The position numbers and the translations under genes are program-made. The notes beneath the pieces were generated by a model that worked only from the letters and a program-made list of their open reading frames with translations, searched no databases and was not told the DNA's origin. A stretch of 64,000 nucleotides of DNA from an uncultured Spirochaetales bacterium (GTDB lineage: Bacteria; Myxococcota_A; UBA9160; SMWR01): contig CAZBSV010000074.1 of NCBI GenBank assembly GCA_964494795.1, positions 1,053 through 65,052 of the forward strand. Direction: 5' to 3'. Within the stretch, counting starts at the first letter, position 1. Each line of letters opens with the position of its first letter. Below are positions 1 through 64,000 of the stretch, piece after piece.

Positions 1-76
1 GGCGGGCGCGCACCCGCTCGACTTCGAGCCACGAGCGCTACTCGCTTTAGCGAGCCCTTTCCCGTACCGGGAGTGG

Positions 77-2419
77 ATGCATGGATGCGTCGCGATCGGT
101 GTGCTGTGGCAACGCACTGCTTCATGCGCGGCGGTTCTGCTGACACTGTTCGCGGCTGCCGCCTCCGCGAACAGCGACTGCAGATGCGTTCCCGAGCTGG
201 TGCTACCCGGAGGCAATCTCGCGAATCTGCGAGATGTGGCGGTTGGAGGAAAGGCTTCGAGGGTCAGCAAATCCGTCACGGTTCGTTTGCGAGCTGTGGA
301 TGTCTCACCCGGCAGCTGTACGGCTGGAGAGAGTTCCGATCCGGTCGCCGTGAGCCTTGCGCTGGAGGACGACGACGGTGATGTGATTCTCGATCGCGCA
401 GCGCCAGGGTTCGTGTGCACATCGGATGAGAAGACCAACGCGAAGTTTGTCGCCATCTTCGAGGGGCCCAAGAACTGCAAGAATTCGGCGGTACCCGATC
501 ACCAATCCAACGGCGCCATCCTGGGTTCCGTATCGACGGACGACGGTGGCGCATTGCTCTTTTCGCGGAAGATCCGCTGTGCCGAAGCCGTGCCCGTCGA
601 ATTCAGCTTCGATCCACCGCCCAATTATCATGTCACACAGGGCGATACGCTGAACTTCTCGGTCACCGCGGGCCGCAGAGACAGACCCGTGAGCGTTTCC
701 GCTTCTGGGCTGCCTGCGTCGGCCAGCTTCGACGGGACGAACGTCTCGTGGGTGGGCGGGTTCGGAGAAAGGGAAGACGGAAACTACGACGTCACATTCG
801 CGGCAGACGGCGAGACAGCGCTGATCAACATCGCAACCACCCAGTACCCGATCTCGAATATGGATCTAACCGATCTGTCTGGTGCAGTGATCCAAAACTC
901 GCTCCCGGTCCCGGTCGGTGGCCAGGCGCGGGTGATTGCCAAGCCGCGTTACGTCAACCCATTGGGGGTGCCGAACATCGGCGGACAGGGTGCGAACGCC
1001 TGGAACGATTTCGTTTGGTCGATCGACGCCAACTACATCGCCGACTTTCGAACCGCGACGAACGTAGCGGTGATCGAAGGGGCTGGCGGCGGAACCACCA
1101 AGATTCGTGCGACTTTCACGGATGCAGCGCTCGGGGTGGTGACCGCGTCCGCGACTTTGGAGTCCCTCGAAGTGATTTCGATCGCGATCAGTCCAGCTGA
1201 CTTTACTCTCCCGGAGGGTTCAACCGAGCCTCTGCGGGCGACGGCCACGCTCATGGGGGGCATTCAGACGGCGAATCTTGCGTTTGGCTGGCTGTCGTCG
1301 AATGAATCGATCGCGGATGTCGTTCCAGGCAGCGTCCTGGGGGTCGCCAACGTGACCGGCCACAGCCTCGGGACAGCGACCATCACTGCGTTCAACACGA
1401 ATGGCCCGGTCGTGCGTGGCACGACCAACGTCACCTCGGTGCCTGCGCGGCGGAGTCAAGATCTGTTCGCCATGGATCGACAACCGGCCGGAAGCCGGAT
1501 CGTCTCGATCGACACGGCGGGGAATACGCAATTTCACGCAGCGATGTCGGCTCCTTACAACGATCAATTCTGTTCGTCGAGTTCCCACACGACGAACGAA
1601 CTGATGGTAGGTGGCTTCGAGGCGAGCACCGGATTTTCCGAGATCCAGCGAATCGACGCACTCGGGAATGTGACGGATGTTTTCACGAGCACCACTGTCA
1701 CTCCGCTGGGTGATACGATCGACCTAGGGGCGGTTCGATATCGGCCCGATGGGGGGGCCTACTTCGCGATGTCCGAGGGGCAACACACGTTGACGTTCGC
1801 CGACGCACTCGGGAGGCTGACTCGCATCGAAGGGCCGAATGGAAACGACGGTTTCGGCCCGATCGCGATCGCGCCGTTCGGCAACGACCGGGTGTACTCG
1901 GGGCCCTGGGGCGTAGAGCTGCTCGGGCAGGGCAACCGGGTCGAGGGCTTCGCAGATCTCGTGGCTCGTTATGATGCTTCGGCACAATCGAACCAGTTTG
2001 TCGCGCGGATGGGGGTCTCGCAGCCGCGTTTGGCAGCGCCGGGTGGTGACCTTTGGATCCTCGACGGAGGCACTGGTCAGCTCTTCCGGTTCGAGGACCT
2101 CAATCGTGACGGGGACTATTACGAAATCAAGACGACGTCCTCAGGGGAGGAGGCTGTCAAGAATGCAGTGGATGATCCGGGCGAGAGAATCCTCGCGGGT
2201 CAGCTGCCGAGCGGTTTCGACGAGCTCCATCTGAACCCCACTACCGGCAACGTGATTGCCGTTCGAATCGTGGGCACCGTTCCGCAGCACATTTCGGTGA
2301 TGATTCTCGAGGACCTGAACGGCGATGGCGACGTGGACGATGCTGGGGAGCAGGCCGTCGTCTTCGATGCAGGTGCACCGCCGGGAACCGACGCCGCCGA
2401 CGTCCTAATGAAGTACTAA
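77..2419 (+). CDS. secreted protein with bacterial Ig-like (Big_2-type) repeat and C-terminal Ca-binding-like DxNxDGD motifs; function unknown
   Basis: 780-aa ORF. Hydrophobic signal-like N-terminus (AAVLLTLFAAAASA). Big_2-like segment (ISPADFTLPEGSTEPLRATATL...NESIADVV...GTATITAFN). Two DLNxDGD motifs near the C-terminus. Confidence 0.6.
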   Translation: MHGCVAIGVLWQRTASCAAVLLTLFAAAASANSDCRCVPELVLPGGNLANLRDVAVGGKASRVSKSVTVRLRAVDVSPGSCTAGESSDPVAVSLALEDDDGDVILDRAAPGFVCTSDEKTNAKFVAIFEGPKNCKNSAVPDHQSNGAILGSVSTDDGGALLFSRKIRCAEAVPVEFSFDPPPNYHVTQGDTLNFSVTAGRRDRPVSVSASGLPASASFDGTNVSWVGGFGEREDGNYDVTFAADGETALINIATTQYPISNMDLTDLSGAVIQNSLPVPVGGQARVIAKPRYVNPLGVPNIGGQGANAWNDFVWSIDANYIADFRTATNVAVIEGAGGGTTKIRATFTDAALGVVTASATLESLEVISIAISPADFTLPEGSTEPLRATATLMGGIQTANLAFGWLSSNESIADVVPGSVLGVANVTGHSLGTATITAFNTNGPVVRGTTNVTSVPARRSQDLFAMDRQPAGSRIVSIDTAGNTQFHAAMSAPYNDQFCSSSSHTTNELMVGGFEASTGFSEIQRIDALGNVTDVFTSTTVTPLGDTIDLGAVRYRPDGGAYFAMSEGQHTLTFADALGRLTRIEGPNGNDGFGPIAIAPFGNDRVYSGPWGVELLGQGNRVEGFADLVARYDASAQSNQFVARMGVSQPRLAAPGGDLWILDGGTGQLFRFEDLNRDGDYYEIKTTSSGEEAVKNAVDDPGERILAGQLPSGFDELHLNPTTGNVIAVRIVGTVPQHISVMILEDLNGDGDVDDAGEQAVVFDAGAPPGTDAADVLMKY

Positions 2420-2472
2420 ACGCGGATTCGCGCAGCCGAATCATTGGACCCGGCCAGCGTGAATTGGTGGTC

Positions 2473-2574
2473 GAGATTTGCGGCAATGTCTTCGCGGCGC
2501 CACAGCGCGGTGATGCTCGGCTCGCCCCGCAGCCCTTCGATCACGATCCGGATCTTCTCTTCAGCGGAAAACCG
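2473..2574 (-). pseudogene. IS3-family transposase OrfA fragment (HTH part only)
   Basis: Inside ORF 2416..2679. The segment RFSAEEKIRIVIEGLRGEPSITALWRREDIAANL matches the conserved IS3/IS911 OrfA N-terminal motif and then diverges. There is no OrfB and no inverted repeats. Confidence 0.5.
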
Positions 2575-2599
2575 CCATCGAATCTTGGCGCTGCTGCTA

Positions 2600-2631
2600 A
2601 CCGGCGCTGGACCGGCGCTGGACCGGCGCTG
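2600..2631. repeat. 11-nt tandem repeat accggcgctgg, about 2.9 copies
   Basis: Read directly: accggcgctgg accggcgctgg accggcgctga. Confidence 0.8.
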
Positions 2632-2680
2632 ACCAGTTGTCTGCCGTTCCGCGAAATGGGCGTAAATACTTGGAATCAAA

Positions 2681-2722
2681 TGGAGCGCGAGGCGGGATTC
2701 GAACCCGCGACCCTCAGCTTGG
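2681..2722 (-). repeat. 42-nt duplicate of the 3' end of tRNA-Gly(CCC); att-like direct repeat
   Basis: tggagcgcgaggcgggattcgaacccgcgaccctcagcttgg matches 5803..5844 of the intact tRNA with 1 mismatch, in the same orientation. It covers CCA, acceptor 3' arm, T-arm and part of the anticodon stem only. Confidence 0.85.
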
Positions 2723-2762
2723 AAAAGCGCAAGAGGCCCAAGAAGTAACGCCTAGTTACACC

Positions 2763-3032
2763 TCCTCCCTTGTCGCTCTTGTGCCCTCGGCTCTGCGTAA
2801 TCCCGGTAACCACGATCTCGTCCACGTGCGGGCTCAGCGTCTCGTATAGCCAGGCACTCTGCAGCCCTTCCTCGAAGACCAGATGCTTGTGTCCGGGAAT
2901 CATCCGCACCGCCTCGACGAGCGCCTGGCCGTTGGTCTCGGCCGGAAAATCCCGAAGCTTCCGGCCCTTCTCGGAAATCACCGCCAGCGTGCAGCTCGCG
3001 GCGTGTACGTCCATCCCGATGTAGCGTTCCAT
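2763..3032 (-). pseudogene. IS110-family transposase, N-terminal fragment only
   Basis: MERYIGMDVHAASCTLAVISEKGRKLRDFPAETNGQALVEAV... is typical of the IS110 DEDD transposase N-terminus, with a GAGGAGG RBS upstream. Homology stops after about 90 aa, where the reading frame runs into the tRNA-derived repeat. Confidence 0.65.
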
Positions 3033-3197
3033 CGGTGCCTCCTCTCGTTGGGTGTTGTTGACTCCGCAACTCGAGGATGCCCGGTGAGGCCGGGAGGCAC
3101 CAACCTTCGTGCTCTCGGGGACTTACGTCACGAACCGCAGGCGCCATACCCATATGATGCTTATGATCATTCTGTCCACGACCAGAGGAGCCCGCGA

Positions 3198-3884
3198 ATG
3201 GCGCTGTTCGAACGAGAAGAAACTGATTTCGGTTCTGATGTCGCCACGCGCGCGCTGTCGGTGACCGCCGTCGAGAACGACTTCGTCGAAGGCGTTTACG
3301 AGAAAATCGCCAGGGTCTACGATTTGACCTTTGGCCCGACGCTGCATCCGGGGCGTCTGGTTGCCCTCGAGCAGATGGGCATCACGCCAGGTGACCGGAT
3401 CCTCGAGGTTGGCATCGGCACCGGCATCAATGTGTCCCTCTACCCGCGCCACTGCCACGTCACGGGGATTGATTTCTCGGCAAAGATGCTCGAGAAGGCG
3501 CGGGAGCGAGTGGCCCGGAAGGGGCTCTCGAACGTCTCGTTGCACGAGATGGATGCCGCGCGCCTCAGCTTTGCGGATGGATCCTTCGACATCGTCTACG
3601 CTCCGTACGTGATCAGCGTGGTCTCCGATCCCGTTCGGGTCGTCCGCGAGATGCGCCGCGTCTGCCGGCCGGGCGGCAAGATCATCGTCTTGAACCATTT
3701 CAGGAGTCTGAACCCGATCCTGTCCAGGATCGAGCGGGCCATCTCGCCCTTCACCGTCCACATTGGCTTCAAGGCGGATCTCGACCTGCCCGGCTTCCTC
3801 GCGCAGGCGGAGTTGCGGCCCATTTCCATCCAAAAGGTGAGCTTTCCGCCGATCTGGTCGCTCATCAGCTGTCTCAAGGACTGA
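3198..3884 (+). CDS. class I SAM-dependent methyltransferase, PmtA-like (phospholipid N-methyltransferase family)
   Basis: ATG at 3198 preceded by GAGGAG. SAM motif ILEVGIGTGIN. The pattern VYDLTFG...GIDFSAKMLEKA...MDAARLSFADGSFDIVYAPYVISVVSDP...RVCRPGGKIIVLNH resembles rhizobial-type PmtA. Confidence 0.75.
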   Translation: MALFEREETDFGSDVATRALSVTAVENDFVEGVYEKIARVYDLTFGPTLHPGRLVALEQMGITPGDRILEVGIGTGINVSLYPRHCHVTGIDFSAKMLEKARERVARKGLSNVSLHEMDAARLSFADGSFDIVYAPYVISVVSDPVRVVREMRRVCRPGGKIIVLNHFRSLNPILSRIERAISPFTVHIGFKADLDLPGFLAQAELRPISIQKVSFPPIWSLISCLKD

Positions 3885-3898
3885 TCACTTCCCGGTAA

Positions 3899-4150
3899 GC
3901 GCTTCGCGAACCCCATGTTTCGGATGACGTAGAACGTCGCATTCTGCTTCCTCGCCTGTCCGCGACAGCGAAATTTTCCACGCTGGCAGTACCGGCCATA
4001 CGGGCCTCGGTGCGGGTCGTTGACCCCGATCAATCGATCGCTGACGTGCGCATGATGGACGAGATGCTCGAGCGATCCGTTGGGCGGCAGCACTTGACCG
4101 CGCTGGAGACCCTCCTGTTTCAGGTCAGCGCCACCGATCCGGCAACGTAC
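3899..4150 (+). pseudogene. possible remnant of an FtsX/MacB-type ABC permease with an internal deletion
   Basis: The frame reads ...AIRASVRVVDPDQSIADVRMMDEMLERSVGRQ directly joined to LLFQVSATDPATY. Both are conserved motifs of ADOP/MacB-like permeases, but the transmembrane helices between them are missing and there is no credible start. Confidence 0.35.
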
Positions 4151-4299
4151 ATCCAATGCGGGGAGTCCTCGGGTTCAAGCAGTCAACGCAACACATTCGC
4201 GCTCGCGCGCCGGCCGTAGCAGAATCGGCTCTTGGAACGGTTACGCTGCCAATGAGCGGCGCCGCTACGCTGTGCCCCGCCTCACCGCAAAGGACCCAC

Positions 4300-5691
4300 A
4301 TGGCCATCGAAGCCACCGCTGCCACGAGCGGCGTCGCCCCCGCCGAGCCGCTCGCGGACCGGAAGACGCTGCGCCGAGTGCTTGTCGCCGCCTCCGTCGG
4401 CACCCTGTTCGAGTGGTACGACTTCTACCTCTACGGCAGCCTCGCGATCTTCTTCGGCGCGTTGTTCTTCCCTTCCGGTAACGAGACGGCACAGTTGCTT
4501 GCGAGCCTCGCGACGTTCGGCGCGGGCTTCGGCGTGCGGCCGCTCGGCGCCATCGTCTTCGGCCACATCGGCGATCTCGTCGGCCGCAAGTACACGTTCC
4601 TCATCACGATGGTGACGATGGGCTTGAGCACGGCGCTCGTCGGCTTCCTGCCGACTTACGCGACCGCCGGGCTCGCCGCGACCGGGTTGCTCGTGCTGCT
4701 GCGCCTGCTGCAAGGCTTGGCGCTCGGCGGCGAGTACGGCGGCGCGGCCACGTACATCGCCGAGCACGTGCCCGATGCGAAACGGGGCTATTACACGAGC
4801 TTCATCCAAACGACGGCCACGCTCGGCTTCTTCTTGAGCATGGGCGTGATCGGCGCGACGCGCATCTGGTTGGGCGAGGAGGCGTTTCGCGAGTACGGCT
4901 GGCGTATCCCGTTCCTGCTGTCGTTCGTGTTGCTCGGCGTGTCACTCTACATCCGGCTCAAGATGAAGGAGTCGCCGCTGTTCACGAAGCTCAAGCAGAG
5001 CGGTGGCACGGCCAAGAATCCGCTCAAGGAGAGCTTCACGAACCCCGTCAATCTCAAGTACGTGCTCCTCGCATTGTTCGGGGCAACGGCGGGCCAGGGC
5101 GTTGTCTGGTACACGGGCCAGTTCTACGCGCTCACGTTCCTGCAGAACGCGCTTGGGCTAGTGTGGAGCGACGCCTACATCATCATGTCGATCGCGCTGC
5201 TGATCACGACGCCGCTCTTCATCGCGTTCGGCGCGTGGTCCGATCGCATCGGCCGCAAGAGGATCATGCTCGGCGGTTGCGCGCTGGGCGCCGTCACCTA
5301 CGTGCCAATCTACATGGCGATGGACTACTTCTCCGATCCGCTCAACTGGCCCGCGATGATCATGCTACTCGCGGTCCAGATGGTGTACGTCTGCATGGTC
5401 TACGGGCCGATCGCGGCATTTCTCGTCGAGCTCTTTCCGACCAAAATCCGCTACACGTCCATGTCGCTGCCGTATCACATAGGGAACGGTTGGTTCGGCG
5501 GCTTTCTGCCGCTGATCGCCACGGCCGTGACGGCGTCGACGTGGGCTCGCGATACGTTCGGCGAGGGTGCGATCTACACGGGGTTGTTGTACCCGATCGG
5601 CGTCTGCATTCTGACGGTGGTGGTGGGATCGCTGTACGTCCGTGAGACGAAGGACCACCGCATCGATGCGGTGGACCCCCGGAAACATTGA
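4300..5691 (+). CDS. MFS transporter, metabolite:H+ symporter (ProP/KgtP-like) family
   Basis: ATG 4300 with AAGGA RBS. Motifs FEWYDFYLYG, GHIGDLVGRKYTF and LQGLALGGEYGGAATYIAEH. About 12 hydrophobic segments. Confidence 0.85.
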   Translation: MAIEATAATSGVAPAEPLADRKTLRRVLVAASVGTLFEWYDFYLYGSLAIFFGALFFPSGNETAQLLASLATFGAGFGVRPLGAIVFGHIGDLVGRKYTFLITMVTMGLSTALVGFLPTYATAGLAATGLLVLLRLLQGLALGGEYGGAATYIAEHVPDAKRGYYTSFIQTTATLGFFLSMGVIGATRIWLGEEAFREYGWRIPFLLSFVLLGVSLYIRLKMKESPLFTKLKQSGGTAKNPLKESFTNPVNLKYVLLALFGATAGQGVVWYTGQFYALTFLQNALGLVWSDAYIIMSIALLITTPLFIAFGAWSDRIGRKRIMLGGCALGAVTYVPIYMAMDYFSDPLNWPAMIMLLAVQMVYVCMVYGPIAAFLVELFPTKIRYTSMSLPYHIGNGWFGGFLPLIATAVTASTWARDTFGEGAIYTGLLYPIGVCILTVVVGSLYVRETKDHRIDAVDPRKH

Positions 5692-5802
5692 AGAACGTAC
5701 GCGGCTGCGCCTAAGCGTCGAACGGAGAGGCGGCGCCGGTGAGGTCGAGTGCCACAAACAACAACGCCCCCGGCACAAGTCAGCGAGGGCGAACAGGTTT
5801 AT

Positions 5803-5878
5803 TGGAGCGCGAGACGGGATTCGAACCCGCGACCCTCAGCTTGGGAAGCTGATGCTCTACCAACTGAGCTACTCGCGC
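5803..5878 (-). tRNA. tRNA-Gly (anticodon CCC)
   Basis: The minus strand reads GCGCGAGTAGCTCAGTTGGTAGAGCATCAGCTTCCCAAGCTGAGGGTCGCGGGTTCGAATCCCGTCTCGCGCTCCA. It folds as a cloverleaf with anticodon loop TTCCCAA and an encoded CCA. Confidence 0.95.
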
Positions 5879-5935
5879 CCGCCCCCGAAGACTGGCACGG
5901 CGCTGCCAGCAAGGCAACCGCTGAAGCGCGCCCGT

Positions 5936-6226
5936 TCAGCCCTCTCGGTAGGTGGTGTGCGTGGGGCGGGCGGTCAGGATGTTCTGCTTGCCCCAGTCGG
6001 TGACCTTCTTGAAGGCCTCGGAGCGGATGAAGCCCCCGAAGGCCTCGTCACTCTCCCAGCGAGACACGATCAGGTAGACGGGCGCACCCTGGTCGACCCG
6101 TCGATAGACATGGGATTCCGCGTGGCCGTCGATGCTCTGCATCAGATCGATGACCTTCGCGCAAGCGGCCTCGAAGATCGCGCCCTTGCCTTCGTGGACG
6201 AAATAATTCATTCCGATGGTAACCAC
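5936..6226 (-). CDS. antibiotic biosynthesis monooxygenase (ABM) domain protein
   Basis: 96 aa. The pattern GMNYFVHEGKGAIFEAA...YLIVSRWESDEAFGGFIRSEAF is typical of ABM/Dabb-fold proteins. Confidence 0.7.
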   Translation of the reverse strand: MVTIGMNYFVHEGKGAIFEAACAKVIDLMQSIDGHAESHVYRRVDQGAPVYLIVSRWESDEAFGGFIRSEAFKKVTDWGKQNILTARPTHTTYREG

Positions 6227-6313
6227 CGACCCGCCCTCCGCTGAACTCGAGTGCGGGCAGGATAGCCACGCCGCGCTGCGGCGGGCAATCGGCGAACGCC
6301 GTGCGGCGAGCGA

Positions 6314-7375
6314 TCAGTCGTCGAGCAGCTCGACCAGCAGATCTTCCGGCTCGTCGTCGTCGAACTTCGGCGGCCCCGCGCTGGCGCTCGCCGGGGAGCT
6401 GCTGAATCTTGGGATCGGCGCGCTACCGGCCAGTCGAGCGGACTTGACCATCGACGCCAACTCGGGATCCAGTTCGCTCAGGGTCTGTTGCAGTTCGGGG
6501 TCGGCCGCCTCGATCGGCGATCCCGCCCGGCTCGACGCGCCCGCGCCCGCGCCCGAAACCACCGCCGCCCAGCCGAGGTCTCGGTGTGCGCGCTCGACGT
6601 CGATGCGAGTCATCCGATTGCGGCCGCACAGGAAGGCCTCGAAGAGCGCATTGTCGGCCAGCGTGTTGATCAAGCCCGGGTATCCGCGCCCGAATTCGTG
6701 AAGCGCGATTACGGCTGCCCGATCGAGGATGTCCGGATCGCCGCCCGCCTGGCGGACGCGATGCGCGAGATAGCCGGAAGCGGCATCGAGATCGAGCGCA
6801 CCGAGTGCCGCGCGGACATCGATTCGGTGGGCGAGCGAAGGGTCCGCGCTCAGCGATCGATCGAGAATCTCCTGGCCAGCCAGCACGAGCGACAGCAAGC
6901 GCCGATCCTCGTACTCGAGCCTGAGCAGGCTGCAGACTTCTGCCAGCGCCCCGCGCTTGGCGAGTGCATGCGCGTCATCGATGATCAGCACTGGCTGTCG
7001 ACCTTCTTCACGAACGATGGCGAGCTGGTCGTAGATCTGCGCAATCATGCTCTCGCGCTCCGGCGCGGGGTCTTCGACGCCCAGCTGCCGGGCAAAACGC
7101 TTGAGCATCCAATTAGCGTCGGCCGCAGCGTCGAGCACCACCATCATGCTCGCTTCGAAAACCTCTTCTTCGAGACATTCGAGCAGCCGGCGCACCAGCA
7201 TCGTTTTGCCGCTGCCGGTCTCTCCCGTGAGCACGCAGAGGCCCTTGCCCTGGCGAACGCCCCGCTCCAGGCGTCGCAGTGCGCCTTCGTGCGGGTCGCT
7301 CGCGAAATACGCTTTCAGCTGCGGCTCGTTGCGAAAGGGATCTCCGCTGAGTCGGAAATGATGAAGATGATCCAC
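6314..7375 (-). CDS. ExeA/GspA/MshM-like AAA ATPase
   Basis: N-terminal FRLSGDPF motif. Walker A GETGSGKT, Walker B VLIIDDAH. RLLSLVLAGQ...L pattern as in ExeA-family secretion/pilus ATPases. Confidence 0.75.
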   Translation of the reverse strand: MDHLHHFRLSGDPFRNEPQLKAYFASDPHEGALRRLERGVRQGKGLCVLTGETGSGKTMLVRRLLECLEEEVFEASMMVVLDAAADANWMLKRFARQLGVEDPAPERESMIAQIYDQLAIVREEGRQPVLIIDDAHALAKRGALAEVCSLLRLEYEDRRLLSLVLAGQEILDRSLSADPSLAHRIDVRAALGALDLDAASGYLAHRVRQAGGDPDILDRAAVIALHEFGRGYPGLINTLADNALFEAFLCGRNRMTRIDVERAHRDLGWAAVVSGAGAGASSRAGSPIEAADPELQQTLSELDPELASMVKSARLAGSAPIPRFSSSPASASAGPPKFDDDEPEDLLVELLDD

Positions 7376-7386
7376 GTGCAGCTACC

Positions 7387-10300
7387 TCAGACGAAAGAAA
7401 TCTTCTTCTTGCGCCGCTTGGGGGTTTTCTCAGCCGATTCGTCGGCTTCGACGAGATCGCCAGCGTCCTCTTCGCCAACGGGCCCGGAAGAAGCGCCTTT
7501 CTCTGCCGCCCCGGATCTCGACTCCGCGCTGTCTGCAGCCTCGACCTCCGCGACGACATCGTCGAAGCTCTCCCAAATCGGAGGCGCCTCGGTGGCAGCG
7601 CCGGCTTGCGTCGCGGCCTTGGACTCGATCGCCGCGAGCTGGGTCTCGATCGGCGCGGACTGGGTCGCGATCGGCGCGGAATCGTCGAGATCCCCGAGGA
7701 ACTCGTCGAACGATTCGTATTCGTCGGTGTCAACGCTCGCGCCTTCGCGCGGATCGGATTCCTCGGACTTCTGGAGCTCTGCGAGCCGCGACGCAACGTC
7801 CGCGAAATTCGGATCCAATGCTTGAACTTCTTCATACGCCATGCGTGCCGACGCGATATCCCCGGTCGCTTCGTACGACTTTCCGAGATCCAACTTGAGC
7901 GCAAAAATCATCTCGTTGGAAAGCCCACTCGATGCGAGCGCTTCCTTGAGATGGCCAATCGCTTGCTCCGGCTCACCCGTGTCTTGCGCGCACATTCCCA
8001 GCAGATGGAGACAGCCGATGCGGCGCTCCGGGTCGCCCATCGCGAGCCGAAATTCTCCAATCGCATCGCTGAACAGACCCATCTCCCGATACGCGATTCC
8101 GAGATCGTAGTGGGCTTGATAATCTCCCTCAGACAGCGCCGCACTGACTCCCTTCTTGAACTCGGCAAAGACCGAAGCGAAGCCATCTTCCGAAGTGTTC
8201 CCGCGGCCCGCGGCTCGATCGATTCTCGACGAAGAAGCGCCCGCATCCCGATCGAGCGACTGGCTCAGTTCAGCGGCCAGATCGAACCCGAACGGGTCGC
8301 CGTCCGGTTCGGGTGCGTGGCCCTGTACGGGTGCGTGGCCCTGTTCGGGTGCGTGGTCGTGTTCGGCTGCGTGGTCGTCGGAAGCCTCGGCGAGAGCCGC
8401 AACGGAATCCGCGCGCCCTGCATCCGCTACCGACTCGCCCGGGGTCTCCGACACTTTGGGAACACTCGCGAGCGAACCCGTCTCATCCTGTTCGTCCGAC
8501 TGGGATTGGTCTTCCGCTGCATCGTCGCCGAGATTCGAGTCGAGATCGAGTTCGCCGGAATCCTCGAATCCGAGATCGGCCGCAAAATCTTTTGCGGCTT
8601 CGTCGCGCGCTCCCGCTGCAACGCTTTCTGCTTTCGCATCTCCGGCTTCAACGGCCTCGGCGCCTTTCAGCAGCGCGGTCTCGCGGGCGATCGCAGCGGT
8701 GGCGCCCAGATTGCCCTGCCAGTTCGCGAGATCCTCGCCGATATCCGATCCCGCCAACGCCGCCGATTCGCCATTCTCGGGCTCGGAATTTGCTGCCGTC
8801 GTCGCCGGAGCGCCGACCCCCGGTCCAGCATGATGCCCGCGCTGGGCGGAAATTTCCCCGAGCCGGACCATCGCGTGCGGGTGATTCGGCAGCAGCGCGA
8901 CGATCCGCGAATAGACGGCCTCAGCTTCATCGAGCAGACCCTGCTCCAGGTAGAAGTCCGCTTCTTCGAGATCCTCCGCGACCTTCTCCGGGCTTGCATT
9001 GCTTTCGCTCGGGCCGGAAAACGTCATCGCGTCGCTGTCGACTTCGGCGTCGTCGACGGCGTCCTCGTCGCCTGCAGCGCCGTGGCGGACCGAAATGTCG
9101 GTGATACTGATCTCGTCCAGCTCGGCGTCGCCGGCCGAACCCAGGCCGCCCGCTGCCGCGGCGAGACTCGATTGGCCTGTCGACGCGTCGCTTGCGGAGG
9201 GCTGCGCGAAGCTCGCGTCGTCGATGTCGATCTCGATGTCGATTCCGTGGACCGAAATCTCCGCGAGATCGAGTTCGGGTAGTTCCGAATCATCGAATCG
9301 TGCGGTTTCCGGATCCAGCGTCACACCGGCCGGATCATCGGGTATGGACAATTCATCCGAGGATTCCCCGCTGAGATCGTCTGCGATCCCCTGCCTACCG
9401 GGAGCCGATCCGGTCGCGCGGGGAGTCGGTCCGGCCGCGCGTGGAGCCGATTCGGTCGCGCGGGGAGTCGATCCGGCCACGCGGGGAGCCGATCCGGTCG
9501 CGCGGGGAGCCGGTCCGGCCGCGCGGGGAGTCGGTCCGGCCACGCGGGGAGCCGATCCGGCCGCGCGCGCAACCGACAGCTCGAGTTTCCCGGCGGCCGT
9601 CGGATCGAGCGCCGCGACTCGGCTGCGGAGCAACTCTGCCGAACCGACCTCTCCCGATTCGGCAGCCAATCTCGCCGCTCGAGACCACATCTCGACGGCC
9701 TTCGCGACGTCATCTCCCTCCGCGTAGGCCTCGCCGAGTTTTTCCAATGCCAGGCGGTGATCGAGATCGCGCGCGAGAATGCTCTCGAGGTTCGCGATGG
9801 CCTGATTGCGCTTCCCGTAGCGAAGATAGACGCTCGCTTCGGCCAGCAGCTGACCGACATCGATCTCGTCATCCCGTGGTCCTGAATCGCCCGCGGGCTT
9901 CTTAGCCAGCGAACCATTGGGCGAGAGGCGCGTCATTTCATTCGAGTCGGAGATCGGACTCAACGGACCCGAGCGAATATCGTCCAGATCTCCGTCGCGG
10001 CTCAGAATGCCGAACCCAGAATCGTCATCCGAAACCAGCAGGGTCGTATCGGACAGCAGGTCTCCATCGAGAAGCGTCGTCTCATCGCCAATCAACAGAT
10101 CGTCCAGCAGCTCATCGTCGCCGAGTTTTTCGTCGTCACTGATGTAACCGTTGGGTGTATCCTTCGAGCCGATCTCGTCGAGAGGCACGTAGCGCTGCAA
10201 GATCTCGCGAGTGCGTTCTTCATCGCCACGTTCGCGATAGAGCTCCGCCAACTCGCGATACAGAGCCACGAGATCCTCGTCGCGCTTCTCGAGCCGGTAG

Positions 10301-11028
10301 ACGTCGGCCAACAGCTCGAAGTGTTCAGGCGATCTGTCTTGTCCGAGCGCGCGCTTCGCGAGCGCCTCGGCGCGCTCGGTGGCACCTTGCTCGATCAGAT
10401 TCCGCGCATACCGGGCAATCGTCTCGACGCGACCGGGTTCGACCTCCAGAATCCGCTCGAACACCTTCCCCGCAGCTTCCGAGTCGCCCTGAAGCTCGAG
10501 CTCGCTGATGACGGCGTCGTATTCAGAGACGGCCTGTTCCTTCAGACCTTCCTGATGGAGCAGGTCGGCGACCTTGATTCGACTGGTTGTATTCGATGGA
10601 TCGATGGCGGCCATCTTCCGAAGCAGGCCGAGCGCTTCCTGCTTCTGGCCCGCCTTCCGATAGCCTTCCGCTGCTGCTTCGAGACAGCCGATCGCCTCGG
10701 CGGTCAGGCCCATGCGCTGATAGAGTTCCGCGAGCGGCTCGTAGGATGTGAATGTATCGGGTTGCAGATTTTGAATCTGCTTGAAGACCGCGACAGCACG
10801 AGCATCGAAGCCCTCGTGCATGAACTGATCGGCTACGACCGAATACGCACCGATCGCTTCACCGATCTGCCCCCAACGCCGGTAGGTGTCACCGAGCTCC
10901 AGACGCAACTTGGAGTCGCGCGGATCAAGCTTGAGCAGCTTGCCGAATTCATTGAGCGCCTTGTCCTTGGCGCCCTTTTGGGCGTGCTTGCGCGCCGCCT
11001 CCAGAATTTTTCGCTTGTCCGCCGCCAA
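7387..11028 (-). CDS. large multi-block TPR protein with acidic low-complexity linkers; SgmX-like by architecture and position
   Basis: 1213 aa. There are TPR blocks at the N-terminus, the middle and the C-terminus, separated by D/E-rich disordered regions. It sits downstream of pilQ on the same strand. The SgmX comparison is an inference from recalled Myxococcus xanthus locus organisation. Confidence 0.7.
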   Translation of the reverse strand: MAADKRKILEAARKHAQKGAKDKALNEFGKLLKLDPRDSKLRLELGDTYRRWGQIGEAIGAYSVVADQFMHEGFDARAVAVFKQIQNLQPDTFTSYEPLAELYQRMGLTAEAIGCLEAAAEGYRKAGQKQEALGLLRKMAAIDPSNTTSRIKVADLLHQEGLKEQAVSEYDAVISELELQGDSEAAGKVFERILEVEPGRVETIARYARNLIEQGATERAEALAKRALGQDRSPEHFELLADVYRLEKRDEDLVALYRELAELYRERGDEERTREILQRYVPLDEIGSKDTPNGYISDDEKLGDDELLDDLLIGDETTLLDGDLLSDTTLLVSDDDSGFGILSRDGDLDDIRSGPLSPISDSNEMTRLSPNGSLAKKPAGDSGPRDDEIDVGQLLAEASVYLRYGKRNQAIANLESILARDLDHRLALEKLGEAYAEGDDVAKAVEMWSRAARLAAESGEVGSAELLRSRVAALDPTAAGKLELSVARAAGSAPRVAGPTPRAAGPAPRATGSAPRVAGSTPRATESAPRAAGPTPRATGSAPGRQGIADDLSGESSDELSIPDDPAGVTLDPETARFDDSELPELDLAEISVHGIDIEIDIDDASFAQPSASDASTGQSSLAAAAGGLGSAGDAELDEISITDISVRHGAAGDEDAVDDAEVDSDAMTFSGPSESNASPEKVAEDLEEADFYLEQGLLDEAEAVYSRIVALLPNHPHAMVRLGEISAQRGHHAGPGVGAPATTAANSEPENGESAALAGSDIGEDLANWQGNLGATAAIARETALLKGAEAVEAGDAKAESVAAGARDEAAKDFAADLGFEDSGELDLDSNLGDDAAEDQSQSDEQDETGSLASVPKVSETPGESVADAGRADSVAALAEASDDHAAEHDHAPEQGHAPVQGHAPEPDGDPFGFDLAAELSQSLDRDAGASSSRIDRAAGRGNTSEDGFASVFAEFKKGVSAALSEGDYQAHYDLGIAYREMGLFSDAIGEFRLAMGDPERRIGCLHLLGMCAQDTGEPEQAIGHLKEALASSGLSNEMIFALKLDLGKSYEATGDIASARMAYEEVQALDPNFADVASRLAELQKSEESDPREGASVDTDEYESFDEFLGDLDDSAPIATQSAPIETQLAAIESKAATQAGAATEAPPIWESFDDVVAEVEAADSAESRSGAAEKGASSGPVGEEDAGDLVEADESAEKTPKRRKKKISFV
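9410..9570 (-). repeat. 21-nt tandem repeat, about 8 copies, in-frame in the TPR gene (heptapeptide PRxxGxx)
   Basis: Units ccggtcgcgcggggagtcggt / ccggccgcgcgtggagccgat ... encode PRVAGPT PRAAGPA PRATGSA PRVAGST PRATESA PRAAGPT PRATGSA. Confidence 0.9.
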
Positions 11029-11283
11029 CGGCGCCGCCCTGAACCCACGCAGAATGAGCGATTAAACGTGCAAATGGGTGGGGTATTCCCCCTCCAATAC
11101 TACCTATCGGCCATCGAATGGTTGTCTTGAGGATCCGCGCGCGTGCTCCGACGCTGCGAAACCGGCCGTGCGCCGAGCGGATCGGGGCAAACGTGGATCG
11201 AGCCGTGCTGTAAAATGCCACCGCGAGCGCGACGCTGCGCGCTTCCCGCGAGTTTTCGCCCCGCCAGGCAGATTTTCCCGGCC

Positions 11284-11730
11284 TTAGGGCTCCAGGTGTT
11301 CGAGCAGCGCGTTGAGGCCGAGCCCATAGCCCATCGAGCCGAAGCCGCTGATCACTCCGAGCGCAATATCCGAAATGAAAGAGTGCCGGCGGAATTCCTC
11401 TCTCGCGAAGATGTTGGAGAGGTGAACCTCGACGATCGGAAGTCCCGTCGCAGCCAGGGCGTCGCGCAGGGTAACGCTCGTATGGGTCAATCCACCGGGA
11501 TTGATCAGGATGCCGTCGGCCCATGATTGCGCCTCTTGAATCCGATCCACCAGCGCTCCCTCGTAATTCGACTGGAAGAATTCGACCTCGGCTCCCCACT
11601 CCTTGGCGGCCGAGCTGAGATCCCCGTTGATCTCCTCCAGCGTGGTGGTGCCGTAGATGTCCGGCTCTCGGGAGCCGAGCAGGTTGAGATTCGGCCCGTG
11701 GACGACCAGGATCCGCTGTGGTTCAGGCAT
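11284..11730 (-). CDS. aroQ: type II 3-dehydroquinate dehydratase
   Basis: [21 protein letters not shown]...[16 protein letters not shown]...[21 protein letters not shown] 11730 with GAGGAG RBS. Confidence 0.9.
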
Positions 11731-11772
11731 CGCTCGATCTCCTCGCAAACGCCGTCCGCCGAGGCGCAGTTT

Positions 11773-12165
11773 TCAGAACTCGTGGCGGATGGCGTGCATG
11801 TGTCGCCGGATGAGATAGCGCGCCTTGCCGAGGTTGCCATCTCGCGCCAGCGCGAGAACCAGGAAATTCTCGTCGTCGACCGGCTGGAAGATCAGCATGA
11901 AGCCCTTGACGCGGATGATCGTCTCCTCCAGCGCGCCCCCACCGAGAGCATCCGAGGCGCGTCGGATGTCCGTCAGGATGCGGCCGAATTCGATGCCCGC
12001 GGTGCCGACCTCCACCGCTTGATTGGCGCCGCGCGAGTGCGCGGAACCAGCGGAATCATCCGCCGTAAATTCTTCGATCGCGATCCCGTCGTTGCCCATC
12101 AACACCGCGCCGATTCCGCCACCGCAGCCTTCGACGATCGCGCGGAGGGTCGCCTCGAAATTCAT
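11773..12165 (-). CDS. Roadblock/LC7 domain protein (MglB/MglC-like)
   Basis: 130 aa with a Robl_LC7-like pattern (GIGAVLMGNDGIAIEEF...IIRVKGFMLIFQPVDDENFLVLALARDGNLGKARYLIRR). ATG 12165 with GGGGAGGG RBS. The start overlaps the upstream stop (ATGA). Confidence 0.75.
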   Translation of the reverse strand: MNFEATLRAIVEGCGGGIGAVLMGNDGIAIEEFTADDSAGSAHSRGANQAVEVGTAGIEFGRILTDIRRASDALGGGALEETIIRVKGFMLIFQPVDDENFLVLALARDGNLGKARYLIRRHMHAIRHEF

Positions 12166-12755
12166 TGCATCCCTCCCCTGATATTCATGAGCCAACGCTC
12201 CAGTCGTTCAATCTTCCGCGGGCTGCGATTTCGAACCTTCGCCTGCACACCGCCAGACGATGATTCCATCAACGCGCGTATCCGCGAGGCACCGCGCTCG
12301 TCTCCTTGCTGCGCGAGCAATTGCGCGACGGTGCGAGTCGCGAAGTTCGAGTTCGGTGACGCGAATTCGTCGACGAGCTCGAGCTCTGTCTCCAACATCG
12401 CCTGCTGCGCGATTGCGTCGGCATCGATCACTTCGTCCGGATCGGTCTCCGCCGAATCGAATGCGCGTTCGAACTCTCCCGCGCTGAGATCCAGGCCAAA
12501 GACGCCGGCGGAATCGGACTGATCGGTGACTTCGACACCCAGGTTCGAATCGGCCCAGGACTCCATCACACGACGCGCTTGATCTACTTGCCCTTGATCC
12601 AGTAGCACCAGCGCCATCACGACGGCGCCCTCGGCGCTCTCCGGCTGCTCGTCGAGTCCGAGACGCGCCAACTGCTGCGCCTGATCGAGCTTTCCCGCTC
12701 GCCGATGCCCCTCGGCAAGCATCGCAAATTCCGCCCACTGCTTCGCATCACGCAC
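12162..12755 (-). CDS. small TPR-like / acidic protein of unknown function
   Basis: GTG 12755 preceded by GGGAGGGG. An N-terminal TPR-like helical pair (AEFAMLAEGHRRAGKLDQAQQLARLGL...ALVLLDQGQVDQARRVME) is followed by an acidic linker and a conserved-looking tail (FATRTVAQLLAQQGDERGASRI...KIERLERWL). It overlaps the aroB stop by 8 nt. Confidence 0.55.
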   Translation of the reverse strand: MRDAKQWAEFAMLAEGHRRAGKLDQAQQLARLGLDEQPESAEGAVVMALVLLDQGQVDQARRVMESWADSNLGVEVTDQSDSAGVFGLDLSAGEFERAFDSAETDPDEVIDADAIAQQAMLETELELVDEFASPNSNFATRTVAQLLAQQGDERGASRIRALMESSSGGVQAKVRNRSPRKIERLERWLMNIRGGMQ

Positions 12756-13911
12756 GCTTTGAGTTCCCCTCCCGCCAACGGGCCGCGGCGCCGGCAGAGC
12801 CAGACCGACGCCTCGCGGCGGGTAGCACATCGCGCGGGCTCAGCGGAAAAGTCTGGGCGCCGCCGATTCCGCGGAGCACGACGAAGCGAATCTTCGAATC
12901 TGCCATCTTCTTATCGACCTTCAAAGCATCGAGATAAGCACTTCGGGGATAATCTGGCAGCTCGCTCGGAAGCCCGAATCGCAGGACCAGACTGCGGATT
13001 CGCTCGGCAGTACCCGCGGGGGAGAACTCCAGCTCTTCGGACCGCCGCGCGGCGACCAGCATGCCGATCGAGACGGCTTCTCCGTGGAGCAGTCCTCGGT
13101 AGCGGGCCAGCTTTTCGATCGCGTGGGCCATCGTATGGCCAAAATTGAGGATCTGGCGCAGACCCGACTCGCGTTCGTCGCGCGCCACCACCTCCGCTTT
13201 GATCGCACAGGCGCGCTCGAGTGTGGGAATCAACTCCTGCGGATCGAGTTCCAGCAGGCGCTCGGCATTCTGCTCGAGGCGTTCGAAGAGTTGCAGATCC
13301 CAGATCGCGGCCGCTTTGATGACTTCCGCGAAACCCGCTGCCCGCTGCCGAACCGATAGCGTGCCCAGCGTTTGCGTGTCGATCCAAACCAGCCGAGGCT
13401 GATGGAACGCGCCCACGAGATTCTTCCCCTGCGGGAGATTGACGGCGACCTTGCCTCCGATGCTCGCGTCGACCATCGCAAGCACGGTCGTCGGTATCTG
13501 AATGAAGGGTACACCGCGCAGGTAGGAAGCAGCCGCAAAGCCGGCGAGATCACCGACCATTCCGCCTCCGAGTGCGACGATGGGCGTGGTCCGGTCCGCG
13601 CCGAACTCGATCAGCGCGTCCCAGAGCTTCGACAGCTGTCGCGGATTCTTGCTCGAATCACCGTCGGGAACCGAGATCTTGCGAACGCGGTAACCGGCCG
13701 CCCGGAGCGAGCGCTCGAGAATTCCAGCGTAGCGCCGGGAGACCGGCGGTACCGTCACCACGAATGCGCGACTCGACGGCGCGCAGTCGGAAATCGCGCG
13801 TCCCGCACCCGTTAGCGTTCCGACACCCAACTGGATCGGATAACTGCGCTCGCCGAGATCGACGGTCAGGCTGCCCACGATGCGGCCAGTTCGATCTTTG
13901 GCATCACTCAC
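12748..13911 (-). CDS. aroB: 3-dehydroquinate synthase
   Basis: ALGGGMVGDLAGFAAASYLRGVPFIQIPTTVLAMVDASIGGKVAVN and GHTMAHAIE motifs. GTGA overlap with aroK. Confidence 0.9.
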   Translation of the reverse strand: MSDAKDRTGRIVGSLTVDLGERSYPIQLGVGTLTGAGRAISDCAPSSRAFVVTVPPVSRRYAGILERSLRAAGYRVRKISVPDGDSSKNPRQLSKLWDALIEFGADRTTPIVALGGGMVGDLAGFAAASYLRGVPFIQIPTTVLAMVDASIGGKVAVNLPQGKNLVGAFHQPRLVWIDTQTLGTLSVRQRAAGFAEVIKAAAIWDLQLFERLEQNAERLLELDPQELIPTLERACAIKAEVVARDERESGLRQILNFGHTMAHAIEKLARYRGLLHGEAVSIGMLVAARRSEELEFSPAGTAERIRSLVLRFGLPSELPDYPRSAYLDALKVDKKMADSKIRFVVLRGIGGAQTFPLSPRDVLPAARRRSGSAGAAARWREGNSKRA

Positions 13912-14468
13912 ACGGGAGCCCTCTTCCCGGCTTGCGGCTCACGCCCCTCGCATTGTCGGCCGAGGCGGCGCCGTATCTCTTCGACCACCGCCTCGAGCGT
14001 CCGGCCATCGGTATCGACTTCGATTTCAGCCGTCTCGTACGCGTTCGCGCGCTTTGCGAGCAGGCCTTCGATTTTTGCCCGGCGCTCCGCGGCCGCAAGG
14101 CCTTCGAGCAGCGGTCGGCCCGAGCCGTCAGCGAGCCGGGCGAGCAGCGAATCCGGCGACGCCTTCAGATAGATCACGCTTCCCGTACGCTCCAGCAAGG
14201 CTGCAACACCCGATTGAGCGATCGCGCCGCCACCCAGAGCGACCACGGCATCTGCTTCGCTGAGTTCGTCGATCGCCTGGCGCTCACGACTGCGAAACCA
14301 CGACTCGCCCTCGGTCGCAAAAATCTCGGCGACGCTCATCCCCGCCGCGCGCTCGATCTCCGAATCCGTGTCGATGAAGCGCCGATCCAGCGATCGCGCC
14401 AGAAGCGCTCCCACGGCGGACTTGCCGGCTCCCATCATGCCCACCAACCAGATTGGCCGATTTCCCAT
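13908..14468 (-). CDS. aroK: shikimate kinase
   Basis: IWLVGMMGAGKSAVG Walker A, DTDSEIE, ALGGGA. The start at ATG 14468 is preferred over GTG 14480 but remains uncertain. Confidence 0.85.
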   Translation of the reverse strand: MGNRPIWLVGMMGAGKSAVGALLARSLDRRFIDTDSEIERAAGMSVAEIFATEGESWFRSRERQAIDELSEADAVVALGGGAIAQSGVAALLERTGSVIYLKASPDSLLARLADGSGRPLLEGLAAAERRAKIEGLLAKRANAYETAEIEVDTDGRTLEAVVEEIRRRLGRQCEGREPQAGKRAPV

Positions 14469-14486
14469 CGATTCGAACACTACATG

Positions 14487-14510
14487 AAAAGGGGGGGCCG
14501 AAGCCCCCCC
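14487..14510 (-). terminator. rho-independent terminator between pilQ and aroK
   Basis: The minus strand reads GGGGGGGC-TTCG-GCCCCCCC followed by TTTT: an 8-bp GC stem, a tetraloop and a T-run, 46 nt after the pilQ stop. Confidence 0.7.
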
Positions 14511-14555
14511 TCACCTTGCAATCGAACCGGCTGTCCGCTTCAGCGGAAGGCGGGC

Positions 14556-17500
14556 TCAGGCATCGTCCCCATCCGGCACGACCACGCGCGGGGTCACGAA
14601 AACCAGCAACTCCTTGCGGCTCTCGCCGGTTTCGTCGCTTCGGAACAGTGCGCCGAGCAGCGGGATCTTGTGGAGATAGGGGACGCGCGATTGCCGCTCC
14701 GACTTGTCGATCACGTAGATTCCACCCAGGACGAGGGTTTGCCCGTCCTTGATGAGGGTCATCGTCTTGACCTGGTTCTTCGCGATGGCCGGCGAACCGG
14801 TCAGCGTGAAGACGCTGTCGTCGGGGGCGTTGCGCGTCACCGCGATCTTCATGATGATGCTCTTGTTCGCCGTGATGTGCGGTGTCACGTCGAGTTTCAG
14901 CACTGCGTCGACGAATTCGAGCTGTGCATCGCCGTTCTCGAACGTCTGGAACGGAATCGAGACGCCTTGCTCGATCGTCGCCTTGCTGTTGTCGAGCGTT
15001 ACGACTCGCGGACTCGAAATCACCTTGCCGTCGCCATTGACTTCCGCCGCCTGCAACTGCAGATCCACGTTGAATGTATCGTCGAGGATCCAGCCAGCGA
15101 GATTCAAGAATCCGTTCGGGTTCGCGGTGATCGGGTTGGCGATCAGGGCATCATTCCCCGCGGTGGGTGTGTAGAGCCAGTTGTCAGGCAACTTGTCCGG
15201 ATCTGCTCCCAGCGCCCACACGGTGCCGAATTCCCGAGAGAAATCGAGGCTTGCTTCCACGATCTTCGCCTCGATCATGACCTGCGGCGTTTGCGTATCG
15301 ATCGCCTTGATCAGCGCCGTTGCCTCAGCGATCACCGAAGGAATGTCCTTGATGATCAGCGTGCTGGTGCGCTCGTCCGTCGTGACGGTTCCGCGCTCCG
15401 GTGTCAGCAGTTGCTTGACCATGGCGGAAACCTGTTTCACGTCGGCAAAATTGACGGGCTGAAGCTTGACGATCAGGTCTTCGAGCCTTTCCTTCGAGCG
15501 GCGCTCCTGCAGGCGCATTTCCTCTTCCTGCTGGATTTCGACGCTCGGCGCGATCCGCAGAATGTTCCCGACGCGCATGAATCCGAGCCCCTTGGTGAGC
15601 AGGACGACATCGAGAGCCTGATCCCAGGGAACCTCGACCAGGCGTACCGTCACCTTGCCCTTCACGTCGTCGCCTGCGATCACGTTGAGTTCCGACACTT
15701 CAGCGATCAGACGCAAGACGTCCGCGATGTCCACGTCCTTGAAATCAAGTGAGATCCGTCGGCCGATGTATTGCTTTTCGGCCGACAAACCGCCCGGCGT
15801 CAACAAGTCGATCGCGGATTCGGGCTCGATCGAGGCGGGCATCGATTCCGAACTGGAATCGGAAGCCGGCTGCTGCGAAACATCGGAGTCAGCACTGTCC
15901 GGCGTCGAGGCAGGCACGCCCTCCAGCTGAGCCTGGGCGAGCATCGCCTGATCCTGGCTCATCGCAGGCGGCGCAACGGCCACCGCTCCGGTGCGTGGGA
16001 AATCAATCACCAGCAGTGAACCGCGGCGCGTAATCTCCGGTTGCAGATCCGCAGCGCGCTGCACGACCAACCGAACTTCGGGTTCTTCCATTTCGGGCTG
16101 ATCGAATGCGGTGACCAGCGAGATCGGACCACCGGGCTCAGGCGTAATGCGCACGGCGGCCTCAGGGTCCACCTTCGCTCCTCGGAGCGAGATGATCACC
16201 GTCTCGGACGTCGGCTCGAACACCGCGTAGTCGACCGGCGAGTCAGCCAAGACCACGATGCGATCTCGAGTGTCCTGATTGTCGAACTCGATCCCGTAGA
16301 TCGAAACGATCGCGCTGCCAGTCTCGGCGATAGCGGACTCGATTTGCTGCGTCTCCGGAGCCTCCATGGAATCGACAGGCGCGTCGATCGGATCCGCCCA
16401 GGCAGCTACTTCAGCCGGCGTCAAATCTGCTTCGACGACCGGTGTCACTGCAGCGACTTCGCCTGCCGCGATCTCGTCGGCCTCGGCACCCAGCTCATCG
16501 GGCGAGCTGCTCTGCGTCTCCGCATTGCCAATTTCTGCGATCTCGACGGGAGTTGCCATTGGAGCAGCCCCTCCCGTGGCTGCAACCAGAGCGGAGTCGA
16601 TCTCCGGCCCGCGGCCGAGGGCAATCACCAATCCAGCGGCGGTCGGCACGACCCTGCGACCATCGAAGGGCTGCGCGGTACTGCCGCCATCGACCACGAC
16701 GCGGATCTTGTCGACGTGTTCGCCCACGCGGACCCTCGACACCAGCTCCGAATCCAGTTCAATGGTCGAAAGATCCGCTGCATTCTCCAGTTCGAGAAGG
16801 TCTACCACCAGCCGCGACGGATCTTCGAGGGTGAAGGTCATCACGCTCGAGATCAATCCGTTCGCGCGAAGCTTCACGAGGACGCCCTCGCCGGCCTTCT
16901 CGACGTCCACGCCCGTGAAGCGGGTCGCGGGTGTCGGGTCTGCAGCCGCCTCCATCACATCTGCAGCCGCCTCCACCACATCTGCAGGCGCCTCCATCAC
17001 ATCTGCAGCCGCCTCCACCACGTCTGCAGGCGCCTCCATCACATCTGCAGGCGCCTCCGTCAAATCTGGGGACTGCTCAGCCGCGCTAGATGCCCAGGGA
17101 TCGAAGGCATCTGCCTGCGCGTGTTCCAGCGTCTCGGCACCCGAGTCGAGCGCCGCAGCGGCGAGATCGCCAGAAATTCGAATCTGCAATCCACCAGCAA
17201 CGAATTGCACCTCGTGCTCCGCGGGCGCGTCGAGGAAGACTTCTACGCGGGTCATTGCGTCGCTGGTTCCCGTCGAATAGGGCGCCACCAAGACCTTCGC
17301 GACGAGCCCGTCGCCTACGATCACGGGCTCGATCGCTCGATCGGCGCGCGCCGCCAGATCCACGATGATGCGATCCGGGTTCGGTTGCCCGAATGCCGTG
17401 AAGATCGGGTGATCCGGTCCGACCAGCGTAACGATGGTGTCACTTCCATCACGCTCGACCTGGATCTCCGAAATGTCCTGGTCCTGCGACGACTGAGCCG

Positions 17501-17603
17501 TCGTAGATCCGGTGCCAGCGCAGCCAACGGTTCCGCCGGCCAGCAAGGCCGCGAGCGCCGTCACCGCCGCAATGTGGAACCGACCGCTTCTAAATCCCAG
17601 CAT
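14556..17603 (-). CDS. pilQ: type IV pilus secretin PilQ with N-terminal AMIN-type domains
   Basis: The C-terminal secretin domain (...ATIEQGVSIPFQT...TLVLGGIY...RVPYLHKIPLLGALFR...ELLVFVTPRVV) is preceded by an STN/N0-like region and repeated AMIN-like modules. ATG 17603 with a GAGGGGGGG RBS inside the pilP end. Confidence 0.9.
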   Translation of the reverse strand: MLGFRSGRFHIAAVTALAALLAGGTVGCAGTGSTTAQSSQDQDISEIQVERDGSDTIVTLVGPDHPIFTAFGQPNPDRIIVDLAARADRAIEPVIVGDGLVAKVLVAPYSTGTSDAMTRVEVFLDAPAEHEVQFVAGGLQIRISGDLAAAALDSGAETLEHAQADAFDPWASSAAEQSPDLTEAPADVMEAPADVVEAAADVMEAPADVVEAAADVMEAAADPTPATRFTGVDVEKAGEGVLVKLRANGLISSVMTFTLEDPSRLVVDLLELENAADLSTIELDSELVSRVRVGEHVDKIRVVVDGGSTAQPFDGRRVVPTAAGLVIALGRGPEIDSALVAATGGAAPMATPVEIAEIGNAETQSSSPDELGAEADEIAAGEVAAVTPVVEADLTPAEVAAWADPIDAPVDSMEAPETQQIESAIAETGSAIVSIYGIEFDNQDTRDRIVVLADSPVDYAVFEPTSETVIISLRGAKVDPEAAVRITPEPGGPISLVTAFDQPEMEEPEVRLVVQRAADLQPEITRRGSLLVIDFPRTGAVAVAPPAMSQDQAMLAQAQLEGVPASTPDSADSDVSQQPASDSSSESMPASIEPESAIDLLTPGGLSAEKQYIGRRISLDFKDVDIADVLRLIAEVSELNVIAGDDVKGKVTVRLVEVPWDQALDVVLLTKGLGFMRVGNILRIAPSVEIQQEEEMRLQERRSKERLEDLIVKLQPVNFADVKQVSAMVKQLLTPERGTVTTDERTSTLIIKDIPSVIAEATALIKAIDTQTPQVMIEAKIVEASLDFSREFGTVWALGADPDKLPDNWLYTPTAGNDALIANPITANPNGFLNLAGWILDDTFNVDLQLQAAEVNGDGKVISSPRVVTLDNSKATIEQGVSIPFQTFENGDAQLEFVDAVLKLDVTPHITANKSIIMKIAVTRNAPDDSVFTLTGSPAIAKNQVKTMTLIKDGQTLVLGGIYVIDKSERQSRVPYLHKIPLLGALFRSDETGESRKELLVFVTPRVVVPDGDDA
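16939..17068 (-). repeat. 21-nt tandem repeat, about 6 copies, in-frame in pilQ (heptapeptide ADVxEAx)
   Basis: tctgcagccgcctccatcaca / tctgcagccgcctccaccaca / tctgcaggcgcctccatcaca ... encode APADVMEAPADVVEAAADVMEAPADVVEAAADVMEAAAD. Confidence 0.9.
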
Positions 17604-17608
17604 CGAAC

Positions 17609-18199
17609 TCACCCCCCCTCACTACGACGGATCCGCATTTCGATATCTTTTTTCGTCACGTTGCCCAGATAATCCACATAGGTCTCGTTGATGACGACCA
17701 AGTTGTCATCAATCGTTGTTACCATCCCTTCGTTCTTTCCGATTCGCGTGCCCTTCGCGACGATGTAACTATGACCAGCCGGGTCCTCTACCAACGCCCT
17801 CGCGGATCCCGTATTCCAGACCACCGCAACGATCGATAGTTGGCTGACGTCGAATTGCTCCAGCGGTCCGCCAGCCACTTCTTGGCTCGAGATTTCCTTC
17901 CTCTCCCACTCGAACGACCGGAACGGATCCCGCAGGCCCTCCTTGTCGTAGAGCATTCCGGGCCCGGTTCCGGCGAAGCTGCCATCGATCGCCGGTGCGA
18001 CGGGAACCGCGGCGACTTGACTCGGCTGCACGGCGGGCGCCGCCGCGGCTTCACCCTTCTTCGCCTTCCGCTCGGCTACGCGCGCGTTTAGCTTGGCGCG
18101 CTCCTGTTGAAACTCGGCCTGGGTCGGCTGGTTGGCCTCTTCTTTGCAACCGACCAGCGCCAACAATCCGATCGAGATCGCGATGGCTGCAATTTTCAC
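17609..18199 (-). CDS. pilP: type IV pilus assembly lipoprotein PilP
   Basis: GTG 18199 with GGAGGGG RBS. Lipobox LLALVGC. C-terminal PilP domain (LRDPF...LEQFDVSQLSIVAVVWNTGSARALVEDPAGHSYIVAKGTRIGKNEG). Confidence 0.75.
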   Translation of the reverse strand: MKIAAIAISIGLLALVGCKEEANQPTQAEFQQERAKLNARVAERKAKKGEAAAAPAVQPSQVAAVPVAPAIDGSFAGTGPGMLYDKEGLRDPFRSFEWERKEISSQEVAGGPLEQFDVSQLSIVAVVWNTGSARALVEDPAGHSYIVAKGTRIGKNEGMVTTIDDNLVVINETYVDYLGNVTKKDIEMRIRRSEGG

Positions 18200-18242
18200 G
18201 CTACCCCTCCGCCCCGACCGACGTCCGCGAAGTACGCCCCGT

Positions 18243-18842
18243 CTACGCACCGGTTTCGGCTCCGACAAATCGGAACGTTGTCGCGGTTCCAGTCACCTTG
18301 AGTCGCGTGGAATCGAGCGATTCCATCGAGACCGCCAGCTTCAACGACCCCATGTTCACGATTCGCTTCAGCTGCGACAGAAGCTCAAAGAACTTTCCAA
18401 TGTCGTGATACTCGCCATCGAGCTCGATGGCGATCGGAACCTCGGCATAGAAATCGTGCAATATTTCCTGCTGCCGCTGAAAGGAGCGAATCTCGACGCC
18501 AGCTGTCTTGCCGAGATTGCTGATGTCGGTCAGCAGCACTTCGAGCTGCTGCTCGTTCGGGAGCTGGCGAAGCGCCTTCTTCAACTGCAGCTCGAGAGCT
18601 GCGATCTCAGCCTCGAATGCCTCGATGTTTCCCGCGACGAGTCGCACCTCGCTCAGCTTTCGCTGGAGACTCAACTCCTCCGCCTGAAGCCGCTCGAGTT
18701 CCTGAGCCTTCGCCTCGTAGATCCCAAAGTAATAGGCGACACAGCAGAGGATCCCGATGCCGGTGAGGATTCCGATTCGCACCCCCTTCGGAAGCTTCAG
18801 GATCTTGTCGAGCTTTTCTCGCGTATCCGCGCTGATTTCCAT
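18243..18842 (-). CDS. pilO: type IV pilus assembly protein PilO
   Basis: One TM segment, a coiled coil, then the PilO core (LPNEQQLEVLLTDISNLGKTAGVEIRSFQ...YAEVPIAIELDGEYHDIGKFF). GGAAGGAG RBS. Confidence 0.8.
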   Translation of the reverse strand: MEISADTREKLDKILKLPKGVRIGILTGIGILCCVAYYFGIYEAKAQELERLQAEELSLQRKLSEVRLVAGNIEAFEAEIAALELQLKKALRQLPNEQQLEVLLTDISNLGKTAGVEIRSFQRQQEILHDFYAEVPIAIELDGEYHDIGKFFELLSQLKRIVNMGSLKLAVSMESLDSTRLKVTGTATTFRFVGAETGA

Positions 18843-18856
18843 CGTCGCGCTCCTTC

Positions 18857-19429
18857 CTAGGTCGCGTCTGCCGCTTTTTTCGGATTCGGGTTCACGAGCA
18901 CCGCGCGAATCGTGAAACTCACCAAGCGCAGTCCGTCGGTTTCGGCACCCAGCTGTGTCTTGTCGAGATCCACCTGCTTGAAATACTCGGACTCGCCGAG
19001 ATGCCTCAAAAAGAGAGCAACGAGGTCGTTGTCGAGACTCTTCCCTGCCATCACGATCGCCGGGCCTTCGGTGGCGAGAGATGTCAACCAGAGTCGATCG
19101 GGCGTGCGCGCTGCCAGTTCCGCTAGCACCCGGACCGGCCCGCTTCGCGCGCGATCCAGCTCATCGATGACGTCGATCTTGGTCTGTAGCTGCTTCTTCT
19201 TTTCCCGGAAGGCAGCGACCTGCTCGAGCTGCGGCGCATACTGATCGATGTCGCGCTGCATCTGTTTCTTGCGAGCCTCGGACTCGCCGATGTCTTCGAC
19301 GATATTCGAATGCGCGAACCCGATCACCGCAGCCACGACGAGTGCGATCAGAGTCCCGTGCATGAGGAACTGGTGCAGTTCCACTTTGCGCCGGGCTTCG
19401 CGAACCGGGAGTAGGTTGATTTTCAGCAT
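18857..19429 (-). CDS. pilN: type IV pilus assembly protein PilN
   Basis: MLKINLLPVREARRK N-terminus, single TM segment, Fimbrial_assembly-like C-terminus. TAATG overlap with pilM. Confidence 0.8.
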   Translation of the reverse strand: MLKINLLPVREARRKVELHQFLMHGTLIALVVAAVIGFAHSNIVEDIGESEARKKQMQRDIDQYAPQLEQVAAFREKKKQLQTKIDVIDELDRARSGPVRVLAELAARTPDRLWLTSLATEGPAIVMAGKSLDNDLVALFLRHLGESEYFKQVDLDKTQLGAETDGLRLVSFTIRAVLVNPNPKKAADAT

Positions 19430-20508
19430 TATGAGTCCACCCTCCGCAACGCGAGCCCAACACCCACCCCGAGAGACGGCGCGAGGTCCTCTAGATAGGA
19501 TGAGTCGAACCTTGAACTCGGCGCCATGCGCGCAAGCGGATTCAGCAACTCGACCGGGAGGCCGGTTCTTTCGTGAAATGCGTTCTCGAATCCTGCGACG
19601 CAGGAGCTGCCGCCCGACAGGTAGACCCGCTCGATCCGACTGTCAGCGGTCGTCGCGGCGTAAAAGTCGAGCGAGCGACTGATTTCGCCAATCACGGTAT
19701 CGGAGACCGTCCGCATCGCCTGCTCGACCTCTTGAGGCACGACTTCCTGGCTGACTTCCGAGCGCCTTCCACCGAGCTTGAGCCGTTCGGCTTCTTCGAA
19801 GCTCACTGTCAGGGCCTTTTGGATTTCCTCGGTGTACTGATTTCCCGCCGTTGTGATGTCGCGCGTGAAGGCCGGAGCGCCGTTCGACACGATGTTGATG
19901 TTGACCACCTGTGCGCCAATGTTTACGAGCGCTACCGTCTGGTTTTCGCTGGTGTCGTAGTTGGCTTCGAACGCGTTCTCGACCGCAAACGCGGCGACGT
20001 CGATGGCAGCCGGAATCAGGCCTGCCTCCGTGATCACCTGAACGTAGTCGTCGATCAGATCCTTCTTGGCAGCAACCAGCAGCACGTCCATTTGCCCTTC
20101 CGTGCCACCAGAGTCCAGGATCTGGAAGTCGAGATTTACCTCATTCACGTCGAACGGGATGTATTGCTCGGCCTCCCAGCGAATCTGTTCTTCGAGTTCC
20201 GCCCGCGACATGGTCGGTAGACTTACTTTCTTCACGATCACCGAGTGCCCGCAGACGGCAGCTGCGGCGTATTTCGTCTTGATCTTCCCATTCTCGATCG
20301 CTTCACGAATCGCATTTGCGATCGCGCTCGAGTTCAGAAAGGCTCCCTGCACGATCGCCTCGTTGGGCAGCTTTGCCACACCAATGTGGGTTAGCTCGAA
20401 CTCGCGATCCCGCCCTTTGATCATGATCTCGACCGCTTTCACGCTCGAAGATCCGATGTCCAGGCCAATCATTGATTTTCCGCCGAAGTTTCCGAACCTA
20501 AACTTCAC
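19429..20508 (-). CDS. pilM: type IV pilus assembly ATPase-fold protein PilM
   Basis: Actin/FtsA-like fold motifs (IGLDIGSSSVKAVE, LVNIGAQVVNINIV, VYLSGGSS). GTG start overlapping the upstream HTH gene stop (GTGA). Confidence 0.9.
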   Translation of the reverse strand: MKFRFGNFGGKSMIGLDIGSSSVKAVEIMIKGRDREFELTHIGVAKLPNEAIVQGAFLNSSAIANAIREAIENGKIKTKYAAAAVCGHSVIVKKVSLPTMSRAELEEQIRWEAEQYIPFDVNEVNLDFQILDSGGTEGQMDVLLVAAKKDLIDDYVQVITEAGLIPAAIDVAAFAVENAFEANYDTSENQTVALVNIGAQVVNINIVSNGAPAFTRDITTAGNQYTEEIQKALTVSFEEAERLKLGGRRSEVSQEVVPQEVEQAMRTVSDTVIGEISRSLDFYAATTADSRIERVYLSGGSSCVAGFENAFHERTGLPVELLNPLARMAPSSRFDSSYLEDLAPSLGVGVGLALRRVDS

Positions 20509-20834
20509 GATTCACAGCCTCCGTCGGCCTGGGACTGCCTTTGGGGTGAGTTCTGACTTGCGCCTGCGCCTCGCGAAGCATCCGAGCCGCGGTCGCTTTG
20601 GAGTGCTTCGCTTCGAGAGACTGCCGATCCCATCGGGGCGGTTCCGAAGACCTGAGACTTTTCGGAAATCTTCATTCCGAGCGCGAGCAGGATCTTGCGC
20701 TTGGTATCGAGACGGCAGGCACGGCCGGCTTCGACGCGATCGATCGTCAAGGTGGAGAGGCCCGCCTTCCGAGCGAGCTCGGCCTTGCTCATCATGAGCG
20801 ATTCGCGATAGCGCTGGACGTTATTGCTCGGCAC
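20505..20834 (-). CDS. XRE-family helix-turn-helix protein
   Basis: 109 aa. HTH_3-like segment (MSKAELARKAGLSTLTIDRVEAGRACRLDTKRKILLALG). GTG 20834 preceded by GGGGGAGGGGG. Confidence 0.7.
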   Translation of the reverse strand: MPSNNVQRYRESLMMSKAELARKAGLSTLTIDRVEAGRACRLDTKRKILLALGMKISEKSQVFGTAPMGSAVSRSEALQSDRGSDASRGAGASQNSPQRQSQADGGCES

Positions 20835-21080
20835 CGCCCCCTCCCCCTGCCTGTCGGATGCCAGCGGCTGATGGCTCGAGCCCCAGGTTCGACGTTCGAG
20901 AGTATCGGCGTGCTGTTACGGGGACTTGAGAGAACCTGCGTCCGGTGCATGGTGTGGCGGATCACCGCCTCGGATGCGCAACTAGCCGGCAATCGAGCGG
21001 GCGAGGTGGGGGTATGGGGGCAGGTCTTCGGCCTGGGGCTGCCTCAGGATCCCGCGGAAAATCACCGATACGCAGGCACG

Positions 21081-22439
21081 ATGCCCGATCGCATTTTGCT
21101 CATCGAGCCCGATCTGAACACGCGAGACGGCCAGCTGATCGCGTTGTCCGAGCTCGGTTTCGATGCCGTGGCAGTCCTCGACGCCGAGCAGGCCTTCCGG
21201 GCGATCGCGGAGGCGCCACCGGACATCATCCTCTGCGACGCCTTCGCCCCGGGCACGGATGATCTCGAACTCGTTTGGCAGCTCTGCAGGCGCGCGCCCG
21301 AAGCAACCCTGTTGGTGACCTCCGCACCGAGCGACTACGAGGCAGCGATGGAGGTCGCCCTGCGAGGCGCTCACGATCACATCAGCAAACCGCTGCGTCC
21401 CTCCGAGCTTCGATTGAAGCTGCGCAACGCGAAAGAGCGGGCGCGGCTGAGCGGCCAATATCGGCTTCTGCGCTGGGAAATTGCCAAAGTGATCGGCGAG
21501 CGTCCGATCGTCGCAGCGTCCGGCCCGATGATTCGGCTGCTCGAGAATATGGAGCGGGCGGCTGGCTGCGAGAGAACGCTCCTGCTGGTCGGCGAATCGG
21601 GAACCGGAAAAGAGGTCATGGCGCGCGCGATTCACGCCCTTTCGAGCCGACGCCATCACAGCTTCGTCGCCGTGCAATGCGCGGCAAGATCGGCCGAGTC
21701 GATATTGGCAGAGCTTTTTGGCGACCGTTCCGCGGCGCCGAATTACGGGGAGCGAACGCAGCGGGGCCTCTTTCAAGACGCCGAGCGGGGCAGCCTGTTT
21801 CTGGACGAAGTCGGAGAGCTGCCGATCCGCGTTCAAAACGAACTCCTCCGCGTGTTGAACGAAAAGCAGGCCGAATCGAGTTCGGAGCCCAGATCCGGCA
21901 CGGTCGATATCCGAATCATCGCCGCTACGGCCCGAAACCTCCGACAAGACGTCTCCGATCGCCGGTTCGAAGCGGAGCTCTTCGAGCACCTCGATCCCCT
22001 CCGACTGGATATCCCTGCTCTACGGGATCGACGCGAGGACATTCCCCTTCTCGTCGATCATTTTCTCGACCACTACCGGCACGAGCTGGTGAAGCCAATC
22101 CGCGGGATCGCGGAAGACGCGCTCGAACGACTCGTCGCGCATCCGTGGTTCGGAAACATTCGCGAGCTGAAGAACGTGATCGAATCGGCCGTCATGTTCG
22201 CGCGCGGAGAGCGGATCGCGATCCAGGATCTTCCACCCCGAATCCTGCTGGCTCCTGCGGCAAGCGACCCGCTCCGCGACGATCTCTGCCTCAAGCGAAG
22301 TCGTCGAGCCTTCGAAATCGACATGATTCGAAGGGCACTGCGCGCCACCGGCGGCAACCGCACCCACGCCGCGAAACGGCTCGAAATCAGCCATCGCGCG
22401 CTGCTCTACAAGATCAAAGAGTATGGGATCGACGCCTGA
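21081..22439 (+). CDS. response regulator with AAA+ bacterial enhancer-binding-protein domain and Fis-type HTH, lacking the GAFTGA motif
   Basis: REC (DIILCD acceptor, ISKPL). Walker A GESGTGKE, Walker [11 protein letters not shown]-terminal GGNRTHAAKRLEISHRALLYKIKEYG. Where GAFTGA is expected (after ELFG) the sequence is DRSAAPNYGERTQ. Confidence 0.85.
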   Translation: MPDRILLIEPDLNTRDGQLIALSELGFDAVAVLDAEQAFRAIAEAPPDIILCDAFAPGTDDLELVWQLCRRAPEATLLVTSAPSDYEAAMEVALRGAHDHISKPLRPSELRLKLRNAKERARLSGQYRLLRWEIAKVIGERPIVAASGPMIRLLENMERAAGCERTLLLVGESGTGKEVMARAIHALSSRRHHSFVAVQCAARSAESILAELFGDRSAAPNYGERTQRGLFQDAERGSLFLDEVGELPIRVQNELLRVLNEKQAESSSEPRSGTVDIRIIAATARNLRQDVSDRRFEAELFEHLDPLRLDIPALRDRREDIPLLVDHFLDHYRHELVKPIRGIAEDALERLVAHPWFGNIRELKNVIESAVMFARGERIAIQDLPPRILLAPAASDPLRDDLCLKRSRRAFEIDMIRRALRATGGNRTHAAKRLEISHRALLYKIKEYGIDA

Positions 22440-22443
22440 GCGC

Positions 22444-23832
22444 TCAGGCGTCGTCCGAGGAATCGAGCCCGAGCTTCTCGAGTCTATATCGAAACGAGCG
22501 AAAGGAGATGCCAACGAGCTGGGCGGCTCGCTTCTTGACCCCGTTGGCGGCCTGCAGCGCCTCTTTGAGCAGGCTCCGCTCGTACTCGTTGACCATCGCC
22601 TCGAGGTCGATTCCGCCACTGTTCGTGATGCGGCGCGGCTCGCCAAATTCCGCGGGACTCAGCACGACAGGAGGAAGTGACTCGAGGTCGATCACCTCCG
22701 TACGACTGAGCGCAACGGCCCGCTCGACCACGTTCTCGAGTTCCCGGACGTTTCCGGGGAAGCGATACTCACTCAACCTGGCCATCGCCTCATCGCTTGC
22801 GTGCGTGACGGCCTTCTCGAGCTCGGTCGAATATTTCTCGATGAAATGAGTGACCAACAGCGGAATGTCTTCCTTTCGATCCCTCAGTGGAGGGAGCGGG
22901 ATCTCGATCACATTCAGCCGGTAGTAGAGATCTTCTCGAAAGCGCCCAGCGACCACTTCTTCATCCAGGCGCCGGTTGCTGGCTGTGATGATCCTGGCGT
23001 CAGAGCGGGCATCGGTGGATGCGCCCACTCGCCGAAAACATTTTTCCTGGATTGCGCGGAGAAGCTTCACCTGAACCGAAAGCGTCAGTTCGCCGACTTC
23101 ATCGAGAAACAGCGTTCCGCCGTTCGCGACCTCGAATAGCCCCTCTTTGTTCTGAACCGCTCCGGTGAATGCGCCCTTGACGTGGCCGAAGAGCTCCGAC
23201 TCCAGCAGGGTCTCGGGAATCGCCGCGCAATTGACTGCCACGAAGGCCTTGTCGCGACGCGGGCCGCCCTGGTGGATGGCACGCGCGACGACTTCCTTAC
23301 CGGTTCCACTCTCTCCGCTGATCAGTACGTTTGCCTTGCTGTCCGAAACCTGGGCGATGAGTTCACACACGCGCCGGATCACGACGCTGTTCCCGATGAT
23401 GGAGCGGTCGCGGCTCTGGCTCCGCAATTCCCGGCGCAATCTGCGGTTTTCACTCGAAAGAAGTTTCTTCTCGAGCGCTTTTTCCACCACGATCCGAAGC
23501 TCGTCGACCTTGAATGGCTTCGTCACGTAGTCGTAAGCACCTTCTTTCATCGCGCTGATGGCGGTCTCCGTGCTCGCAAACGCGGTGATCATGATGACTA
23601 TGGTCTCGGGCGAGGTCTCGGTTGCCGCGTGAAGAAGATCGATCCCCGAGCGGCCTGGCATCTGAATGTCGGAGATGACGACGTCGAAATCATCACTTTC
23701 AAGCTGAACCAACGCCGTGTCGACGTCGCCTGAGGTGACGACGTCATAGCCCTCGCTCCTGAAGAAGATCTCGAGAAACTCCTGCATGCTGCGTTCGTCA
23801 TCGACGACGAGTATGCGAGCCTTGGCGCTCAA
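22444..23832 (-). CDS. pilR: sigma-54-dependent response regulator PilR
   Basis: REC ([10 protein letters not shown]), [21 protein letters not shown], Fis HTH. Follows pilS with a TTGA overlap. Confidence 0.85.
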
Positions 23833-25532
23833 TCCGAATTCTCCGCTCTCGGTATCCGGAGTCGCACCGTCGTGCCTACGCCCACACTGCTCTCCAGATT
23901 GACCGTTCCGCCGTGCTTCTCGACGATTCGATGGACGGTCGCCAGGCCAAGGCCCGAGCCGTCGCGTTTGGTGGTGAAGAAGGGATCGAATATTCGATCC
24001 AGTTTGTCCGGCGGTACTCCGACGCCGTCATCTGCGACGGCAATCTCCAGCCAGCCGACCCTCTTTTCCCCCTCCCCGCTTCTTCGGTCCTCTTCCGAGC
24101 TCGCTTGAGATCGGCCGACATCCAGAGCCCTGGCGCTGACCTGCAATCGGCCACCGCCAGGCATGGCTTGCACTGCGTTGAGAACCAGATTCCACAAGAC
24201 CTGCCGCAGCTGCGCGGAGTCCGCGAGAGCCGTCAGCTGGTCCTCCAGCGCGACGTCGATCTCGATTCCTTCGGGCTTTGTGGCTTCGAACATCTTGAGA
24301 ACCTCGCCGATCGCCTCTCGGAGCGAGACCGCTTCCAATCGGAGCGGGCCCGGACGCGCGTAGCTCAGGAAATCCGAGATCAGGTGGTTGAGCCGATCCA
24401 CCTCTCGCAACACGATGCCCATCAGCTGTTCCGAATCGATCGAGCCTTCCTCGCCAGCCCTGCCATCCTTCAGCATCTCGATCGAGCCGGATATCGCCGC
24501 CAATGGATTCCGAATCTCGTGCGCGATGCTTGCTGACAGCTCGCCGATCGCCGCGAGGCGCTCGGATTGACGCAGGCTGGTCTCCATCTCCACCACATCG
24601 GTGACATCCTGGAAGATCACCACGTGCCCCTCGGCTTCGGCTTCTCGGTCGCGCAGCGCATAGGCTCCGATGCCGAGGTACCGAAGCGTTCGATCATGAG
24701 CCTGATAGGTCATCCGCCTGCGGGAGCGCGAGCTCTCCTCCGGCAGGAGACCAACGCCAAGCAGGTAATCCGAAATTCCCGGCAGAACCAGCTCCACGTG
24801 TTTTCCGATGACTTCTGCCCGATCCAATTTCGTGATTCTTTCCGCCTCCGAGTTGAATGACGTGATATGTCCGTCGAGGTCTGTCGTCATGAGGCCGCTC
24901 TTGAGGCTCTCCACCGTGCGCTCGTGAAGCGTCTTCAGGCGGCTGAGGTCGCTGGTGCGTTGCACGAGCGCCTCTCCGGTCCGCAGCAATTCCGCCGCAA
25001 GCAAACTCGCTAGCCACGCGACGAGAATGATGCCGGCCGCGTTGACCAGCCACATGCTCAGCAGGACGGGCATCGGTTCCGGCGGCCCAATCTCGTGTAC
25101 TGGGAGCCAACCCTGATGGCCGGCCAGGATCACCAATCCATAGACGGAAGCGCCGGTTACGGCACAGATCATCGCTCCGCGCCGCTCCAGCAGCATGGAG
25201 CCGTATACCGCGATGAGGACGTAGAGGAACGCGAACGGGGAATCGGAGCCGCCCGACAGATGGACGAGCGCACTGACGATTGCGATGTCCGTTGCGATGT
25301 TCAGTACAGAAAAGCGCTGGATTTTTTTGACACGGCGAAAGATCAGCCCGTAGGCAATCGTTGCCACGAAAGCGAAGATCAACGTGCCGTAGAAGCCGCG
25401 CCACTCGGCAGGCGAGTAGCTCCAACCCGCGGCCTCCAGCGCGACGGCGATTCCGAGGCTCAGCAACGAAAGCGCGAGCCGAGCCGCCATCAGGATCAGG
25501 AGTTTCTTCTCGAGTCCATCATCGGCGCTCAA
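23829..25532 (-). CDS. pilS: sensor histidine kinase PilS
   Basis: Multi-TM N-terminus, PAS-like region, H-box SASIAHEIRNPL, HATPase_c (DDGVGV...GSGLGLA). TTG 25532 with GGGGAGAG RBS. Confidence 0.8.
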   Translation of the reverse strand: MSADDGLEKKLLILMAARLALSLLSLGIAVALEAAGWSYSPAEWRGFYGTLIFAFVATIAYGLIFRRVKKIQRFSVLNIATDIAIVSALVHLSGGSDSPFAFLYVLIAVYGSMLLERRGAMICAVTGASVYGLVILAGHQGWLPVHEIGPPEPMPVLLSMWLVNAAGIILVAWLASLLAAELLRTGEALVQRTSDLSRLKTLHERTVESLKSGLMTTDLDGHITSFNSEAERITKLDRAEVIGKHVELVLPGISDYLLGVGLLPEESSRSRRRMTYQAHDRTLRYLGIGAYALRDREAEAEGHVVIFQDVTDVVEMETSLRQSERLAAIGELSASIAHEIRNPLAAISGSIEMLKDGRAGEEGSIDSEQLMGIVLREVDRLNHLISDFLSYARPGPLRLEAVSLREAIGEVLKMFEATKPEGIEIDVALEDQLTALADSAQLRQVLWNLVLNAVQAMPGGGRLQVSARALDVGRSQASSEEDRRSGEGEKRVGWLEIAVADDGVGVPPDKLDRIFDPFFTTKRDGSGLGLATVHRIVEKHGGTVNLESSVGVGTTVRLRIPRAENSD

Positions 25533-25559
25533 GAGAACTCTCCCCGCAGCGGTCCGCCG

Positions 25560-25619
25560 GCTAGCGGGGGAAGCTTCGCTTCCCTGGCGGCGCCCCTCGA
25601 ACCCGTTCCGGGTTCGAGC
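25560..25619. repeat. 60-nt double-hairpin extragenic element, copy 1
   Basis: gctagcgggggaagcttcgcttccctggcggcgcccctcgaacccgttccgggttcgagc. The hairpins are GGGAAGC-TTC-GCTTCCC and CTCGAACCCG-TTC-CGGGTTCGAG. It is 57/60 identical to the reverse complement of 47208..47267. Confidence 0.9.
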
Positions 25620-25627
25620 GGCTTGAA

Positions 25628-26839
25628 TCAGCCGATGGTGTCCGCAATCTTGAAGATCGGCAGGTACATCGCGATCAGCATCGCACCAACGGTGCCTCCG
25701 AGGCCGACCATCATGATGGGCTCCAGCATCGCGGTAAGCGCATCGACCGCAGCGTCCACTTCTTCGTCGTAGAAGTCCGCGATCTTTCCGAGCATCGTCT
25801 CCATCGCTCCGGTTTCTTCGCCCACCGCGATCATCTGAACGACCATTCCAGGGAACACCTTCGACTCGGCTAGCGGCTCAGCGATCGTGCGCCCCTCTGA
25901 AATCGCCGTCCGCACCTTTGCGAGTGCTTCTTCGATTACCACGTTACCCGCGGTCCTCGAGACGATGTCCAATCCATCGAGGATCGGAACACCACTCGCG
26001 ATCATCGTTCCAAGCGTTCTGGTGAATCGCGCGACGGCCACCTTTCGAATCAGGGGGCCAAATACCGGCGCTTTGAGAAAGAGGCTGTCCGTCGCGCGGC
26101 GAAAATTCCGAGATCGCCTCCGCGCCTGGCCGAACGCAATTCCCACCGCCACTACACCCACGAGAAAGATTCCGAGCCACTCTTGCATGAAGTGGCTCAA
26201 GTTCACCACCACTTGCGTCGGCCCGGGAAGTTCACCACCGAAGTCCGAGAACATCTTCTCGAAGGTTGGAATCACCTTCACGAGCAGCAACCCGACGACG
26301 CCGACCGCCACCACGAGGACCGTGGTCGGATAGACCATCGCGCCCTTCACCTTTCGCGCCAGCGCATCGGCTTTTTCGAGGTAGACCGCCAGCCGATTCA
26401 GGATCGTGTCGAGAATACCTCCGATTTCACCCGCCGCGACCAGATTGCAATAAAGGGAATCGAACGGCTTGGGGTGCTTGGAAAGCGCGTCGGCGAACGT
26501 CGATCCCTGCTCGACATCCGAGCGGGTTTCATCGATCGCCAACTTGAACGTCGGGTTATCCTGCTGGTCGCCGAGAATCTTCAGACATTGAACCAGCGGA
26601 AGACCCGCGTCGATCATCGTCGCGAACTGCCGCGTGAAGATCACGAGTTCCTTGGTCTTGATCTTCTTCTTGAGAAAACCAAGATATTCCGAAATGTCCT
26701 TCGCTTTTGCGGCGACCTTGACCGGCGTGAGCATCTGACCGCGAAGCTGCGCCTCGACGGCTTCTTTGCTCACCGCCTCCATGGTGCCCGCTTTCACGGT
26801 TCCTTGTCGCGTCTTACCCTTCCAGGTATAGACCGGCAT
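25628..26839 (-). CDS. pilC: type IV pilus platform protein PilC
   Basis: Two T2SSF repeats (FTRQFATMIDAGLPLVQCL ... FTRTLGTMIASGVPILDGL). GGAGGGGG RBS. Confidence 0.9.
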   Translation of the reverse strand: MPVYTWKGKTRQGTVKAGTMEAVSKEAVEAQLRGQMLTPVKVAAKAKDISEYLGFLKKKIKTKELVIFTRQFATMIDAGLPLVQCLKILGDQQDNPTFKLAIDETRSDVEQGSTFADALSKHPKPFDSLYCNLVAAGEIGGILDTILNRLAVYLEKADALARKVKGAMVYPTTVLVVAVGVVGLLLVKVIPTFEKMFSDFGGELPGPTQVVVNLSHFMQEWLGIFLVGVVAVGIAFGQARRRSRNFRRATDSLFLKAPVFGPLIRKVAVARFTRTLGTMIASGVPILDGLDIVSRTAGNVVIEEALAKVRTAISEGRTIAEPLAESKVFPGMVVQMIAVGEETGAMETMLGKIADFYDEEVDAAVDALTAMLEPIMMVGLGGTVGAMLIAMYLPIFKIADTIG

Positions 26840-26868
26840 CGTCTTTCACCCCCTCCAGTGCTCTTCGA

Positions 26869-27975
26869 TCAACTCTTTCCAGCGGATCGGCGCCCCGCCT
26901 GATTCGCTCCGCCGCTCTGAGTCATGAGGTTTCGGAGCTCGTCAACGTCCGGGCTTCTACTCATGGCGCTTTCCATCGAAATCAGCCGCCGTTGATGGAG
27001 CGACGCCAACGATTGGTTCATCGTCTGCATGCCAAACTTCTCCTGGCCGACCTGCATCGACGAATAGATCTGATGGATCTTGTCTTCGCGGATCAAGTTG
27101 CGAATCGCTGCATTCGGAATCATCACTTCGAGCGCCATCGCGCGACCGGGTCCATTTGCTTTCGGAAGCAGCGCCTGACACAGAACACCTTCCAGCACGA
27201 AGGAGAGCTGAGCTCGAATCTGCGCCTGCTGGTACGGCGGAAACACGTCGACCACGCGATTGATCGTCTGGACAGCCGAATTCGTGTGCAGCGTCCCGAA
27301 AGCGAGGTGCCCCGTTTCGGCGACGGTCAATGCAGCCTCGATCGTCTCGAGGTCCCGCATCTCGCCGATCAGAACGACGTCCGGGTCCTGACGCAGGATG
27401 TACTTGAGAGCCAGTTTGAAACTCGCGGTATCGGCACCCACCTCACGTTGATTGACGATGCAACCCTTGTGCGGGTGTAGATACTCGATCGGGTCCTCGA
27501 TCGTCACGATGTGCTCGTTGCGCTCCTGGTTGATCTTGTTGACGATCGCTGCGAGCGTCGTCGACTTTCCCGAACCCGTCGGGCCCGTGACCAGGATCAG
27601 GCCTCGGGGCCTCTCGCTGAGCTCGCTCACGATCTTCGGAAGGCCGAGATCTTCGACGCTCGGAATCGTGTACGGGATCGCCCGAAACGCCCCTGAAACG
27701 TTGCCGCGCTGAATGAAGACGTTTCCGCGGAAGCGCGACAATTTTTGCACGCTGAACGAAAGGTCGAGCTCGTTGTTCTCCTCGAAGCGGTGCTTCTGGG
27801 CGTCCGTCAGAACCGAATAGCAGAGTTGCTTGGTTTCGGGAGGCGAAAGTGGCGGCATCCGCAATGGATGCAGCTTTCCATCGATCCGAAGCTGCGGCGA
27901 CGTGCCCGTGGTGATGTGAAGGTCGCTCGCGCCCTTCTCGATCATCGCCTTTAGTAGTTGATGCATGTTGGCCAT
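26869..27975 (-). CDS. pilT: twitching motility retraction ATPase PilT
   Basis: GASDLHI, GPTGSGKSTT, IVTIEDPIE, GEMRD, GHLAFGTLHTNSA, AIRNLIRE motifs. Confidence 0.9.
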   Translation of the reverse strand: MANMHQLLKAMIEKGASDLHITTGTSPQLRIDGKLHPLRMPPLSPPETKQLCYSVLTDAQKHRFEENNELDLSFSVQKLSRFRGNVFIQRGNVSGAFRAIPYTIPSVEDLGLPKIVSELSERPRGLILVTGPTGSGKSTTLAAIVNKINQERNEHIVTIEDPIEYLHPHKGCIVNQREVGADTASFKLALKYILRQDPDVVLIGEMRDLETIEAALTVAETGHLAFGTLHTNSAVQTINRVVDVFPPYQQAQIRAQLSFVLEGVLCQALLPKANGPGRAMALEVMIPNAAIRNLIREDKIHQIYSSMQVGQEKFGMQTMNQSLASLHQRRLISMESAMSRSPDVDELRNLMTQSGGANQAGRRSAGKS

Positions 27976-27984
27976 TGCGGGCTC

Positions 27985-29685
<1,701 letters not shown>

Positions 29686-29841
29686 GGACCGCCTGCCTCC
29701 TGATCCCGACGCGACGCCCCAGCCGCAGACGCCGAATCCAGCGGCGCGCGATGGGGAATCGCAACGATCCCTGCCCCACTGCCCCATGCCGTGGAATTCG
29801 TCGGGAACCCGCCGGGTTATCGGCGGCACGCAAGATGGGCT

Positions 29842-31074
29842 TTACTGTGCGTTGGGCTCGGAGGAAGAGTCTTCGGAGTTCTCAGCGGCCCGCTCGAGCT
29901 CCTGCCACGAGGTGTGGCGAAAGCGCAGGACCGCGAAGCCGAGCGGCGTCACGATGAGCCAGAAAGCGGCGTGCAACAGCGTCCCAAGCGCCACCGCCAA
30001 CTCCGGTGACACGCCGAAGGGCTCGAGGGCGATCCGGCAAGCCGCGTGGTAGGTGCCGAAAAAACCCGGTGCGGACGGGATCGCAACCGCCATCCCGACG
30101 GCAGCCAGCACGATCCAAGCCGCCACCAGCGTTTCGAACGGCCCGCCGAAATCGATCCGGAGAGCCCAAAAGCCCGCCAACATGGGGACCGTGGAAGCGA
30201 CGAACCAGACCAAGATCGAGTGAAGTCCGATCCAGAAGAGGTGAGATCCGCCCTTCAACGCGCCGAGGCCCTCGCCAAATCGGCTCAGGACATCGACCAG
30301 ATACTTGCCGAAGCGCGCCGGGAAGGGTCGGAGCAGCCAGCTCGCGGCGCCGATCACGAGATGGGGCGCGAGCCGGAGGGTCAAGACCCCGATCAGCGGC
30401 GCGGCCGCGACCGGAATCAGCGCATACGCGACCCGCGCGAGCACGTCCTCGCTGCCCGAGCCGCGCAGCGAAATCGCGAGGCAGGCGAGCCCGAGCACCA
30501 TGACGGTGTCGATCACGCGCTCGAGGATGACCGTGCCAAACAGAGCCGCGGACGACGCTCCGACCTCGCGGCTGAGATACATCGGCCGAATGATCTCTCC
30601 CAGTCGCAGCGGAAAAATATTGTTCGCCATGAATCCGACCGCCGTGGCCCGAAACAACGGGCGGACGCCGATCGGCTGAATGGGGTCCGTCAGATGGCGC
30701 CAGCGCATGGCGCGCAGCTGGATCACCGCGAGATACGAGGGAAGCGAGAGTCCGATCAGCAGCAACCAGTTCGCTTGGCGAAGCGTCGACGCAACCAGGG
30801 CGATGTCCACGTCCCGAATCACGTACCAGATGAAGCCAGCCGTGATCCCGAAACCCAGCCAGACGCGGTAATCCCGGATCCGGCTGCGACGGCGGGGAGT
30901 CTCGCTTCGAAGCGCTGTGCGTCCGCCGACCGTCAGGGCAGACCCAGGATGGCACGAGCCGCAGCGACATCGGTCGCGATCTGCGCTCTCAGCGCGTCGG
31001 CGCCCGAGAATCGCCGCTCTTCCCGCAAGCGCTCTACGAACGACATCTCGATGCGGCGCCCGTAGGCGTCGCAC
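29842..31074 (-). CDS. flippase-like (UPF0104 / lysylphosphatidylglycerol-synthase TM region) membrane protein
   Basis: Multi-TM protein with RAMRWRHL, FMANNIFPLRLGEIIRP and ERVIDT motifs. The only in-frame start upstream of TM1 is GTG 31074, which overlaps the ribF 3' end by 142 nt, so the start is uncertain. Confidence 0.6.
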   Translation of the reverse strand: MRRLRAPHRDVVRRALAGRAAILGRRRAESADRDRCRCGSCHPGSALTVGGRTALRSETPRRRSRIRDYRVWLGFGITAGFIWYVIRDVDIALVASTLRQANWLLLIGLSLPSYLAVIQLRAMRWRHLTDPIQPIGVRPLFRATAVGFMANNIFPLRLGEIIRPMYLSREVGASSAALFGTVILERVIDTVMVLGLACLAISLRGSGSEDVLARVAYALIPVAAAPLIGVLTLRLAPHLVIGAASWLLRPFPARFGKYLVDVLSRFGEGLGALKGGSHLFWIGLHSILVWFVASTVPMLAGFWALRIDFGGPFETLVAAWIVLAAVGMAVAIPSAPGFFGTYHAACRIALEPFGVSPELAVALGTLLHAAFWLIVTPLGFAVLRFRHTSWQELERAAENSEDSSSEPNAQ

Positions 31075-31883
31075 TCGAGATCGATCAGGTGCGCCTCGGC
31101 CTGCAGGCGACCGCCGCCGCCGAAGGTGGGCCGGGTACCCACGTTCATTACGGCCGGCAGTTCGACACCGCGCTCGGGAACTCCGTCATCGATGAAGGCC
31201 ACGCGACCGACGTAGACTCCTGCGCCCGGAAGGATCTCGTTCTCGGGCTCGAGATTTGCGGTCGGGAATCCCAGCGTGCGCCCCCTCTGGTCGCCTCGGG
31301 TGACGCGGCCGCGGACACTATAAGCGCGACCCAGCATCCGGCCGGCCTCTTCGACGCGCGACTCGACCACCAGCTTGCGGATTCGCGTCGAGTTCACGTC
31401 GCTCCCATCCATCGTGACTTCCGGAATGATCGTGACGGAAAATTCCAGCTTCGGCCCGAGTTCCGTCAGCAGCCTCATCGACCCTTCGCGATCTCGGCCG
31501 AAATGGAAGTCGTAGCCGACATAGACCTCGACCGGTCGAACCCGGCGATAGAGGATCTCACGAATGAATGTTTCGGCAGACGTCGAGGCGAACGCCGTGT
31601 CGAATTTTTCGACGATGACCGCATCGATGCCCGCCTGATCGAGCAGTTCGATCCTCTGTTCGAGGGTCGTGAGCAAGCGCGGCGCCTGGTCCGGTCTCAG
31701 CACCTTGATCGGGTGCGGTTCAAAGGTGAAGACGACGGACGTTCCCCCGCACGCGCGTGCGCGCGCCACGACGAGATCCGTGATCGCGCGATGGCCCACG
31801 TGCAATCCATCGAAGTTGCCGACCGTGACGACGGGTCTGTGCAAGGGACGGCTCAGCGCACCGCTTCCCGCGAAATACTCCAA
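30933..31883 (-). CDS. ribF: bifunctional riboflavin kinase / FMN adenylyltransferase
   Basis: VVTVGNFDGLHVGHRAI, FTFEPHP, LGFPTANL and HLIDL motifs. A TTG 31883 start is proposed; the ORF extends to 32009. Confidence 0.85.
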   Translation of the reverse strand: MEYFAGSGALSRPLHRPVVTVGNFDGLHVGHRAITDLVVARARACGGTSVVFTFEPHPIKVLRPDQAPRLLTTLEQRIELLDQAGIDAVIVEKFDTAFASTSAETFIREILYRRVRPVEVYVGYDFHFGRDREGSMRLLTELGPKLEFSVTIIPEVTMDGSDVNSTRIRKLVVESRVEEAGRMLGRAYSVRGRVTRGDQRGRTLGFPTANLEPENEILPGAGVYVGRVAFIDDGVPERGVELPAVMNVGTRPTFGGGGRLQAEAHLIDLECDAYGRRIEMSFVERLREERRFSGADALRAQIATDVAAARAILGLP

Positions 31884-31898
31884 TGCTAGACTCCCGGC

Positions 31899-32975
31899 GT
31901 GCGCATCCTTTCGCGCTACTTCCTCACCAACTACCTGAAGTGCTTTGCCCTGATTCTGATCGCATCGATCATCGCCATCGCGGTGATCGAGTTGATGCTC
32001 AACCATCAAATTATCTTCGAACGCCGCGGGGGGGCGATGGGGTTGGCGACCTATCTCCTCCTACGCATTCCATCCTACTACTTTCGCGATCTGATACCGA
32101 TCGCATGCTTCGCCGCCGTGCTATTCGGCATCGGTCTCCCCGCGCGCTCGCACGAGATTACCGCGATCAGGGCCGGAGGCATCGCGCCCGCGCGAACGGT
32201 CATTCCTCTGCTCTGCGCGGCCGCTGCTCTTTCCGGCATCACGCTATCCCTCAACGAATCGCTGGTCGTCCAGGCCTCGCGGGCCTGGGCGCGCGAAATG
32301 CATCCCAGAGGAAACATCGCGTTCCGCCAGAATTCGTTCTGGTACTACCGGGGGAACGCCCTGTATAGCGTTCAAGGGGTCGATCGAGAAGCGGGCATCC
32401 TTCGCGGCGTCAGCGTCTACGAACGCGGCCCAGAGGGTCGACTGATCGAGATCGTACAGGCCGAACGGGTCGACGTGCGAGACGCTGGGCATTGGCGCTT
32501 TCTCGACTCAACGTCGCGAACCTTCGATCCGAAGCACCCAGCGAAACCACCCGAGGTCACACATTTTGCGCAGTGGAGCCGCGATGTCGCGGCGGACGAC
32601 GACCTCTTGATGCTCGAGGCTAGCGCGAAGAACCTGTCGCTTCCCAAACTCGGCGCCTACATCGAAGCCCAGGTCCGCGCCGGCAGAAACGCAACGCGCC
32701 ATCTCGCACTCTATCACGCGCGCCTGTCCGAACCGTGGACGGTGCTTCTATTCGCCTTGCTCGCCGCGCCACTGGGATTTGCGGTCGAACGCAATCGAAG
32801 CCTCGCCGCATCCGCGCTGACGGGAGTCATCATCCTGGCCATCTTCTACACCTCGCGCAGCGCGGCGGAAATGCTCGCGCAAAGGGAATTTGCGGCCGCG
32901 GCCGCGAGTCACTGGCTGATCCTCGCCGCCTTCGGCAGCTACGCAGTGGTGCAGCTTTTCCGGGTTGCGCGCTGA
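31899..32975 (+). CDS. LptF/LptG (YjgP/YjgQ) family permease
   Basis: MRILSRYFLTNYLK N-terminus, SHEITAIRAGGI motif, 6 predicted TM segments with a central periplasmic domain. Confidence 0.75.
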   Translation: MRILSRYFLTNYLKCFALILIASIIAIAVIELMLNHQIIFERRGGAMGLATYLLLRIPSYYFRDLIPIACFAAVLFGIGLPARSHEITAIRAGGIAPARTVIPLLCAAAALSGITLSLNESLVVQASRAWAREMHPRGNIAFRQNSFWYYRGNALYSVQGVDREAGILRGVSVYERGPEGRLIEIVQAERVDVRDAGHWRFLDSTSRTFDPKHPAKPPEVTHFAQWSRDVAADDDLLMLEASAKNLSLPKLGAYIEAQVRAGRNATRHLALYHARLSEPWTVLLFALLAAPLGFAVERNRSLAASALTGVIILAIFYTSRSAAEMLAQREFAAAAASHWLILAAFGSYAVVQLFRVAR

Positions 32976-32979
32976 CCGC

Positions 32980-33873
32980 TCAACGCCGATCTGCACCCCC
33001 GCCGCTAGCGTCGAGAAACTCGAAGAATTCCGAATCGGGCGACAGAATCAGCGTGGTTCCTTCACCGATCGTCTTCCGATAGGCCTCGAGGCTGCGAACG
33101 AATGCATAGAAGTCGGGCGCCTTGCCGTAGGCGGCCGCGTAGATGCGCGCCGACTCGGCATCACCCGCGCCACGCATGATCTCCGCTTCACCCATCGCGT
33201 TCGCGACGGTCACCCGCGCATCGCCATCAGCCACTGCTCGGATCTCTCGGGCGTCTTCTTCTCCCTCGGCCCGGTACTTCCGCGCGAGTCGCTCGCGATC
33301 CGTCTTCATCCGCGCGTAGACGTTCTTCTCGATCGCGTCCGGAAGTTCGGTCCGGTTGATCCGAACGTCGTGGATCGCGATTCCGGTCCCCGCAAACGAA
33401 TCCGCTACCCGCTTGCGGATCGCCTGCATGATCTCGCTGCGCCGGTCGGTGAGAAGTTCCGCGAGCGTGTGCCGCGCGACGATCTCGCGCACTCCCGCGC
33501 GCACGACGCGGTCCATCTGTTTCTCGGCCTGCTGCATTCCCTTGGGAAACGACGAGATGAATGCGGTCAGGTCATCGATCTTCCACATCGCGTAATTGTC
33601 GACCACGACGCGTTCCTGGTCCTTCGTCTGGATCACGTCCTGCTCGGTATTGAGATAGAGCCGACGCCGCTCGTAGGTCTTCACTTCGTCGAGAAATGGC
33701 ACGCGCAACGACCATCCGGGCTCGGTCTCATTGATGACATCGCCGAATCTCAAGATGATCTGCTGCGTGCCCTCCTGCGTGATGAGCACCGGGCCGATCC
33801 CTCGGCTGCCGGCGGCGATCAAGGCCACAGCCAGAGTCGACAAGAGGGCGATCACGAGAAAGAGTCGCTTCAC
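32980..33873 (-). CDS. hflC: protease modulator HflC (SPFH family)
   Basis: N-terminal TM segment. The SPFH core and the ERLARKYRAEGEEDAREIRA...AEIMRGAGDAESARIYA pattern are typical of HflC. Confidence 0.85.
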   Translation of the reverse strand: MKRLFLVIALLSTLAVALIAAGSRGIGPVLITQEGTQQIILRFGDVINETEPGWSLRVPFLDEVKTYERRRLYLNTEQDVIQTKDQERVVVDNYAMWKIDDLTAFISSFPKGMQQAEKQMDRVVRAGVREIVARHTLAELLTDRRSEIMQAIRKRVADSFAGTGIAIHDVRINRTELPDAIEKNVYARMKTDRERLARKYRAEGEEDAREIRAVADGDARVTVANAMGEAEIMRGAGDAESARIYAAAYGKAPDFYAFVRSLEAYRKTIGEGTTLILSPDSEFFEFLDASGGGADRR

Positions 33874-34880
33874 GGTTTGCCCCGCAAATCATCGTCGAGC
33901 GACAGATGCGGCAACACGCCCGCGACTCCAGGCTCGATGATGACCATTCGCACGCGGGGCAGCACGCCTTCCATCGTCTCCAGATAGAGTCGCTTTCGGG
34001 TCACTTCGGGGGCCGCCTGGTAGGCGGCAACCAGCGCGTTGAAGCGCTCGGCCTCTCCCCGGGATTCCGCGATCTTCGAATCGCGATAGGCCCTCGCGGA
34101 TTCCCTCAGCTCGATCGCCTCGGCGCGGGCCTGGGGGAGCACCTCGTTCTCATAACCCTTCGCCTGGTTGATCGCGAGATTCGCATCCTGCGCGGCGGCG
34201 ACGACGTCGTCGAACGCCGCCCTCACTTCTTGCGGCGGCTGCACCTGTTGCAATTCCACCTGCATCACCTCGACTCCCATCTCATAGGAATCGACGATGT
34301 CCTGCAACAGTCGCGCGCTCTCGATTTCGACCTCGCCGCGCCGCTCCGTGAGAACGCCGTCCACCGTCATTCGGCCGACGATCTCGCGCACCGCCGCCTG
34401 CGCGGCGTCGCGCAGGGTCGGCACGATATCAGCTACGCCATATTGCGACTCGTAGGCGTCGCTCACTCGGTACTGCATGACGAAACCGAGATCGACGATG
34501 CTGTTGTCTCCGGTTTGCATGCTGGACTCATGCTTGCTTTGGCTGTTCTGCTCCGCCTCGCCCTCCCGAACGCCGAACTCCAAGCGCATGATTTCCGAGA
34601 CGTTGACGATCTCGTGGGTCTCGATGGGTGAGGGAAGACGCCAGCGCAGTCCCGCCTGCGGCTCGGTTCGCTGGTAGGCGCCCAATCGCAGGATGATCGC
34701 CGACTGTCCGGGCTTGAGTTGATAGAAGCCAAAATGTTCGGCGCCCGGAAAACCCAGATACGCCCAAGCCGCGCTCCCCGCGAGTAGCAACAACAGCAGA
34801 ATCACACTGCTCAGCAGCCGCCGCACCGAGCGATTCACCTTCGCATCGACCGAAGGGTCTGCGTCCTCTCGAGGAGCCAT
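33870..34880 (-). CDS. hflK: protease modulator HflK (SPFH family)
   Basis: TM segment plus SPFH core. VQPPQEVRAAFDDVVAAAQD...AKGYENEVLPQARAEA pattern. 4-nt overlap with hflC. Confidence 0.85.
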   Translation of the reverse strand: MAPREDADPSVDAKVNRSVRRLLSSVILLLLLLAGSAAWAYLGFPGAEHFGFYQLKPGQSAIILRLGAYQRTEPQAGLRWRLPSPIETHEIVNVSEIMRLEFGVREGEAEQNSQSKHESSMQTGDNSIVDLGFVMQYRVSDAYESQYGVADIVPTLRDAAQAAVREIVGRMTVDGVLTERRGEVEIESARLLQDIVDSYEMGVEVMQVELQQVQPPQEVRAAFDDVVAAAQDANLAINQAKGYENEVLPQARAEAIELRESARAYRDSKIAESRGEAERFNALVAAYQAAPEVTRKRLYLETMEGVLPRVRMVIIEPGVAGVLPHLSLDDDLRGKP

Positions 34881-34883
34881 CGA

Positions 34884-35672
34884 TCAGGCTCCGCCGCTGT
34901 CTTTGGAAGCGCCCTTGGGCATCGAGACGAGATTCTCGTAGAAGGGGCGCAGGATGTCGATCGGAACCGGAAAGATCGTCGTCGAATTGTTTTCGGTTGC
35001 GATCTCGGCGAGCGTCTGTAGATACCGGAGCTGCAGCGCACCCGGCTCCGTGCTGAGCACCCGCGCTGCGTTCGCGAGCTGCTGAGCGGCTTGAAATTCG
35101 CCCGCGGCGTGGATCACCTTCGCGCGCTTCTCGCGCTCGGCTTCGGCCTGCTTGGCCATCGCCCGCTGCATGTCCGGCGGCAGGTCGATTTGTTTGACTT
35201 CGACCGCGCGAACCTTCACCCCCCAGGGTTCCGTCTGCAGGTCGATGATCACCTGGAGCTTCTGATTGATGTCTTCGCGCTCCGCGAGAAGCTCGTCGAG
35301 CTCGGCCTGGCCGCAGATGCTGCGAAGCGTCGTCTGAGCGAGCTGCGAAGTTCCGTACAGATAGTTCTCGACCTGGATCACCGCCTTCTCGGGGTGCAGC
35401 ACGCGGAAGTAGAGCACCGCGTTGACCTTCACCGAGACGTTGTCGCGCGTGATGACCTCCTGGGAGGGCACATCCATCACGATTTCGCGCAAGCTGATGC
35501 GCACCATGCGGTCGACGCCCGGAATGATCCATTTGAAACCCGCCGTCTTGACGCCGACGAATCGCCCCAGCCGAAAGATCACACCGCGCTCGTATTCTGC
35601 GATGATCCGAATGCCAAAAACGAAAAGCGCCGCAAGCGTCCCAATCACAACCAGCAATCCCAGTCCCATCAA
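34884..35672 (-). CDS. stomatin-like SPFH/Band 7 protein (QmcA/YbbK-like)
   Basis: [13 protein letters not shown]...[17 protein letters not shown]...[25 protein letters not shown]. Confidence 0.85.
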
Positions 35673-35802
35673 TCCCCTCCCCTCGATGCCCCTATGCGAC
35701 TCTATCCCTCTCCAGCTCGATGACTCTATGCCGCGCCGTCCGGCTCGGAAACTCTATGCGGTGATGCCGCTTCGATCAGCCGCTCGCGACCGGATCGGCG
35801 TT

Positions 35803-37140
35803 CTAATCGGAGCGCGCGCGGCGCACGCGAAGCCGCAGCCCTTCGACCGCGGTGACCTCCACGGACTCGCCGCTCTCGATCTGCTGGTCGGCCTTGGCCG
35901 ACCAGTACTCGCCCCGAATGAAGACCTTGCCATCCGGGCACAGCGGCGTCCGCGCCTCGCCGATCAGGCCGAGCAGCTCGTCGACACCCGTCGTCTGCGC
36001 CCGAAAAACGCTTCGCGTCACGATCAGCACGATGGTCCCCGCACAGATCGCGAAGCCCGCCACCACGGGTACCAAGAACGTCCAGAATGGCAGCGTGAGA
36101 TCGCTCAGCTCCGGCATGTCGAATATCATCGAACCGCCAACGAGCATGCAGATGACTCCCAGCGTGAACAGCACGCCGAAGGACGTGACGAAAATCTCCA
36201 GCACGAGCAGGATCATCCCCACGAGCATCACCAGCAGGCCGATCCACGAGAACGGCAGGATCTGCAGTGCGAATCCGGCGACCACCAGGCAAAGCGCCCC
36301 GAGGATTCCCGGCACCAGCATCCCGGGCTGTTGAAACTCGATGTAGAGACCCAGCATTCCGGCCATCACGAGTAGCACCGCGATTTCCGGGCTGGCGAGG
36401 AAATTGAAGAATCTCGTCATCCCCGTCATCTCGATACTGCGAACATCCGCGGCTTCCGTTTCGAGGACGACCAGCGTCCCGTCGCCGATCTCGACCTCCA
36501 TTCCCTGGACTTGTTTGAGGAGATCCGCCCGATCCGAAGCCACCAGGTCGATCACTCCGAGTTTCAGCGCCTCGTCCTGGGCGATCGCTTCGGCCTCGCG
36601 CACCGCGCTGATCGCCCACTCGACGTTGCGTTTTCGCTCGGTGGCGATCGATTCCATGAACGCCATGGTCATCTTCTCGGCCTTCTCCATTCCCACGTCA
36701 CTGCGTTCGTCGTCCTCTTCGCGCTTCCCTCCGCCGCCCGATACGCTGATTGGAGACGCTGCGCCGATGCTGGTTCCGGGCGCCATCGCGGCGATGTGGC
36801 CCGCGAGCGTGATGAACGTCCCGGCAGAAGCCGCCCACGCGCCCCTCGGCGCGACGAACACGATGATCGGCACATTCGCGTTGAGCATCGCCTGGATGAT
36901 GTCCTTGGTCGACGCGAGCAGCCCGCCTGGCGTATCGAGTTCGATCAGGAGCGCTTCGGCACCGTCGGATTCACTCTGCCGAATCGCGTCCTGGATGTAG
37001 TCGGATGACGCCGGATTGATCGAGCCATTGATCGCAATCAAGTTGACGTGGCCCGCCGACGCGTTGCCCGCGAGCAGCGCGAGTGAACCCAGTGCAACGG
37101 CGAGAATGCGAATCGAGCGCGCCGACCCGAACGACATCAT
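35803..37140 (-). CDS. NfeD-family membrane-bound ClpP-class serine protease
   Basis: Signal peptide, ClpP-like domain (LIELDTPGGLL...AASAGTFITLAGHIAAMAPGTSIGAASP), 4-5 TM segments, C-terminal NfeD OB-fold (KVFIRGEYWSAKA). ATGA overlap with coaBC. Confidence 0.8.
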   Translation of the reverse strand: MMSFGSARSIRILAVALGSLALLAGNASAGHVNLIAINGSINPASSDYIQDAIRQSESDGAEALLIELDTPGGLLASTKDIIQAMLNANVPIIVFVAPRGAWAASAGTFITLAGHIAAMAPGTSIGAASPISVSGGGGKREEDDERSDVGMEKAEKMTMAFMESIATERKRNVEWAISAVREAEAIAQDEALKLGVIDLVASDRADLLKQVQGMEVEIGDGTLVVLETEAADVRSIEMTGMTRFFNFLASPEIAVLLVMAGMLGLYIEFQQPGMLVPGILGALCLVVAGFALQILPFSWIGLLVMLVGMILLVLEIFVTSFGVLFTLGVICMLVGGSMIFDMPELSDLTLPFWTFLVPVVAGFAICAGTIVLIVTRSVFRAQTTGVDELLGLIGEARTPLCPDGKVFIRGEYWSAKADQQIESGESVEVTAVEGLRLRVRRARSD

Positions 37141-38441
37141 TTGCTGCCTTTTCGCAACTTGACGATCCGGTCGAGCAGTTGCGCGGCGACCGCGCTCTTG
37201 GCAAGCGACGGCAGCTCTTCGATCTGCCCGTCCGGCCAGACGAAGACGGCCGCGTTGGAATCCGAATCGAAGACCGCCGCCTTTTCGCTGATGTCGTTCG
37301 CGACCAGAAGGTCGCAGCCCTTTCGCGCGAGCTTCCTGCTCGCGGCGGCGATCAGGTCGTGGCTCTCGGCCGCAAACCCGACCAGCGTGCGCTCGCCCTT
37401 GATCTCGCAGAGCTCTGCAAGGATGTCGGGATTGCGGACCAACTCGAGCGTCAGGCCCGCCGAATCCGCGAGGTCTTCTTTCTTGATCTTGCGTTCCGAG
37501 TATTGGGCGGGTCGAAAATCGGCCACGGCTGCGGCCATCACGGCGATGCTCGACGCCCCAAACTCCGATAGCACGGCATCGCGCATCTCACTCGCCGTCC
37601 GGACATCCAGCCGGCGCACACCCGCTGGCGTAGTCAGCGCAGTCGGTGCCGCGACGAGAACCACTTCGGCGCCGCGCCGCGCCGCCTCGGCGGCGACCGC
37701 AAATCCCATCTTGCCGGAAGATCGATTGCCCAGATAGCGCACCGCGTCGATCGGCTCGCGGGTCCCGCCTGCGCTGACCAGAATCCGCTCGCCTGCGAGA
37801 TCGCGGGTTCCGAGCAACAAGCTGGCTTCCGCGGCGATCGCCTCAGGCGGCGACATCCGGCCGGCGCCTTCCCAGCCGCACGCGAGTTCTCCGCTTTCCG
37901 GGCCAATCGAGCGGACTCCGCGCTCTCGCAGAACTTCCATGTTGGCACGCGTGGCCGGATGCTCCCACATGTTCACGTTCATCGCGGGTGCGACGAGAAT
38001 CGGCGCGCGCGTCGCGAGCAACACCGCCGACACCAGATCGTCGGCGAGCCCGCAGCGAAGCTTCGCGAGACTGTTGGCGGTGGCCGGCGCGAGGATTGCG
38101 AGTTCCGCCCAGTCCGCGAGCGAGATATGGTCGATCTCCCCTCCTTGGGAGGGGTCGAAGCGATCATTCTGGAAGGGGTCGAAGCGATCATTCTGGTAGG
38201 GGTCGAAGAGATCATTCTGGGAGGGGTCGAAGCGATCATTCTGGGAGGGGTCGAAGAGATCCTTGCGCACTGGGTAACCGGTCAGCGTCTGGACCACCAG
38301 CGGGGTGACGAACTGCTGGGCGTTTTCGGTCATCGCGCAGCGCACGCAAGCGCCAGCCCGACGCAGGATCCGGATCAACTCCGGAACCTTGTACGCCGCG
38401 ATACCGCCGCTGACCGCGACCAGGACACGCCGCTGTTCCAT
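37137..38441 (-). CDS. coaBC: bifunctional phosphopantothenoylcysteine decarboxylase / synthetase, carrying a tandem-repeat insertion
   Basis: VLVAVSGGIAAYK, APATANSLAKL, PAMNVNMW, ACGWEGAGRM, SAGGTREPID and GNRSSGKMG motifs. ATG 38441. Confidence 0.9.
   Translation of the reverse strand: MEQRRVLVAVSGGIAAYKVPELIRILRRAGACVRCAMTENAQQFVTPLVVQTLTGYPVRKDLFDPSQNDRFDPSQNDLFDPYQNDRFDPFQNDRFDPSQGGEIDHISLADWAELAILAPATANSLAKLRCGLADDLVSAVLLATRAPILVAPAMNVNMWEHPATRANMEVLRERGVRSIGPESGELACGWEGAGRMSPPEAIAAEASLLLGTRDLAGERILVSAGGTREPIDAVRYLGNRSSGKMGFAVAAEAARRGAEVVLVAAPTALTTPAGVRRLDVRTASEMRDAVLSEFGASSIAVMAAAVADFRPAQYSERKIKKEDLADSAGLTLELVRNPDILAELCEIKGERTLVGFAAESHDLIAAASRKLARKGCDLLVANDISEKAAVFDSDSNAAVFVWPDGQIEELPSLAKSAVAAQLLDRIVKLRKGSK
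38151..38264 (-). repeat. 24-nt tandem repeat, about 5 copies, in-frame in coaBC (octapeptide D[LR]FDPxQN)
   Basis: ggggtcgaagcgatcattctgg(a/t/g)a units at 38151, 38175, 38199, 38223 and 38247. They encode DLFDPSQN DRFDPSQN DLFDPYQN DRFDPFQN DRFDPSQG. Confidence 0.9.
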
Positions 38442-38570
38442 CGCTTGGCCTCGGGAATTTCCTTTGTTGGCTGCGAGGTTAACGGAACCCGGGCGAAGCA
38501 ACAACGAAGCTTCGGGCCCGCGTGGGTTGGCGTCAGCGCGCCGCTCGATCGAGCCTCTCCGCCGCGCCGC

Positions 38571-39083
38571 TCAGCCGAGCCGCACAGGCCCGATCCTTTC
38601 CTGAAGCTTCTTCGCGACAAGCGAGGGAACGAAATCGTCCACGGAGCGTCCGAGTCGAACGAGCTCTTTGAGCCGAGAGGAGCTGACGTAGAGATACTCC
38701 TGACTGGACATCATGAAGACCGTCTCGATCTCCGGGTAGAGGTGCTTGTTCATCAGCGCCATCTCGAATTCGTATTCGAAATCCGACATCGCGCGCAGGC
38801 CGCGAATGATGACCTTCGCGCCGATCTCCATCGCAAAGTCGACCGTCAGGTTATCGAACGCCGTGACATCGACTCGCGGTTCGTCACCGAGCACCGATCG
38901 GAGCATGCCGATTCGCTCGTCCTTGCTGAAGGTGCCTTCCTTTTCGACGTTGAAGGCAACCGCGATCACGAGCCGGTCGAAGATCTTCAGCGCGCGCTGC
39001 ACCACGTCGAGATGGCCGTTGGTGAGAGGATCGAAGCTCGCGGGAAATACGGCGACCGTCGTTTTGCCGTTTCGATCGGCCAT
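38571..39083 (-). CDS. coaD: phosphopantetheine adenylyltransferase
   Basis: AVFPASFDPLTNGHLDVVQRA, RGLRAMSDFEYE, SSSRLKE. Confidence 0.9.
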   Translation of the reverse strand: MADRNGKTTVAVFPASFDPLTNGHLDVVQRALKIFDRLVIAVAFNVEKEGTFSKDERIGMLRSVLGDEPRVDVTAFDNLTVDFAMEIGAKVIIRGLRAMSDFEYEFEMALMNKHLYPEIETVFMMSSQEYLYVSSSRLKELVRLGRSVDDFVPSLVAKKLQERIGPVRLG

Positions 39084-39095
39084 CCAAGCTCCTCG

Positions 39096-39737
39096 CTATT
39101 TTCCTTGCTGCGCGACGAACCGAGCCACAACCGTGTCGCCATAGCGCCTCTCGTCGAGCGCCGACAATCCCTCGACTTGCGGCGAAGGATGACGCTTGTC
39201 GCGCTCGAGCACCACCATGGCGCCGGGAGGCAGCACTCCGGAATCCACCAGCGCCTCGAACGCGCGCGCGGGCTCCTCGGAAGCGTAGGGGGGGTCCATC
39301 AGCACGAGATCGAAGCGCTCCCCGGCTCGTCCGAGGCGACGGATGACACCCGGCGCATCTCCGGCAAGAGCCTGCGCGACGAGATCGAGCTCGAGCGAGG
39401 TCAGATTCGCTCGCAGAACCTCGAGTGTCGGAATGTCCCGCTCCACGAAGGTCGCTGCCGCAGCGCCCCGAGAAATTGCCTCGATTCCGAGCGCCCCACT
39501 CCCCGCGTAGAGGTCGAGCACGCGCGCGCCTTCGAGGTTTCCGAAACGAGCAAAGAGTGCCTCGCGCACCCGGTCGGCGGTCGGTCGAACCTCACCTTGC
39601 GGAACCCGGAAGCGCCTGCCCGACAAGCGCCCCCCGGTTACCCGAAGACGATGAGCAGCAGCGCGCAACTCAGCGGTCCGATGAGCAACTGGATCGCCCA
39701 ACACATAATATTGACTCGCGATTAGGGAAAACTCCAT
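39096..39737 (-). CDS. rsmD: 16S rRNA (guanine966-N2)-methyltransferase RsmD
   Basis: RVTGGRLSGRRF...RPTADRVREALF...VLDLYAGSGALGIEAISRGA...DPPY. The start is uncertain: ATG 39737, or an internal TTG near 39650. Confidence 0.8.
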   Translation of the reverse strand: MEFSLIASQYYVLGDPVAHRTAELRAAAHRLRVTGGRLSGRRFRVPQGEVRPTADRVREALFARFGNLEGARVLDLYAGSGALGIEAISRGAAAATFVERDIPTLEVLRANLTSLELDLVAQALAGDAPGVIRRLGRAGERFDLVLMDPPYASEEPARAFEALVDSGVLPPGAMVVLERDKRHPSPQVEGLSALDERRYGDTVVARFVAQQGK

Positions 39738-39957
39738 GCGCGACCCTTTCGCTCGCACCAAACCTAGGCAAAAACACTACCTCCGCTCTCGATTTCCCCG
39801 CAATCGCCGTCGACAATCGGCGTTTTGAAAAAGCGTTCGGGATGACGACTTCGTCAAGCGACACCCTGGCGGGGATTTCAGTCGAAATAACCGCCGCGCA
39901 CTCTTGCTCTCGCTGGTGTTCCATCCTACACTGCGCCGATTCGCAGATGACGCGACT

Positions 39958-39987
39958 TTGTGATTTTGCTCTGCGAACTCTTACAAT
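39958..39987 (+). promoter_or_regulatory. candidate sigma-70-type promoter (TTGTGA-N18-TACAAT)
   Basis: Motif match in a locally AT-richer 380-nt spacer, about 150 nt upstream of the HTH gene at 40141. Sequence match only. Confidence 0.3.
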
Positions 39988-40140
39988 CAACCACGCACTT
40001 CATCGACCGCGGCCTGGTACGAGCAACGAGACACCAACGAAAGCACGGACACAAGCTGCGACACGATGTCGAGTGTCACGACTGCCGCCCGACCCAGGGT
40101 GGTCGCAGTCGCGACCGCACAAATCAGGAGAAACGAACAA

Positions 40141-40380
40141 ATGGCTACAGCTGCAGTTTCACGTCTCAAGCGGAAGCTTCCTGAGAGACTGGCCGCCGTC
40201 CGCGGAGATCGTTCTCAGCGACAGTTCGCGCGTGATCTCGGTGTTTTTCAGCAAAACGTCAACCGATACGAGAGCGGCACGACGCCGCACACGGATTTCC
40301 TGATCACGCTCGCGCTCAAGGAGAACATCTCGATCGACTGGCTGCTCCTGGGCAAGGGTAAGTTGCGAAAGGGCCGCTAG
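40141..40380 (+). CDS. small XRE/phage CI-repressor-type HTH protein
   Basis: 79 aa. AGGAGA RBS. SQRQFARDLGVFQQNVNRYESGTTPHTDFLITLALKENISIDWLLLGKG resembles the Phage_CI_repr HTH domain. Confidence 0.7.
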   Translation: MATAAVSRLKRKLPERLAAVRGDRSQRQFARDLGVFQQNVNRYESGTTPHTDFLITLALKENISIDWLLLGKGKLRKGR

Positions 40381-40405
40381 CCAGGCTTTGCCGTTCCAAC
40401 CATTC

Positions 40406-40441
40406 GAGGGCCCGGCCGCCAAACGCCGGGCCCTCGTTTCT
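40406..40441 (+). terminator. GC-rich stem-loop after the HTH gene (probable terminator)
   Basis: GAGGGCCCGGC-cgccaaac-GCCGGGCCCTC is a perfect 11-bp stem followed by GTTTCT. The T-tract is weak. Confidence 0.55.
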
Positions 40442-40516
40442 GGGACCGATCCCCTCGTTTCTGGGACCGATCCCGTCGTTTCTGGGACCGATCCCGTCGT
40501 TTCTGGGACCGATCCC
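40433..40516. repeat. 21-nt intergenic tandem repeat, 4 copies (tcgtttctgggaccgatccc+1)
   Basis: TTCTGGG recurs at 40438, 40459, 40480 and 40501 (exact 21-nt phase). The array starts inside the terminator tail and ends in the small palindrome CGATCCC-atctaatg-GGGATCG. Confidence 0.9.
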
Positions 40517-40787
40517 ATCTAATGGGGATCGCGCCCCGCCACAAAGCCCGCCGGAACCTCTCCCGGCCGCCGCTGCCGGATTGAGACCCTCGGCGGTCGA
40601 CAAATGGGAAAAGAACTTCACACAGCATCCGCTTCGCGGGCATCTCCTCCACGCGAAATTCATCCGCAACAGATCACCTAGCCACGCGATTTTGATCCGA
40701 TATCGGCTGCGGCCCGGGTCGGGGCACGCTTCTTGCTCAATCCCCGATCAGTGCGTGGATCCATGCGGGATCCGGATCGGAGGCCAG

Positions 40788-41120
40788 GTGCAGCTGCTCG
40801 CATTCGCCACGTTGGCCCTTTCGGGCTTGGACCACTGGACCACTTATGTGTGCCTGAGCCAGGGCTTCGAGGGTTGGGAGGTGACGGAAGCCAATCCGCT
40901 CTCGGACTGGCTCTTCCAGACGGTGGGGCTCGTCCCGGGACTGCTGGTCGACAGCGCGTTGACGCTCGCGGCGGTGGCCTTCCTGCTGACGACGCGCCGC
41001 CTGCCCTTGCTGTTCAAGAAGACCTTCTTCGGACTTGTGGTCGCCTCCACCGGATACGCGGTCTTCAACAACTACCGGGCGATGAACGCGCTCGGAATCT
41101 CGCTTCTCGGCATCGGGTGA
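40788..41120 (+). CDS. small integral membrane protein (DUF5658-like)
   Basis: GTG 40788 with GGAGG 4 nt upstream. About 110 aa with 4 hydrophobic segments and the motif LSGLDHWTT...EANPL. The start and the family assignment are tentative. Confidence 0.5.
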   Translation: MQLLAFATLALSGLDHWTTYVCLSQGFEGWEVTEANPLSDWLFQTVGLVPGLLVDSALTLAAVAFLLTTRRLPLLFKKTFFGLVVASTGYAVFNNYRAMNALGISLLGIG

Positions 41121-41125
41121 CTGCC

Positions 41126-41737
41126 ATGATTCGGCGCCTTCTGCTATCGCTGTCGTGCCTTGCCTTCGGAACGCTCTCGTGCGGCCACTTTCCGCGGCCG
41201 CCCGCGGCGGACAGCCTGCCTCCGGTGTCGCTCGCGCTACCGGAGGCCGCAAGTGAACAAGCTGCGGCCGACCCAATGGTGGAGCGCGCGATCCATTACC
41301 TGAAGGGGCGCCGTACGGCGCTCAGCGACCCCGAGATCGCACGCGTCGCCGACACGATCGTTCGCGAGGCCAACCTCCGGGGCATCGATCCGAATCTCGT
41401 GATCGCGGTAATCCACATCGAGAGCCGCGGCAACGCGTTCGCGCTGTCACCGGTCGGCGCGATGGGAATGATGCAGATCATGCCTCCGACCGGCGAAGAA
41501 CTCGCCGGGAAGCTAGGGATTTCCTGGATCGGTCCGCAAACGCTGTTCGATCCGCTGGTGAACGTGCGGATGGGCATCGCGTATCTCGAGGAACTCGAGC
41601 GTCGTTATGGAAACACCGCGACGGCACTCGCGGCCTACAACTGGGGACCGGGTCGCATCGATTCCAAGATCCAGCGCGGCGATGCCCTACCGGTTCTCTA
41701 CTCCGGATCCGTGCTCGCCAGCTACCGATCGCACTGA
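41126..41737 (+). CDS. lytic transglycosylase (SLT domain) lipoprotein
   Basis: Lipobox FGTLSC. Catalytic region IESRGNAFALSPVGAMGMMQIMPPTG...AAYNWGPGR. Confidence 0.8.
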   Translation: MIRRLLLSLSCLAFGTLSCGHFPRPPAADSLPPVSLALPEAASEQAAADPMVERAIHYLKGRRTALSDPEIARVADTIVREANLRGIDPNLVIAVIHIESRGNAFALSPVGAMGMMQIMPPTGEELAGKLGISWIGPQTLFDPLVNVRMGIAYLEELERRYGNTATALAAYNWGPGRIDSKIQRGDALPVLYSGSVLASYRSH

Positions 41738-43179
41738 TCGCGATCCGACGCGGCGGGAATCTCGCCCTGCGCCAGTTCCGCGGCAAACCGGTCCACGGCA
41801 GCCATCGCCGCTTCGTCGCTGCCGGAAAATCCGTTCACGAGAATCGAGAATACGAGCGGCTCGCCGCTGGCTGACAGCGCGTAACCCGAAAGCGCCGTCA
41901 CGCGCGTGAGAAGGCCGGTCTTCGCGCGCACCCGGTTGGCAGCTTCACCGCTGCGCTTCTCCAACGTGCCGTCCGACGCCGCGATCGGCAACGCCGCGAC
42001 GAACTCCGGCCCGAAGCGAAACGAGTCCCTCGCGATCCGCAGCGCCGACACCAGCGTGCGCGGCGTCACGCGGTTGTCATAGGACAGTCCCGAACCGTCT
42101 ACGCTCGACATCCCCGCCAGATCGACACCGAGCTGTTCGAGTTGCGCGCGCACGGCCGAAATGCCGGCCGGCCAACTTCCCACACCCGCGTCGCGCGCAC
42201 CAAGTGCCTTGACGAGCATCTCAGCCATCGTGTTGTTGCTGTACTTGAGAAACAGCTGCACGAGATCCGCCAAGCTCTTGCCTTCGAATGCGAGCACGGG
42301 AAGCATCGACTCGGGCACGACGCCGAGGCGATCCTCTGCTTCGACGCCTTCCACGCGGATCCCGTTGGACTCGAGTTGCGCGCGCAGCACCGAGCCCGCG
42401 TAGCGGACGGGATCGAGCACGCTTCGGGGGTAGGTCTTCGATTCGCTCGCCGCGCGCACGACGCCCGAGACGCTGACTTCCTCGGCGCCGCCCAGCCGGC
42501 TTCGATCGACGGCGAGACTCGTTTTGGCTTTTCGCTCGCCGGTTGCCGCGAGGTTCTTGAGCCGCAGATAGGAAACCGGAGGATCCAGCCGCACGCGAAC
42601 GGGATCGCCCGCTTTGCGCCCCGCTTCGACCGTGGCCGAGAAAGCGCTGTAGTTCGCGGTCAGCGCGGCGACCGGTCCGTGGTAGGCGCGAGCCGAAGTC
42701 TCGCCCCAGTTCGGATGCCAGAATTCGGCGTCGAATGCGCTGGCATCGAGCAGCAGCCCTTTGCGGACGCTGCGGATTCCGCGCAGCCGCAAATCGGCGG
42801 CGAGGCGCCAGTATTCCTCCGAAGTGAGTCCCGGATCTCCGCCTCCGCGAACCCCGAGCCAATCGACGCCACCGTCGGCGTCCGGCCGCGCATCCGCGAA
42901 GATCTGGGTGGTGAATCGGTGCGCGGGCCCCCAGGCGGCGAGCAGCGCAATCGCAGTCAAGACCTTCTGGTTCGAAGCGGGAATCAGTGCGTGGTCCGGC
43001 GCGCGCTCGTAGAGCACCCTGCCGTCCTGTTGCGCGACCACCAACACACCGATGCGCGCGTCCTTCAGCGCCGGAGCGCGCAGCGCGGCGTCGAGGCGAC
43101 CCGCAAACTCCGCCGCCGCGGCCGATCCGGCCAGCGACACAGCGAGCGTTGCCGCGGTGACACTCCAGACGCGACGCAT
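41722..43179 (-). CDS. dacB: D-alanyl-D-alanine carboxypeptidase/endopeptidase (PBP4, S13 family)
   Basis: ATG 43179 with GGAGGAGAGG RBS. Signal peptide, SxxK motif PASNQKVLT, DGSGLS, KTGLLTRV (KTG). 16-nt convergent overlap with the SLT gene. Confidence 0.8.
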   Translation of the reverse strand: MRRVWSVTAATLAVSLAGSAAAAEFAGRLDAALRAPALKDARIGVLVVAQQDGRVLYERAPDHALIPASNQKVLTAIALLAAWGPAHRFTTQIFADARPDADGGVDWLGVRGGGDPGLTSEEYWRLAADLRLRGIRSVRKGLLLDASAFDAEFWHPNWGETSARAYHGPVAALTANYSAFSATVEAGRKAGDPVRVRLDPPVSYLRLKNLAATGERKAKTSLAVDRSRLGGAEEVSVSGVVRAASESKTYPRSVLDPVRYAGSVLRAQLESNGIRVEGVEAEDRLGVVPESMLPVLAFEGKSLADLVQLFLKYSNNTMAEMLVKALGARDAGVGSWPAGISAVRAQLEQLGVDLAGMSSVDGSGLSYDNRVTPRTLVSALRIARDSFRFGPEFVAALPIAASDGTLEKRSGEAANRVRAKTGLLTRVTALSGYALSASGEPLVFSILVNGFSGSDEAAMAAVDRFAAELAQGEIPAASDRDQCDR

Positions 43180-43423
43180 CGATCCTCTCCTCCGGTGCTG
43201 CCTGCCGGCTCTACGGCGCAACTTCGGTTCTTGTGGATTCTTTTCCTGCGCCCAATCCTGCGTTCGAGCGCTCGAGCGACTCCGCTGGAGCAAGGGCTCA
43301 GCGCTGAGGTCACTTGCGCCGAGAAGCTGGGGGAGCTTCTGGGATGTTCGCTTGACGCGAGTCAGCTTATCCGGGAGGCTGCGACGCGGCAATCGAGTTC
43401 GGCTCGACGCGTCTGGGGGGATC

Positions 43424-44725
43424 GTGCTCAACGCGATATTCATCGCGCTGCTCGTAGTTGCGGTCGTGACCGCGGCCGGCAACGGCAGGATGCCGGCCGT
43501 CAACCAGGCGCTGTTCGACTCCGCGCGCGACGCCGTCAACATCGCGCTCGGGCTGATCGGAACGATGGCGCTGTGGCTCGGATTCATGCGCGTGCTGCGC
43601 GACGCGGGCGTGATGGCGAACATCGCGCGCGCGCTCGCTCCCGTGATGCGCTGGCTATTCCCCGCGATTCCGCCTGATCACCCCGCGATCAGCGCGATGA
43701 TCCTGAACATGTCCGCGAACGTGCTCGGACTCGGCAACGCCGCAACCCCGTTCGGCCTCAAGGCGATGCGCGAGCTGCAGAAATTGAACACCAACAAGGC
43801 CGTCGCGACGGATTCGATGGCGCTGTTCCTCGCGATCAACACGTCGGGGCTCGCGGTCATCCCGACTGGCGTGATGGCGGTCCGCGCGAGCCTCGGCTCG
43901 GCGAACCCGGGCGGGATCTTCCTGCCCTCGATTCTCGCGACCCTGTGCTCGACGATCACCGCGATCGTCTTCGCCAAATTTCTCGCGCGCCGCAAGATAT
44001 TCTCACTCGACCGCTACGCGTCGATCTACCCCACGGATGCGAGCGAACCCGAACCGGACGTTGACGACATCGAGCTGCCGCAGGCTCCCGAGAGCCGGTC
44101 GTTCTCGCGCTGGGGCGTTGCGCTGATGCTGGCCGTCGCCGCCTGGGTGGTCGCGATGATCGTCCGCGACCTCGCGGTCGCCGAGGGCAACACGCGGGAA
44201 GCGATGCTCGCGATCTTCAACAGCTGGCTGATGCCGCTGCTCGCGGTCGGGATCGCCCTCTACGCGCTGGGCGCGCGGGTCAAGGTCTACGAATCGCTGG
44301 TCGAGGGCGCGCGCGAGGGTTTCCAGATCGTGATCATGATCATTCCCTTCCTGGTCGCGATCCTCGTCGCGATCGGCGTGTTTCGCGCTTCGGGAGCGCT
44401 CGATGCGGTGCTCGCGGCCGTTTCGCCCGTGACATCCCTGATCGGATTTCCCGCGGAAGCGCTCCCAATGGCGATCATCCGCCCGCTTTCCGCCCAGGGA
44501 GCGCTCGGCGTCATGACGGAAACGATGAAGATCTACGGTCCGGATTCCTTCATCGGCTACCTGGTTTGCGTGATTTCCGGCAGCACCGAGACCACCTTCT
44601 ACGTGCTCGCGCTCTACTGCGGGAGCATTCGGCTCCGCGCTACCCGACACACGGTGTTTGCGTGCGTCGCCGCGGATATCGGCGGCGCGCTCGCCTCGCT
44701 GTTCTGGTGCCGGGTATTCTTCTGA
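43424..44725 (+). CDS. nucleoside-recognition-domain membrane protein (fused SpmA/SpmB-like)
   Basis: GTG 43424. Multi-TM protein with the motif NMSANVLGLGNAATPFGLKAM and a second Gate-like half. Confidence 0.7.
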   Translation: MLNAIFIALLVVAVVTAAGNGRMPAVNQALFDSARDAVNIALGLIGTMALWLGFMRVLRDAGVMANIARALAPVMRWLFPAIPPDHPAISAMILNMSANVLGLGNAATPFGLKAMRELQKLNTNKAVATDSMALFLAINTSGLAVIPTGVMAVRASLGSANPGGIFLPSILATLCSTITAIVFAKFLARRKIFSLDRYASIYPTDASEPEPDVDDIELPQAPESRSFSRWGVALMLAVAAWVVAMIVRDLAVAEGNTREAMLAIFNSWLMPLLAVGIALYALGARVKVYESLVEGAREGFQIVIMIIPFLVAILVAIGVFRASGALDAVLAAVSPVTSLIGFPAEALPMAIIRPLSAQGALGVMTETMKIYGPDSFIGYLVCVISGSTETTFYVLALYCGSIRLRATRHTVFACVAADIGGALASLFWCRVFF

Positions 44726-44780
44726 TCCGCGGCGCGGGGTCGGTGACGCCCCCAACACCCGCGCAAGCCAGGAAGCCCGC

Positions 44781-45866
44781 GTGAACCAGAATCGATCCAG
44801 ACAGCAGAGCGAGGCCCTCGTCGCAGAAGTCGTCCGCGCGCAGCTCGGGGCCGCGGTCAGCCGATTCAGCTGGTTGCGCGGCGCACTCGGCTTTCGAAGT
44901 TTCTCGAGGATCTGGCTCGAAGCATCTGAAACAACAAGACAATCTCTCCCTGAAACGCTGATCGCGCGGATCGAGGCCGCGGACGATCCGAGCCGCAGGC
45001 CCGCGGGCGTTCTCGCCGAGCCCGCCCTCGAGCCGATCCGCGCACTGCTCGAATCCGAGGGCCTTCCGGTGCCGCGGCGCTTCGGCGCGGATCCCGCGCG
45101 CGGCATCGAACTGCTCGAGGACCTAGGCGAGCGCTCGCTCGCGGATTTTGCGCGCAGCGCGGATGCGCGAGAACTCGACAGCCTCTACCGCGAAGCCTGC
45201 GAACTCCCGCCGCGGCTCCAGCGGATCGAAGCGCGCCCGGGCGTCGCAAACTTCGCGCGCCAGCTCGACGACGCCCACTTGCGCTACAAGGCCGAGCGCT
45301 TCGCGCGCTGGAGTCTCCACCGCGATCGCGCGGCGAGCCCCGAGGAGGCCACGGTCGTGCGCGAAGCTTTCGAGCGGATCGCGCGAGAGATCCGCAGCGC
45401 GCCGCGGCGGCTCGCGCATCGGGACCTGCAAAGCGCGAATCTCCAACTCGTCGAAACGCCTCGAGGTTCAGCTGCCAAGATGCCGTTTCGACTCGTGATG
45501 ATCGATCTCCAAGGTGCGTTCATGGCACCGCCCGAATACGATCTGGTCTGCCTGCTGCGGGATTCCTACGTCGAGCTCACTGAAGCCGCAGTGGCCGCGC
45601 ATCTCGCGCGCGTGCGATCCGCGCTGCCGGACTGCCCGGACGCGGAGATCTTTCAGCTGCGCTTCGACCTTCTCACCCTCAGCCGCAAGGCGAAGGACCA
45701 CGCGCTGTTTCGCGCGGTCGCGCGCGAGCGCGGGGACGAGCGCTATCTCCAGTACCTGCCAGCGACGCGCCGCTATCTCCAGACAGCGGCCGCGCGCGTT
45801 GCATCAAAATACCCAGAATACGCTGACTTGAATCATCTGATTCAAGCGATTCCGGAGCTTCCATGA
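44781..45866 (+). CDS. amgK: aminoglycoside-phosphotransferase-fold kinase, AmgK-like (anomeric MurNAc/GlcNAc kinase)
   Basis: GTG 44781 with AGGAAG RBS. APH catalytic region LAHRDLQSANL...MIDLQGAFMAPPEYDLVCLLRDSY. It is 4-nt-overlapped with a MurU-like gene. The symbol is tentative. Confidence 0.6.
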   Translation: MNQNRSRQQSEALVAEVVRAQLGAAVSRFSWLRGALGFRSFSRIWLEASETTRQSLPETLIARIEAADDPSRRPAGVLAEPALEPIRALLESEGLPVPRRFGADPARGIELLEDLGERSLADFARSADARELDSLYREACELPPRLQRIEARPGVANFARQLDDAHLRYKAERFARWSLHRDRAASPEEATVVREAFERIAREIRSAPRRLAHRDLQSANLQLVETPRGSAAKMPFRLVMIDLQGAFMAPPEYDLVCLLRDSYVELTEAAVAAHLARVRSALPDCPDAEIFQLRFDLLTLSRKAKDHALFRAVARERGDERYLQYLPATRRYLQTAAARVASKYPEYADLNHLIQAIPELP

Positions 45867-46783
45867 GAGCCATGATCGTCGCAGCCGGGCTCGGAACCCG
45901 ACTGCGGCCGCTCAGCGGGCTGCGGCCGAAGCCCGCGCTGCCGGTGCGCGGCATCCCGCTGATCGCCTACACGCTGGCACTGCTCGCCCGCCACGGCGTG
46001 ACGCAAGTCGTCGTCAACGCCCACCACCTGCCGGAGATCCTGATGGACGCGGCCCGGCGCCATTGCCCGGCCGGCATCGAGCTGCGCTTTTCGATTGAAA
46101 CCGAGCTGCTCGACACCGGAGGCGGCATCCGCCGCGTCGCGGATTTTCTGCGCGAGAGCGACCCGTGCCTGATCGTCGCGGGCGACATGCTCTTTGACGC
46201 GGACCTCTCGGCGCTGGTCGCCAAACAGCGCGAGCGCAGGGACGCGTGGACGCTCCTGCTGCGCGAGGGCGACCCGCGCGAGCCAAGATTCGGCAGCCTC
46301 GGCGTCGACGCGGAGGGCCGCCTGCGCCGCATCGGTCAGCGCTTCGACCTCGGCGGCGAGATGCGCGCGGGCATCTACAGCTGGGTGAACGTCGTGGCGG
46401 CGCGGGCCTTCGATTCGCTCCCCGCGCGCGAAATCTTCAGCCACCTCGACCATTGGATTGCGCCGCAGCTCGCGTCCGGCGCTGCGGACATCCGCGGCGA
46501 AATCCTCGCGGCAAAAGCGTTCTGCTGGGAACCCGTGGGTACGCCCGCCGAGTATCTCAAAGTCAATCTCGAGCCAACGCACCTTTCCTACCAGCAGGCG
46601 ATCGCTGGCGCGCAGCGCGCGGGCGCGCGGATCGTAGGAGACGTCGTGATCGGCGCGAATGCGACGCTCGGCTCCGGTGTGCGGCTGCAGCGCGCGGTCG
46701 TCTGGGACGGCGAGCGGGTTCCCGACGGGCTGGAAGCGAGCAACGGCGTCTTCGCCGGGGGAGTCTTTCACTCGGTCGATTGA
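45863..46783 (+). CDS. murU: sugar-1-phosphate nucleotidyltransferase, MurU-like
   Basis: MIVAAGLGTRLRPLSGLRPKPALPV, VVVNAHH, LDTGGGI, VAGDMLFD. The pairing with the AmgK-like kinase supports the call, but the symbol is tentative. Confidence 0.65.
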   Translation: MRAMIVAAGLGTRLRPLSGLRPKPALPVRGIPLIAYTLALLARHGVTQVVVNAHHLPEILMDAARRHCPAGIELRFSIETELLDTGGGIRRVADFLRESDPCLIVAGDMLFDADLSALVAKQRERRDAWTLLLREGDPREPRFGSLGVDAEGRLRRIGQRFDLGGEMRAGIYSWVNVVAARAFDSLPAREIFSHLDHWIAPQLASGAADIRGEILAAKAFCWEPVGTPAEYLKVNLEPTHLSYQQAIAGAQRAGARIVGDVVIGANATLGSGVRLQRAVVWDGERVPDGLEASNGVFAGGVFHSVD

Positions 46784-46796
46784 ACGCCTCTGCGAA

Positions 46797-46930
46797 GGTT
46801 GGTTGCACGGCTTCGCTGACGGAAGTTGGTTGAACGGGTTCGCTGACGGAAGTTGGTTGAACGGGTTCGCTGACGGAAGTTGGTTGAACGGGTTCGCTGA
46901 CGGAGGTTGGTTGCTTGGGTTCGCTGACGG
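46797..46930. repeat. 27-nt intergenic tandem repeat, 5 copies
   Basis: GCTGACGG recurs at 46815, 46842, 46869, 46896 and 46923. The unit is gttggttgaacgggttcgctgacggaa. It starts 14 nt after the murU-like stop. Confidence 0.9.
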
Positions 46931-46978
46931 GGGGCCATCGGGCTCAAACACCATGTCGCCCGATGGCCCCCCGTCAGC
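46923..46978. other. perfect 21-bp inverted repeat (hairpin) with 14-nt loop
   Basis: gctgacggggggccatcgggc - tcaaacaccatgtc - gcccgatggccccccgtcagc. The 5' arm begins with the last copy of the 27-nt repeat. Confidence 0.85.
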
Positions 46979-47207
46979 GCCCCGAGTGACGTTTTGAAGG
47001 ATCGAGCCGCCGATTGCAGGGGTTCTTTTTCACGCGCGGGCGGCAAATTTGCTTTGGGGTCGGGACGCGAGAGCTGGGAGCGACATGCGGTTGGAGCGAA
47101 TGCGCTTGCGCCCTGACCCCCAGAGCAGAGCCGATGTGCTGAATCCGCGTGCGGGGCAGCGAGCGGTTGCGCGCCGGTAGCTGGGGAAAGAGCTGGCGGT
47201 CCTAGCA

Positions 47208-47267
47208 GCTCGAACCCGAAACGGGTTCGAGGTGCGCCGCAAGGGAAGCGAAGCTTCCCCCGCTAGC
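47208..47267. repeat. 60-nt double-hairpin extragenic element, copy 2 (inverted relative to copy 1)
   Basis: gctcgaacccgaaacgggttcgaggtgcgccgcaagggaagcgaagcttcccccgctagc. Its terminal gctagc contains the anmK stop codon (TAG, 47263-47265). Confidence 0.9.
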
Positions 47268-48411
47268 GATCGATCTTTCCTGGTGAGATCTCACCCAACA
47301 CGACCGCGTGACGCGCCCCGGTACATTGGGGCAGGTGATTCGGGATTCCAAGCAGCGCGTGGCGACCCATCAACGCGAACGCCATCGCCTCCGCGGCGCG
47401 AGCCGGTACGCCGACCGCGTCGAACGGGGCGATCGGCACGCCCGGCAGTGCCGCGCCGAGCGCGTCCATCAGCGCGGGATTTTCGACGCCTCCGCCGCCG
47501 ACGAGCATGCGATCGACGCTCCCGTCCAGAAAATCCCGCTTTGCGCGCGCGATCGATTCTGCGGTAAAGGCCACGAGCGTCGCGACGAGATCGTCATCGG
47601 CGCGGCCTTCGCGGCGCGATTGCCGCGCGAGCGCTTCGGCCTGCTCGAGCCCGTAGCGCTCGCGACCGGTCGATTTCGGCGGACTGCGGCGCAAGAAATC
47701 GTCGTCGAGCAAGCGCGCCAGCCAATCCTGACGAACGCGCCCGCGACGCGCGCGCACGCCACCGCGATCCAGCGCCTCCCGACCGTCCGAGAAGAAGGAA
47801 ACCGCGCCGTCGATCAGCGCGTTGGCGGGGCCGACATCGAAAGCGATCACGTCTTGCGCCCGGCCACCGCGCGGCAGCCAGCTGAGGTTTGCGATGCCGC
47901 CGAGATTGAGCACGAGGCGACTCTCGTCGGGGTCCGAGAGCGCGGCAAAATGGAAGAACGGCGCGAGCGGTGCGCCCTCGCCACCTGCCGCGATGTCCCG
48001 CGGGCGAAAATCCGCGACGGTCGTGCAACCCGTCCTCTCCGCGATCAGCGACGGGTCCCCGATCTGCAGCGAGGCCCGCAGCTCGGGATGGTGGGCGACG
48101 GTCTGACCGTGCGATGCGATCGCGTCGATCTGCGAGAGCGGGATCTGAGCGCCGTCGGCGAGCGCGATTGCCGACTCCGCGAAGCGCTCCGCGAGCAGCA
48201 CGTCGAGGGCCGCGAGCTCGCTCAGCGCGCTGCCCGGCGGCAGGCGCCCCGCCGCGAGCGCGTGGATGCGGCGCTGGAGCGACTCGGGAAATGGATCCTG
48301 GCGAAACGCGACGAGCGCAAACGGCCTCGGCGCAGTCCCCTCCGGCCACTCGACGAGCGCCGCATCCACCCCATCCGCGGAGGTTCCCGACATCAATCCG
48401 ATCACGCGCAT
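47263..48411 (-). CDS. anmK: anhydro-N-acetylmuramic acid kinase
   Basis: MRVIGLMSGTSADGVDAALVEW N-terminus and NLGGIANLS motif. Typical length of 382 aa. Confidence 0.85.
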   Translation of the reverse strand: MRVIGLMSGTSADGVDAALVEWPEGTAPRPFALVAFRQDPFPESLQRRIHALAAGRLPPGSALSELAALDVLLAERFAESAIALADGAQIPLSQIDAIASHGQTVAHHPELRASLQIGDPSLIAERTGCTTVADFRPRDIAAGGEGAPLAPFFHFAALSDPDESRLVLNLGGIANLSWLPRGGRAQDVIAFDVGPANALIDGAVSFFSDGREALDRGGVRARRGRVRQDWLARLLDDDFLRRSPPKSTGRERYGLEQAEALARQSRREGRADDDLVATLVAFTAESIARAKRDFLDGSVDRMLVGGGGVENPALMDALGAALPGVPIAPFDAVGVPARAAEAMAFALMGRHALLGIPNHLPQCTGARHAVVLGEISPGKIDR

Positions 48412-48442
48412 GCGGCGAGCTTACCTCGTTCGCGGCCGGCCA

Positions 48443-48472
48443 TTTGACAGTCGACGCGACTGCCGGAAAGAT
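48443..48472 (+). promoter_or_regulatory. candidate sigma-70-type promoter (TTGACA-N18-AAGATT)
   Basis: Perfect -35 hexamer and weak -10, about 60 nt upstream of the small membrane protein gene. Motif match only. Confidence 0.3.
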
Positions 48473-48533
48473 TCGGCCGTCCCTGCCCCGACCTTGGGGT
48501 AGAAATCTCTCACATCGAAGCGGAGATCAACGC

Positions 48534-48791
48534 ATGAAGGATTCGTCGCGGACCCAGGGCGGTCTGATCTGTATCGGCGTCGCCATACTGGGGGCATGCT
48601 TCCTGCTCGCCTTGCTTCAGCAGAGTTACTGGGCGATCGCGATCCCGGTCGCGGCGATCGTCTTCTTCGCTCTCGGCCTGACTTTCTGGGTCGGTTACAC
48701 GATCGCCACGATCCAAGTCGAACCGATGGAGGACCAGCAACCGCCCGCGACGGGCGAAGCGAGCAGTCCCGCGCGCGACGCGTCCAACTGA
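48534..48791 (+). CDS. small two-TM membrane protein
   Basis: 85 aa. GGAG RBS. Two hydrophobic helices (LICIGVAILGACFLLALL; AIAIPVAAIVFFALGLTFWVGY). It ends 6 nt before the first glycosyltransferase gene. Confidence 0.5.
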   Translation: MKDSSRTQGGLICIGVAILGACFLLALLQQSYWAIAIPVAAIVFFALGLTFWVGYTIATIQVEPMEDQQPPATGEASSPARDASN

Positions 48792-48797
48792 GCGGCC

Positions 48798-50057
48798 GTG
48801 CGCATCGCGCTGCTCAGCTATCGCGGAAATATGTACTGCGGCGGGCAGGGAATCTACGCCGCCGCACTCGCGGGCGAGTGGAAGCGCGCCGGGCATGACG
48901 TGCACGTCTTTGCGGGCCCGCCCCTGCCCCAGCTCGCGCCGGACATTCCGCTGCACGAAATTCCGAACGACAACGTGTTCGGACAAAAATATCCGGACTT
49001 CGTCGATCCCCGGTCGCCGTTCTCGCTCTTCAAACCGATGAGCCTGTGGGAACTCGGGGTCTCGCGCTTCGGCGTGTTTCCGGAGATGCACAGCTTCGGA
49101 ATGCGACTGATGCTGCGCTGGCCGCGTATCCAGGAACGCCATCGCTTCGACATCGTCTTCGACAACCAATGCCTGAGTTGGGGGTTGCTCGGCATCCGGG
49201 CCATGGGAGTCCCGGTCGTCTCGGTGATCCACCACCCGCTCCACATCGACCGCGAAGCCGATTTTGCGATCGACCGACGCCTGTCGAAGCGCATCCAGCG
49301 AACGCTCTACTTCCCGCTCTGGATGCAACAGCAGGTCGCGCCGCGGCTCGACAAGATCGTGACGGTCAGCCAGGCGTCGAGAGCGGCGATCGAGCGCTAC
49401 TTCGGGATCCCCGAAAAAGACATCGCGGTGGTCTACAACGGAACCGACACCGAGACGTTCCGGCCGCTCGACGGCATCGAAAAACAGCACGATCTGCTGT
49501 TCGTCGGACGCACCGAAGATCGCAAGAAGGGCGTCCAAGACATGCTCGAAGCGCTCAGCCTGCTGCCCGACTGCGTGCGACTGAAGATCATCGACGGCCG
49601 GATCCCGAAGGACGGACTGGTGCCTCGCGCCATCCGCCGGCACGGACTCGAGCAACGCGTCACGATCGTCGACCGGATGCTCGAGGTCCGCGAACTCGTC
49701 GAACAATACGCGAGCGCGCGGATCGCGTTGGTTCCGTCCTACTTCGAGGGCTTCGGCTTCCCGGCGAGCGAAGCGATGGCGTGCGGCTTGCCGGTCGTCG
49801 CCAATGCGGCGGGAGCGCTCCCGGAAATCGTGGGCAGCGATGGCGAAGCCGGCTGCTTGGTAGCGCCGCGAGATGCGCGCGCGATGGCGAAAGCGATCTT
49901 GGATATCCTCTCCGAGCCCGGACGCGCGGAGCGGATGGGCCGCAACGCACGCCGAAGGATCCAGCACGCGTTTCGCTGGAGTGACGCGGCGGCCGGACTC
50001 AGCGCCGTATTCGAGGAAACGATTCGTGCTGCTCACAGTCGATCTCGAGCGACTTAG
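48798..50057 (+). CDS. GT4-family (GT-B fold) glycosyltransferase, paralog 1
   Basis: N-terminal SYRGNMYCGGQGIY motif. C-terminal FEGFGFPASEAMACGLPVVANAAGALPEIV (EX7E-type region). Confidence 0.8.
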   Translation: MRIALLSYRGNMYCGGQGIYAAALAGEWKRAGHDVHVFAGPPLPQLAPDIPLHEIPNDNVFGQKYPDFVDPRSPFSLFKPMSLWELGVSRFGVFPEMHSFGMRLMLRWPRIQERHRFDIVFDNQCLSWGLLGIRAMGVPVVSVIHHPLHIDREADFAIDRRLSKRIQRTLYFPLWMQQQVAPRLDKIVTVSQASRAAIERYFGIPEKDIAVVYNGTDTETFRPLDGIEKQHDLLFVGRTEDRKKGVQDMLEALSLLPDCVRLKIIDGRIPKDGLVPRAIRRHGLEQRVTIVDRMLEVRELVEQYASARIALVPSYFEGFGFPASEAMACGLPVVANAAGALPEIVGSDGEAGCLVAPRDARAMAKAILDILSEPGRAERMGRNARRRIQHAFRWSDAAAGLSAVFEETIRAAHSRSRAT

Positions 50058-50748
50058 AGTTCGCTCCGGCGAGCGGATCCTCGACGCGGGCTGCGGCGAG
50101 GGACGCCACTGCCTCGGCGCGCTCGAGCGCGGCGCGCACGTCGTCGGCCTCGATCTCGACCGCAATGCACTCAACGCCGGCGCGCACAACCTGCGCGAGC
50201 GCGCCGAGAAGTGCGGCCGTCTCGGTGCGATGATTCGCGGAAATACGCTGCGGCTTCCGTTTGCGGATGGGGCGTTCGACAAGGTCATCTGTTCCGAGGT
50301 GATGGAGCACGTCCACGACTTCCGGGCAGCCGCGCGCGAACTCGCTCGCGTCACGCGCCCGGGTGGCTGGTTGGCGGTGACGATCCCGACCGCCACGAGC
50401 GAGCATCTCTATCTGCGGGTCGGCGACGACTACTTCGAATCCCCGGGTGGTCACATCCGCATTTTTCGACCGCGGCAATTGGCACTCGGCCTCGCGGAGG
50501 CCGGATTTGCGACGGTGGGTGTCGGATTCGCCCACGCGCTTCACACCCCATATTGGCTACTCCGCTCGATCGCGGGCTTGTCGCGCGCGGACGACAGCGC
50601 GCTCGTCCAGCTCTACCGGAGGTTCCTGCTGCGCGCGACGGAGTCGATCTTCCTCACTCGCCTCGAGCGGCTGCTCAACTACTGCTTCCCGAAAAGCCTG
50701 ATCCTCTACGCCGAAAAGCGCGGGCCGTGCGCGCTTCGCAGCCGCTGA
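50026..50748 (+). CDS. class I SAM-dependent methyltransferase
   Basis: GTG 50026 with GAGGAA RBS, overlapping the GT gene end by 32 nt. ILDAGCGEGRH, FDKVICSEVMEHV, RPGGWLAVTIP. Confidence 0.75.
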   Translation: MLLTVDLERLRVRSGERILDAGCGEGRHCLGALERGAHVVGLDLDRNALNAGAHNLRERAEKCGRLGAMIRGNTLRLPFADGAFDKVICSEVMEHVHDFRAAARELARVTRPGGWLAVTIPTATSEHLYLRVGDDYFESPGGHIRIFRPRQLALGLAEAGFATVGVGFAHALHTPYWLLRSIAGLSRADDSALVQLYRRFLLRATESIFLTRLERLLNYCFPKSLILYAEKRGPCALRSR

Positions 50749-50749
50749 A

Positions 50750-52150
50750 GTGGAGCCCGCGCCGAGCGAGCGCCGCGACACGGATTCGCAACCACGCCCC
50801 CAGGCGCCGCTGCGGATCTGCTTCATCGCGTACCGCGGAAACATGCACTGCGGTGGACAGGGCGTGTATCTCTGGTTCCTCGTGCGCGAACTCGCGCGTC
50901 TCGGCCATCGGGTCGACGTGCTCGTCGGCCCCCCCTATCCGGATCCGATGCCCTTCGCGAATTCCACGACCGCGCTGCCCAACGAGCAGTTCTGGGGCAA
51001 GTGGTTCCTCGGCGAGCGGCAGCGCTTCATCCCGAAACCCCACCCGCTGCGAATCTTCGAGCCGCTCAACTTGTACGAACTCGCCGCGAGCTACTTCGGA
51101 TTCTTGCCGGAGCCGTTCGCGTTCAGCCTGCGCGCGTATCGCGAAATCGCGGCTCGAACCCGCGCGGGCATACGCTACGACCTCGTTCACGATGTCCAAT
51201 GCCTCGGATATGGGACGCTCGGGATCCGCAAGCTGGGCATTCCCGTCGTCAGCACCGTCCACCATCCACTCACGATCGACCGGCGCGCCTCGTTCGCGCG
51301 CGACCAGAGTCTGCGCGAAGCCATCGGCACGACGAGCTTCTACCCGGTGAGCATGCAGGGGTTCGTGGCGCGGCGACTCGACGGCCTCTTCACGTCCTCG
51401 GCGGCGAGCGCGCGCGAAATTGAGCGGGATTTTCGCGTGCGCGCCGAGCGCATCCGAATGGTCGCGAACGGCGTCGACACACGGCTCTTTCGGCCGGCGC
51501 CCGGCATCGAACGGGACGCGAACGAGATCCTCTGCGTGGGCCGGGCCTCCGATCCCAACAAGGGCATCGGAAATCTGATCGAGGCGCTCGCGCGCCTACC
51601 GCGCCAGATTCGGCTCACGCTCGTCGACGACGATCACCCCAACAACCCGGCGCGCGAACGCGCCAGGCGCCTCGGCTGTGCGGACCGGCTCTGGATCACG
51701 GGCCGGATCGAGAATGACGACCTGGTGCGGCGCTACCAACGCGCGTCGCTCGTGGTCGCGCCCTCGCGCTACGAGGGATTCGGGCTGCCCGCCGTCGAAG
51801 CGATGGCGTGCGGCACCCCCGTCGTCGCATTCGCGGCCGGCGCACTGACGGAAGTGATCCGCGCCACCGGCGGCGGCGTGCTCGTGCCGCCGGACAAACC
51901 CGAAGCGCTGGCTCGCGCAATCGCCGATTTGATCGCGCGACCCGAACTCTGCGCGATGCTCGGCAAGCGCGGCAGCCTCCGCGTCGGCGAAACCTATGCC
52001 TGGCCGCGCGTTGCACGCGCCACCGCAGCCGCGTATGTGGAAATCATCAACGTTTTTCAGCAGCGTCGAGGTCGGCCCGCGAGGACGACGACGTCCGAGA
52101 GCCCGGGCAGCCGGCGCGCCATACCGTCGAGCCCCTCGAGCAGCGCGTGA
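50750..52150 (+). CDS. GT4-family glycosyltransferase, paralog 2
   Basis: AYRGNMHCGGQGVY N-terminal motif, YEGFGLPAVEAMACGTPVVAFAAGALTEVI. Its C-terminal tail overlaps the convergent methyltransferase gene by 94 nt. Confidence 0.8.
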   Translation: MEPAPSERRDTDSQPRPQAPLRICFIAYRGNMHCGGQGVYLWFLVRELARLGHRVDVLVGPPYPDPMPFANSTTALPNEQFWGKWFLGERQRFIPKPHPLRIFEPLNLYELAASYFGFLPEPFAFSLRAYREIAARTRAGIRYDLVHDVQCLGYGTLGIRKLGIPVVSTVHHPLTIDRRASFARDQSLREAIGTTSFYPVSMQGFVARRLDGLFTSSAASAREIERDFRVRAERIRMVANGVDTRLFRPAPGIERDANEILCVGRASDPNKGIGNLIEALARLPRQIRLTLVDDDHPNNPARERARRLGCADRLWITGRIENDDLVRRYQRASLVVAPSRYEGFGLPAVEAMACGTPVVAFAAGALTEVIRATGGGVLVPPDKPEALARAIADLIARPELCAMLGKRGSLRVGETYAWPRVARATAAAYVEIINVFQQRRGRPARTTTSESPGSRRAIPSSPSSSA

Positions 52151-52836
52151 GCGAGCGGAGCCGGCAAACGGTCGAGTGAGCGCGACCAGCCTGGCATCCC
52201 CCAGCCGATCGAAATTCCCTCGACGATCTCGAGCTCGAGGGAGCGGCGCGCCTGCTCGCGCATCAAGGCGATCTCGTAGCGGGTGAAGTGGTCGCTCGGA
52301 ACGTCGTAGTGGCGCCGCCCGCGCCGCAGCGATTTTCCGAGCAAGCCCTCCTTGAGTGCATCGACTCCGCGCGCGACCCGGCACGCGAGCGATTCGAAGT
52401 TGGCGATCGCGAGCACCACGCGCCCTGCGTTACGGGTTACGCGCGCCATTTCGGCGATGGCATCGAGGGGTCGATCGAAGTGATCGAGCGCTCCCTTGCA
52501 GATCACGCCGTCGAAGCTGCGATCTCGAAACGGCAGCGCGTCCGACCAGCTGCGAACCCAAGCCGGCGCGGGGCCACGCGATTTCTCGGCCTGCAGGCAA
52601 GCGAGAGCCGACATCCGCTGCGAGGGCTCGGCGCCAACCGCCCACGAACCCCGCTCCGAAATTGAAATTGCGTCCTGGCCGAAACCGCTCGCCACGTCCA
52701 GCACGCGCGTCGCGCGACCCGGTCGCACGAGGTCGAGACTGCGCGCCGTCATTCGCTCGAACAGGTACGCGCTGTCGCGGGTCGTCCCCGTTGGCACCAC
52801 GTCGCGCATATCGCGATCGAGATCTGCAACTCTCAA
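52057..52836 (-). CDS. class I SAM-dependent methyltransferase
   Basis: VLDVASGFGQDA, FDGVICKGALDHF, RNAGRVVLAIAN. Start is TTG 52836 or ATG 52809. Confidence 0.7.
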   Translation of the reverse strand: MRVADLDRDMRDVVPTGTTRDSAYLFERMTARSLDLVRPGRATRVLDVASGFGQDAISISERGSWAVGAEPSQRMSALACLQAEKSRGPAPAWVRSWSDALPFRDRSFDGVICKGALDHFDRPLDAIAEMARVTRNAGRVVLAIANFESLACRVARGVDALKEGLLGKSLRRGRRHYDVPSDHFTRYEIALMREQARRSLELEIVEGISIGWGMPGWSRSLDRLPAPLAHALLEGLDGMARRLPGLSDVVVLAGRPRRC

Positions 52837-52926
52837 GCCGGAGCGAGTCTAGCCCGGCGCCTCAGGGGCGGCAGACGGGGCCGCAGTTCGCGCCCTAAAC
52901 GGTTGATTCCAATACGCTGTCAGGCT

Positions 52927-54255
52927 ATGAAGTCGACTCGCGCGCTTGGGCGCAGAGCCCCGAGCAGTATGCTCAACGGACGCATGGCCGAAACCGCACC
53001 CGCAAAATCGGGTCTATTATCCGGATCGTCGGCCGAGACCCCGGAGACGCATCTCGGTGGCCTCCGCTCGTTCCGAATCATTGGCCTTTCGATCGTCGCG
53101 TTCGCAGCGGTCTACGTCGTCAGTCTCGACGTGACCGAAATCATGCTCCAGCGTCACTTTGCGCGGCAGATCGAACACGCTCTTCACGTCAGTCCCACGG
53201 GCGGCCCAATCACTTCGCAGATCCAGGCGCGCATCCGCTGGCTGCTGGACAACTCCCAGTGGATTCAACTCGGCGAGGTGCGCGTCAGCGTCCACGTCTA
53301 CGCCGCCGACGGCATCACCCCGCTCTACCTCGAAGATCGCTTCATCCCGACGCCCGAGACCCTTGACCCCGTCGCGAGCATGACCGAGGCGGTCCGACTG
53401 CTGCCCGCGAGCTACTCGCTCGATGTTGCGGTCCCGCCGCGGGGAACGCTCGCAATCGCGATGCTGTTCTCATACGGCGCGATCTTGATCACCTCCCTCT
53501 TCTTCTACAACCGCGCGGTCACCATCCGCGACAGCCGGCTGCTGGCGTCCGCGTTGGCCGAGCGAGAATCCACCGCGCGGCGCACCGAAACGATCGCCGA
53601 CGAACTCAAAGAGGTGCGCGAGCGACTCGGCAAGATCGAGCCCAGCGAGCGCTCGCAAGCCGAAGAAATTCGCGAGCTCCAGCGCGAGCGGCAGCTTCTG
53701 GGCGGAAAGCTTGTGGACCTCGCGGAGCGGGAGGCCGAACTGCGCCGCACCGCGGAGCGTTCGATCGAACTCGACCAGGAGCGGCAGGCCCTCGAAGATC
53801 TGCTCGAGGAAGCCAGCGGTGACCTCACGAGCAAGGATGACGAGATCCGGGATCTTCAGGTGCGCCTGAAATCGGCCTCGAAGAACGCCGAAGCCCGCAG
53901 CGGTGGGCGCACCCGCGCAGCCGAACAATGGGCCCGCAGGTTCCGCACCCTCTACAAGAGCGTGGAGTTCGACGACCGCGTGATCCATGACCTGCTGTCT
54001 CTCGGAGACGAGACCACGAAGCTCAAAGCCGAAGAGGGAATCAAACGCCTGGCCGACGACTCCGACCTCACCGCGATCCGTCGCAAGGTCGGCGGCCTGC
54101 CACCGCAGCTCTCGATCTACGAACTCGGATTCGCGGGCAAAGGACGCATCTACTACACGCGCGGCCGCAATCTACGCTGTCGTGTGCTGGTCATCGGCGC
54201 AAAGAATAGTCAGAAGACCGATCTGGAGTACCTGAGTCGGCTTCCCTCCGACTAG
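52927..54255 (+). CDS. two-TM membrane protein with long coiled coil and C-terminal RelE/ParE-superfamily (HigB / addiction-module-killer-like) domain
   Basis: TM helices FRIIGLSIVAFAAVYVVSL and LAIAMLFSYGAILITSLFFY. A charged heptad-rich segment of about 170 aa. C-terminus VEFDDRVIHDLL...LSIYELGFAGKGRIYYTRGRNLRCRVLVIGAKNSQKTDLEYL. The start is uncertain (TTG 52903, ATG 52927/52969). Confidence 0.6.
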   Translation: MKSTRALGRRAPSSMLNGRMAETAPAKSGLLSGSSAETPETHLGGLRSFRIIGLSIVAFAAVYVVSLDVTEIMLQRHFARQIEHALHVSPTGGPITSQIQARIRWLLDNSQWIQLGEVRVSVHVYAADGITPLYLEDRFIPTPETLDPVASMTEAVRLLPASYSLDVAVPPRGTLAIAMLFSYGAILITSLFFYNRAVTIRDSRLLASALAERESTARRTETIADELKEVRERLGKIEPSERSQAEEIRELQRERQLLGGKLVDLAEREAELRRTAERSIELDQERQALEDLLEEASGDLTSKDDEIRDLQVRLKSASKNAEARSGGRTRAAEQWARRFRTLYKSVEFDDRVIHDLLSLGDETTKLKAEEGIKRLADDSDLTAIRRKVGGLPPQLSIYELGFAGKGRIYYTRGRNLRCRVLVIGAKNSQKTDLEYLSRLPSD

Positions 54256-54700
54256 CCTTTCCCGTGACGCCCATCAGCTGACGCAGGGTCGCCTTCAGCT
54301 TTGCGTCGTCCCAGGGTTTCGTGACGAGCGCGCGGATGCCGATCTCCGCGAGGCGCTCGGGCGGAATCTCCTGGGTCCAACCCGTGATCAGCATCCGAAT
54401 CGCATCGGGACTCGACTCCGCCGCTCGCTCGAGCAACTGGACACCGCTCATGCCGGGCATCTTGTGATCGGAGAGGATCGCGTCGACGCTGCGCTCGGCG
54501 AGAACCCGCAACGCAGCTGCCGCACTTTCGACAGCGACGATCTCGTAGCCCTCGCGGCGAAGTGACCGCTTCAGCGCGGAGAGGATCTGGGCTTCGTCGT
54601 CGACGAGCAGGAGTGTGGGCCGAGTCGATCCTGTTTTGACTTTCGATCCGGCCTTGCCCTTCAATCCGCGCCCCTTTCTCGGTCCGCACCCGGAAGCCAT
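54191..54700 (-). CDS. single-domain CheY-like response regulator
   Basis: LLLVDDE, ILSDHKMPGMSG, LITG, VTKPW. 65-nt convergent overlap with the preceding plus-strand gene. The start overlaps the kinase gene end. Confidence 0.8.
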   Translation of the reverse strand: MASGCGPRKGRGLKGKAGSKVKTGSTRPTLLLVDDEAQILSALKRSLRREGYEIVAVESAAAALRVLAERSVDAILSDHKMPGMSGVQLLERAAESSPDAIRMLITGWTQEIPPERLAEIGIRALVTKPWDDAKLKATLRQLMGVTGKASRREADSGTPDRSSDYSLRR

Positions 54701-56286
54701 ACCGTGAACCGGGTTCCCACACCGGGTTCGCTGTCGGCCACGAGACTGCCGCCGTGGCGTTCGACGATGTTGAAACTCGTCGACAACCCCAGGCCGGTAC
54801 CGACCCCGACTTTCTTCGTGGTGAAGAACGGATCGAAGATCCGGCCCATGTGTTCGGGAGCGATTCCCACCCCCGTATCCCTCACGATGATCGCGACGCC
54901 GCCCGCCCGGGGCTCCGTCTTCAGCCAGATCGTTCCCGTCTTTCCGCTGTCTCCAATCCGCTCTTCGACGGCCTGATAAGCGTTGACGAGCAGGTTCATG
55001 AACACCTGCTGCAGCTGCATCGGGTAACAGTAGACGGCGGGAAGGTTGCGATACTCCTTCTCGAGCTGCACCAGGTGTTTCATCATCGGCCAGACGATGC
55101 CCGCCGTCGAATCGAGGAACTGGTTGACGTCCGCCAATACGCGGTGCTCGCTGTCGCGGTGCGAGAAATCGCGCAGGTCGTGAACGATGTGGCGAATCCG
55201 CTCGGATCCCTCTTGCGACTCGCGAATTGCCTTGGCGAAATCGGAGAGCACGAACGCGACATCGAGTTCCTTGGCAGCCGCAGTCAGCGCACTCGAACTG
55301 CGTTGGATCTCGGCGAGATCCGCACCCGCCACGGCTGCCTGCAGCGCATCGACTTCGCGCCAGGCGCGCTGCAGGTCACCCAGGTACTCGGCCATCTGGA
55401 ACAGATTTGCGTGAATGAATCCCATCGGATTGTTGATCTCGTGGGCGACGCCGGCAGCGAGCTGCCCGATCGAGGCCATCTTCTCCGTCTGCAGGACTTT
55501 GCGCTGCAATAGCTTTATTTCGGTGAGATCCGAGAATACGGCGACGGCGCCGAGCTTGGCGCCCGCGCTATCGAAGACCGGCGCGCTGGAGATTCCGATC
55601 GGCACGCTCGTCCCGTCGGCTCGCGTGAGGGTCATCTCCATCCCCTTGAAGCGCTCCCCGGTTTCGAGCGTGCGCGCGACGTGATTCTGATCGCGCGGAA
55701 CCCCGCGGAAGCAGCTCTCGATCAGCTGCCCGCGCAATTGCTCCGCGTTCGCACCGAGGATCTCCTCGGCCGGAGGGTTCGAGAAGGCGATCCGGCCCTC
55801 GAGATCGACCACCAACAGCGCGCTATTCAAGTTTTGGATGATGTTCTGGTTGTAGCTCTCGAGGTCGCGGATCCGACGCTCCGCGACTCCCTGGTCGCGA
55901 GCCGCTCGCCAGCGCTGAATCTGCTCCAACGCAACCACGGGCAGCACGTCCGAAAATTCCTCGCCCGCAACCACGCAATCCGCCGCGCCTCGCCGGAAGG
56001 CTTCGAGCGCGGCTTCCTCACTCGGGCTGCAGTGGACCACGATCACCGGCGGGCCATCGACCTTGAATGCTTCGAGCAAATCCCAGCATTCGGAACCGAG
56101 CGCCGACTCCACGACGATCAGGTCGACCGGCGCATCCCGGCATCGGCCGCGGCAGGCAGCCGCATCGCGCACGGTCTCGATCGCTGCGCCCGGACCCAAC
56201 CGGCGCAGGGCCATGCCGGGGTCCGGCCCGGCGGACTGCGCGGAGCGCGCAACGATGATCCGAACTCCGGCGCGCGCTCGCTCCAC
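54661..56286 (-). CDS. histidine kinase with N-terminal pseudo-receiver, PAS, HisKA and HATPase_c domains
   Basis: The REC-like N-terminus has E at the acceptor position (DLIVVESAL). PAS-like region (LNSALLVVDLEGRIAFSN), H-box AAGVAHEINNPM, N/G boxes (LLVNAYQA; DTGVGI; GTGLGLS). Confidence 0.85.
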   Translation of the reverse strand: MERARAGVRIIVARSAQSAGPDPGMALRRLGPGAAIETVRDAAACRGRCRDAPVDLIVVESALGSECWDLLEAFKVDGPPVIVVHCSPSEEAALEAFRRGAADCVVAGEEFSDVLPVVALEQIQRWRAARDQGVAERRIRDLESYNQNIIQNLNSALLVVDLEGRIAFSNPPAEEILGANAEQLRGQLIESCFRGVPRDQNHVARTLETGERFKGMEMTLTRADGTSVPIGISSAPVFDSAGAKLGAVAVFSDLTEIKLLQRKVLQTEKMASIGQLAAGVAHEINNPMGFIHANLFQMAEYLGDLQRAWREVDALQAAVAGADLAEIQRSSSALTAAAKELDVAFVLSDFAKAIRESQEGSERIRHIVHDLRDFSHRDSEHRVLADVNQFLDSTAGIVWPMMKHLVQLEKEYRNLPAVYCYPMQLQQVFMNLLVNAYQAVEERIGDSGKTGTIWLKTEPRAGGVAIIVRDTGVGIAPEHMGRIFDPFFTTKKVGVGTGLGLSTSFNIVERHGGSLVADSEPGVGTRFTVWLPGADRERGAD

Positions 56287-56420
56287 GGGAACTCGCTCCT
56301 ACTCGGGAGGGCCTGTCACACGACGGGCGCTGAGATCAGCGTGCAATGCGGGGGGAAGCCGAGACTACAGGATCGGGCCACGCCCCAGCAAGCGCCAAAT
56401 CCGCCACGCGCAGCGCCACC

Positions 56421-56500
56421 TTGGCTGGACTCGGTTCACCCTGGTCAGCCTCGGATCGCCCTGGTCAGCCTCGGATCGCCCTGGTCAGCCTCGGATCACC
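56421..56500. repeat. 20-nt tandem repeat, 3 exact-phase copies plus 1 degenerate
   Basis: ctggtcagcctcggatcgcc at 56441, 56461 and 56481, preceded by a degenerate copy. It lies in the 209-nt spacer between the activator gene stop (which it overlaps) and the kinase gene start. Confidence 0.85.
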
Positions 56501-57920
56501 GTGGCTGGGTGCGAATCTTCGAGGCGATGTCGTGCTTGGCGAGTTTGCGGTAGAAGGTGCTGCGCCCAATTCCAAGCATATTCGCAGCCGCGCTGGCGTC
56601 CCCCGCGCATTCCGCCAGCGCGCGCTCGAGCGCGCATCTCTCGTAGGCGTCCAGGGAAATCGGTAGGCTCGTCGGAGCGAGCGCCGAAACGGCTCGCGTC
56701 GCGGGTCGATTGATCGCGAGATCCGAGACGCGCAGACGCGGCCCGCGCGCGAGCGCCATCGCCGACTCGATGATGTTCTCGAGCTCGCGAACGTTGCCCG
56801 GCCAATCGGATGCCATCAGAAGTTCGAGCGCTCTCTCTTCGATGCCCTCGACGCGCGAATTCTCATCTGCGTGCTTGCGGAGAAAATGCTGCACGAGCAG
56901 CGGAATGTCCTCGCGCCGCTCCCGAAGCGGAGGGATCACGATCCGAACCACGTTGAGTCGATAGAAGAGATCCGTTCGAAACCGACCTTCCTCCACCATC
57001 GTCGCCAGATCGCGATGGGTCGCCGAAATCACGCGAATGTCGACGGGGACCGCACTCGCCGCGCCCACGGGCCGAACCTCTTTCTGCTGCAGGGCTCGCA
57101 GCAACTTCGCCTGGACGGCGGGCGGGATCTCGCCGATCTCGTCGAGAAAAAGGGTCCCGCGGTTCGCGATCCGGAACAGGCCTGGCGCACCAACCGCACC
57201 GGTGAATGCACCCTTTTCATGCCCGAACAACTCGCTCTCGATGATGCTCTCCGGCAGCGCCCCGCAGTCGACGGGAACGAAGTCGCCTCCCGATCGCGGG
57301 CTCGCGGCGTGAATCCCGCAGGCCACCAACTCTTTGCCGGTTCCACTCTCCCCCTGCAGCAGAACATGACTCTCGTTGTGCCGGAGGCTGTGAATCTTGC
57401 TCGCAAGAGTACGCATCGCCGGCGAATTGCCGACGAGCGCCGGGATCGAGGCGCGCGCGCGCAGCTCCGTTTCGAGTTCCCGGTTGCGGCGGACCAACCT
57501 GCGCCGCTCGATCGCCTTGCGCACGGTCGTCTGGATCCGATGCACGTCATCGAACGGCTTTTCGAGATAGTCGAAGGCGCCTTTTCGGATGCAACCGACC
57601 GCGCTCTCGATACTGCCGTGACCGGTCATGACGATCACTTCGATTTCGGGGCGCGCGCTCTTGATCTGCTCGAGCAGTGCGAGCCCGCTGACCGGTCCGA
57701 GCAAAAGGTCCACCAGGGCGACGTCGAGGCGCGGATCGGAGAGATGCGGCGTCGCCTCGCTCACGGACTGCGCGAGCGCGGTTTCGTAGCCCGCGCGCTC
57801 GAGAACGCGCTTGAGCGACTGGAGCAACAGCGGCTCGTCGTCGACCAACAGAACGAAGCCCGAGGCTTCGGGCGCCGAGAAGCGGCGTGCGTCGGGCGAT
57901 TCCGCGCTCGCAGGTGTCAT
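56496..57920 (-). CDS. sigma-54-dependent NtrC-family response regulator
   Basis: REC (VALVDLLLG), [21 protein letters not shown], Fis HTH (AANMLGIGRSTFYRKL). ATG 57920 is preferred over TTG 58001. Confidence 0.85.
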   Translation of the reverse strand: MTPASAESPDARRFSAPEASGFVLLVDDEPLLLQSLKRVLERAGYETALAQSVSEATPHLSDPRLDVALVDLLLGPVSGLALLEQIKSARPEIEVIVMTGHGSIESAVGCIRKGAFDYLEKPFDDVHRIQTTVRKAIERRRLVRRNRELETELRARASIPALVGNSPAMRTLASKIHSLRHNESHVLLQGESGTGKELVACGIHAASPRSGGDFVPVDCGALPESIIESELFGHEKGAFTGAVGAPGLFRIANRGTLFLDEIGEIPPAVQAKLLRALQQKEVRPVGAASAVPVDIRVISATHRDLATMVEEGRFRTDLFYRLNVVRIVIPPLRERREDIPLLVQHFLRKHADENSRVEGIEERALELLMASDWPGNVRELENIIESAMALARGPRLRVSDLAINRPATRAVSALAPTSLPISLDAYERCALERALAECAGDASAAANMLGIGRSTFYRKLAKHDIASKIRTQPR

Positions 57921-57955
57921 GGAAGTCGTATCGGTCCCGAATTCGGGACGCTTGA

Positions 57956-59536
57956 ATGCCGAGGTCGGGGTCTCTAAGATACCCGGCGCCCCCTCCGCCA
58001 AGCGGAGTCAACCCACTGCGCAGCTCCAACATTCTCGTCGTCGATGACGAGGAACTCTATCGGCGAGCCCTCGAGCGCATTCTCGTCCGCGCCGGGCACC
58101 AGGTTGCCACCGCGCGAGACGCGATGGCGGCGCTCAGCCTCGTCTCGAGTCAGCCGACCGACCTCGTCCTGGCCGATATCCGGATGCCGGGCATCAACGG
58201 CCTCGAATTGGTGCGACAGATCCACGAGATTGCGCCGGATCTGCCCTGCATCGTCATCACCGGGCATGGCAGCCCCGAAAGCTCGGTGGAGGCGCTGAAG
58301 GCCGGAGCCTACTGGTACCTCGAAAAGCCCTTCGACCAGGGGCATCTCGATGTCGTTCGCAGGCTCGTCGAGCAGGCCATCGAGCACGGCCGACTCAAGT
58401 CTGAGAATCGAATGCTCCAGGGTCAGCTGCGTTCGCGGTATCGATTCGAGAACATCATCGGCACCAGCGCCGCGCTGCGCGGCGTGCTCGAAACCGTTTC
58501 GAAAGTGGCCGCTTCGGACAGCACCGTCCTCATCACGGGTGAGAGCGGAACCGGCAAGGAACTCGTCGCGCGCGCGATCCACTTCAACAACAAGCGGGCG
58601 GACAAGATGTTCGTAACCGTCAATTGCGGGGCGATCCCGGAAGAACTTCTCGAGTCCGAACTGTTCGGCCACGTTCGCGGCGCCTTCACGAACGCGGTCG
58701 CCAACCGCGAAGGCCGATTCTCCGTCGCCCACGAGGGAACGATCTTCCTCGACGAAATCGGCGACATGAGCCCCACCTTGCAGGTGAAGTTGTTGCGCGT
58801 ACTGCAGGATCGGACGTTCGAGCCCGTCGGTTCATCGAAGACCCAAAGCGTCGACGTGCGCGTGATCGCCGCCACCAACCAGAATCTCGACGAAGCGATC
58901 GCGCAGCGCCGCTTCCGCGAGGATCTCTACTATCGACTCAACGTGATTCCGATCGTGGTTCCTCCGCTGCGAGATCGCCGCGACGACATCCCGCTGCTCG
59001 CGCAGCACTTCTTGAACCTCGCCAACGAGGGCCGAGGCGAGCGGGCCGTGGAATTCTCCGACGAAGTCATCGCGCGATTGGCAGAATTCGACTGGCCCGG
59101 AAACGTGCGTGAACTCGAAAACCTCGTGGAGCGCATGGTCACGCTCTGCTCGGGCCGTGAAATCGTCGCGAGTGACCTTCCGAAGTCGCTGCAGAAGAGC
59201 GCTCCGCCGCGCCCGTCGGCGCCGCAGATCCCACCCCAAGGCTTGAGCTTTCGGGACGTCGTGGACCAGTTCGAATCGGACCTGATTCGCCAGGCACTCG
59301 AAATCACCCACGGCAACAAGAACCGCGCCGCGCAGCTGATCCAGATGAATCGCACCACGATGCTCGAGAAGATGAAGAAGAAAGGCGTCAAGTTCGATGC
59401 GGGGTCGAGCGATTCAACACGAGTGGACGGAACGCTTCGCGCCGAGGCTGCCGATCCGCGCGAAGTCGACGGGTTCGCAAACACGACCGCTGGCAGCGAA
59501 GCCGGCGACTCGCCAAACCCGCGGCGCACGCACTGA
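57956..59536 (+). CDS. sigma-54-dependent NtrC-family response regulator with variant GAFTNA loop
   Basis: REC (LVLADIRMPGING), [21 protein letters not shown], Fis HTH (GNKNRAAQLIQMNRTTMLEKMKK). Divergent from the previous activator with only a 35-nt spacer. Confidence 0.85.
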   Translation: MPRSGSLRYPAPPPPSGVNPLRSSNILVVDDEELYRRALERILVRAGHQVATARDAMAALSLVSSQPTDLVLADIRMPGINGLELVRQIHEIAPDLPCIVITGHGSPESSVEALKAGAYWYLEKPFDQGHLDVVRRLVEQAIEHGRLKSENRMLQGQLRSRYRFENIIGTSAALRGVLETVSKVAASDSTVLITGESGTGKELVARAIHFNNKRADKMFVTVNCGAIPEELLESELFGHVRGAFTNAVANREGRFSVAHEGTIFLDEIGDMSPTLQVKLLRVLQDRTFEPVGSSKTQSVDVRVIAATNQNLDEAIAQRRFREDLYYRLNVIPIVVPPLRDRRDDIPLLAQHFLNLANEGRGERAVEFSDEVIARLAEFDWPGNVRELENLVERMVTLCSGREIVASDLPKSLQKSAPPRPSAPQIPPQGLSFRDVVDQFESDLIRQALEITHGNKNRAAQLIQMNRTTMLEKMKKKGVKFDAGSSDSTRVDGTLRAEAADPREVDGFANTTAGSEAGDSPNPRRTH

Positions 59537-59683
59537 CGCTGCAGCGCGGGTTCGCTCGGCAGCGGCAAGACGCTGACGGTTCCGTAACCGTTCTGCGCCC
59601 CGAGCGTCGAAACGCTGACGATGTTGCGCGGCTGTGATTCCTGCAGCCGCCGCCGGCGGCAGCTGATCCGCTGAGCAAATTCT

Positions 59684-59707
59684 CTCTCGAGATCTCCCTC
59701 GAGATCT
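59684..59707 (+). promoter_or_regulatory. tandem 12-nt direct repeat with embedded palindromes (possible activator binding site)
   Basis: ctctcgagatct ccctcgagatct, followed by an A-tract. It is about 100 nt upstream of the sigma-54 promoter motif. Its function is inferred from position only. Confidence 0.35.
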
Positions 59708-59808
59708 AAAAAAGCCAAGTGAAATCAATAGCCTAGGCGCTCTCGCCTCGACCCTCTTGCCGGGCGCATGCGCATTTCGAGGCGGCCGGCGTTGGGGTCT
59801 CGGGACGA

Positions 59809-59826
59809 TTGGCACAGCGCGTGCTT
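59809..59826 (+). promoter_or_regulatory. sigma-54 (-24/-12) promoter motif
   Basis: TTGGCACAGCGCGTGCTT has GG and GC separated by exactly 10 nt, with one mismatch to TGGCAC-N5-TTGC. It lies about 90 nt upstream of the FliA-family sigma gene. Confidence 0.6.
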
Positions 59827-59914
59827 CTTCACGCAAACGGCGGCACGCGGCGCTTCGATCGCCCGATTGCCCTGAGATCAACCCGGTTGCGTTCAGCCTA
59901 GGAGAAAACCCGCC

Positions 59915-60679
59915 ATGGAAGGTCTGCTCAGAGAAGCGAAGGAACAGCATTCCGAGGTCCCCCCGCTGCTCAAAGAGCAGATCGTGCTCGAGCACACGCC
60001 GCTGATTCGTTACATCGTGAATCGAATCGCCGTGCGCCTACCCTCTCATATCGATCTCGACGATCTGCACAACACCGGTGTGATCGGCCTGATGGACGCG
60101 ATCGACAAGTACGACCCCGACAAGAACTGCAAATTCAAGACCTACGCGGAATTTCGCATCAAGGGCGCGATTCTGGATCAACTTCGCTCGCTCGACTGGG
60201 TGCCGCGCAGCGTTCGCCAGAAGAGCCGACGACTCGAGCGAGCGTACGGCGAAGTCGAGCAACGACTGGGACGCACCGCGAGCGAAGACGAGGTCGCAGA
60301 TTCGCTCGGAATCCAGATCGACAAATTCTACGAACTCATCAACCAGGTGCGCGGTATATCCCTGGTGAATCTCGAAGAAATCCGCGGAACCAACTCGGAC
60401 GGCGATCGCACGGGAACCTATTCCGACATCGTCGAAGACGTGAATTCGGAGAATCCGTTCGCCTCACTCAAGGTTGCCGAAAGCAAGCAGGTGATCGCGG
60501 ACATGATCGGAACACTCCCCGAAAAGGAACGCCTGGTCATCTCGCTGTACTACTACGAAGACCTCAACATGAAGGAAATCGGGTCGATTCTCGGAATCAC
60601 CGAGTCGAGGGTCTGCCAGATTCACACCAAATCCGTCTTGCGCCTGCGGTCGAAGCTCAAGGGAATGTTGGACCGATAG
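59915..60679 (+). CDS. fliA: FliA/WhiG-family (sigma-28 type) RNA polymerase sigma factor
   Basis: Region 2 (DDLHNTGVIGLMDAIDKYDP...FKTYAEFRIKGAILDQLR), region 3, and region 4.2 (LNMKEIGSILGITESRVCQIHTKSVLRLR). AGGAGA RBS. Confidence 0.85.
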   Translation: MEGLLREAKEQHSEVPPLLKEQIVLEHTPLIRYIVNRIAVRLPSHIDLDDLHNTGVIGLMDAIDKYDPDKNCKFKTYAEFRIKGAILDQLRSLDWVPRSVRQKSRRLERAYGEVEQRLGRTASEDEVADSLGIQIDKFYELINQVRGISLVNLEEIRGTNSDGDRTGTYSDIVEDVNSENPFASLKVAESKQVIADMIGTLPEKERLVISLYYYEDLNMKEIGSILGITESRVCQIHTKSVLRLRSKLKGMLDR

Positions 60680-60716
60680 ACGGATCGTCGCGCGAGCGGG
60701 TGTTCGCCCGAGAGCT

Positions 60717-61451
60717 TCAGTCGGACTCTTTCTCGTTTCGAACGAGAATCAGCGTGATGTTGTCTTCGCCCCCGCGCTCGTTTGCGAGATCGACGAGTTG
60801 CGCGCAGACCGCATCGAGGTCGGAGTCCGAGTTGGCCGCCTCCGCGATCTCATGGTCGTGAACGAGCCCCGTCAACCCGTCGGAACAGAGCACGAAGAGA
60901 TCCCCCGGAGAGGATGTCAGCTCCGCGAGGTCGGGAGCGACCTCGCGGCGCACGCCGATCGCACGCGTCAGCACGTGCCGATGCGGGTGCTCGCGCGCCG
61001 CCGATGCCGAGATCTCGCGCCGCCGCACGAGTTCGCCGACCACCGAGTGGTCGTCCGTGAGTTGCCGGATGCGCCCCCCGCGGATCAGGTAGCCGCGGCT
61101 ATCTCCAACGTGCGCGAGTGCAATCCGCCCGTCCGCGGCAAGCAGGGATACCAGGGTCGTCCCCATGCCGGCGAATTCGGCCTTCGTTTGGGCGGCGACG
61201 TAGATCTCGCGGTTCGCCGCTGCGACCGTGCAGCGCAATTTCTCGGTGAGCGTGGCCGAAGAGCCTTCGAGCGCTTCGAGCGCGCCGACCGCCGCTTCGG
61301 CCGCGAGCCGGCTCGCGAGCTGGCCGGCCTTGTGGCCCCCCATGCCATCGGCGACGACGAAATATCCGAGTTCCGCGGCGATCGCGTAGCAGTCCTCGTT
61401 GGCGCGCCGGCGGCGGCCAACATCGGTACGGGCGGCGGATCGGAGGATCAT
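60717..61451 (-). CDS. PP2C-family Ser/Thr protein phosphatase
   Basis: TDVGRRRRANEDCY, VADGMGGHKAG, GTTLV, HVGDSRGY, LCSDGL, GGEDNITL. Confidence 0.85.
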   Translation of the reverse strand: MILRSAARTDVGRRRRANEDCYAIAAELGYFVVADGMGGHKAGQLASRLAAEAAVGALEALEGSSATLTEKLRCTVAAANREIYVAAQTKAEFAGMGTTLVSLLAADGRIALAHVGDSRGYLIRGGRIRQLTDDHSVVGELVRRREISASAAREHPHRHVLTRAIGVRREVAPDLAELTSSPGDLFVLCSDGLTGLVHDHEIAEAANSDSDLDAVCAQLVDLANERGGEDNITLILVRNEKESD

Positions 61452-61698
61452 GCTCGCTGAGGGCCCCTCGCAGGATTTCACGGCTCCGCCGGTCGACCGA
61501 AGCTGCCGGAGGCGGAATACTCTCCCCCGGGTTCATCGGAAGGAGGCGAGACCGGCTTGACCCGCAGCCGGCTGAACGCAGCGCGACACGAGCAAAAAAC
61601 CATTCAATTTCAGGGAATCCGCCGTCGATACTACATCTCGAGGATGACTTGCCCGAGCAACGCCGTCCTGCGCCGCGAGCGCACCCTTGGGGGGGACC

Positions 61699-63210
61699 AT
61701 GCCGAAGACGATTTTATTGGCCGACGACAGCGTCACGATCCAGAAAGTCGTAGGCATAAGCTTTGCCAGCGAGGATGCGATCGTCGTGACCGTCGACAAC
61801 GGTGACGATGCGATCACCAAGACTCGCGAAATCCGTCCCGACATCGTCCTCGCAGACGTCGTGATGCCCGGCAAAAACGGCTACGAGGTCTGCCAAGCGA
61901 TCACAAACGACCCGGATCTCGCGCACATTCCGGTGCTGCTGTTGACCGGAACCTTCGAGGCCTTCGACGAAGCACGCGCGCGCGAGGTGGGTTCGGCGGG
62001 CCACATCGCAAAACCCTTCGAAGCGTCAGCCCTGGTCGCCGAGGTTCGGCGTTTGACGGACTCGGCGTCCGCCAAAGCGTCCGCCAAAGCGTCCGCCAAG
62101 GCGCCCGCCAAGGCGCCCGCTTCGCCGCAAACCGCGCCCACAAGGCCGGCCGCCCAGCAAGCTGTCGCGGTCGATGCATTCGACTTTTTCGACGACGAAA
62201 TCGGAGGGGCCGAGATTCCGCCCGCCGAACTCGCCGACGAAATGCTGGGCGACTTCAAATTCCAGGGCAGCGAGAGCGCAATCGCATTCGACGCTGACGT
62301 CCGCGGCGAATCTGCGGACTCGCGCGAGCGATTCGTGCCCATCACGCCCGATGTGGCCCGTGCGGTCGAGGCCGTCGAAGTCCGCCGCGTGTCCTCCTAT
62401 GCCGACGCCGCCGAGACCAGCGCTCCGTTCGCGACGTCGCGCGCAAGCGCGGCGGCGCCGGTATTCGACGACAGCCTCGACGATTCACTGTCTCCCGATG
62501 CGAGCCGCAGTGGCGATCGACCGTTCGACTTCGCACTCGCCGGCGAAATCGCGGATGCGACGGATCCGCTCGCCGAATTCGACCTGATGCCGCCCGTGGA
62601 CGCAGACGACCTCGCGCATGCCACAGTGATCGACCCACTCGGCGCTTCCGGCTACGACGTGTCGTCCTCGGACCTCGGACCGCCAATGCGCGACACCGCA
62701 CCGGATCTCGTGAGCGTCGCGCGCGCCCGCCAGCACGAGGCCGAGTTGACCGTGTTGGCAGCCGACGTCCCGCTCGAAGCGGAACCGATCTTCGACGACG
62801 ACTCATTCGGATTCGGGTCACCCGCGAACGACCTCACCCGCGTCGTGCGCGAAGATCCCGTGTACGCGAACTTTGCGACCCCGCGGCCGCCCGACGTCGC
62901 GGTCGAAGAGGACGAGCCCGAGAGCTGGCCTTCCCGGCGCCGCAGCGTGACCGCGCAAACTCCGCGCGCCGACCGCAAGGCAGACTCCGCGGCTGCGCTG
63001 ATCGCGAAGATCGGACCCGAATTGCGTCAGCAACTCCACGACACGCTCGAGAAGATCGCCTGGGAGTCGTTCGGCGACCTCACCGAAGCGATCGTCCGGC
63101 AGTCGGTGGAGCGCGTCGAATCGATCGCCTGGGAGGTCATCCCGCGGATGGCCGAAACCCTGATCGAGGAAGAAATCCGCAGAATGAAGAACGAGCCCGA
63201 AGACGCGTGA
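61699..63210 (+). CDS. response regulator with receiver domain, about 330 aa of acidic/Ala-Pro-rich linker and a conserved-looking C-terminal helical domain (RomR-like architecture)
   Basis: REC (ILLADDS, IVLADVVMPGKNG, LLTG, IAKPF). Low-complexity middle. C-terminus LHDTLEKIAWESFGDLTEAIVRQSVERVESIAWEVIPRMAETLIEEEIRRMK. ATG 61699 after a G-run RBS. Confidence 0.75.
   Translation: MPKTILLADDSVTIQKVVGISFASEDAIVVTVDNGDDAITKTREIRPDIVLADVVMPGKNGYEVCQAITNDPDLAHIPVLLLTGTFEAFDEARAREVGSAGHIAKPFEASALVAEVRRLTDSASAKASAKASAKAPAKAPASPQTAPTRPAAQQAVAVDAFDFFDDEIGGAEIPPAELADEMLGDFKFQGSESAIAFDADVRGESADSRERFVPITPDVARAVEAVEVRRVSSYADAAETSAPFATSRASAAAPVFDDSLDDSLSPDASRSGDRPFDFALAGEIADATDPLAEFDLMPPVDADDLAHATVIDPLGASGYDVSSSDLGPPMRDTAPDLVSVARARQHEAELTVLAADVPLEAEPIFDDDSFGFGSPANDLTRVVREDPVYANFATPRPPDVAVEEDEPESWPSRRRSVTAQTPRADRKADSAAALIAKIGPELRQQLHDTLEKIAWESFGDLTEAIVRQSVERVESIAWEVIPRMAETLIEEEIRRMKNEPEDA
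62065..62120 (+). repeat. 12-nt tandem repeat, about 4.5 copies, in-frame (SAKA/PAKA)
   Basis: gcgtccgccaaa x3 then gcgcccgccaag x1-2. They encode SAKASAKASAKAPAKAPA just after the receiver domain. Confidence 0.85.
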
Positions 63211-63382
63211 GCCGCGCGGCTGCGGGCTCGGCGCGAGCCGCAGCGCCAATGCGATCGATCGGCCCAGCCGCGTTCGCTTCGGCTATCCTGGGCGCTCCCC
63301 CCGCTCGACCCACGGGGCGACCATCGGCGCGCGCTGCACGGGCAGCCGCTCCACGGCGATCGATGGGGTCGAGGGAGTTCGC

Positions 63383-64000
63383 ATGGGTGGTCCGGCGGCC
63401 CTTCCTCCGCATTTCACGCCCCTACCTCCGCGGGTCACGCCGCTTCCTCCGCGGGTCACGCCGCTTCCTCCGGGCTGGACCTGGCTTCCGCTCGTCGAGT
63501 TAGCGCTCAGCGAAGACATCGGCGCTGGTGACGCGACGACACCGCTGATCGTCGAAGCCGGCCGCGAGGGCTCCGCGGTCATCGAGGCGCGCCAACCCCT
63601 CGTCGTCTGCGGTCTCGAAATCGCGTTTGAGGTGTTTCGCAAGCTCGATCCCGCGATCGAGCTCCGAGCCCGCTTCCGCGACGCAGAGCGGGCCGAATCC
63701 GGAGACATCCTCGCGACCGTCCAGGGCGACCTGCGCGGAATTCTCGCCGCCGAGCGAACCGCGCTGAATTTCCTGATGCGAATGTGCGGTGTCGCGACTT
63801 TTACGCGCCGCTTTGTCGACGCCGTTTCTGGAACAGGCGCGCGCATCGTCGACACCCGCAAGACCCTGCCGGGCTGGCGCAGCCTCGACAAATACGCGAC
63901 ACACATCGGCGGCGCGACGAATCACCGCGTAGGGCTCTACGACGGCATTCTGCTCAAAGACAATCACGTCGCGATCGCGGGCGGCGTCGGCCTCGCAGTC
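63383..64000 (+). CDS. nadC: nicotinate-nucleotide pyrophosphorylase (quinolinate phosphoribosyltransferase), 5' partial at window end
   Basis: This frame is not in the supplied ORF track and is open to position 64000. ATG 63383 with GAGGGAG RBS. ALSEDIGAGDATT, ERTALNFLMRMCGVAT, DTRKTLPGWR, GGATNHRVGLYDGILLKDNH. Confidence 0.8.
   Translation, partial: MGGPAALPPHFTPLPPRVTPLPPRVTPLPPGWTWLPLVELALSEDIGAGDATTPLIVEAGREGSAVIEARQPLVVCGLEIAFEVFRKLDPAIELRARFRDAERAESGDILATVQGDLRGILAAERTALNFLMRMCGVATFTRRFVDAVSGTGARIVDTRKTLPGWRSLDKYATHIGGATNHRVGLYDGILLKDNHVAIAGGVGLAV
63401..63490 (+). repeat. 21-nt tandem repeat, about 4 copies, in-frame at the nadC 5' end (heptapeptide LPPxxTx)
   Basis: cttcctccgcatttcacgccc / ctacctccgcgggtcacgccg / cttcctccgcgggtcacgccg / cttcctccgggctggacctgg. 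They encode LPPHFTP LPPRVTP LPPRVTP LPPGWTW. Confidence 0.85.

Follow-up and report, generated by a model that had tools for sequence, protein, structure and literature searches.

A probable CIME-like decayed island at a tRNA-Gly(CCC) integration hotspot of an uncultured Myxococcota lineage

Islands that reside in tRNA genes (tDNAs) are recognized by a common signature, a tDNA together with a displaced fragment of it; an 'A' subsite has been described in this context, and the integrases of Mx8 and SSV have been found to reach across attP (PMC4383910). The attP of Mx8 is located inside int (PMC6070905). CIMEs (cis-mobilizable elements), a class established in Firmicutes and derived from conjugative or mobilizable elements, are decayed ICEs or IMEs that have retained attL and attR (PMC5704250). 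P4-like or satellite elements combine genes for an integrase, an AlpA/HTH_17 excisionase and a primase-helicase. The locus described here, taken together with its relatives, shares features with each of these systems.

The 64-kb window (the whole stretch of DNA that was analysed) comes from an uncultured Myxococcota lineage with a conserved TPR-ATPase-(ABM)-tRNA-Gly(CCC) synteny, in which the tRNA-Gly(CCC) gene adjoining the ATPase gene is kept in 56 related loci. This gene is the sole tRNA detected in the window by ARAGORN and scores 74.4 bits with the Rfam model (Table 1). Its 3' end is repeated in the same orientation downstream of the tRNA 3' end, with 43 of 45 positions identical and one mismatch within the first 42 nt, and the homology ends within the anticodon loop. 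Only two sites, the tRNA and the copy, were found with the 42-nt pattern when up to three mismatches were allowed, and none of the 100 dinucleotide-preserving shuffles contained a match, in full agreement with the original prediction of a 42-nt copy with one mismatch. We consider it probable (roughly 0.85) that positions 2681-5847 are left over from an integrative element that a tyrosine integrase inserted into tRNA-Gly(CCC) by site-specific recombination. As in the islands identified by Islander (Williams and co-workers; PMC4383910), an intact tRNA and a same-orientation downstream 3' fragment mark the ends, the block of identity covers the 3' part of the tRNA, beginning in the anticodon loop ('A' subsite), and tandem arrays exist at the same tDNA, here in relatives. 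Unlike those islands, the interval has no integrase ORF inside or overlapping it, only a stub of ~19 codons, so that it fails the integrase filter of Islander and would not be called an island by it, which counts against the main reading; in addition, its length of 3.1 kb approaches the lower limit of size, and unrelated pieces make up its mosaic interior.

Table 1. Features of the tRNA-Gly(CCC) locus (coordinates within the window)
Feature	Coordinates	Strand	Basis
IS3-family OrfA (HTH) fragment, outside the island	2440..2592	-	tblastn against plasmids
Outer flank (flank D): spacer TTTGATTCC…TTTACGC, then degenerate hairpin region	2590..2680		comparison with L030, L086, L093
Displaced tRNA-Gly 3' end, anticodon loop to CCA (attR core)	2681..2725	-	43/45 identity to 5803-5847
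attR element-side arm (arm X), hairpin GTAAC-N5-GTTAC	2726..2771		conserved with L015 attR; frame analysis
IS110-family remnant: left end (3033-3164) and transposase codons 1-87 (2772-3032)	2772..3164	-	NCBIfam IS110, E 6.5e-4
Class I SAM-dependent methyltransferase (UbiE/PmtA-like), cargo	3198..3884	+	Pfam Methyltransf_11, E 7.9e-26
ADOP-family (FtsX/MacB-type) permease gene fragment, pseudogene remnant	3983..4132	+	TIGR03434, E 3.2e-5
MFS metabolite/H+ symporter gene, cargo	4300..5691	+	Pfam Sugar_tr, MFS_1; TIGR00883, E 3.6e-104
Tyrosine integrase gene 3'-tail remnant (~19 codons) with terminator-like hairpin and T-rich tract	5745..5802	+	tblastn, frame comparison
Intact tRNA-Gly(CCC), with the attL core in its 3' 45 nt (5803-5847)	5803..5878	-	ARAGORN, Rfam RF00005

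The sequence that now follows the tRNA (referred to as the type-B flank) retains the end of an integrase gene. In particular, residues 157-191 of the integrase of a related locus (L017) match positions 5745-5849 with 69% identity over 35 aa (tblastn, E 2e-8), and the frame runs for 16 codons into the complement of the tRNA before a TGA stop ('NAPGTSQRGRTGLL|ERETGFEPATLSLGS*' in the frame comparison). In L017 and L087, the equivalent of this flank sits within an intact integrase ORF. The original prediction that integrase and excisionase were missing is correct in that the interval contains no such gene, but this tail persists. The integrase homology outside the tRNA-encoded residues is short, and the tail coincides with a terminator-like hairpin (site called at 5776-5764 on the minus strand, now 3' of the tRNA), such that it could be native tRNA-downstream DNA merely read through by integrase ORFs; both points count against the main reading.

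At the opposite end, the flank outside the duplicate (2655-2680 and the hairpin region) includes a spacer like those seen 3' of the tRNA, and in three syntenic relatives (L030, L086 and L093) it directly follows the intact tRNA-Gly(CCC), an equivalent of the empty site that had been proposed as a check. The arms of the flank D hairpin vary in a compensatory manner between L030 and L086, and the 11-nt tandem repeat that had been noticed just outside the interval lies within the hairpin region (2.9 copies at 2600-2631 according to TRF). The duplicates of L010 and L012 are likewise bordered on the outside by the type of flank that follows intact tRNAs of other relatives. Flank D was also seen after the 3' half of a tRNA-Gly-like sequence in two unrelated contigs (L171 and L172); it could therefore derive from the terminus of an older mobile element and not be native DNA in the strict sense, which counts against the main reading. 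Arm X, when read in the integrase frame, yields a short tail and a stop (…LEKRKRPKK*); its architecture is repeated in L012 and L010, where the stem sequences differ yet stay paired.

Related loci show a variety of occupants of the same tRNA. A tyrosine integrase of ~425 aa abuts tRNA-Gly(CCC) in nine of them (L008, L017, L018, L087, L116, L125, L128, L130 and L029, the last represented by the integrase 3' end only, cut by the contig end), and the ORF ends within the tRNA 3' half. These include the closest relative (L130, ATPase identity 82%); relatives nearer than ~82% were not found, and hence no within-species presence/absence polymorphism, which counts against the main reading. In four other relatives (L009, L010, L012 and L015), displaced tRNA-Gly 3' fragments, three copies of them in L015, bound cargo that lacks an integrase, which brings the loci of this kind to five with the window. 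A complete homologous element of 11.2 kb is present at tRNA-Gly(GCC) in L082, with a 47-nt direct repeat (tRNA 3' end back to within the anticodon loop), an integrase ORF that crosses the core, and genes for Prim-Pol, D5_N/DUF5906, HTH_17 and RHH proteins; L128 has int, HTH_17 and DUF3631. In L176, the reading frame of an integrase gene traverses a core with no tRNA 5' half attached and terminates in an X-type arm (array or attP form). No complete integrase-bearing element with its attR was recovered at tRNA-Gly(CCC), so that the link between arm X and integrase-bearing elements is indirect, a further point against the main reading.

The interval resembles CIMEs in that both att sites are kept whereas the integration genes are lost, in that the site is used by integrase-bearing relatives, and in the accretion-type tandem structures of relatives (L015, L012, L010 and L176); unlike CIMEs, the intact relatives (L082 and L128) look like small int-Xis-primase/helicase elements in which no conjugation genes were seen. 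The Mx8 module, from a host of the same phylum, is similar in that the integrase ORF extends over the attachment core, so that integration alters the int 3' end, and in that the target is the 3' region of a tRNA gene, namely tRNA-Asp in the case of Mx8. However, Mx8 replaces a far larger C-terminal integrase segment on integration, whereas only the last ~16-25 integrase codons are affected here. Furthermore, islands of ~11 kb contrast with phages of ~50 kb, and there is no close sequence kinship to phage integrases: the best phage matches are 27-31% identical, with no myxophage among the top 15. The gene sets of L082 and L128, together with the tRNA target, are those of P4-like or satellite elements; although the window retains none of the integrase, excisionase and primase-helicase genes, the ancestral element may, by analogy with these relatives, have been of this type.

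The contents of the interval are mostly as originally predicted. The predicted MFS transporter gene has homologs with ~90% aa identity in a conserved sulfatase-MFS chromosomal context, the DNA common to these loci is confined to 4289-5689 (84% nt identity), and its GC3 is 0.875 (+2.7 SD for the window); the gene is a single-gene mosaic piece, or transplant. The methyltransferase gene is apparently intact, with a GC3 ordinary for the window; its product belongs to the class I SAM-dependent enzymes, and PmtA, the suggested relative, is the best NCBIfam similarity (E 5e-44), although the score of 150 bits is far under the 390-bit cutoff. The probable FtsX-permease remnant is an ADOP-family fragment that covers positions 639-688 of the 803 of TIGR03434, a weak but specific match, with none in Pfam. 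The 3.1-kb interval is absent from the relatives: the MFS or methyltransferase gene is found near the tRNA in none of the 160 related loci. The IS110 fragment, the frame of which enters the tRNA-derived repeat as predicted, encodes the start of a DEDD transposase; its 3' part and right end are deleted, and neither a right end nor the C-terminal part was found in the window. It has 351 homologs with 75-97% identity, many of them with PF01548; the DNA homology to other copies spans 3164 to 2769, and the left-end boundary ('ATAAGCATCA') is seen next to three unrelated flanks. The predicted IS3 fragment was confirmed in part: the OrfA fragment has matches in 213 plasmid records at 55-68% identity (tblastn), one annotated as an IS3 family transposase, and a weak NCBIfam match to HTH-type TnpA, but the upper third of the ORF (2590-2679) is tRNA-downstream flank, not IS. 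The proposed comparison of composition did not set the interval apart, with unremarkable values of GC (0.627 vs 0.635) and tetranucleotide distance (85th percentile), and this counts against the main reading.

In the order of events that we infer, the attP of the element would have carried a copy of the tRNA segment that begins in the anticodon loop and ends with CCA. This copy would have occupied the extreme 3' end of the integrase gene, but on its other strand, and would have recombined with the chromosomal tRNA at the anticodon-centred 'A' subsite. At attL (5745-5878), the 5' half of the host gene would have been joined to the 3' half and hairpin brought by the element, which restored a working tRNA, while the original 3' half of the host gene and its native downstream flank would have been displaced to the far end, with the distal arm of the element left just inside attR. 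Later, and probably in the lineage of the window, the integrase gene would have been deleted except for its last ~19 codons, which overlap the hairpin now terminating the tRNA, and any excisionase or replication genes would likewise have been lost. The interior would have become a mosaic of the MFS and methyltransferase genes, which might have come in with the element or been acquired afterwards, the fragment of the ADOP pseudogene, and an IS110 copy that had in turn been shortened.

Alternatively, the island might be a cis- or trans-mobilizable cassette, with attL and attR that are still substrates of a related integrase, supplied from another place in the genome or by an element that enters the cell. 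The recurrent integrase-less, att-flanked intervals of this clade would then represent a circulating pool of cargo cassettes. The recurrence of att-flanked cargo without an integrase in five loci, the retention of the attR arm hairpin through compensatory stem changes, the nearly intact cores, the abundance of integrases of this family, which use tRNA-Gly(GCC) too, and the documented mobilization of CIMEs by accretion in other bacteria (PMC5704250) are all compatible with this possibility. We nevertheless regard it as unlikely: the interior is decayed, as indicated by the IS110 truncation fused directly to the arm, the ADOP fragment and the integrase stub, no integrase of the family seen in the relatives was found across the 64-kb window, and the conservation of the arm could reflect recent common ancestry of the elements alone. 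It is more improbable still that the type-B hairpin is the native flank and that the arm, the tRNA fragment and flank D came as foreign DNA from the tRNA-Gly locus of another genome, for example by imprecise excision or recombination. This would fit the type-B flank that directly follows the tRNA in L002, the closest short-contig relative, as it does in the window, the fact that flank D adjoins another tRNA-Gly-like half in L171 and L172, and the C at T-stem position 65 of the duplicate, where every intact tRNA of the clade has U. An unselected copy, however, is expected to gain one substitution, and the position of the type-B flank inside the integrase ORF in L017 and L087, its presence at attL of islands with their own displaced fragments in L009 and L012, the occurrence of flank D after the intact tRNA in the three syntenic relatives, and a geometry that is exactly that of in-situ integration all speak against this derivation.

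Two further explanations concern the repeat itself. Its creation or targeting by an IS110-family RNA-guided recombinase, rather than a tyrosine integrase, is suggested by the fragment ORF that leads straight into the arm and the repeat, and by the IS110 fragments that recur upstream of the tRNA-Gly-like half and flank D in L171 and L172. We find this very improbable, given that 440 nt separate the repeat from the left end of the IS, at 3164, and that the IS breaks off at codon 87; the IS110/arm junction therefore marks where a deletion ended, not an IS terminus. Moreover, neither the window nor L171 has a right end close to the repeat, other IS110 copies (L167 and L169) have no tRNA nearby, and the att-flanked islands of L009, L010, L012 and L015 have no IS110. 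Insertion of IS110-family elements is not known to produce 42-nt duplications. The view that a second, decayed tRNA gene, such as the tRNA-Gly(UCC) hinted at by a T in the anticodon position, left its 3' part as the 42-nt match, in place of an att repeat, can be given hardly any credence and is already largely refuted. The copy does read TTTTCCAAG, against CTTCCCAAG in the tRNA, which would give a UCC anticodon if this were a gene. Yet ARAGORN calls no tRNA there, Rfam yields no second tRNA-like match in positions 1-9000 at E<=1, and neither a D-arm nor an acceptor 5' strand precedes the copy. Instead, the 46 nt upstream correspond to the attR arms seen in L015, L012 and L010, the same stop in the anticodon loop is seen in the att cores of L009, L010, L012, L015 and L082, and none of the relatives shows another tRNA gene at this place.

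The flanks, the integrase tail and the arm, as compared with relatives, thus support the original prediction of a degraded integrative element, and the occupants of the tRNA in these relatives support that of a repeatedly used hotspot. The interval is probably a decayed island of the CIME-like kind that occupies such a hotspot, in which the att sites are kept and the recombination genes lost. A decayed tRNA island with both insertion scars and without an integrase is an ordinary, well-understood genome feature.

The intact tRNA-Gly(CCC) gene, the sole tRNA that ARAGORN calls in the 64-kb window, and a displaced copy of its 3' segment bound a decayed island that lacks an integrase and lies at a hotspot of integration (2681-5847); the feature is of an ordinary kind, in a lineage that has been little studied. 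The two copies of the segment (hereinafter the cores) form a direct repeat, 2681-2725 and 5803-5847, in which 43 of 45 positions are identical, with a single mismatch in the first 42 (repeat finder). The duplicate spans the tRNA from the anticodon loop to the 3' CCA, has the orientation of the tRNA (both on the minus strand) and lies 3,122 nt past the tRNA 3' end, core to core. A search with the 42-nt pattern, allowing up to three mismatches, retrieves only the tRNA and the duplicate from the window and nothing from 100 dinucleotide-preserving shuffles. The original prediction of an intact tRNA gene (on which ARAGORN and Rfam agree) with a same-orientation 42-nt copy carrying one mismatch (on which the repeat finder and the pattern search agree) is thus upheld. 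That prediction had also named the case that would undo it, namely that the match is part of a second decayed tRNA gene. This candidate is excluded: neither ARAGORN nor Rfam calls a tRNA at the duplicate, Rfam yields no other tRNA-like match in 1-9000 at E<=1, and the arm upstream of the duplicate matches the attR arms of relatives. The tRNA-Gly(CCC) has a G49·U65 wobble in the T stem that is kept clade-wide (window 5814, corresponding to 2692 in the duplicate). The clade tRNAs have U65, whereas C65, which would form a Watson-Crick pair, is found only in the displaced copy of the window; this single substitution fits drift in an unselected fragment.

Features in and around the island and displaced tRNA fragments in related loci (prefix L, loci fetched from other genomes and metagenomes)
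Feature	Location	Strand	Basis
Big_2 protein, 780 aa	77-2419	+	Pfam/NCBIfam
IS3 OrfA fragment	2440-2592	-	similarity to plasmid records
11-nt x 2.9 tandem repeat	2600-2631	n/a	repeat search
Class I SAM methyltransferase	3198-3884	+	Pfam/NCBIfam
ADOP-permease fragment, weak	about 3983-4132		Pfam/NCBIfam scans
MFS metabolite/H+ symporter	4300-5691	+	Pfam/NCBIfam
tRNA-Gly(CCC)	5803-5878	-	ARAGORN; Rfam 74.4 bits
ABM monooxygenase	5936-6226	-	Pfam/NCBIfam
PEP-CTERM-type AAA ATPase	6314-7375	-	Pfam/NCBIfam
Long TPR protein	7387-11028	-	Pfam/NCBIfam
Displaced tRNA-Gly 3' fragment	L009, +2.7 kb from tRNA 3' end		
Displaced tRNA-Gly 3' fragment	L010, +5.3 kb from tRNA 3' end		
Displaced tRNA-Gly 3' fragment	L012, +0.8 kb from tRNA 3' end		
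Displaced tRNA-Gly 3' fragments	L015, +2.2 kb and +4.1 kb from tRNA 3' end		

The ATPase served as the anchor for retrieving 80 loci from genomes and 80 from metagenomes; these belong to uncultured Myxococcota, the closest being L130 (contig PVMK01118624.1, 82% ATPase identity), and the TPR-ATPase-(ABM)-tRNA-Gly(CCC) synteny is kept among them. According to tblastn, of the 56 loci in which tRNA-Gly(CCC) is intact, 8 have an integrase gene at this tRNA, L128, missed by the filter used for the count, being an additional case; 18 have a short integrase tail only, and the remaining 30 have nothing. A screen of tRNA-distal genes identified in L008 and L017 a Phage_integrase ORF that is antiparallel to the tRNA gene and has its stop codon within the tRNA 3' half. 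A protein search retrieved 498 homologs of this integrase, which at full length comprises about 425 aa and contains SAM-like and central domains. Two tRNA-Gly isoacceptor genes are used by the family: integrases that are about 70% identical are encoded at tRNA-Gly(GCC), overlapping the tRNA in the same way (L081-L085 and L177), in addition to those at tRNA-Gly(CCC) (L008, L128 and L130). In both types, the last ~16-22 int codons are the reverse complement of the 3' half of the target tRNA, so that retargeting alters the protein C-terminus, which reads …ERETGxEPATLSLGS in the GCC type versus …EHETGLEPATPTLATWRSTS in the CCC type, each followed by the stop. A complete 11.2-kb element encoding Prim-Pol, D5_N/DUF5906, HTH_17, RHH and int proteins (L082) is delimited by a 47-nt direct repeat of the tRNA 3' end that reaches into the anticodon loop, a geometry identical to that of the window. 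At tRNA-Gly(CCC), no complete integrase-bearing element with an attR was recovered; the L128 contig, which encodes int, HTH_17 and a 938-aa DUF3631 protein, is cut after 7.2 kb. The contigs of L008, L017, L018, L029, L116 and L130 stop within the integrase gene, just beyond the tRNA, and contigs of 1.3-2.7 kb account for many of the integrase homologs, a pattern that suggests multi-copy or polymorphic elements in these populations.

Both att sites of the island are recognizable. On the attL side, the 58-nt stretch that adjoins the tRNA (5745-5802, plus strand) continues the integrase frame as a ~19-codon remnant of its 3' tail, which matches the end of the L017 integrase with 69% identity over 35 aa, including 16 tRNA-encoded residues (tblastn, E 2e-8); the same flank lies within an intact integrase ORF in L017 and L087. 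The same 58 nt also hold a terminator-like hairpin with a T-rich tract, and the stub has probably been kept because the overlapping hairpin now follows the tRNA. On the opposite side, the element-side arm of attR (2726-2771, 46 nt) aligns with the attR arm of L015, and an architecture consisting of a paired hairpin with a differing stem sequence, followed by ACTTC…GGGC…GCGC, is common to the window, L012 and L010. In three of four CCC-type arms, the integrase-frame stop codon is within the 5' arm of the hairpin. The idea that the attR arm supplies a conserved basic C-terminal tail (KRKRPKK in the window, RRKGRKQ in L015, KRRKPLK in L012, each before the stop) was ruled out as a general rule: the tails in L082 and L176 are acidic or neutral, there is no stop in L010, and in L171 the frame differs. 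The outer flank past the duplicate (2590-2680, hereinafter flank D) reads TTTGATTCC…TTTACGC and continues into a GCGCCGG-rich region that includes the predicted 11-nt tandem repeat, found just outside the interval. A derivation of flank D from the decayed 3' end of an integrase gene is unsupported, the 38% tblastn match in L030 consisting mostly of the 16 tRNA-encoded residues.

Integration into the tRNA gene would give the order tRNA 5' half, core, element, arm, core and original flank. In the syntenic loci L030, L086 and L093, flank D comes immediately after the intact tRNA, with compensatory differences between the hairpin arms of L030 and L086, and in L010 and L012 the duplicate is followed by a flank type that is seen after intact tRNAs elsewhere. 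In L176, the integrase ORF traverses a core with no tRNA 5' half attached and ends in an arm of the same type as in the window, as expected of an attP or array form. The relationships of attL, the arm, the outer flank and L176 match what site-specific integration into a tRNA predicts. Two unrelated contigs with Rieske and PhyH genes (L171, 143-1070, and L172, 1-810) show the same order as the window, that is, an IS110 5' fragment, ~470 nt, an arm-like CCTTGCG with a tRNA-Gly-like 3' half, at which ARAGORN calls no tRNA, and flank D, which reads TGATTCC…ACTTACGC. The occurrence of flank D after the tRNA-Gly-like half in these contigs would be compatible with import of the whole distal block rather than its formation in situ, but the position of flank D after the intact tRNA in the three syntenic relatives argues against this alternative, which is accordingly disfavored.

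Displaced fragments of the tRNA downstream of the intact gene are found in four relatives (L009, L010, L012 and L015), and the bounded intervals contain no integrase; they encode PMT-like membrane glycosyltransferases, a beta-propeller-like protein or a small secreted protein. Together with the island of the window, these intervals could form a working pool of small cargo cassettes that are excised and re-inserted in trans by resident or incoming integrases of the family, which also serve tRNA-Gly(GCC); this appears improbable. If this were true, the tRNA gene would carry a cassette array, with the conserved hairpin-bearing attR arm as a functional recognition or termination module. Tandem arrays are observed at the same tRNA in L015 (6195-10263), where the third of the three cores is only 26 nt long, in L010 (12545-17819), where the island encodes three paralogous ~570-aa membrane proteins, and in L012 (13926-14993), where an older integrase remnant follows the displaced fragment. 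PMT/PMT_2 (glycosyltransferase family 39) is matched by 3 of the 45 screened proteins, including the 533-aa protein of L015. In L003, a ~67% relative, an OMP beta-barrel gene comes after the tRNA, and next to it lies a gene in the orientation of the window's Big_2 gene (9549-11689); the C-terminal part of this second gene shares 37.5% identity with residues 33-168 of the 780-aa Big_2 protein, and this order may be a trace of the ancestral neighborhood without the island.

For the decayed island itself, the gene content is largely as predicted. The MFS transporter is recognized by Pfam and NCBIfam, the probable FtsX-permease remnant reappears in the NCBIfam scan as the weak ADOP-permease fragment, and the methyltransferase, originally described as PmtA-like, stands as a class I SAM methyltransferase, for which PmtA is the best NCBIfam model, with a score far under the model cutoff. 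The interval contains no integrase or excisionase gene according to Pfam and tblastn, as anticipated, the ~19-codon tail apart, and no homologs of int, HTH_17, RHH, Prim-Pol or D5 helicase; remnants of the latter four are found neither in the window nor in the integrase-less intervals of relatives, and tblastn detects no gene for an integrase of this family anywhere in the 64-kb window. Homologs of the MFS protein (~90% amino acid identity) are encoded in a conserved Lactamase_B - sulfatase - MFS - GGDEF/EAL neighborhood, in which neither a tRNA nor an integrase gene was called over about 8 kb around the MFS gene. The DNA similarity of the window to these loci is confined to 4289-5689, indicating that the MFS gene is a single-gene transplant. 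None of the fetched related loci has an MFS or methyltransferase gene near the tRNA. Composition, for which a comparison had been proposed, did not set the island apart (tetranucleotide distance at the 85th percentile; GC 0.627 versus 0.635 for the window), the exception being the MFS gene, with GC3 2.7 SD above the window mean; the methyltransferase composition is typical of the window. Far more atypical than the island is the stretch at about 42750-48350, which has the most deviant tetranucleotide composition of the window (distance 0.030 versus a mean of 0.017; GC 0.67-0.68). A 26-nt near-perfect palindrome (…CCACCGCATCGATGCGGTGG…) lies within the 3'-terminal part of the MFS coding sequence (5652-5677).

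The predicted IS110 transposase 5' fragment is confirmed by a weak match to NCBIfam NF033542 (E 6.5e-4, profile positions 1-74) and by 351 homologs with 75-97% identity, many of which contain PF01548; a PDB sequence search gave no match. The fragment has the DEDD (RuvC-like) N-terminal transposase domain of the family but is not a full-length ~340-aa transposase between two IS110 ends, and neither a right end nor the C-terminal part of the transposase is present in the window. In DNA comparisons, the left end is at 3164 and homology to other copies stops at about 2769-2772, that is, at codon 87, where the copy is joined directly to the attR arm, so that a deletion took its 3' part and whatever lay between. 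Homologs of the fragment (window 2772-3164) are spread over many metagenomes (homologs P0241-P0360; loci L167-L172). All 120 inspected homologs are truncated, frameshifted or internally deleted, at points scattered over residues 65-141, and none is full length, which is likely due to assembly bias, such that only degenerate, unique copies were assembled through. A copy in long-read loci L167/L168, which adjoins a 272-aa Phage_integrase ORF, is genuinely truncated. An IS110-driven origin or targeting of the att arm was rejected given the position of the left end, the lack of a right end near the repeat in the window and L171, the location of other IS110 copies away from tRNAs and the lack of IS110 in the att-flanked islands of relatives. 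The IS3 OrfA fragment, which had been predicted just outside the interval, matches 213 plasmid records with 55-68% identity; it is a ~50-aa OrfA HTH fragment rather than OrfA and OrfB DDE genes between inverted repeats, and no OrfB is found in the window. The suggested search for full-length copies of IS110 or IS3 elsewhere found none within the 64-kb window. In L177 (366-2267), a 128-aa HTH_Tnp_1 (IS3 OrfA-type) gene immediately upstream of the family integrase at tRNA-Gly(GCC) recalls the IS3 OrfA fragment beside the attR of the window.

An int gene that ends inside a tRNA-derived attachment core is best known from phage Mx8. The Mx8-type module, with the integrase ORF running across the att core, is seen in L008, L017, L081-L085, L128, L130 and L176, whereas the window keeps only the tail remnant in the same frame. 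When the L128 integrase was compared with 50,697 phage records (tblastn), the best matches, at 27-31% identity, were integrases of Thermus, Streptococcus-satellite and Bacillus phages, with no myxophage among the best 15 of the 772 matching records; judging from these alignments, no phage integrase in that collection appears to be a close relative. [quoted passage not shown] The signature used by the Islander framework is a tDNA with a displaced 3' fragment and an anticodon-centered subsite, combined with an integrase filter (PMC4383910). The window has the full-length tRNA and the cognate end fragment on the same replicon, the 3' fragment downstream in the same orientation and a length within 2-200 kb, but no tyrosine integrase ORF in or overlapping the interval. 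It matches the definition of a decayed cis-mobilizable element (CIME), which retains the att sites with the integration genes lost (PMC5704250): attL and attR are both kept, as attested by the cores, the conserved arm and the integrase-tail/hairpin flank, and the genes for integration, excision and transfer are gone.

The reading as a degraded integrative element or integration hotspot is therefore supported and refined by the att sites, flanks and integrases of relatives. It accounts for the clustering of the displaced tRNA piece, the IS110 and IS3 stubs and the permease pseudogene, and the MFS and methyltransferase genes are best treated as island-borne accessory genes rather than core genes, the MFS gene at least being transplanted. 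The assemblies of relatives break just past the tRNA, as contigs tend to end in the integrase gene. Island-finding software with integrase filters would miss such islets, although the biology itself is already known. For the uncultured Myxococcota, these observations document a family of tyrosine integrases in which the gene ends in its own tRNA-derived core, and which serves two tRNA-Gly isoacceptors and leaves behind integrase-less, att-flanked islets.

Follow-up and report, generated by a model that had tools for sequence, protein, structure and literature searches.

Unrelated short tandem arrays, probably born in place, lie unusually densely in a 64-kb stretch of an uncultured Myxococcota genome

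The stretch of DNA analysed here (64 kb, hereafter the window) contains 11 short tandem arrays detected with TRF and verified by direct reading of the letters (Table 1). All nine arrays of the original prediction were recovered in this way with slightly moved coordinates, but that list was incomplete, missing one 21-nt array and the 18-nt array of the TPR-protein gene. Ten of the 11 have a TRF score of at least 80, the exception being the 11-nt array (score 64). Seven arrays are coding, hosted by the TPR-protein gene (three), pilQ, coaBC, a response-regulator gene and nadC; all are in frame with their ORFs intact, and their periods of 12, 18, 21 (four arrays) and 24 nt bear out the expectation that coding periods are divisible by 3. 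Their sites are disordered linkers, loops or termini that no Pfam domain covers or, in CoaBC, a gap of the profile. The other four, with periods of 11, 20, 21 and 27 nt, are non-coding. Direct reading showed that the units of every array run head to tail with no spacers, and the copies inside an array differ from each other at several positions in irregular patterns. The gene contexts given previously were largely right, including the placement within the housekeeping genes CoaBC, NadC and PilQ, but the 27-nt array proved to be intergenic and the 20-nt array only overlaps the stop end of a gene.

Table 1 Tandem arrays, their host genes and the associated hairpins in the window.
Feature	Position	Strand	Details
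11-nt x2.9 array, unit ACCGGCGCTGG	2600-2631		TRF score 64, 100% matches
TPR-protein gene	7387-11028	minus	Pfam TPR families; three arrays
Degenerate 21-nt x3.3 array, TPR gene	7612-7709	minus	TRF score 89; aa 1107-1139, SAPIATQ/SAPIETQ...
18-nt x3.8 array, TPR gene	8307-8374	minus	TRF score 108; aa 885-908, HAPEQG/HAPVQG
21-nt x8.0 array, TPR gene	9400-9567	minus	TRF score 245; aa 488-543
pilQ	14556-17603	minus	Pfam Secretin/AMIN
21-nt x6.2 array, pilQ	16939-17068	minus	TRF score 204; aa 182-225
coaBC	37137-38441	minus	array host
24-nt x4.8 array, coaBC	38146-38261	minus	TRF score 204
Terminator-like hairpin, perfect 12-bp stem	40405-40436	plus	after small HTH gene
21-nt x4.1 intergenic array, unit CCCTCGTTTCTGGGACCGATC	40431-40516	plus	TRF score 158, 98% matches
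27-nt x4.9 intergenic array	46798-46930	minus	TRF score 224
Hairpin element, ~118 nt, one copy	46887-47003	minus	perfect 22-bp stem at 46922-46979
20-nt x3.8 array	56430-56504	minus	TRF score 122
Response-regulator gene	61699-63210	plus	Pfam
12-nt x4.7 array, response regulator	62065-62120	plus	TRF score 84; (ASAK)n/(APAK)n
nadC	ATG at 63383, runs off window	plus	Pfam QRPTase_N/C
21-nt x3.5 array, nadC 5' end	63399-63472	plus	TRF score 106; (T)PLPPRV heptads

Chance is excluded as the origin of the arrays: when the window was shuffled 60 times (30 dinucleotide and 30 local codon shuffles; period of at least 9 nt, score threshold of 80), no shuffle contained an array scoring 80 or more (maximum 77), versus 10 in the window itself. 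The units share no common sequence, as had been claimed; the best pairwise identity between them, considering all rotations and both strands, was 0.65, which is also the 95th-percentile value for shuffled units. The tetranucleotide GATC occurs in five of the 11 units and was considered as a common motif, but it is found at 12.3 per kb throughout the window (3.7 times the expectation), so that about 0.26 occurrences are expected per 21-nt unit and its sharing is explained by the background. Hairpin formation by the arrays themselves was also considered and rejected, their DNA-fold z-scores ranging from -2.3 to +3.3.

In the TPR protein, the eight-copy array encodes (A/T)PR(A/V)(A/T)G(S/P) heptads in an inter-domain linker and is missing from the orthologues in L085 and L139. 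The L139 orthologue has a 16-aa gap at the position of the degenerate 21-nt array, and it shows no repeat in the linker that corresponds to the 18-nt array, although this linker could not be aligned. An imperfect 17-nt inverted repeat (8283-8317) overlaps the edge of the 18-nt array. The PilQ array consists of ADV(M/V)EA(P/A) heptads in an acidic linker preceding the AMIN domain, with a higher-order pattern of 42 nt (14 aa). Its unit is present once (..D-VVEVAAEPTPAT) in 20 orthologues, than which the window PilQ is ~35 aa longer at this place, and no microhomology was found at the array in the available orthologues, which are rather distant. The 12-nt array sits in the linker after the receiver domain of the response regulator, where ..AASA.. 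occurs once in 29 orthologues and the window protein has 12 additional residues. The NadC array lengthens the stretch from the conserved start to the QRPTase_N domain by ~21 aa; the L087 orthologue, with the same ATG and conserved upstream sequence, reads MGFPPALPPERTWIPLVEL, NadC is 294 aa long in L087, L140 and L141, and a CCGC microhomology is found at 21 nt.

The CoaBC array encodes five copies of (L/R)FDPSQND and thereby inserts 32 extra residues into a loop just before the conserved GEIDHI motif, three residues away from it. We take the His of this motif to be the catalytic His of the CoaBC decarboxylase domain, and the activity of the enzyme might be affected by the nearby insertion. 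All 63 aligned CoaBC homologues have a single DLFDPSQE copy and none has the insertion; the 402-aa form predominates among the 120 best homologues, and the best match among GTDB representatives is 68%. The Pfam Flavoprotein profile is gapped at the insertion, which stands in place of a 4-residue loop in the alignment to 6TGV. The AF2 model has a mean pLDDT of 85.9 and falls below 50 only at residues 68-101, the insertion. In the orthologues a TCGA(T/C)C direct repeat is spaced by exactly 24 nt; thus the period here equals the spacing of a pre-existing microhomology, and it is the local sequence rather than a ruler that sets it.

The 11-nt array lies between a Big_2-domain gene (77-2419) and a methyltransferase gene (2883-3884), both identified by Pfam. 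A sigma-54 response-regulator gene (56496-58001, minus) ends inside the first unit of the 20-nt array, which takes in its stop codon and the three codons before it, and the remainder of the array lies in the non-coding spacer ahead of a histidine kinase gene (54661-56286, minus); L087 has no counterpart of this array, the region being unalignable. The intergenic 21-nt array is located between the terminator of a small HTH gene and DUF5658/SLT genes, and its ~85 nt are missing in syntenic relatives with conserved flanks. The terminator-like hairpin at its edge (DNA fold -18.1 kcal/mol, z = -6.0) is kept in the relatives L081-L083, and the end of its 3' arm (CCCTCG) is identical to the first 6 nt of the 21-nt unit. 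This unit is composed of the stem end and a T tract, and in a scan the junctions between units resemble mini terminators. Scans of the surroundings of the intergenic arrays gave no promoter-like sites.

The 27-nt array lies between two convergent genes encoding an NTP-transferase (45863-46783, plus) and AnmK (47263-48411, minus; both by Pfam) and is attached to a hairpin element with the conserved loop GACATGGNGTTNGA and the tail GCAACCAACC. A 370-aa minus-strand ORF over the array was considered as a repeat protein and rejected, since it has no Pfam hit and the composition of a shadow ORF. The 27-nt unit corresponds to the base of the 3' arm and the 3' tail of the element; it is present once in L081-L083, and the tail is single in ~45 other copies of the element. 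As read by eye, CCCG recurs ~27 nt apart in the element consensus. The exact 27-mer unit had no match in JGI metagenomes.

The element itself is a very stable hairpin (DNA fold -36.3 kcal/mol, z = -10.2) with 51 exact-core matches in metagenome contigs, up to three per contig. Its copies show covariation (stem ~30 bp, 97.7% paired), the window copy being a CM hit of 113.7 bits, and a crude ORF-based analysis places most of them in gaps between convergent genes or at the 3' end of a gene. It is therefore a multi-copy intergenic palindrome with a conserved core, like REP, ERIC and MITE-like elements. No transposase was seen within the window. The element has no Rfam 15 match, the only hit in the window at gathering score being a tRNA-Gly, and when 46700-47300 was scanned by E-value, nothing but generic miRNA-precursor hairpins came up, noise well short of the gathering score. 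A small protein starting from the ATG in the loop was rejected as the ORFs range from 11 to >95 aa with no consistent stop. Our literature search on Myxococcota REP elements or tandem repeats found nothing relevant. The window contains only two perfect hairpins of at least 12 bp, these two, which are also its two strongest; both overlap the edge of an array, and in both cases the unit includes the outer 6-9 nt of an arm. A hairpin thus adjoins only two of the 11 arrays and, in a weak case, a third.

Orthologue comparison covered all arrays but the 11-nt one and the unalignable 20-nt one, and each of the arrays so compared proved specific to this genome. Relatives have a single copy of the CoaBC, PilQ, response-regulator and 27-nt units, and at the orthologous positions of the NadC, TPR and intergenic 21-nt arrays they have no array despite conserved flanks. 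No relative shares any of the arrays, not even where the proteins are 75-83% identical. The window has 10 arrays in its 64 kb; over the same length, syntenic relatives (173 kb) average 2.6 (~4-fold; Poisson P = 3.6e-4), clade or hairpin-element-carrying loci (377 kb) 1.4 and other, unrelated genomes (1.35 Mb) 0.57 (~17-fold). The apparent enrichment is inflated because the comparators are mostly short-read assemblies, prone to break or collapse at arrays; the L085 contig indeed terminates inside one. Array richness is therefore supported for the 64-kb stretch sampled, and the genome-wide tendency proposed earlier is an extrapolation from it.

The relatives bear their own, different arrays, some of them in the same genes, and insertions in the PilQ and TPR linkers were gained independently in several lineages. 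Between L082 and L083, which share 99.2% identity, there are 28 gap positions, every one of them inside one of two arrays; this copy-number variation concerns arrays other than those of the window. The window proteins are singletons in a cluster look-up, and neither protein clusters nor a metagenome scan with exact units yielded conspecific sequence.

Bacterial VNTRs or minisatellites arise by slipped-strand mispairing and are used for MLVA typing in Mycobacterium, Burkholderia and Yersinia. The arrays of the window, with copy numbers beyond chance, units of local origin and reading frames kept, belong to this class: like VNTRs, they are composed of head-to-tail units of ~10-30 nt, intergenic or in-frame intragenic and locally derived, and other arrays differ in copy number between the near-identical clade relatives L082 and L083. 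Unlike VNTRs, which reside mainly in surface proteins, they also occupy housekeeping enzymes, even beside the GEIDHI motif of CoaBC, and their density is unusually high for one 64-kb stretch. Contingency loci of Neisseria, Haemophilus and Campylobacter are likewise tandem repeats that change copy number by slippage, but their units of 1-8 nt turn gene expression on or off through a shifted frame or an altered promoter spacing, whereas units here have 11-27 nt and the coding arrays preserve the frame, so that no such switching is possible. The arrays resemble MIRU, REP/BIME, ERIC and the cyanobacterial STRR heptamers in being short and often intergenic; unlike in those families, the units are unrelated and derived from their own loci, and only the hairpin element, a multi-copy intergenic palindrome resembling REP/ERIC, is dispersed. 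Heptamer families are present in the acidobacterial loci L042 and L046. The arrays are best read as unusually dense but mechanistically ordinary slippage minisatellites, and no new system is implied.

It is hardly conceivable that the arrays form one dispersed repeat system, either a REP- or MIRU-like mobile family or a CRISPR-like array. Many arrays do lie in a short stretch and the 27-nt array is attached to a truly dispersed element, but the units are no more alike than shuffled ones, share GATC only at its background level and are joined head to tail, and no Cas family was found by Pfam among ~30 window ORFs. Each unit matches its own local orthologous sequence, and since relatives have one copy of the unit or nothing at the site, the arrays are local amplifications and, in agreement with the original prediction, not one mobile family. 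Assembly artefacts, such as mis-resolved cycles in a de Bruijn graph or linearised strain variants, are very improbable. Copy number is hard to assemble when an array exceeds the k-mer or read length, the L085 contig ends in an array, and assemblies are known to collapse near-identical units (PMC12418385); such errors, however, would alter the copy number rather than create an array. Moreover, the units vary irregularly, the arrays are bounded by native sequence with conserved flanks, the periods of 11-27 nt do not reflect one k-mer length, and independent assemblies of relatives hold similar arrays. We also consider it unlikely that the arrays are selected features serving as tunable linkers, regulatory-site or terminator arrays, or contingency loci. 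The intact, in-frame host genes, the scanning of each intergenic 21-nt unit as a small hairpin plus T run after a terminator, the independent linker insertions in PilQ and TPR proteins and the array differences between near-identical relatives would all fit such a role. Against it stand the lack of conservation in even the closest proteins compared, the presence in housekeeping enzymes of the cytoplasm (CoaBC, NadC) with no obvious benefit from a variable length, the in-frame units so different from frame-shifting phase-variation tracts, and the intergenic arrays with no promoter-like sites nearby.

The reuse of exactly 21 nt in coding and non-coding contexts had been called striking, but it is not supported as going beyond chance, as arrays of the clade cluster at 18-27 nt and this range holds only four multiples of 3. 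A period of 21 nt is found in five of the 11 arrays, one of them intergenic, while the other six have six different periods. Two of the five share the TPR gene, one of these being weak and degenerate, and our rough post-hoc estimate of P for the excess is ~0.05-0.2. A molecular ruler in the replication or repair machinery, with a preference for duplications measuring exactly 21 nt, roughly two turns of the helix, would explain why the period recurs in both coding and intergenic arrays; periods of 21 and 42 nt also recur in the clade relatives L009, L070, L090 and L085, and the three to four arrays of L139, all of 18 nt, could hint at genome-specific modes. Coding constraint within the clustered range and the CoaBC period, which matches a pre-existing spacing, speak against a ruler together with the counts above, and we regard it as quite unlikely. 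A preference for 21 nt is not established.

We therefore favour the reading that each array is a separate minisatellite that arose where it now stands, is confined to this genome and probably has no function of its own, and we assign this reading a probability of about 80%. In each case, 11-27 nt of native sequence would have been duplicated, likely by slipped-strand mispairing between short direct repeats during replication, with a very stable hairpin alongside in two cases. Slippage or unequal recombination would then have amplified the duplicate, at times by two units at once, to which the 14-aa higher-order repeat of PilQ points. Arrays would have survived only where they do little harm, namely in intergenic spacers and 3' regions or, with units in multiples of 3, in disordered linkers and surface loops; their neutrality is assumed here. 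Microhomologies of 4 nt are common by chance, which counts against this reading. This genome, and to a lesser extent its clade, would create or retain arrays at an unusually high rate.

Hairpin-stimulated slippage is known from E. coli plasmid systems. Replicative polymerases likewise slip in vitro on templates combining a hairpin with direct repeats, as described for Pyrococcus PolB and PolD in PMC4134008, and for slipped-strand mispairing itself the reference is Levinson and Gutman 1987, as cited in PMC12418385. The 21-nt and 27-nt intergenic arrays resemble these templates in that a stable hairpin lies beside direct repeats and the repeated unit contains the base of a hairpin arm, suggesting that hairpins may have promoted the first duplication there. 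The experiments, however, mostly score deletions, whereas the window shows repeated expansion and most of its arrays have no hairpin next to them.

A bolder possibility, which we hold only tentatively, is that in this lineage microhomologies and hairpins prime tandem duplication at a heritably raised rate, for instance because the replisome, mismatch repair or a helicase function is altered; separately, the hairpin element could represent a novel structured RNA or a REP-like family, with a 3' tail from which arrays are seeded. No mismatch-repair or replication gene was found among the window ORFs scanned against Pfam. If the rate were raised, arrays would be born and lost fast enough to be the dominant class of indels, they would reach a loop beside the catalytic site of an essential enzyme, and the machinery would show in the unit length that each genome prefers (21 nt in the window, 18 nt in L139).

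On the reading of minisatellites born in place, an essential enzyme loop apparently tolerates 32 residues just before the GEIDHI motif of CoaBC. Arrays of this kind break or distort short-read metagenome-assembled genomes and inflate the apparent diversity of protein lengths. If the density holds genome-wide, this uncultured sediment clade of Myxococcota would be a natural system for studying the birth of minisatellites, in which ancestral single-copy states are visible in relatives, as exemplified by the microhomology-set unit of CoaBC, the hairpins at array edges and the multi-step growth of PilQ.

TRF applied to the whole window, together with in-register reading of the units, recovered every array of the original prediction with shifts of a few bases and added two in the TPR-protein gene. 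Ten window arrays have a period of at least 9 nt, at least 2.8 copies and a score of at least 80, and the 11-nt array scores 64; no array scoring at least 80 appeared in 30 dinucleotide-preserving and 30 local codon shuffles, where the maximum was 77. The units were also said to share no sequence, and this is borne out: compared in all rotations and on both strands, their best identity (0.65) equals the 95th percentile of the null obtained with shuffled units. GATC, present in 5 of the 11 units, was rejected as a common motif because it occurs 12.3 times per kb in the window, so that its sharing is background. Tetranucleotide palindrome bias is strong throughout the window (G+C 63.5%), GATC and TCGA standing at 3.7 and 4.1 times expectation and CTAG and GTAC at 0.12 and 0.36 of it.

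Seven arrays lie in frame within genes and four are non-coding. The coding ones comprise three in linkers of the 1213-aa TPR protein, one in an acidic linker on the N-terminal side of the AMIN domain of the PilQ secretin, one in CoaBC, one in a response regulator, in the linker C-terminal to its receiver domain, and one immediately past the NadC start. The 11-nt array is intergenic, a 21-nt array lies 3' of the terminator belonging to a small HTH gene, the convergent NTP-transferase and anmK genes have the 27-nt array between them, and a sigma-54 regulator has its stop codon within the first unit of the 20-nt array. A 370-aa ORF spanning the 27-nt array was dismissed as a shadow ORF. A few ORFs have discordant lengths in the window and its relatives: AnmK has 489 aa in the call for the syntenic relative L081, which extends to a TGA in the loop of the hairpin element described below, and 382 aa elsewhere, and the window Peptidase_S13 and Gate ORFs have 633 and 557 aa where those of relatives have 482-492 and 433 aa. 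The choice of start codon or the listing of ORFs probably accounts for these differences.

Coordinates of arrays, hairpins, hairpin-element copies and length-discordant ORFs in the window and in comparison loci (L-handles)
Feature	Sequence	Position	Strand	Details
TPR-gene array	window	7612-7709		21 nt x3.3, degenerate; TRF
TPR-gene array	window	8307-8374		18 nt x3.8; TRF
Perfect hairpin	window	40405-40436		-18.1 kcal/mol
Perfect hairpin	window	46922-46979		-36.3 kcal/mol
10-bp-stem hairpin	window	25596-25618
10-bp-stem hairpin	window	47209-47231		3' of anmK stop
Imperfect relative of 10-bp-stem hairpin	window	8283-8317		edge of 18-nt array
Hairpin element	window	46887-47003	minus	also L088-L138
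Second element copy	window	47035-47149	plus	inverted, degenerate; 18 bits
Second element copy	L082	1263-1375	minus	46 bits
Second element copy	L083	1254-1366	minus	46 bits
Array at contig end	L085	18796-18934		42 nt x3.3
Array at contig end	L106	2922-3038		56 nt x2.1
Array at contig start	L116	7-310		12 nt x25
18-nt array	L139 (GCA_019313245.1)	9315-9375		PilQ
18-nt array	L139	17907-17977		TPR protein
18-nt array	L139	20010-20060		next gene
18-nt duplication	L139	18181-18217
Arrays with gaps	L082/L083	18571-18628; 9289-9378
AnmK ORF	L081	291-1760
Peptidase_S13 ORF	window	41722-43623
Gate ORF	window	43052-44725

The nearest genomes are metagenome-assembled genomes of uncultured Myxococcota ('Deltaproteobacteria') with conserved gene order; assemblies of relatives include GCA_019313245.1, GCA_024640705.1 and GCA_041576315.1, along with bins from GCA_003359175.1. 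The window CoaBC and PilQ each have an identical NCBI protein, a singleton in both cases, and protein look-ups, protein clusters and a metagenome scan for the exact 27-nt unit found no conspecific sequence. Every array comparable with orthologues is restricted to the window genome and built of native sequence. Among the best 120 CoaBC homologues, where a 402-aa form predominates, DLFDPSQE is single in all 63 that were aligned, and the window protein has five copies (+32 aa). Likewise, ..D-VVEVAAEPTPAT is single in 20 PilQ orthologues and the window has six heptads, and ..AASA.. is single in 29 response-regulator orthologues, the window protein being 12 aa longer. The NadC orthologue starts with MGFPPALPPERTWIPLVEL, shares its ATG and conserved upstream sequence with the window, and lacks the approximately 21 aa inserted there. 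None of the three TPR arrays is present in the orthologues from the relatives L085 and L139, approximately 85 nt of the 21-nt intergenic array are missing from syntenic relatives, and the 27-nt unit occurs there in exactly one copy. With units unlike one another and native in comparison with orthologues, the proposal of unrelated, home-grown minisatellites is sustained. Two PilQ homologues of other lineages (P0123 and P0136) carry independent, unrelated insertions opposite the linker at window PilQ residues ~180-225, a place where length seems to change repeatedly.

Structural comparisons bear on how CoaBC may tolerate its insertion. The insertion takes the place of a four-residue loop in the solved M. 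smegmatis CoaBC (6TGV), directly N-terminal to the conserved GEIDHI / E-V-Q-H motif in that alignment. In an AlphaFold2 model of the window protein (mean pLDDT 85.9, pTM 0.82), pLDDT falls below 50 only at residues 68-101, which are the insertion. In line with what is known of the family, we take the histidine of the motif to be the catalytic one in the decarboxylase domain.

Several arrays carry traces of how they may have arisen. In CoaBC orthologues the hexamer TCGA(T/C)C occurs twice, in the FD.. and ID.. codons, at a spacing of exactly 24 nt, which is the length of the array unit; direct repeats at such spacing are a classic substrate of slipped-strand mispairing. NadC has CCGC at 21-nt spacing, and the PilQ array shows a 42-nt higher-order pattern, a sign that it grew stepwise. 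DNA folding of the window revealed no proneness to structure in the arrays themselves. The 64 kb contain only two perfect hairpins with a stem of at least 12 bp, and each of them overlaps the edge of an array, the unit including the outer 6-9 nt of an arm. Replicative polymerases are reported to slip in vitro on templates that combine a hairpin with direct repeats (PMC4134008). A perfect hairpin with a 10-bp stem, CTCGAACCCG-N3-CGGGTTCGAG, is present in two identical copies and has an imperfect relative (CGAACCCG..CGGGTTCG); it could represent another small, repeated, terminator-like motif.

The hairpin adjoining the 27-nt array belongs to a dispersed element of ~118 nt, whose invariant 28-nt core ATCGGGCGACATGGNGTTNGAGCCCGAT was found exactly in 51 metagenome stretches, with up to three element copies on one 364-kb contig; wetland and estuary samples are among those with the element. 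Its outer stem covaries strongly, its loop is conserved and its tail is GCAACCAACC. Among 46 aligned copies, pairing in the stem of ~30 bp reaches 97.7%, while shuffles give 88.5% and sliding the partners no more than 47%; compensatory cells number 85 versus 21 expected, and our count from the pair table gave ~20 G-U pairs versus 6 A-C mismatches on the displayed strand. Its covariance model recovered two window copies, one strong and one weak, both in the anmK / NTP-transferase spacer, and no match in more distant Myxococcota or other phyla; no Rfam family matched. By a crude ORF-based analysis, most copies fall in the gaps of convergent gene pairs or at the 3' ends of genes, and small duplications of its 3' tail are also seen in the comparison loci L100 and L101. 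A peptide-coding role was rejected, no peptide being conserved. In this Myxococcota clade it is a candidate for a structured RNA or REP-like element that is new.

With identical TRF settings throughout, the 10 arrays of the window (10 per 64 kb) compare with 12 in 1.35 Mb around CoaBC of 80 other genomes (0.57 per 64 kb), 8 in 377 kb of loci from the clade or with the hairpin element (1.4) and 7 in 173 kb of strictly syntenic relatives (2.6). At the last rate the Poisson probability of at least 10 arrays is 3.6e-4, so the excess is real in this sample, which is one contig of the genome set against short-read comparators that break at arrays. Contigs of relatives at three loci end inside arrays; short-read assemblies of the clade therefore break there, and arrays counted on contigs of this sort are underestimates. 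Relatives have arrays of their own: three of 18 nt in the 20.6 kb of L139, along with a fourth 18-nt duplication, five weaker or stronger ones in the 10.7 kb of L070, and others in each of L082, L083 and L087. None in these five loci lies at a window-array position, and turnover is therefore fast. Across 21.2 kb the relatives L082 and L083, two populations, share 99.2% identity, and all 28 gap positions between them fall within two tandem arrays and consist of an additional unit of 19 nt and an indel of 9 nt, which directly documents VNTR behaviour within the clade. Two Acidobacteriota loci (L042 and L046) contain clustered intergenic arrays of 7, 14 and 21 nt based on AGGGAAC-like and ACTGACC-like heptamers, a dispersed family from which the window arrays differ.

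The period of 21 nt, shared by 5 of the 11 arrays, had been singled out as striking reuse, but our rough post-hoc estimate of P is ~0.05-0.2, and a preference for 21 nt is not established. Coding periods must be multiples of 3 and arrays of the clade fall mainly at 18-27 nt, so that just four values are available; besides, two of the five 21-nt arrays are in one gene and one of these is weak. The CoaBC period is fixed by local microhomology, and 18 nt dominates in L139, where the 18-nt run mirrors the 21-nt run of the window at a different modal period.

The arrays are thus confirmed, and the original prediction stands in part: it holds as to unrelated, home-grown minisatellites at unusually high density, and loses its emphasis on 21 nt; array richness holds in the sample, one contig, within a clade whose own density is elevated. 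Slippage-derived minisatellites, or VNTRs, are already well known, and the window is a noteworthy member of that kind, and no new category, for the density of its arrays, the place of the CoaBC insertion and the association with hairpins.

Follow-up and report, generated by a model that had tools for sequence, protein, structure and literature searches.

MglC is a homodimeric Roadblock-fold adaptor that belongs to the MglA/MglB/RomR front-rear polarity module, by which type IV pilus polarity is controlled, and counts by definition as an "orphan" MglB paralog, encoded away from mglA; to our knowledge, M. xanthus is the only species in which it has been characterised. As an adaptor it binds RomR's C-terminal helix and MglB (PMC4719450, PMC10329633, PMC12719032), the RomR helix being bound in M. 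xanthus by the positively charged KRR patch (PMC10329633, PMC12719032) and MglB by the FDI patch (PMC4719450, PMC10329633), and in the published model R115 of MglB contacts D26 and I28 of MglC (PMC10329633). [quoted passage not shown] McLoon et al. reported that every MglB_orphan1 genome encodes a group-1 MglA (PMC4719450). A Roadblock protein acting with a small accessory protein is established in the case of MglB/RomY (PMC9481161). In the Myxococcus reference loci (L081/L082) the gene order is pilQ, a gene encoding 214 aa, mglC, efp, accB, accC, sgmX and AAA_22; in L081 mglC comes second after pilQ, in agreement with the preliminary description of the present locus, which had placed it a few genes downstream of pilQ.

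Analysis of the window (the whole stretch of DNA that was analysed, 64 kb) revealed the minus-strand gene order pilQ, aroK, aroB, X, Y, aroQ, a gene for a SgmX-like TPR protein and a gene for an AAA_22 ATPase, with pilMNOP located upstream of pilQ:

17612-14556, minus strand: pilQ, secretin (Pfam Secretin, AMIN, STN and Secretin_N)
14480-13908, minus strand: aroK, shikimate kinase (Pfam SKI, E 5e-43)
13911-12748, minus strand: aroB, 3-dehydroquinate synthase (Pfam DHQ_synthase and DHQS_C)
12755-12162, minus strand: X, cytoplasmic TPR-family protein of 197 aa, GTG start (Pfam TPR_4/TPR_19)
12165-11773, minus strand: Y, Roadblock-fold protein of 130 aa, MglC ortholog (PDB 7CT3 match, MglC HMM, AF2 fold)
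11748-11284, minus strand: aroQ, type II dehydroquinase (Pfam DHquinase_II, E 7e-58, match from residue 12)
11028-7387, minus strand: SgmX-like TPR protein of 1213 aa (NCBIfam NF052243 (SgmX), E 6.6e-70)
7375-6314, minus strand: AAA_22 (ExeA-like) ATPase, downstream of the SgmX-like gene (Pfam AAA_22, E 8e-21)

The true start of aroQ is probably ATG 11730, 42 nt past the Y stop, and the SgmX-like gene lies 0.7 kb downstream of the X-Y pair. The order from pilQ to AAA_22 is found in the window and in most of the 80 related loci that extend far enough, and the position of the AAA_22 gene after the SgmX-like gene is conserved in most of these 80 loci as well as in Myxococcus. The SgmX-like and AAA_22 genes had been overlooked earlier; with them the whole block is syntenic with the Myxococcus pil-mglC-sgmX region. 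A scan of the locus for promoters detected no sigma-70-like site, terminator-like hairpins did not exceed the shuffle expectation, and a tRNA was the sole match of an Rfam scan.

Y is orthologous to MglC and represents it in an uncultured lineage of Myxococcota type. A single-sequence search of the PDB with Y matched 7CT3 (M. xanthus MglC) over the full length (E 1.4e-14), at about 31-33% identity (31% by tblastn, 33% in the alignment), and a profile of the Y family built without MglC matched the same entry at E 1.4e-26, with the next-best Roadblock proteins at E 0.008 or worse and MglB absent at E ≤ 10, so that Y does not group with unrelated Roadblock families, the outcome that the preliminary description had named as counting against it. 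An HMM of Myxococcaceae MglC (120 clusters) scored Y at 69.8 bits and 79 orthologs of the clade at 52.9-81.7 bits and did not match MglB, while hhalign of the Y family against MglB returned a probability of 0.8%. The AF2 model of Y (pTM 0.72) has the alpha-beta-beta-alpha-beta-beta-beta-alpha order of a Roadblock fold, and the top Foldseek matches were all Roadblock proteins, 7CT3 having the best E-value. The MglC-like nature proposed for Y is thus borne out by the 7CT3 match and the MglC HMM. As to the Roadblock/LC7 label it had been given, the fold and the MglC match support it but Pfam does not: neither Robl_LC7 (PF03259) nor any other Pfam family matches Y at E ≤ 0.01, and no Pfam assignment was found for Y homologs among the matches listed, hence the Roadblock assignment is based on the PDB match, the HMM scores and the predicted fold. 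Two patches of Y correspond to the interfaces of MglC in the alignment of the clade:

11826-11806, minus strand: Y K114, R116 and R120, corresponding to the KRR patch of MglC (K104, R106, R110)
12093-12082, minus strand: Y N25, D26, G27 and I28, corresponding to the FDI patch of MglC (F25, D26, I28)

Among 80 clade sequences the residues of the KRR patch are present in 79 (K), 80 (R) and 80 (R), and those of the FDI patch in 79 (D), 70 (I) and a single one (F), the window having N at this last position; F25 being lost in the lineage, binding of MglB by Y may differ.

Regarding the expression of the two genes, inspection of the junctions identified the following signals:

12773-12766, minus strand: Shine-Dalgarno-like GGGAGGGG of X, within the 3' end of aroB, 10 nt upstream of the GTG
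12178-12170, minus strand: Shine-Dalgarno-like GGGGAGGGA of Y, within the 3' end of X, 4 nt upstream of the ATG
12165-12162, minus strand: ATGA shared by the start of Y and the stop of X (read from the sequence)

The start of X was placed at GTG 12755, with aroB ending 8 nt further on (GTGCGTGA). The resulting protein of 197 aa is as long as most close homologs, and the conserved helix AEFAML/FAxLAE of X falls downstream of this start; ATG 12830 and ATG 12722 are less likely starts because homolog lengths and helix position suit the GTG. The N-terminus of Y (MNF...) agrees with its homologs and with MglC (MSF...), and both genes have a good Shine-Dalgarno sequence inside the preceding gene. 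The gene order, the aroB/X overlap, the ribosome-binding site of X and the ATGA overlap, all on the minus strand, are therefore as first described. X and Y co-occur strictly and are translationally coupled: in a survey of 76 informative loci of uncultured Myxococcota-type genomes, out of 80 species-level genomes, an X-family ORF was found immediately upstream of Y in all 76 related loci with upstream sequence, relatives with pil-aro synteny included, and the 4-nt stop-start overlap was present in 65 of the 76, with three more having a 1-nt gap. The pair and the coupling noted in the preliminary description are conserved across the lineage, within which Y diverges down to 46% identity, and the pair is also kept in three loci (L033, L077 and L078) without any aroK or aroB match. 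Since the X-family ORF is directly upstream of Y in every informative locus, the arrangement is not due to chance.

A word-index search gave 128 homologs of X and an exhaustive HMMER search 373 representatives; all of the 20 sampled members of the family derive from metagenomes or MAGs, and wherever an X gene was located in a genome locus it is upstream of Y in a pil context. The earlier description of X as TPR-like holds in that TPR_19 is matched by 24 of 25 family members and the AF2 model of the repeats is of high confidence, but the Pfam scores of X itself are barely over the cut-offs (27.3 against 27 bits for TPR_4, 25.2 against 25 bits for TPR_19). Three regions can be distinguished in the protein:

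12752-12543, minus strand: X residues 2-71, four helices forming two TPR repeats (AF2 pLDDT 94-98 in blocks 11-70, Pfam)
12494-12378, minus strand: X residues 88-126, conserved acidic helices that include the ELExAFxxAE motif (77 X sequences aligned with hmmalign)
12224-12174, minus strand: X residues 178-194, C-terminal amphipathic helix LExWLxNL (alignment, AF2 model)

Foldseek with the X model gave generic TPR matches only, none of them at E ≤ 0.001, and no known family or fold was matched beyond generic TPR repeats. Residues E94, A98, F99, A102 and A116 are each at least 93% conserved (hmmalign, 77 sequences) and the most conserved motif falls within residues 76-135, a strongly acidic segment (pI 4.05, 17 D/E against 1 K/R), followed by a basic tail (residues 136-197, pI 11.8) that contains the LExWLxNL helix, in which L185, E186, W188 and L189 are 85-89% conserved in the 77 sequences; the Trp is present in 89% of these and is invariant in a 25-sequence alignment. 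X evolves fast (mean p-distance 0.65, compared with 0.41 in Y). Family members of greater length (266-373 aa) were considered as natural X-Y fusions that could serve as a proxy for a complex; they contain only extended acidic or Pro-rich linkers, one being a frameshift artefact. The X HMM matches X alone in the window and nothing in the Myxococcus locus, and the gene upstream of Myxococcus mglC, which encodes a lipoprotein-like protein of 214 aa, was rejected as a counterpart of X (BLASTP E 6).

On balance it is probable that the MglC ortholog is encoded together with a lineage-specific, co-translated partner, X, which most likely binds the MglC dimer. According to this explanation X and Y would be made in a fixed ratio from one mRNA, aroK-aroB-X-Y-aroQ, by means of the stop/start overlap, X would most likely be an accessory or adaptor subunit bound to the MglC dimer, and its two TPR repeats would provide an additional surface on which pilus or polarity proteins, the SgmX-like protein for instance, could dock. 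The alternative that X is unrelated to Y, a generic TPR protein acting in pilus assembly or as a housekeeping chaperone-like factor, with the overlap reflecting operon compaction, is considered unlikely. It would account for the generic nature of the TPR matches and for the overlaps at the aroK/aroB (4 nt) and aroB/X (8 nt) junctions, MglC of Myxococcus works without X, and a mirror-tree comparison of X with Y, controlled for aroB and aroQ, gave a partial correlation of distance matrices of 0.30, which does not exceed the 0.57 of the X-aroB control, so that there is no specific signal of X-Y co-evolution. This alternative is, however, difficult to reconcile with the presence of X beside Y in all 76 loci despite the divergence of Y, with the exact overlap in 65 of them, with the intact pair in loci where aroK-aroB matches are absent, or with the origin of the sampled X members in metagenomes and MAGs and the location of each X gene found in a genome locus upstream of Y in a pil context.

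Less likely again is that X replaces or competes with a ligand of MglC, either by placing its acidic helix in the KRR cleft meant for RomR-C or by placing its basic Trp-containing tail at the acidic FDI side meant for MglB, with the polarity module being rewired. The opposite charges of residues 76-135 and 136-197 of X and the conserved Trp of its tail are consistent with such a role, as are the acidic character of RomR-C and the requirement for W394 (PMC12719032) and the invariance of KRR while F25 on the MglB-binding side is changed, yet retention of RomR explains the invariant KRR patch equally well, and a primer-derived RomR-C fragment (KASREVIEKIAWEVV) aligns unconvincingly with the LERWL helix of X, the Trp being common to both and its spacing not. 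A search with this primer-derived query for a RomR-C-like motif (Trp in an E-K-x-x-W context) found none in 1.2 Mb of loci. As for the favoured explanation of X as an MglC partner, an extended version in which X is a new subunit of the polarity module is speculative and rather unlikely in its entirety; here X would be a TPR adaptor that binds the MglC dimer stoichiometrically, either at the KRR cleft by its highly conserved acidic ELExAFxxAE helix or at the FDI side by its basic Trp helix, and in the lineage it would replace or gate the RomR-MglC-MglB connection and tie MglC directly to the adjacent type IV pilus regulators.

Regarding the GTPase, tblastn with M. xanthus MglA and MglB, whose sequences were checked against the PDB, detected neither gene, whether across the whole 64-kb window or in the flanks of up to 10 kb of the 80 related loci, in line with the initial observation that the window lacks a GTPase gene. 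From this the partner had been regarded as unknown; the orphan status is instead expected, with RomR and MglB as known likely partners, as MglC is an "orphan" by definition and acts via RomR and MglB. Y as MglC would likewise work via RomR and MglB and not on the GTPase itself, so adjacency to mglA would not be anticipated. The GAP/GEF-type role initially assigned to Y does not agree with MglC being an adaptor for RomR and MglB (PMC4719450, PMC10329633, PMC12719032), and it is very improbable that Y is an MglB-like GAP/GEF regulator of a Ras-like GTPase encoded elsewhere, with X as its co-factor and the GTPase as the key missing partner, for although Y and MglB have the Roadblock fold in common, accessory proteins of Roadblock GAPs exist in RomY/MglB and X is RomY-like in size and layout at ~190 aa (PMC9481161), Y is specifically MglC-type with no sequence match to MglB, the RomR-binding patch is invariant in the clade, MglC works through RomR and MglB (PMC4719450, PMC10329633), and RomR/MglC leaves the GAP activity of MglB or MglB/RomY unaltered (PMC10329633).

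The comparison of the window with 80 species-level genomes shows that the mglC-sgmX-AAA_22 block beside pilus genes predates the split of Myxococcus and a large uncultured lineage. No new type of system emerges from it, and the puzzle of the missing GTPase is already answered by known MglC biology. The only new element is X, a co-translated TPR protein next to mglC that the Myxococcus locus lacks; should X bind MglC, a new component would be available for testing, along with a natural variant that bears on which interfaces of MglC are essential.

Compared with known systems, the position of aroK-aroB after a pilQ-type secretin gene is an ordinary, ancient synteny, since aroK-aroB directly follows the secretin gene in E. 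coli K-12 (hofQ-aroK-aroB, within hofMNOPQ-aroK-aroB) as in the window, and the "metabolic run" noted earlier around X and Y is an instance of it; after aroB, the window continues with X-mglC-aroQ-sgmX-AAA_22 and E. coli with damX-dam. The 1213-aa neighbour is collinear over the N-terminal 270 residues with SgmX (MXAN_5766), the TPR protein that activates the formation of type IV pili, and is followed by the AAA_22 gene as in Myxococcus, but its score against NF052243 (237 bits) is far under the equivalog cut-off of 1800 and its middle region is divergent, with 7-aa tandem repeats; X is not an SgmX paralog, the X HMM having no match in the window other than X. RomY resembles X in layout, being ~190 aa long with a conserved domain at the N-terminus and a motif at the C-terminus (PMC9481161), but it is not encoded beside its Roadblock partner whereas X is translationally coupled to mglC, and RomY's N-terminal domain (residues 8-89) was reported without a domain-model match (PMC9481161) while X matches TPR, which argues against X being RomY. 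MglB, the MglA GAP (PDB 6HJM, 6H5B and 3T12), which belongs to the same M. xanthus polarity module as MglC, has a Roadblock fold like that of Y (Foldseek TM 0.70-0.73), but there is no detectable sequence similarity between the two, and Y has MglC-specific interface residues and no adjacent mglA. The closest described relative of Y is M. xanthus MglC (MXAN_5770; PDB 7CT3/7CY1), with a full-length collinear match and a common Roadblock fold, both genes following pilQ and preceding sgmX and AAA_22, neither of them next to mglA. Y differs from it in the signature DGNLGKARYLIRR of its clade and in a variable insertion of 4-14 residues before helix 2, in being flanked by aroB and aroQ where M. xanthus mglC neighbours efp-accBC, and in being preceded by a coupled TPR gene where M. 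xanthus mglC is preceded by a separate lipoprotein-like gene.

Regarding gene order, the genes from pilQ to aroQ follow one another as the preliminary description had it, all of them on the minus strand, and the SgmX-like and AAA_22 genes downstream of aroQ, on which it made no comment, are both present.

Genes around the X-Y pair in the window
17612-14556, minus strand: pilQ, with Secretin, AMIN and STN domains
14480-13908, minus strand: aroK
13911-12748, minus strand: aroB
12755-12162, minus strand: X, TPR-family gene, GTG start, 197 aa
12165-11773, minus strand: Y, Roadblock-fold gene, ATG start, 130 aa
11748-11284, minus strand: aroQ
7387-11028, minus strand: SgmX-like TPR protein, 1213 aa
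6314-7375, minus strand: AAA_22 (ExeA-like) ATPase, beginning 11 nt after the SgmX-like gene

The GTG start of X lies 8 nt ahead of the end of aroB, with 10 nt separating it from the end of an upstream GGGAGGGG; it closely precedes the conserved first helix and gives a protein of 197 aa, a length typical of most close homologs. The ATG of Y falls within an ATGA shared with the stop of X and is preceded by GGGGAGGGA, 4 nt away. X and Y are transcribed together, with their translation coupled, as part of a compact aroK-aroB-X-Y-aroQ unit whose neighbours are the pilus and SgmX-like genes. The gap separating the pilQ stop from the aroK start holds a G+C-rich hairpin (GGGGGGGCTTCGGCCCCCC; 14492-14510, minus strand) with CTTTTC after it, which could be a terminator or attenuator dividing pilQ from this unit; terminator-like sites in the scan showed no excess over the shuffle expectation.

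Genes encoding pilP, pilO, pilN, pilM, pilR, pilS, pilC, pilT, pilB and ribF were detected 5' of pilQ and, because pilP to pilB stand upstream of it, the type IVa pilus cluster of the window is complete, as judged from pilB, pilT, pilC, pilS, pilR and pilM-pilQ. Besides the pilS/pilR pair (25532-22444), a second sigma-54 activator of 613 aa (receiver, AAA and HTH_8; 20598-22439, plus strand) is divergent from pilM. The FAD synthetase/riboflavin kinase gene ribF (30933-32009, minus strand) marks the edge of the cluster, an association known in M. xanthus, Anaeromyxobacter and Geobacter (PMC2330069), and an LPG_synthase_TM gene separates ribF from pilB. In pilQ, the N-terminal region contains 6.2 copies of a 21-bp tandem repeat encoding 7-aa units (ADVMEAP/ADVVEAA; 16939-17068). 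Elsewhere in the window, three consecutive SPFH/Band 7 paralogs with an upstream NfeD-type membrane protein gene (35803-37140) occupy 32980-37140 (minus strand), and tRNA-Gly(CCC) (5803-5878, minus strand) is the sole RNA gene by ARAGORN and Rfam.

No Pfam family was recognised in Y. The entire protein aligns with M. xanthus MglC (PDB 7CT3; E 1.4e-14). A profile made from 18 Y sequences of the clade, with MglC left out, matched 7CT3 at E 1.4e-26 and the next Roadblock proteins at E >= 0.008; MglB was absent from this search at E <= 10, and hhalign of the Y profile against M. xanthus MglB returned a probability of 0.8%. An HMM of 120 Myxococcaceae MglC clusters gave 69.8 bits for Y and 52.9-81.7 bits for 79 clade orthologs, and it did not match MglB, even with filters off. 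The AlphaFold2 model of Y (pTM 0.72) has Roadblock topology, with 7CT3 as the best Foldseek E-value. Clustering of Y with unrelated Roadblock families, which the preliminary description had named as refuting its proposal, is not what was observed. In M. xanthus, two surfaces define the function of MglC: the KRR patch (K104/R106/R110; K114/R116/R120 in Y), the site for the acidic C-terminal helix of RomR, and the FDI patch (F25/D26/I28), the site for MglB (PMC4719450, PMC10329633, PMC12719032). Among the clade sequences, the KRR patch is conserved in 79/80 (K), 80/80 (R) and 80/80 (R), and the FDI residues in 79/80 (D26), 70/80 (I28) and 1/80 (F25, replaced by N in the window). Y, an MglC ortholog whose RomR-binding patch is intact, adds a new member to a known family. 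Relative to M. xanthus MglC it has an insertion before helix 2 (residues 35-52; pLDDT < 50 at residues 38-48), which varies in length across the clade (proteins of 119-131 aa).

A search with query sequences checked against PDB entries 6HJH and 6H5B found neither an MglA nor an MglB gene in the window, where the preliminary description had likewise seen no GTPase gene. The lack of a neighbouring GTPase is not the problem it was taken for, since MglC was first defined within an 'orphan' MglB subfamily whose genes do not adjoin mglA (PMC4719450). Nor does the GAP/GEF framing hold, as Y is MglC and RomR/MglC leaves the GAP activity of MglB or MglB/RomY unaffected. On both grounds, RomR and MglB would be the expected partners of Y, encoded elsewhere. 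The original observation is confirmed and its interpretation supported in part: Y as an MglC and the conserved pairing hold up, and the GAP/GEF framing and the 'missing GTPase' fall away.

With each GTDB species represented by one genome, a scan yielded 122 loci with a Y relative, and the best 80 of the 122, all uncultured, were used. Isolate names among them (UBA9160, UBA4427, PRO3) suggest the GTDB lineage Myxococcota_A/UBA9160. The order pilQ, aroK, aroB, [X], Y, aroQ, SgmX-like, AAA_22 is kept in nearly all far-reaching loci of the best 80. X was detected by tblastn in only ~55 of these 80; an HMM search of upstream ORFs found an X-family protein directly 5' of Y in all 76 loci with upstream sequence, the remaining 4/80 beginning too near a contig end for the check. 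The 4-nt overlap of X stop and Y start occurs in 65/76 loci and a 1-nt gap in 3 more. Three loci (L033, L077, L078) have no aroK or aroB match and keep pilQ, X, Y and aroQ, so the X-mglC pair is stabler than the surrounding aro genes. Given the divergence across the set (Y down to 46% identity, X with a mean p-distance of 0.65), adjacency and coupling are maintained by selection rather than recent common ancestry; in a coarse mirror-tree test, no signal specific to X and Y emerged. Loss of the pair in relatives, the other outcome that the preliminary description had named as refuting, is likewise not what these loci show.

The X protein is acidic overall (pI 4.5), with no signal peptide or hydrophobic segment by sequence inspection. 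Pfam recognised only TPR repeats (residues 9-71), marginally in the window protein; TPR_19 matched 24/25 family members. In the AlphaFold2 model (overall pTM 0.39), residues 2-71 form four helices (pLDDT 94-98), followed by shorter helices (92-101, 112-126, 136-149, 153-167 and 178-194) with low-confidence linkers, and Foldseek returned generic TPR proteins only, none at E <= 0.001. Across 77 sequences, the strongest conservation lies outside the TPR, in an acidic helix, ELExAFxxAE (E94, A98, F99, A102 and A116, each in 93-98%), and the C-terminal helix LExWLxNL retains L185, E186, W188 and L189 in 85-89%. Residues 76-135 contain 17 D/E versus 1 K/R (pI 4.05), and residues 136-197 are basic (pI 11.8). 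Searched exhaustively with HMMER, 1.84 billion representatives yielded 373 relatives at E <= 0.001, nearly all of 110-340 aa among the matches listed; the source of 20/20 sampled was a metagenome or MAG with the label Myxococcota or Deltaproteobacteria, never a cultured organism. With the X HMM, neither the Myxococcus locus nor the remainder of the window yielded a relative.

We infer that X and Y form a stoichiometric complex in which X would serve the MglC dimer as an accessory or adaptor particular to this lineage, its TPR repeats providing a second docking surface. More speculatively, X might be hypothesised to mimic a known MglC ligand: its acidic helix is charge-complementary to the KRR cleft, the site for acidic RomR-C, and its basic Trp-containing tail to the acidic FDI side, which binds the basic KRK patch of MglB. 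Trp W394 of RomR-C is essential for binding MglC (PMC12719032), but the RomR-C fragment from mutagenesis primers (KASREVIEKIAWEVV), the sole sequence compared, gave no convincing alignment with the LERWL helix of X, and mimicry is accordingly kept as a hypothesis.

Regarding the genes downstream of aroQ, the 1213-aa TPR protein aligns collinearly with SgmX over its N-terminal 270 residues (NF052243; E 6.6e-70, with a score under the equivalog cut-off). The SgmX-like gene contains 8 copies of a 21-bp tandem repeat encoding 7-aa units (PRxxGxx-type, e.g. PRATGSA; 9400-9567). In Myxococcus (L081, 13352-17494), as in most of the 80 loci, the SgmX-like and AAA_22 pair is likewise found after mglC; the ATPase, a conserved partner of sgmX, appears not to have been characterised.

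Both Myxococcus loci (L081, L082) have the order pilMNOPQ, a 214-aa gene, mglC, efp, accB, accC, sgmX (1057 aa), AAA_22 and a TamB-like gene, consistent with the published M. xanthus locus tags MXAN_5770 (mglC), 5769 (efp) and 5767-5768 (acc genes) (PMC4719450, PMC4320627, PMC2330069). As the preliminary description had it, mglC lies a little downstream of pilQ there, a single gene separating the two. The 214-aa protein at this MXAN_5771 position (L081, 9313-9957) carries a signal of the lipoprotein type (…AFGSVSC) and matches no Pfam family; homology of X to it was rejected, the two being unrelated. The window thus shares the skeleton pilQ ... mglC ... sgmX, AAA_22 with Myxococcus, whereas efp-accBC there is replaced by aroK-aroB and aroQ here, and the gene directly upstream of mglC is X here and the 214-aa gene there. 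In E. coli K-12 (hofMNOPQ-aroK-aroB), aroK-aroB likewise come right after the pilQ-type secretin, an old and widespread arrangement, so the 'metabolic run' after pilQ is in itself not unusual. A full-text literature search returned no paper connecting MglC with a TPR partner or aroB. The closest functional analogy to X-Y is MglB/RomY, also a Roadblock protein with a small accessory protein (PMC9481161); compared by description only, RomY differs from X in being unlinked to its partner and reportedly without a domain-model match (PMC9481161). What is new is a variation on the known MglC system, in which MglC has a co-translated TPR partner of its own, absent from the model organism; the interest of the finding lies in X, a candidate for a new component associated with MglC.
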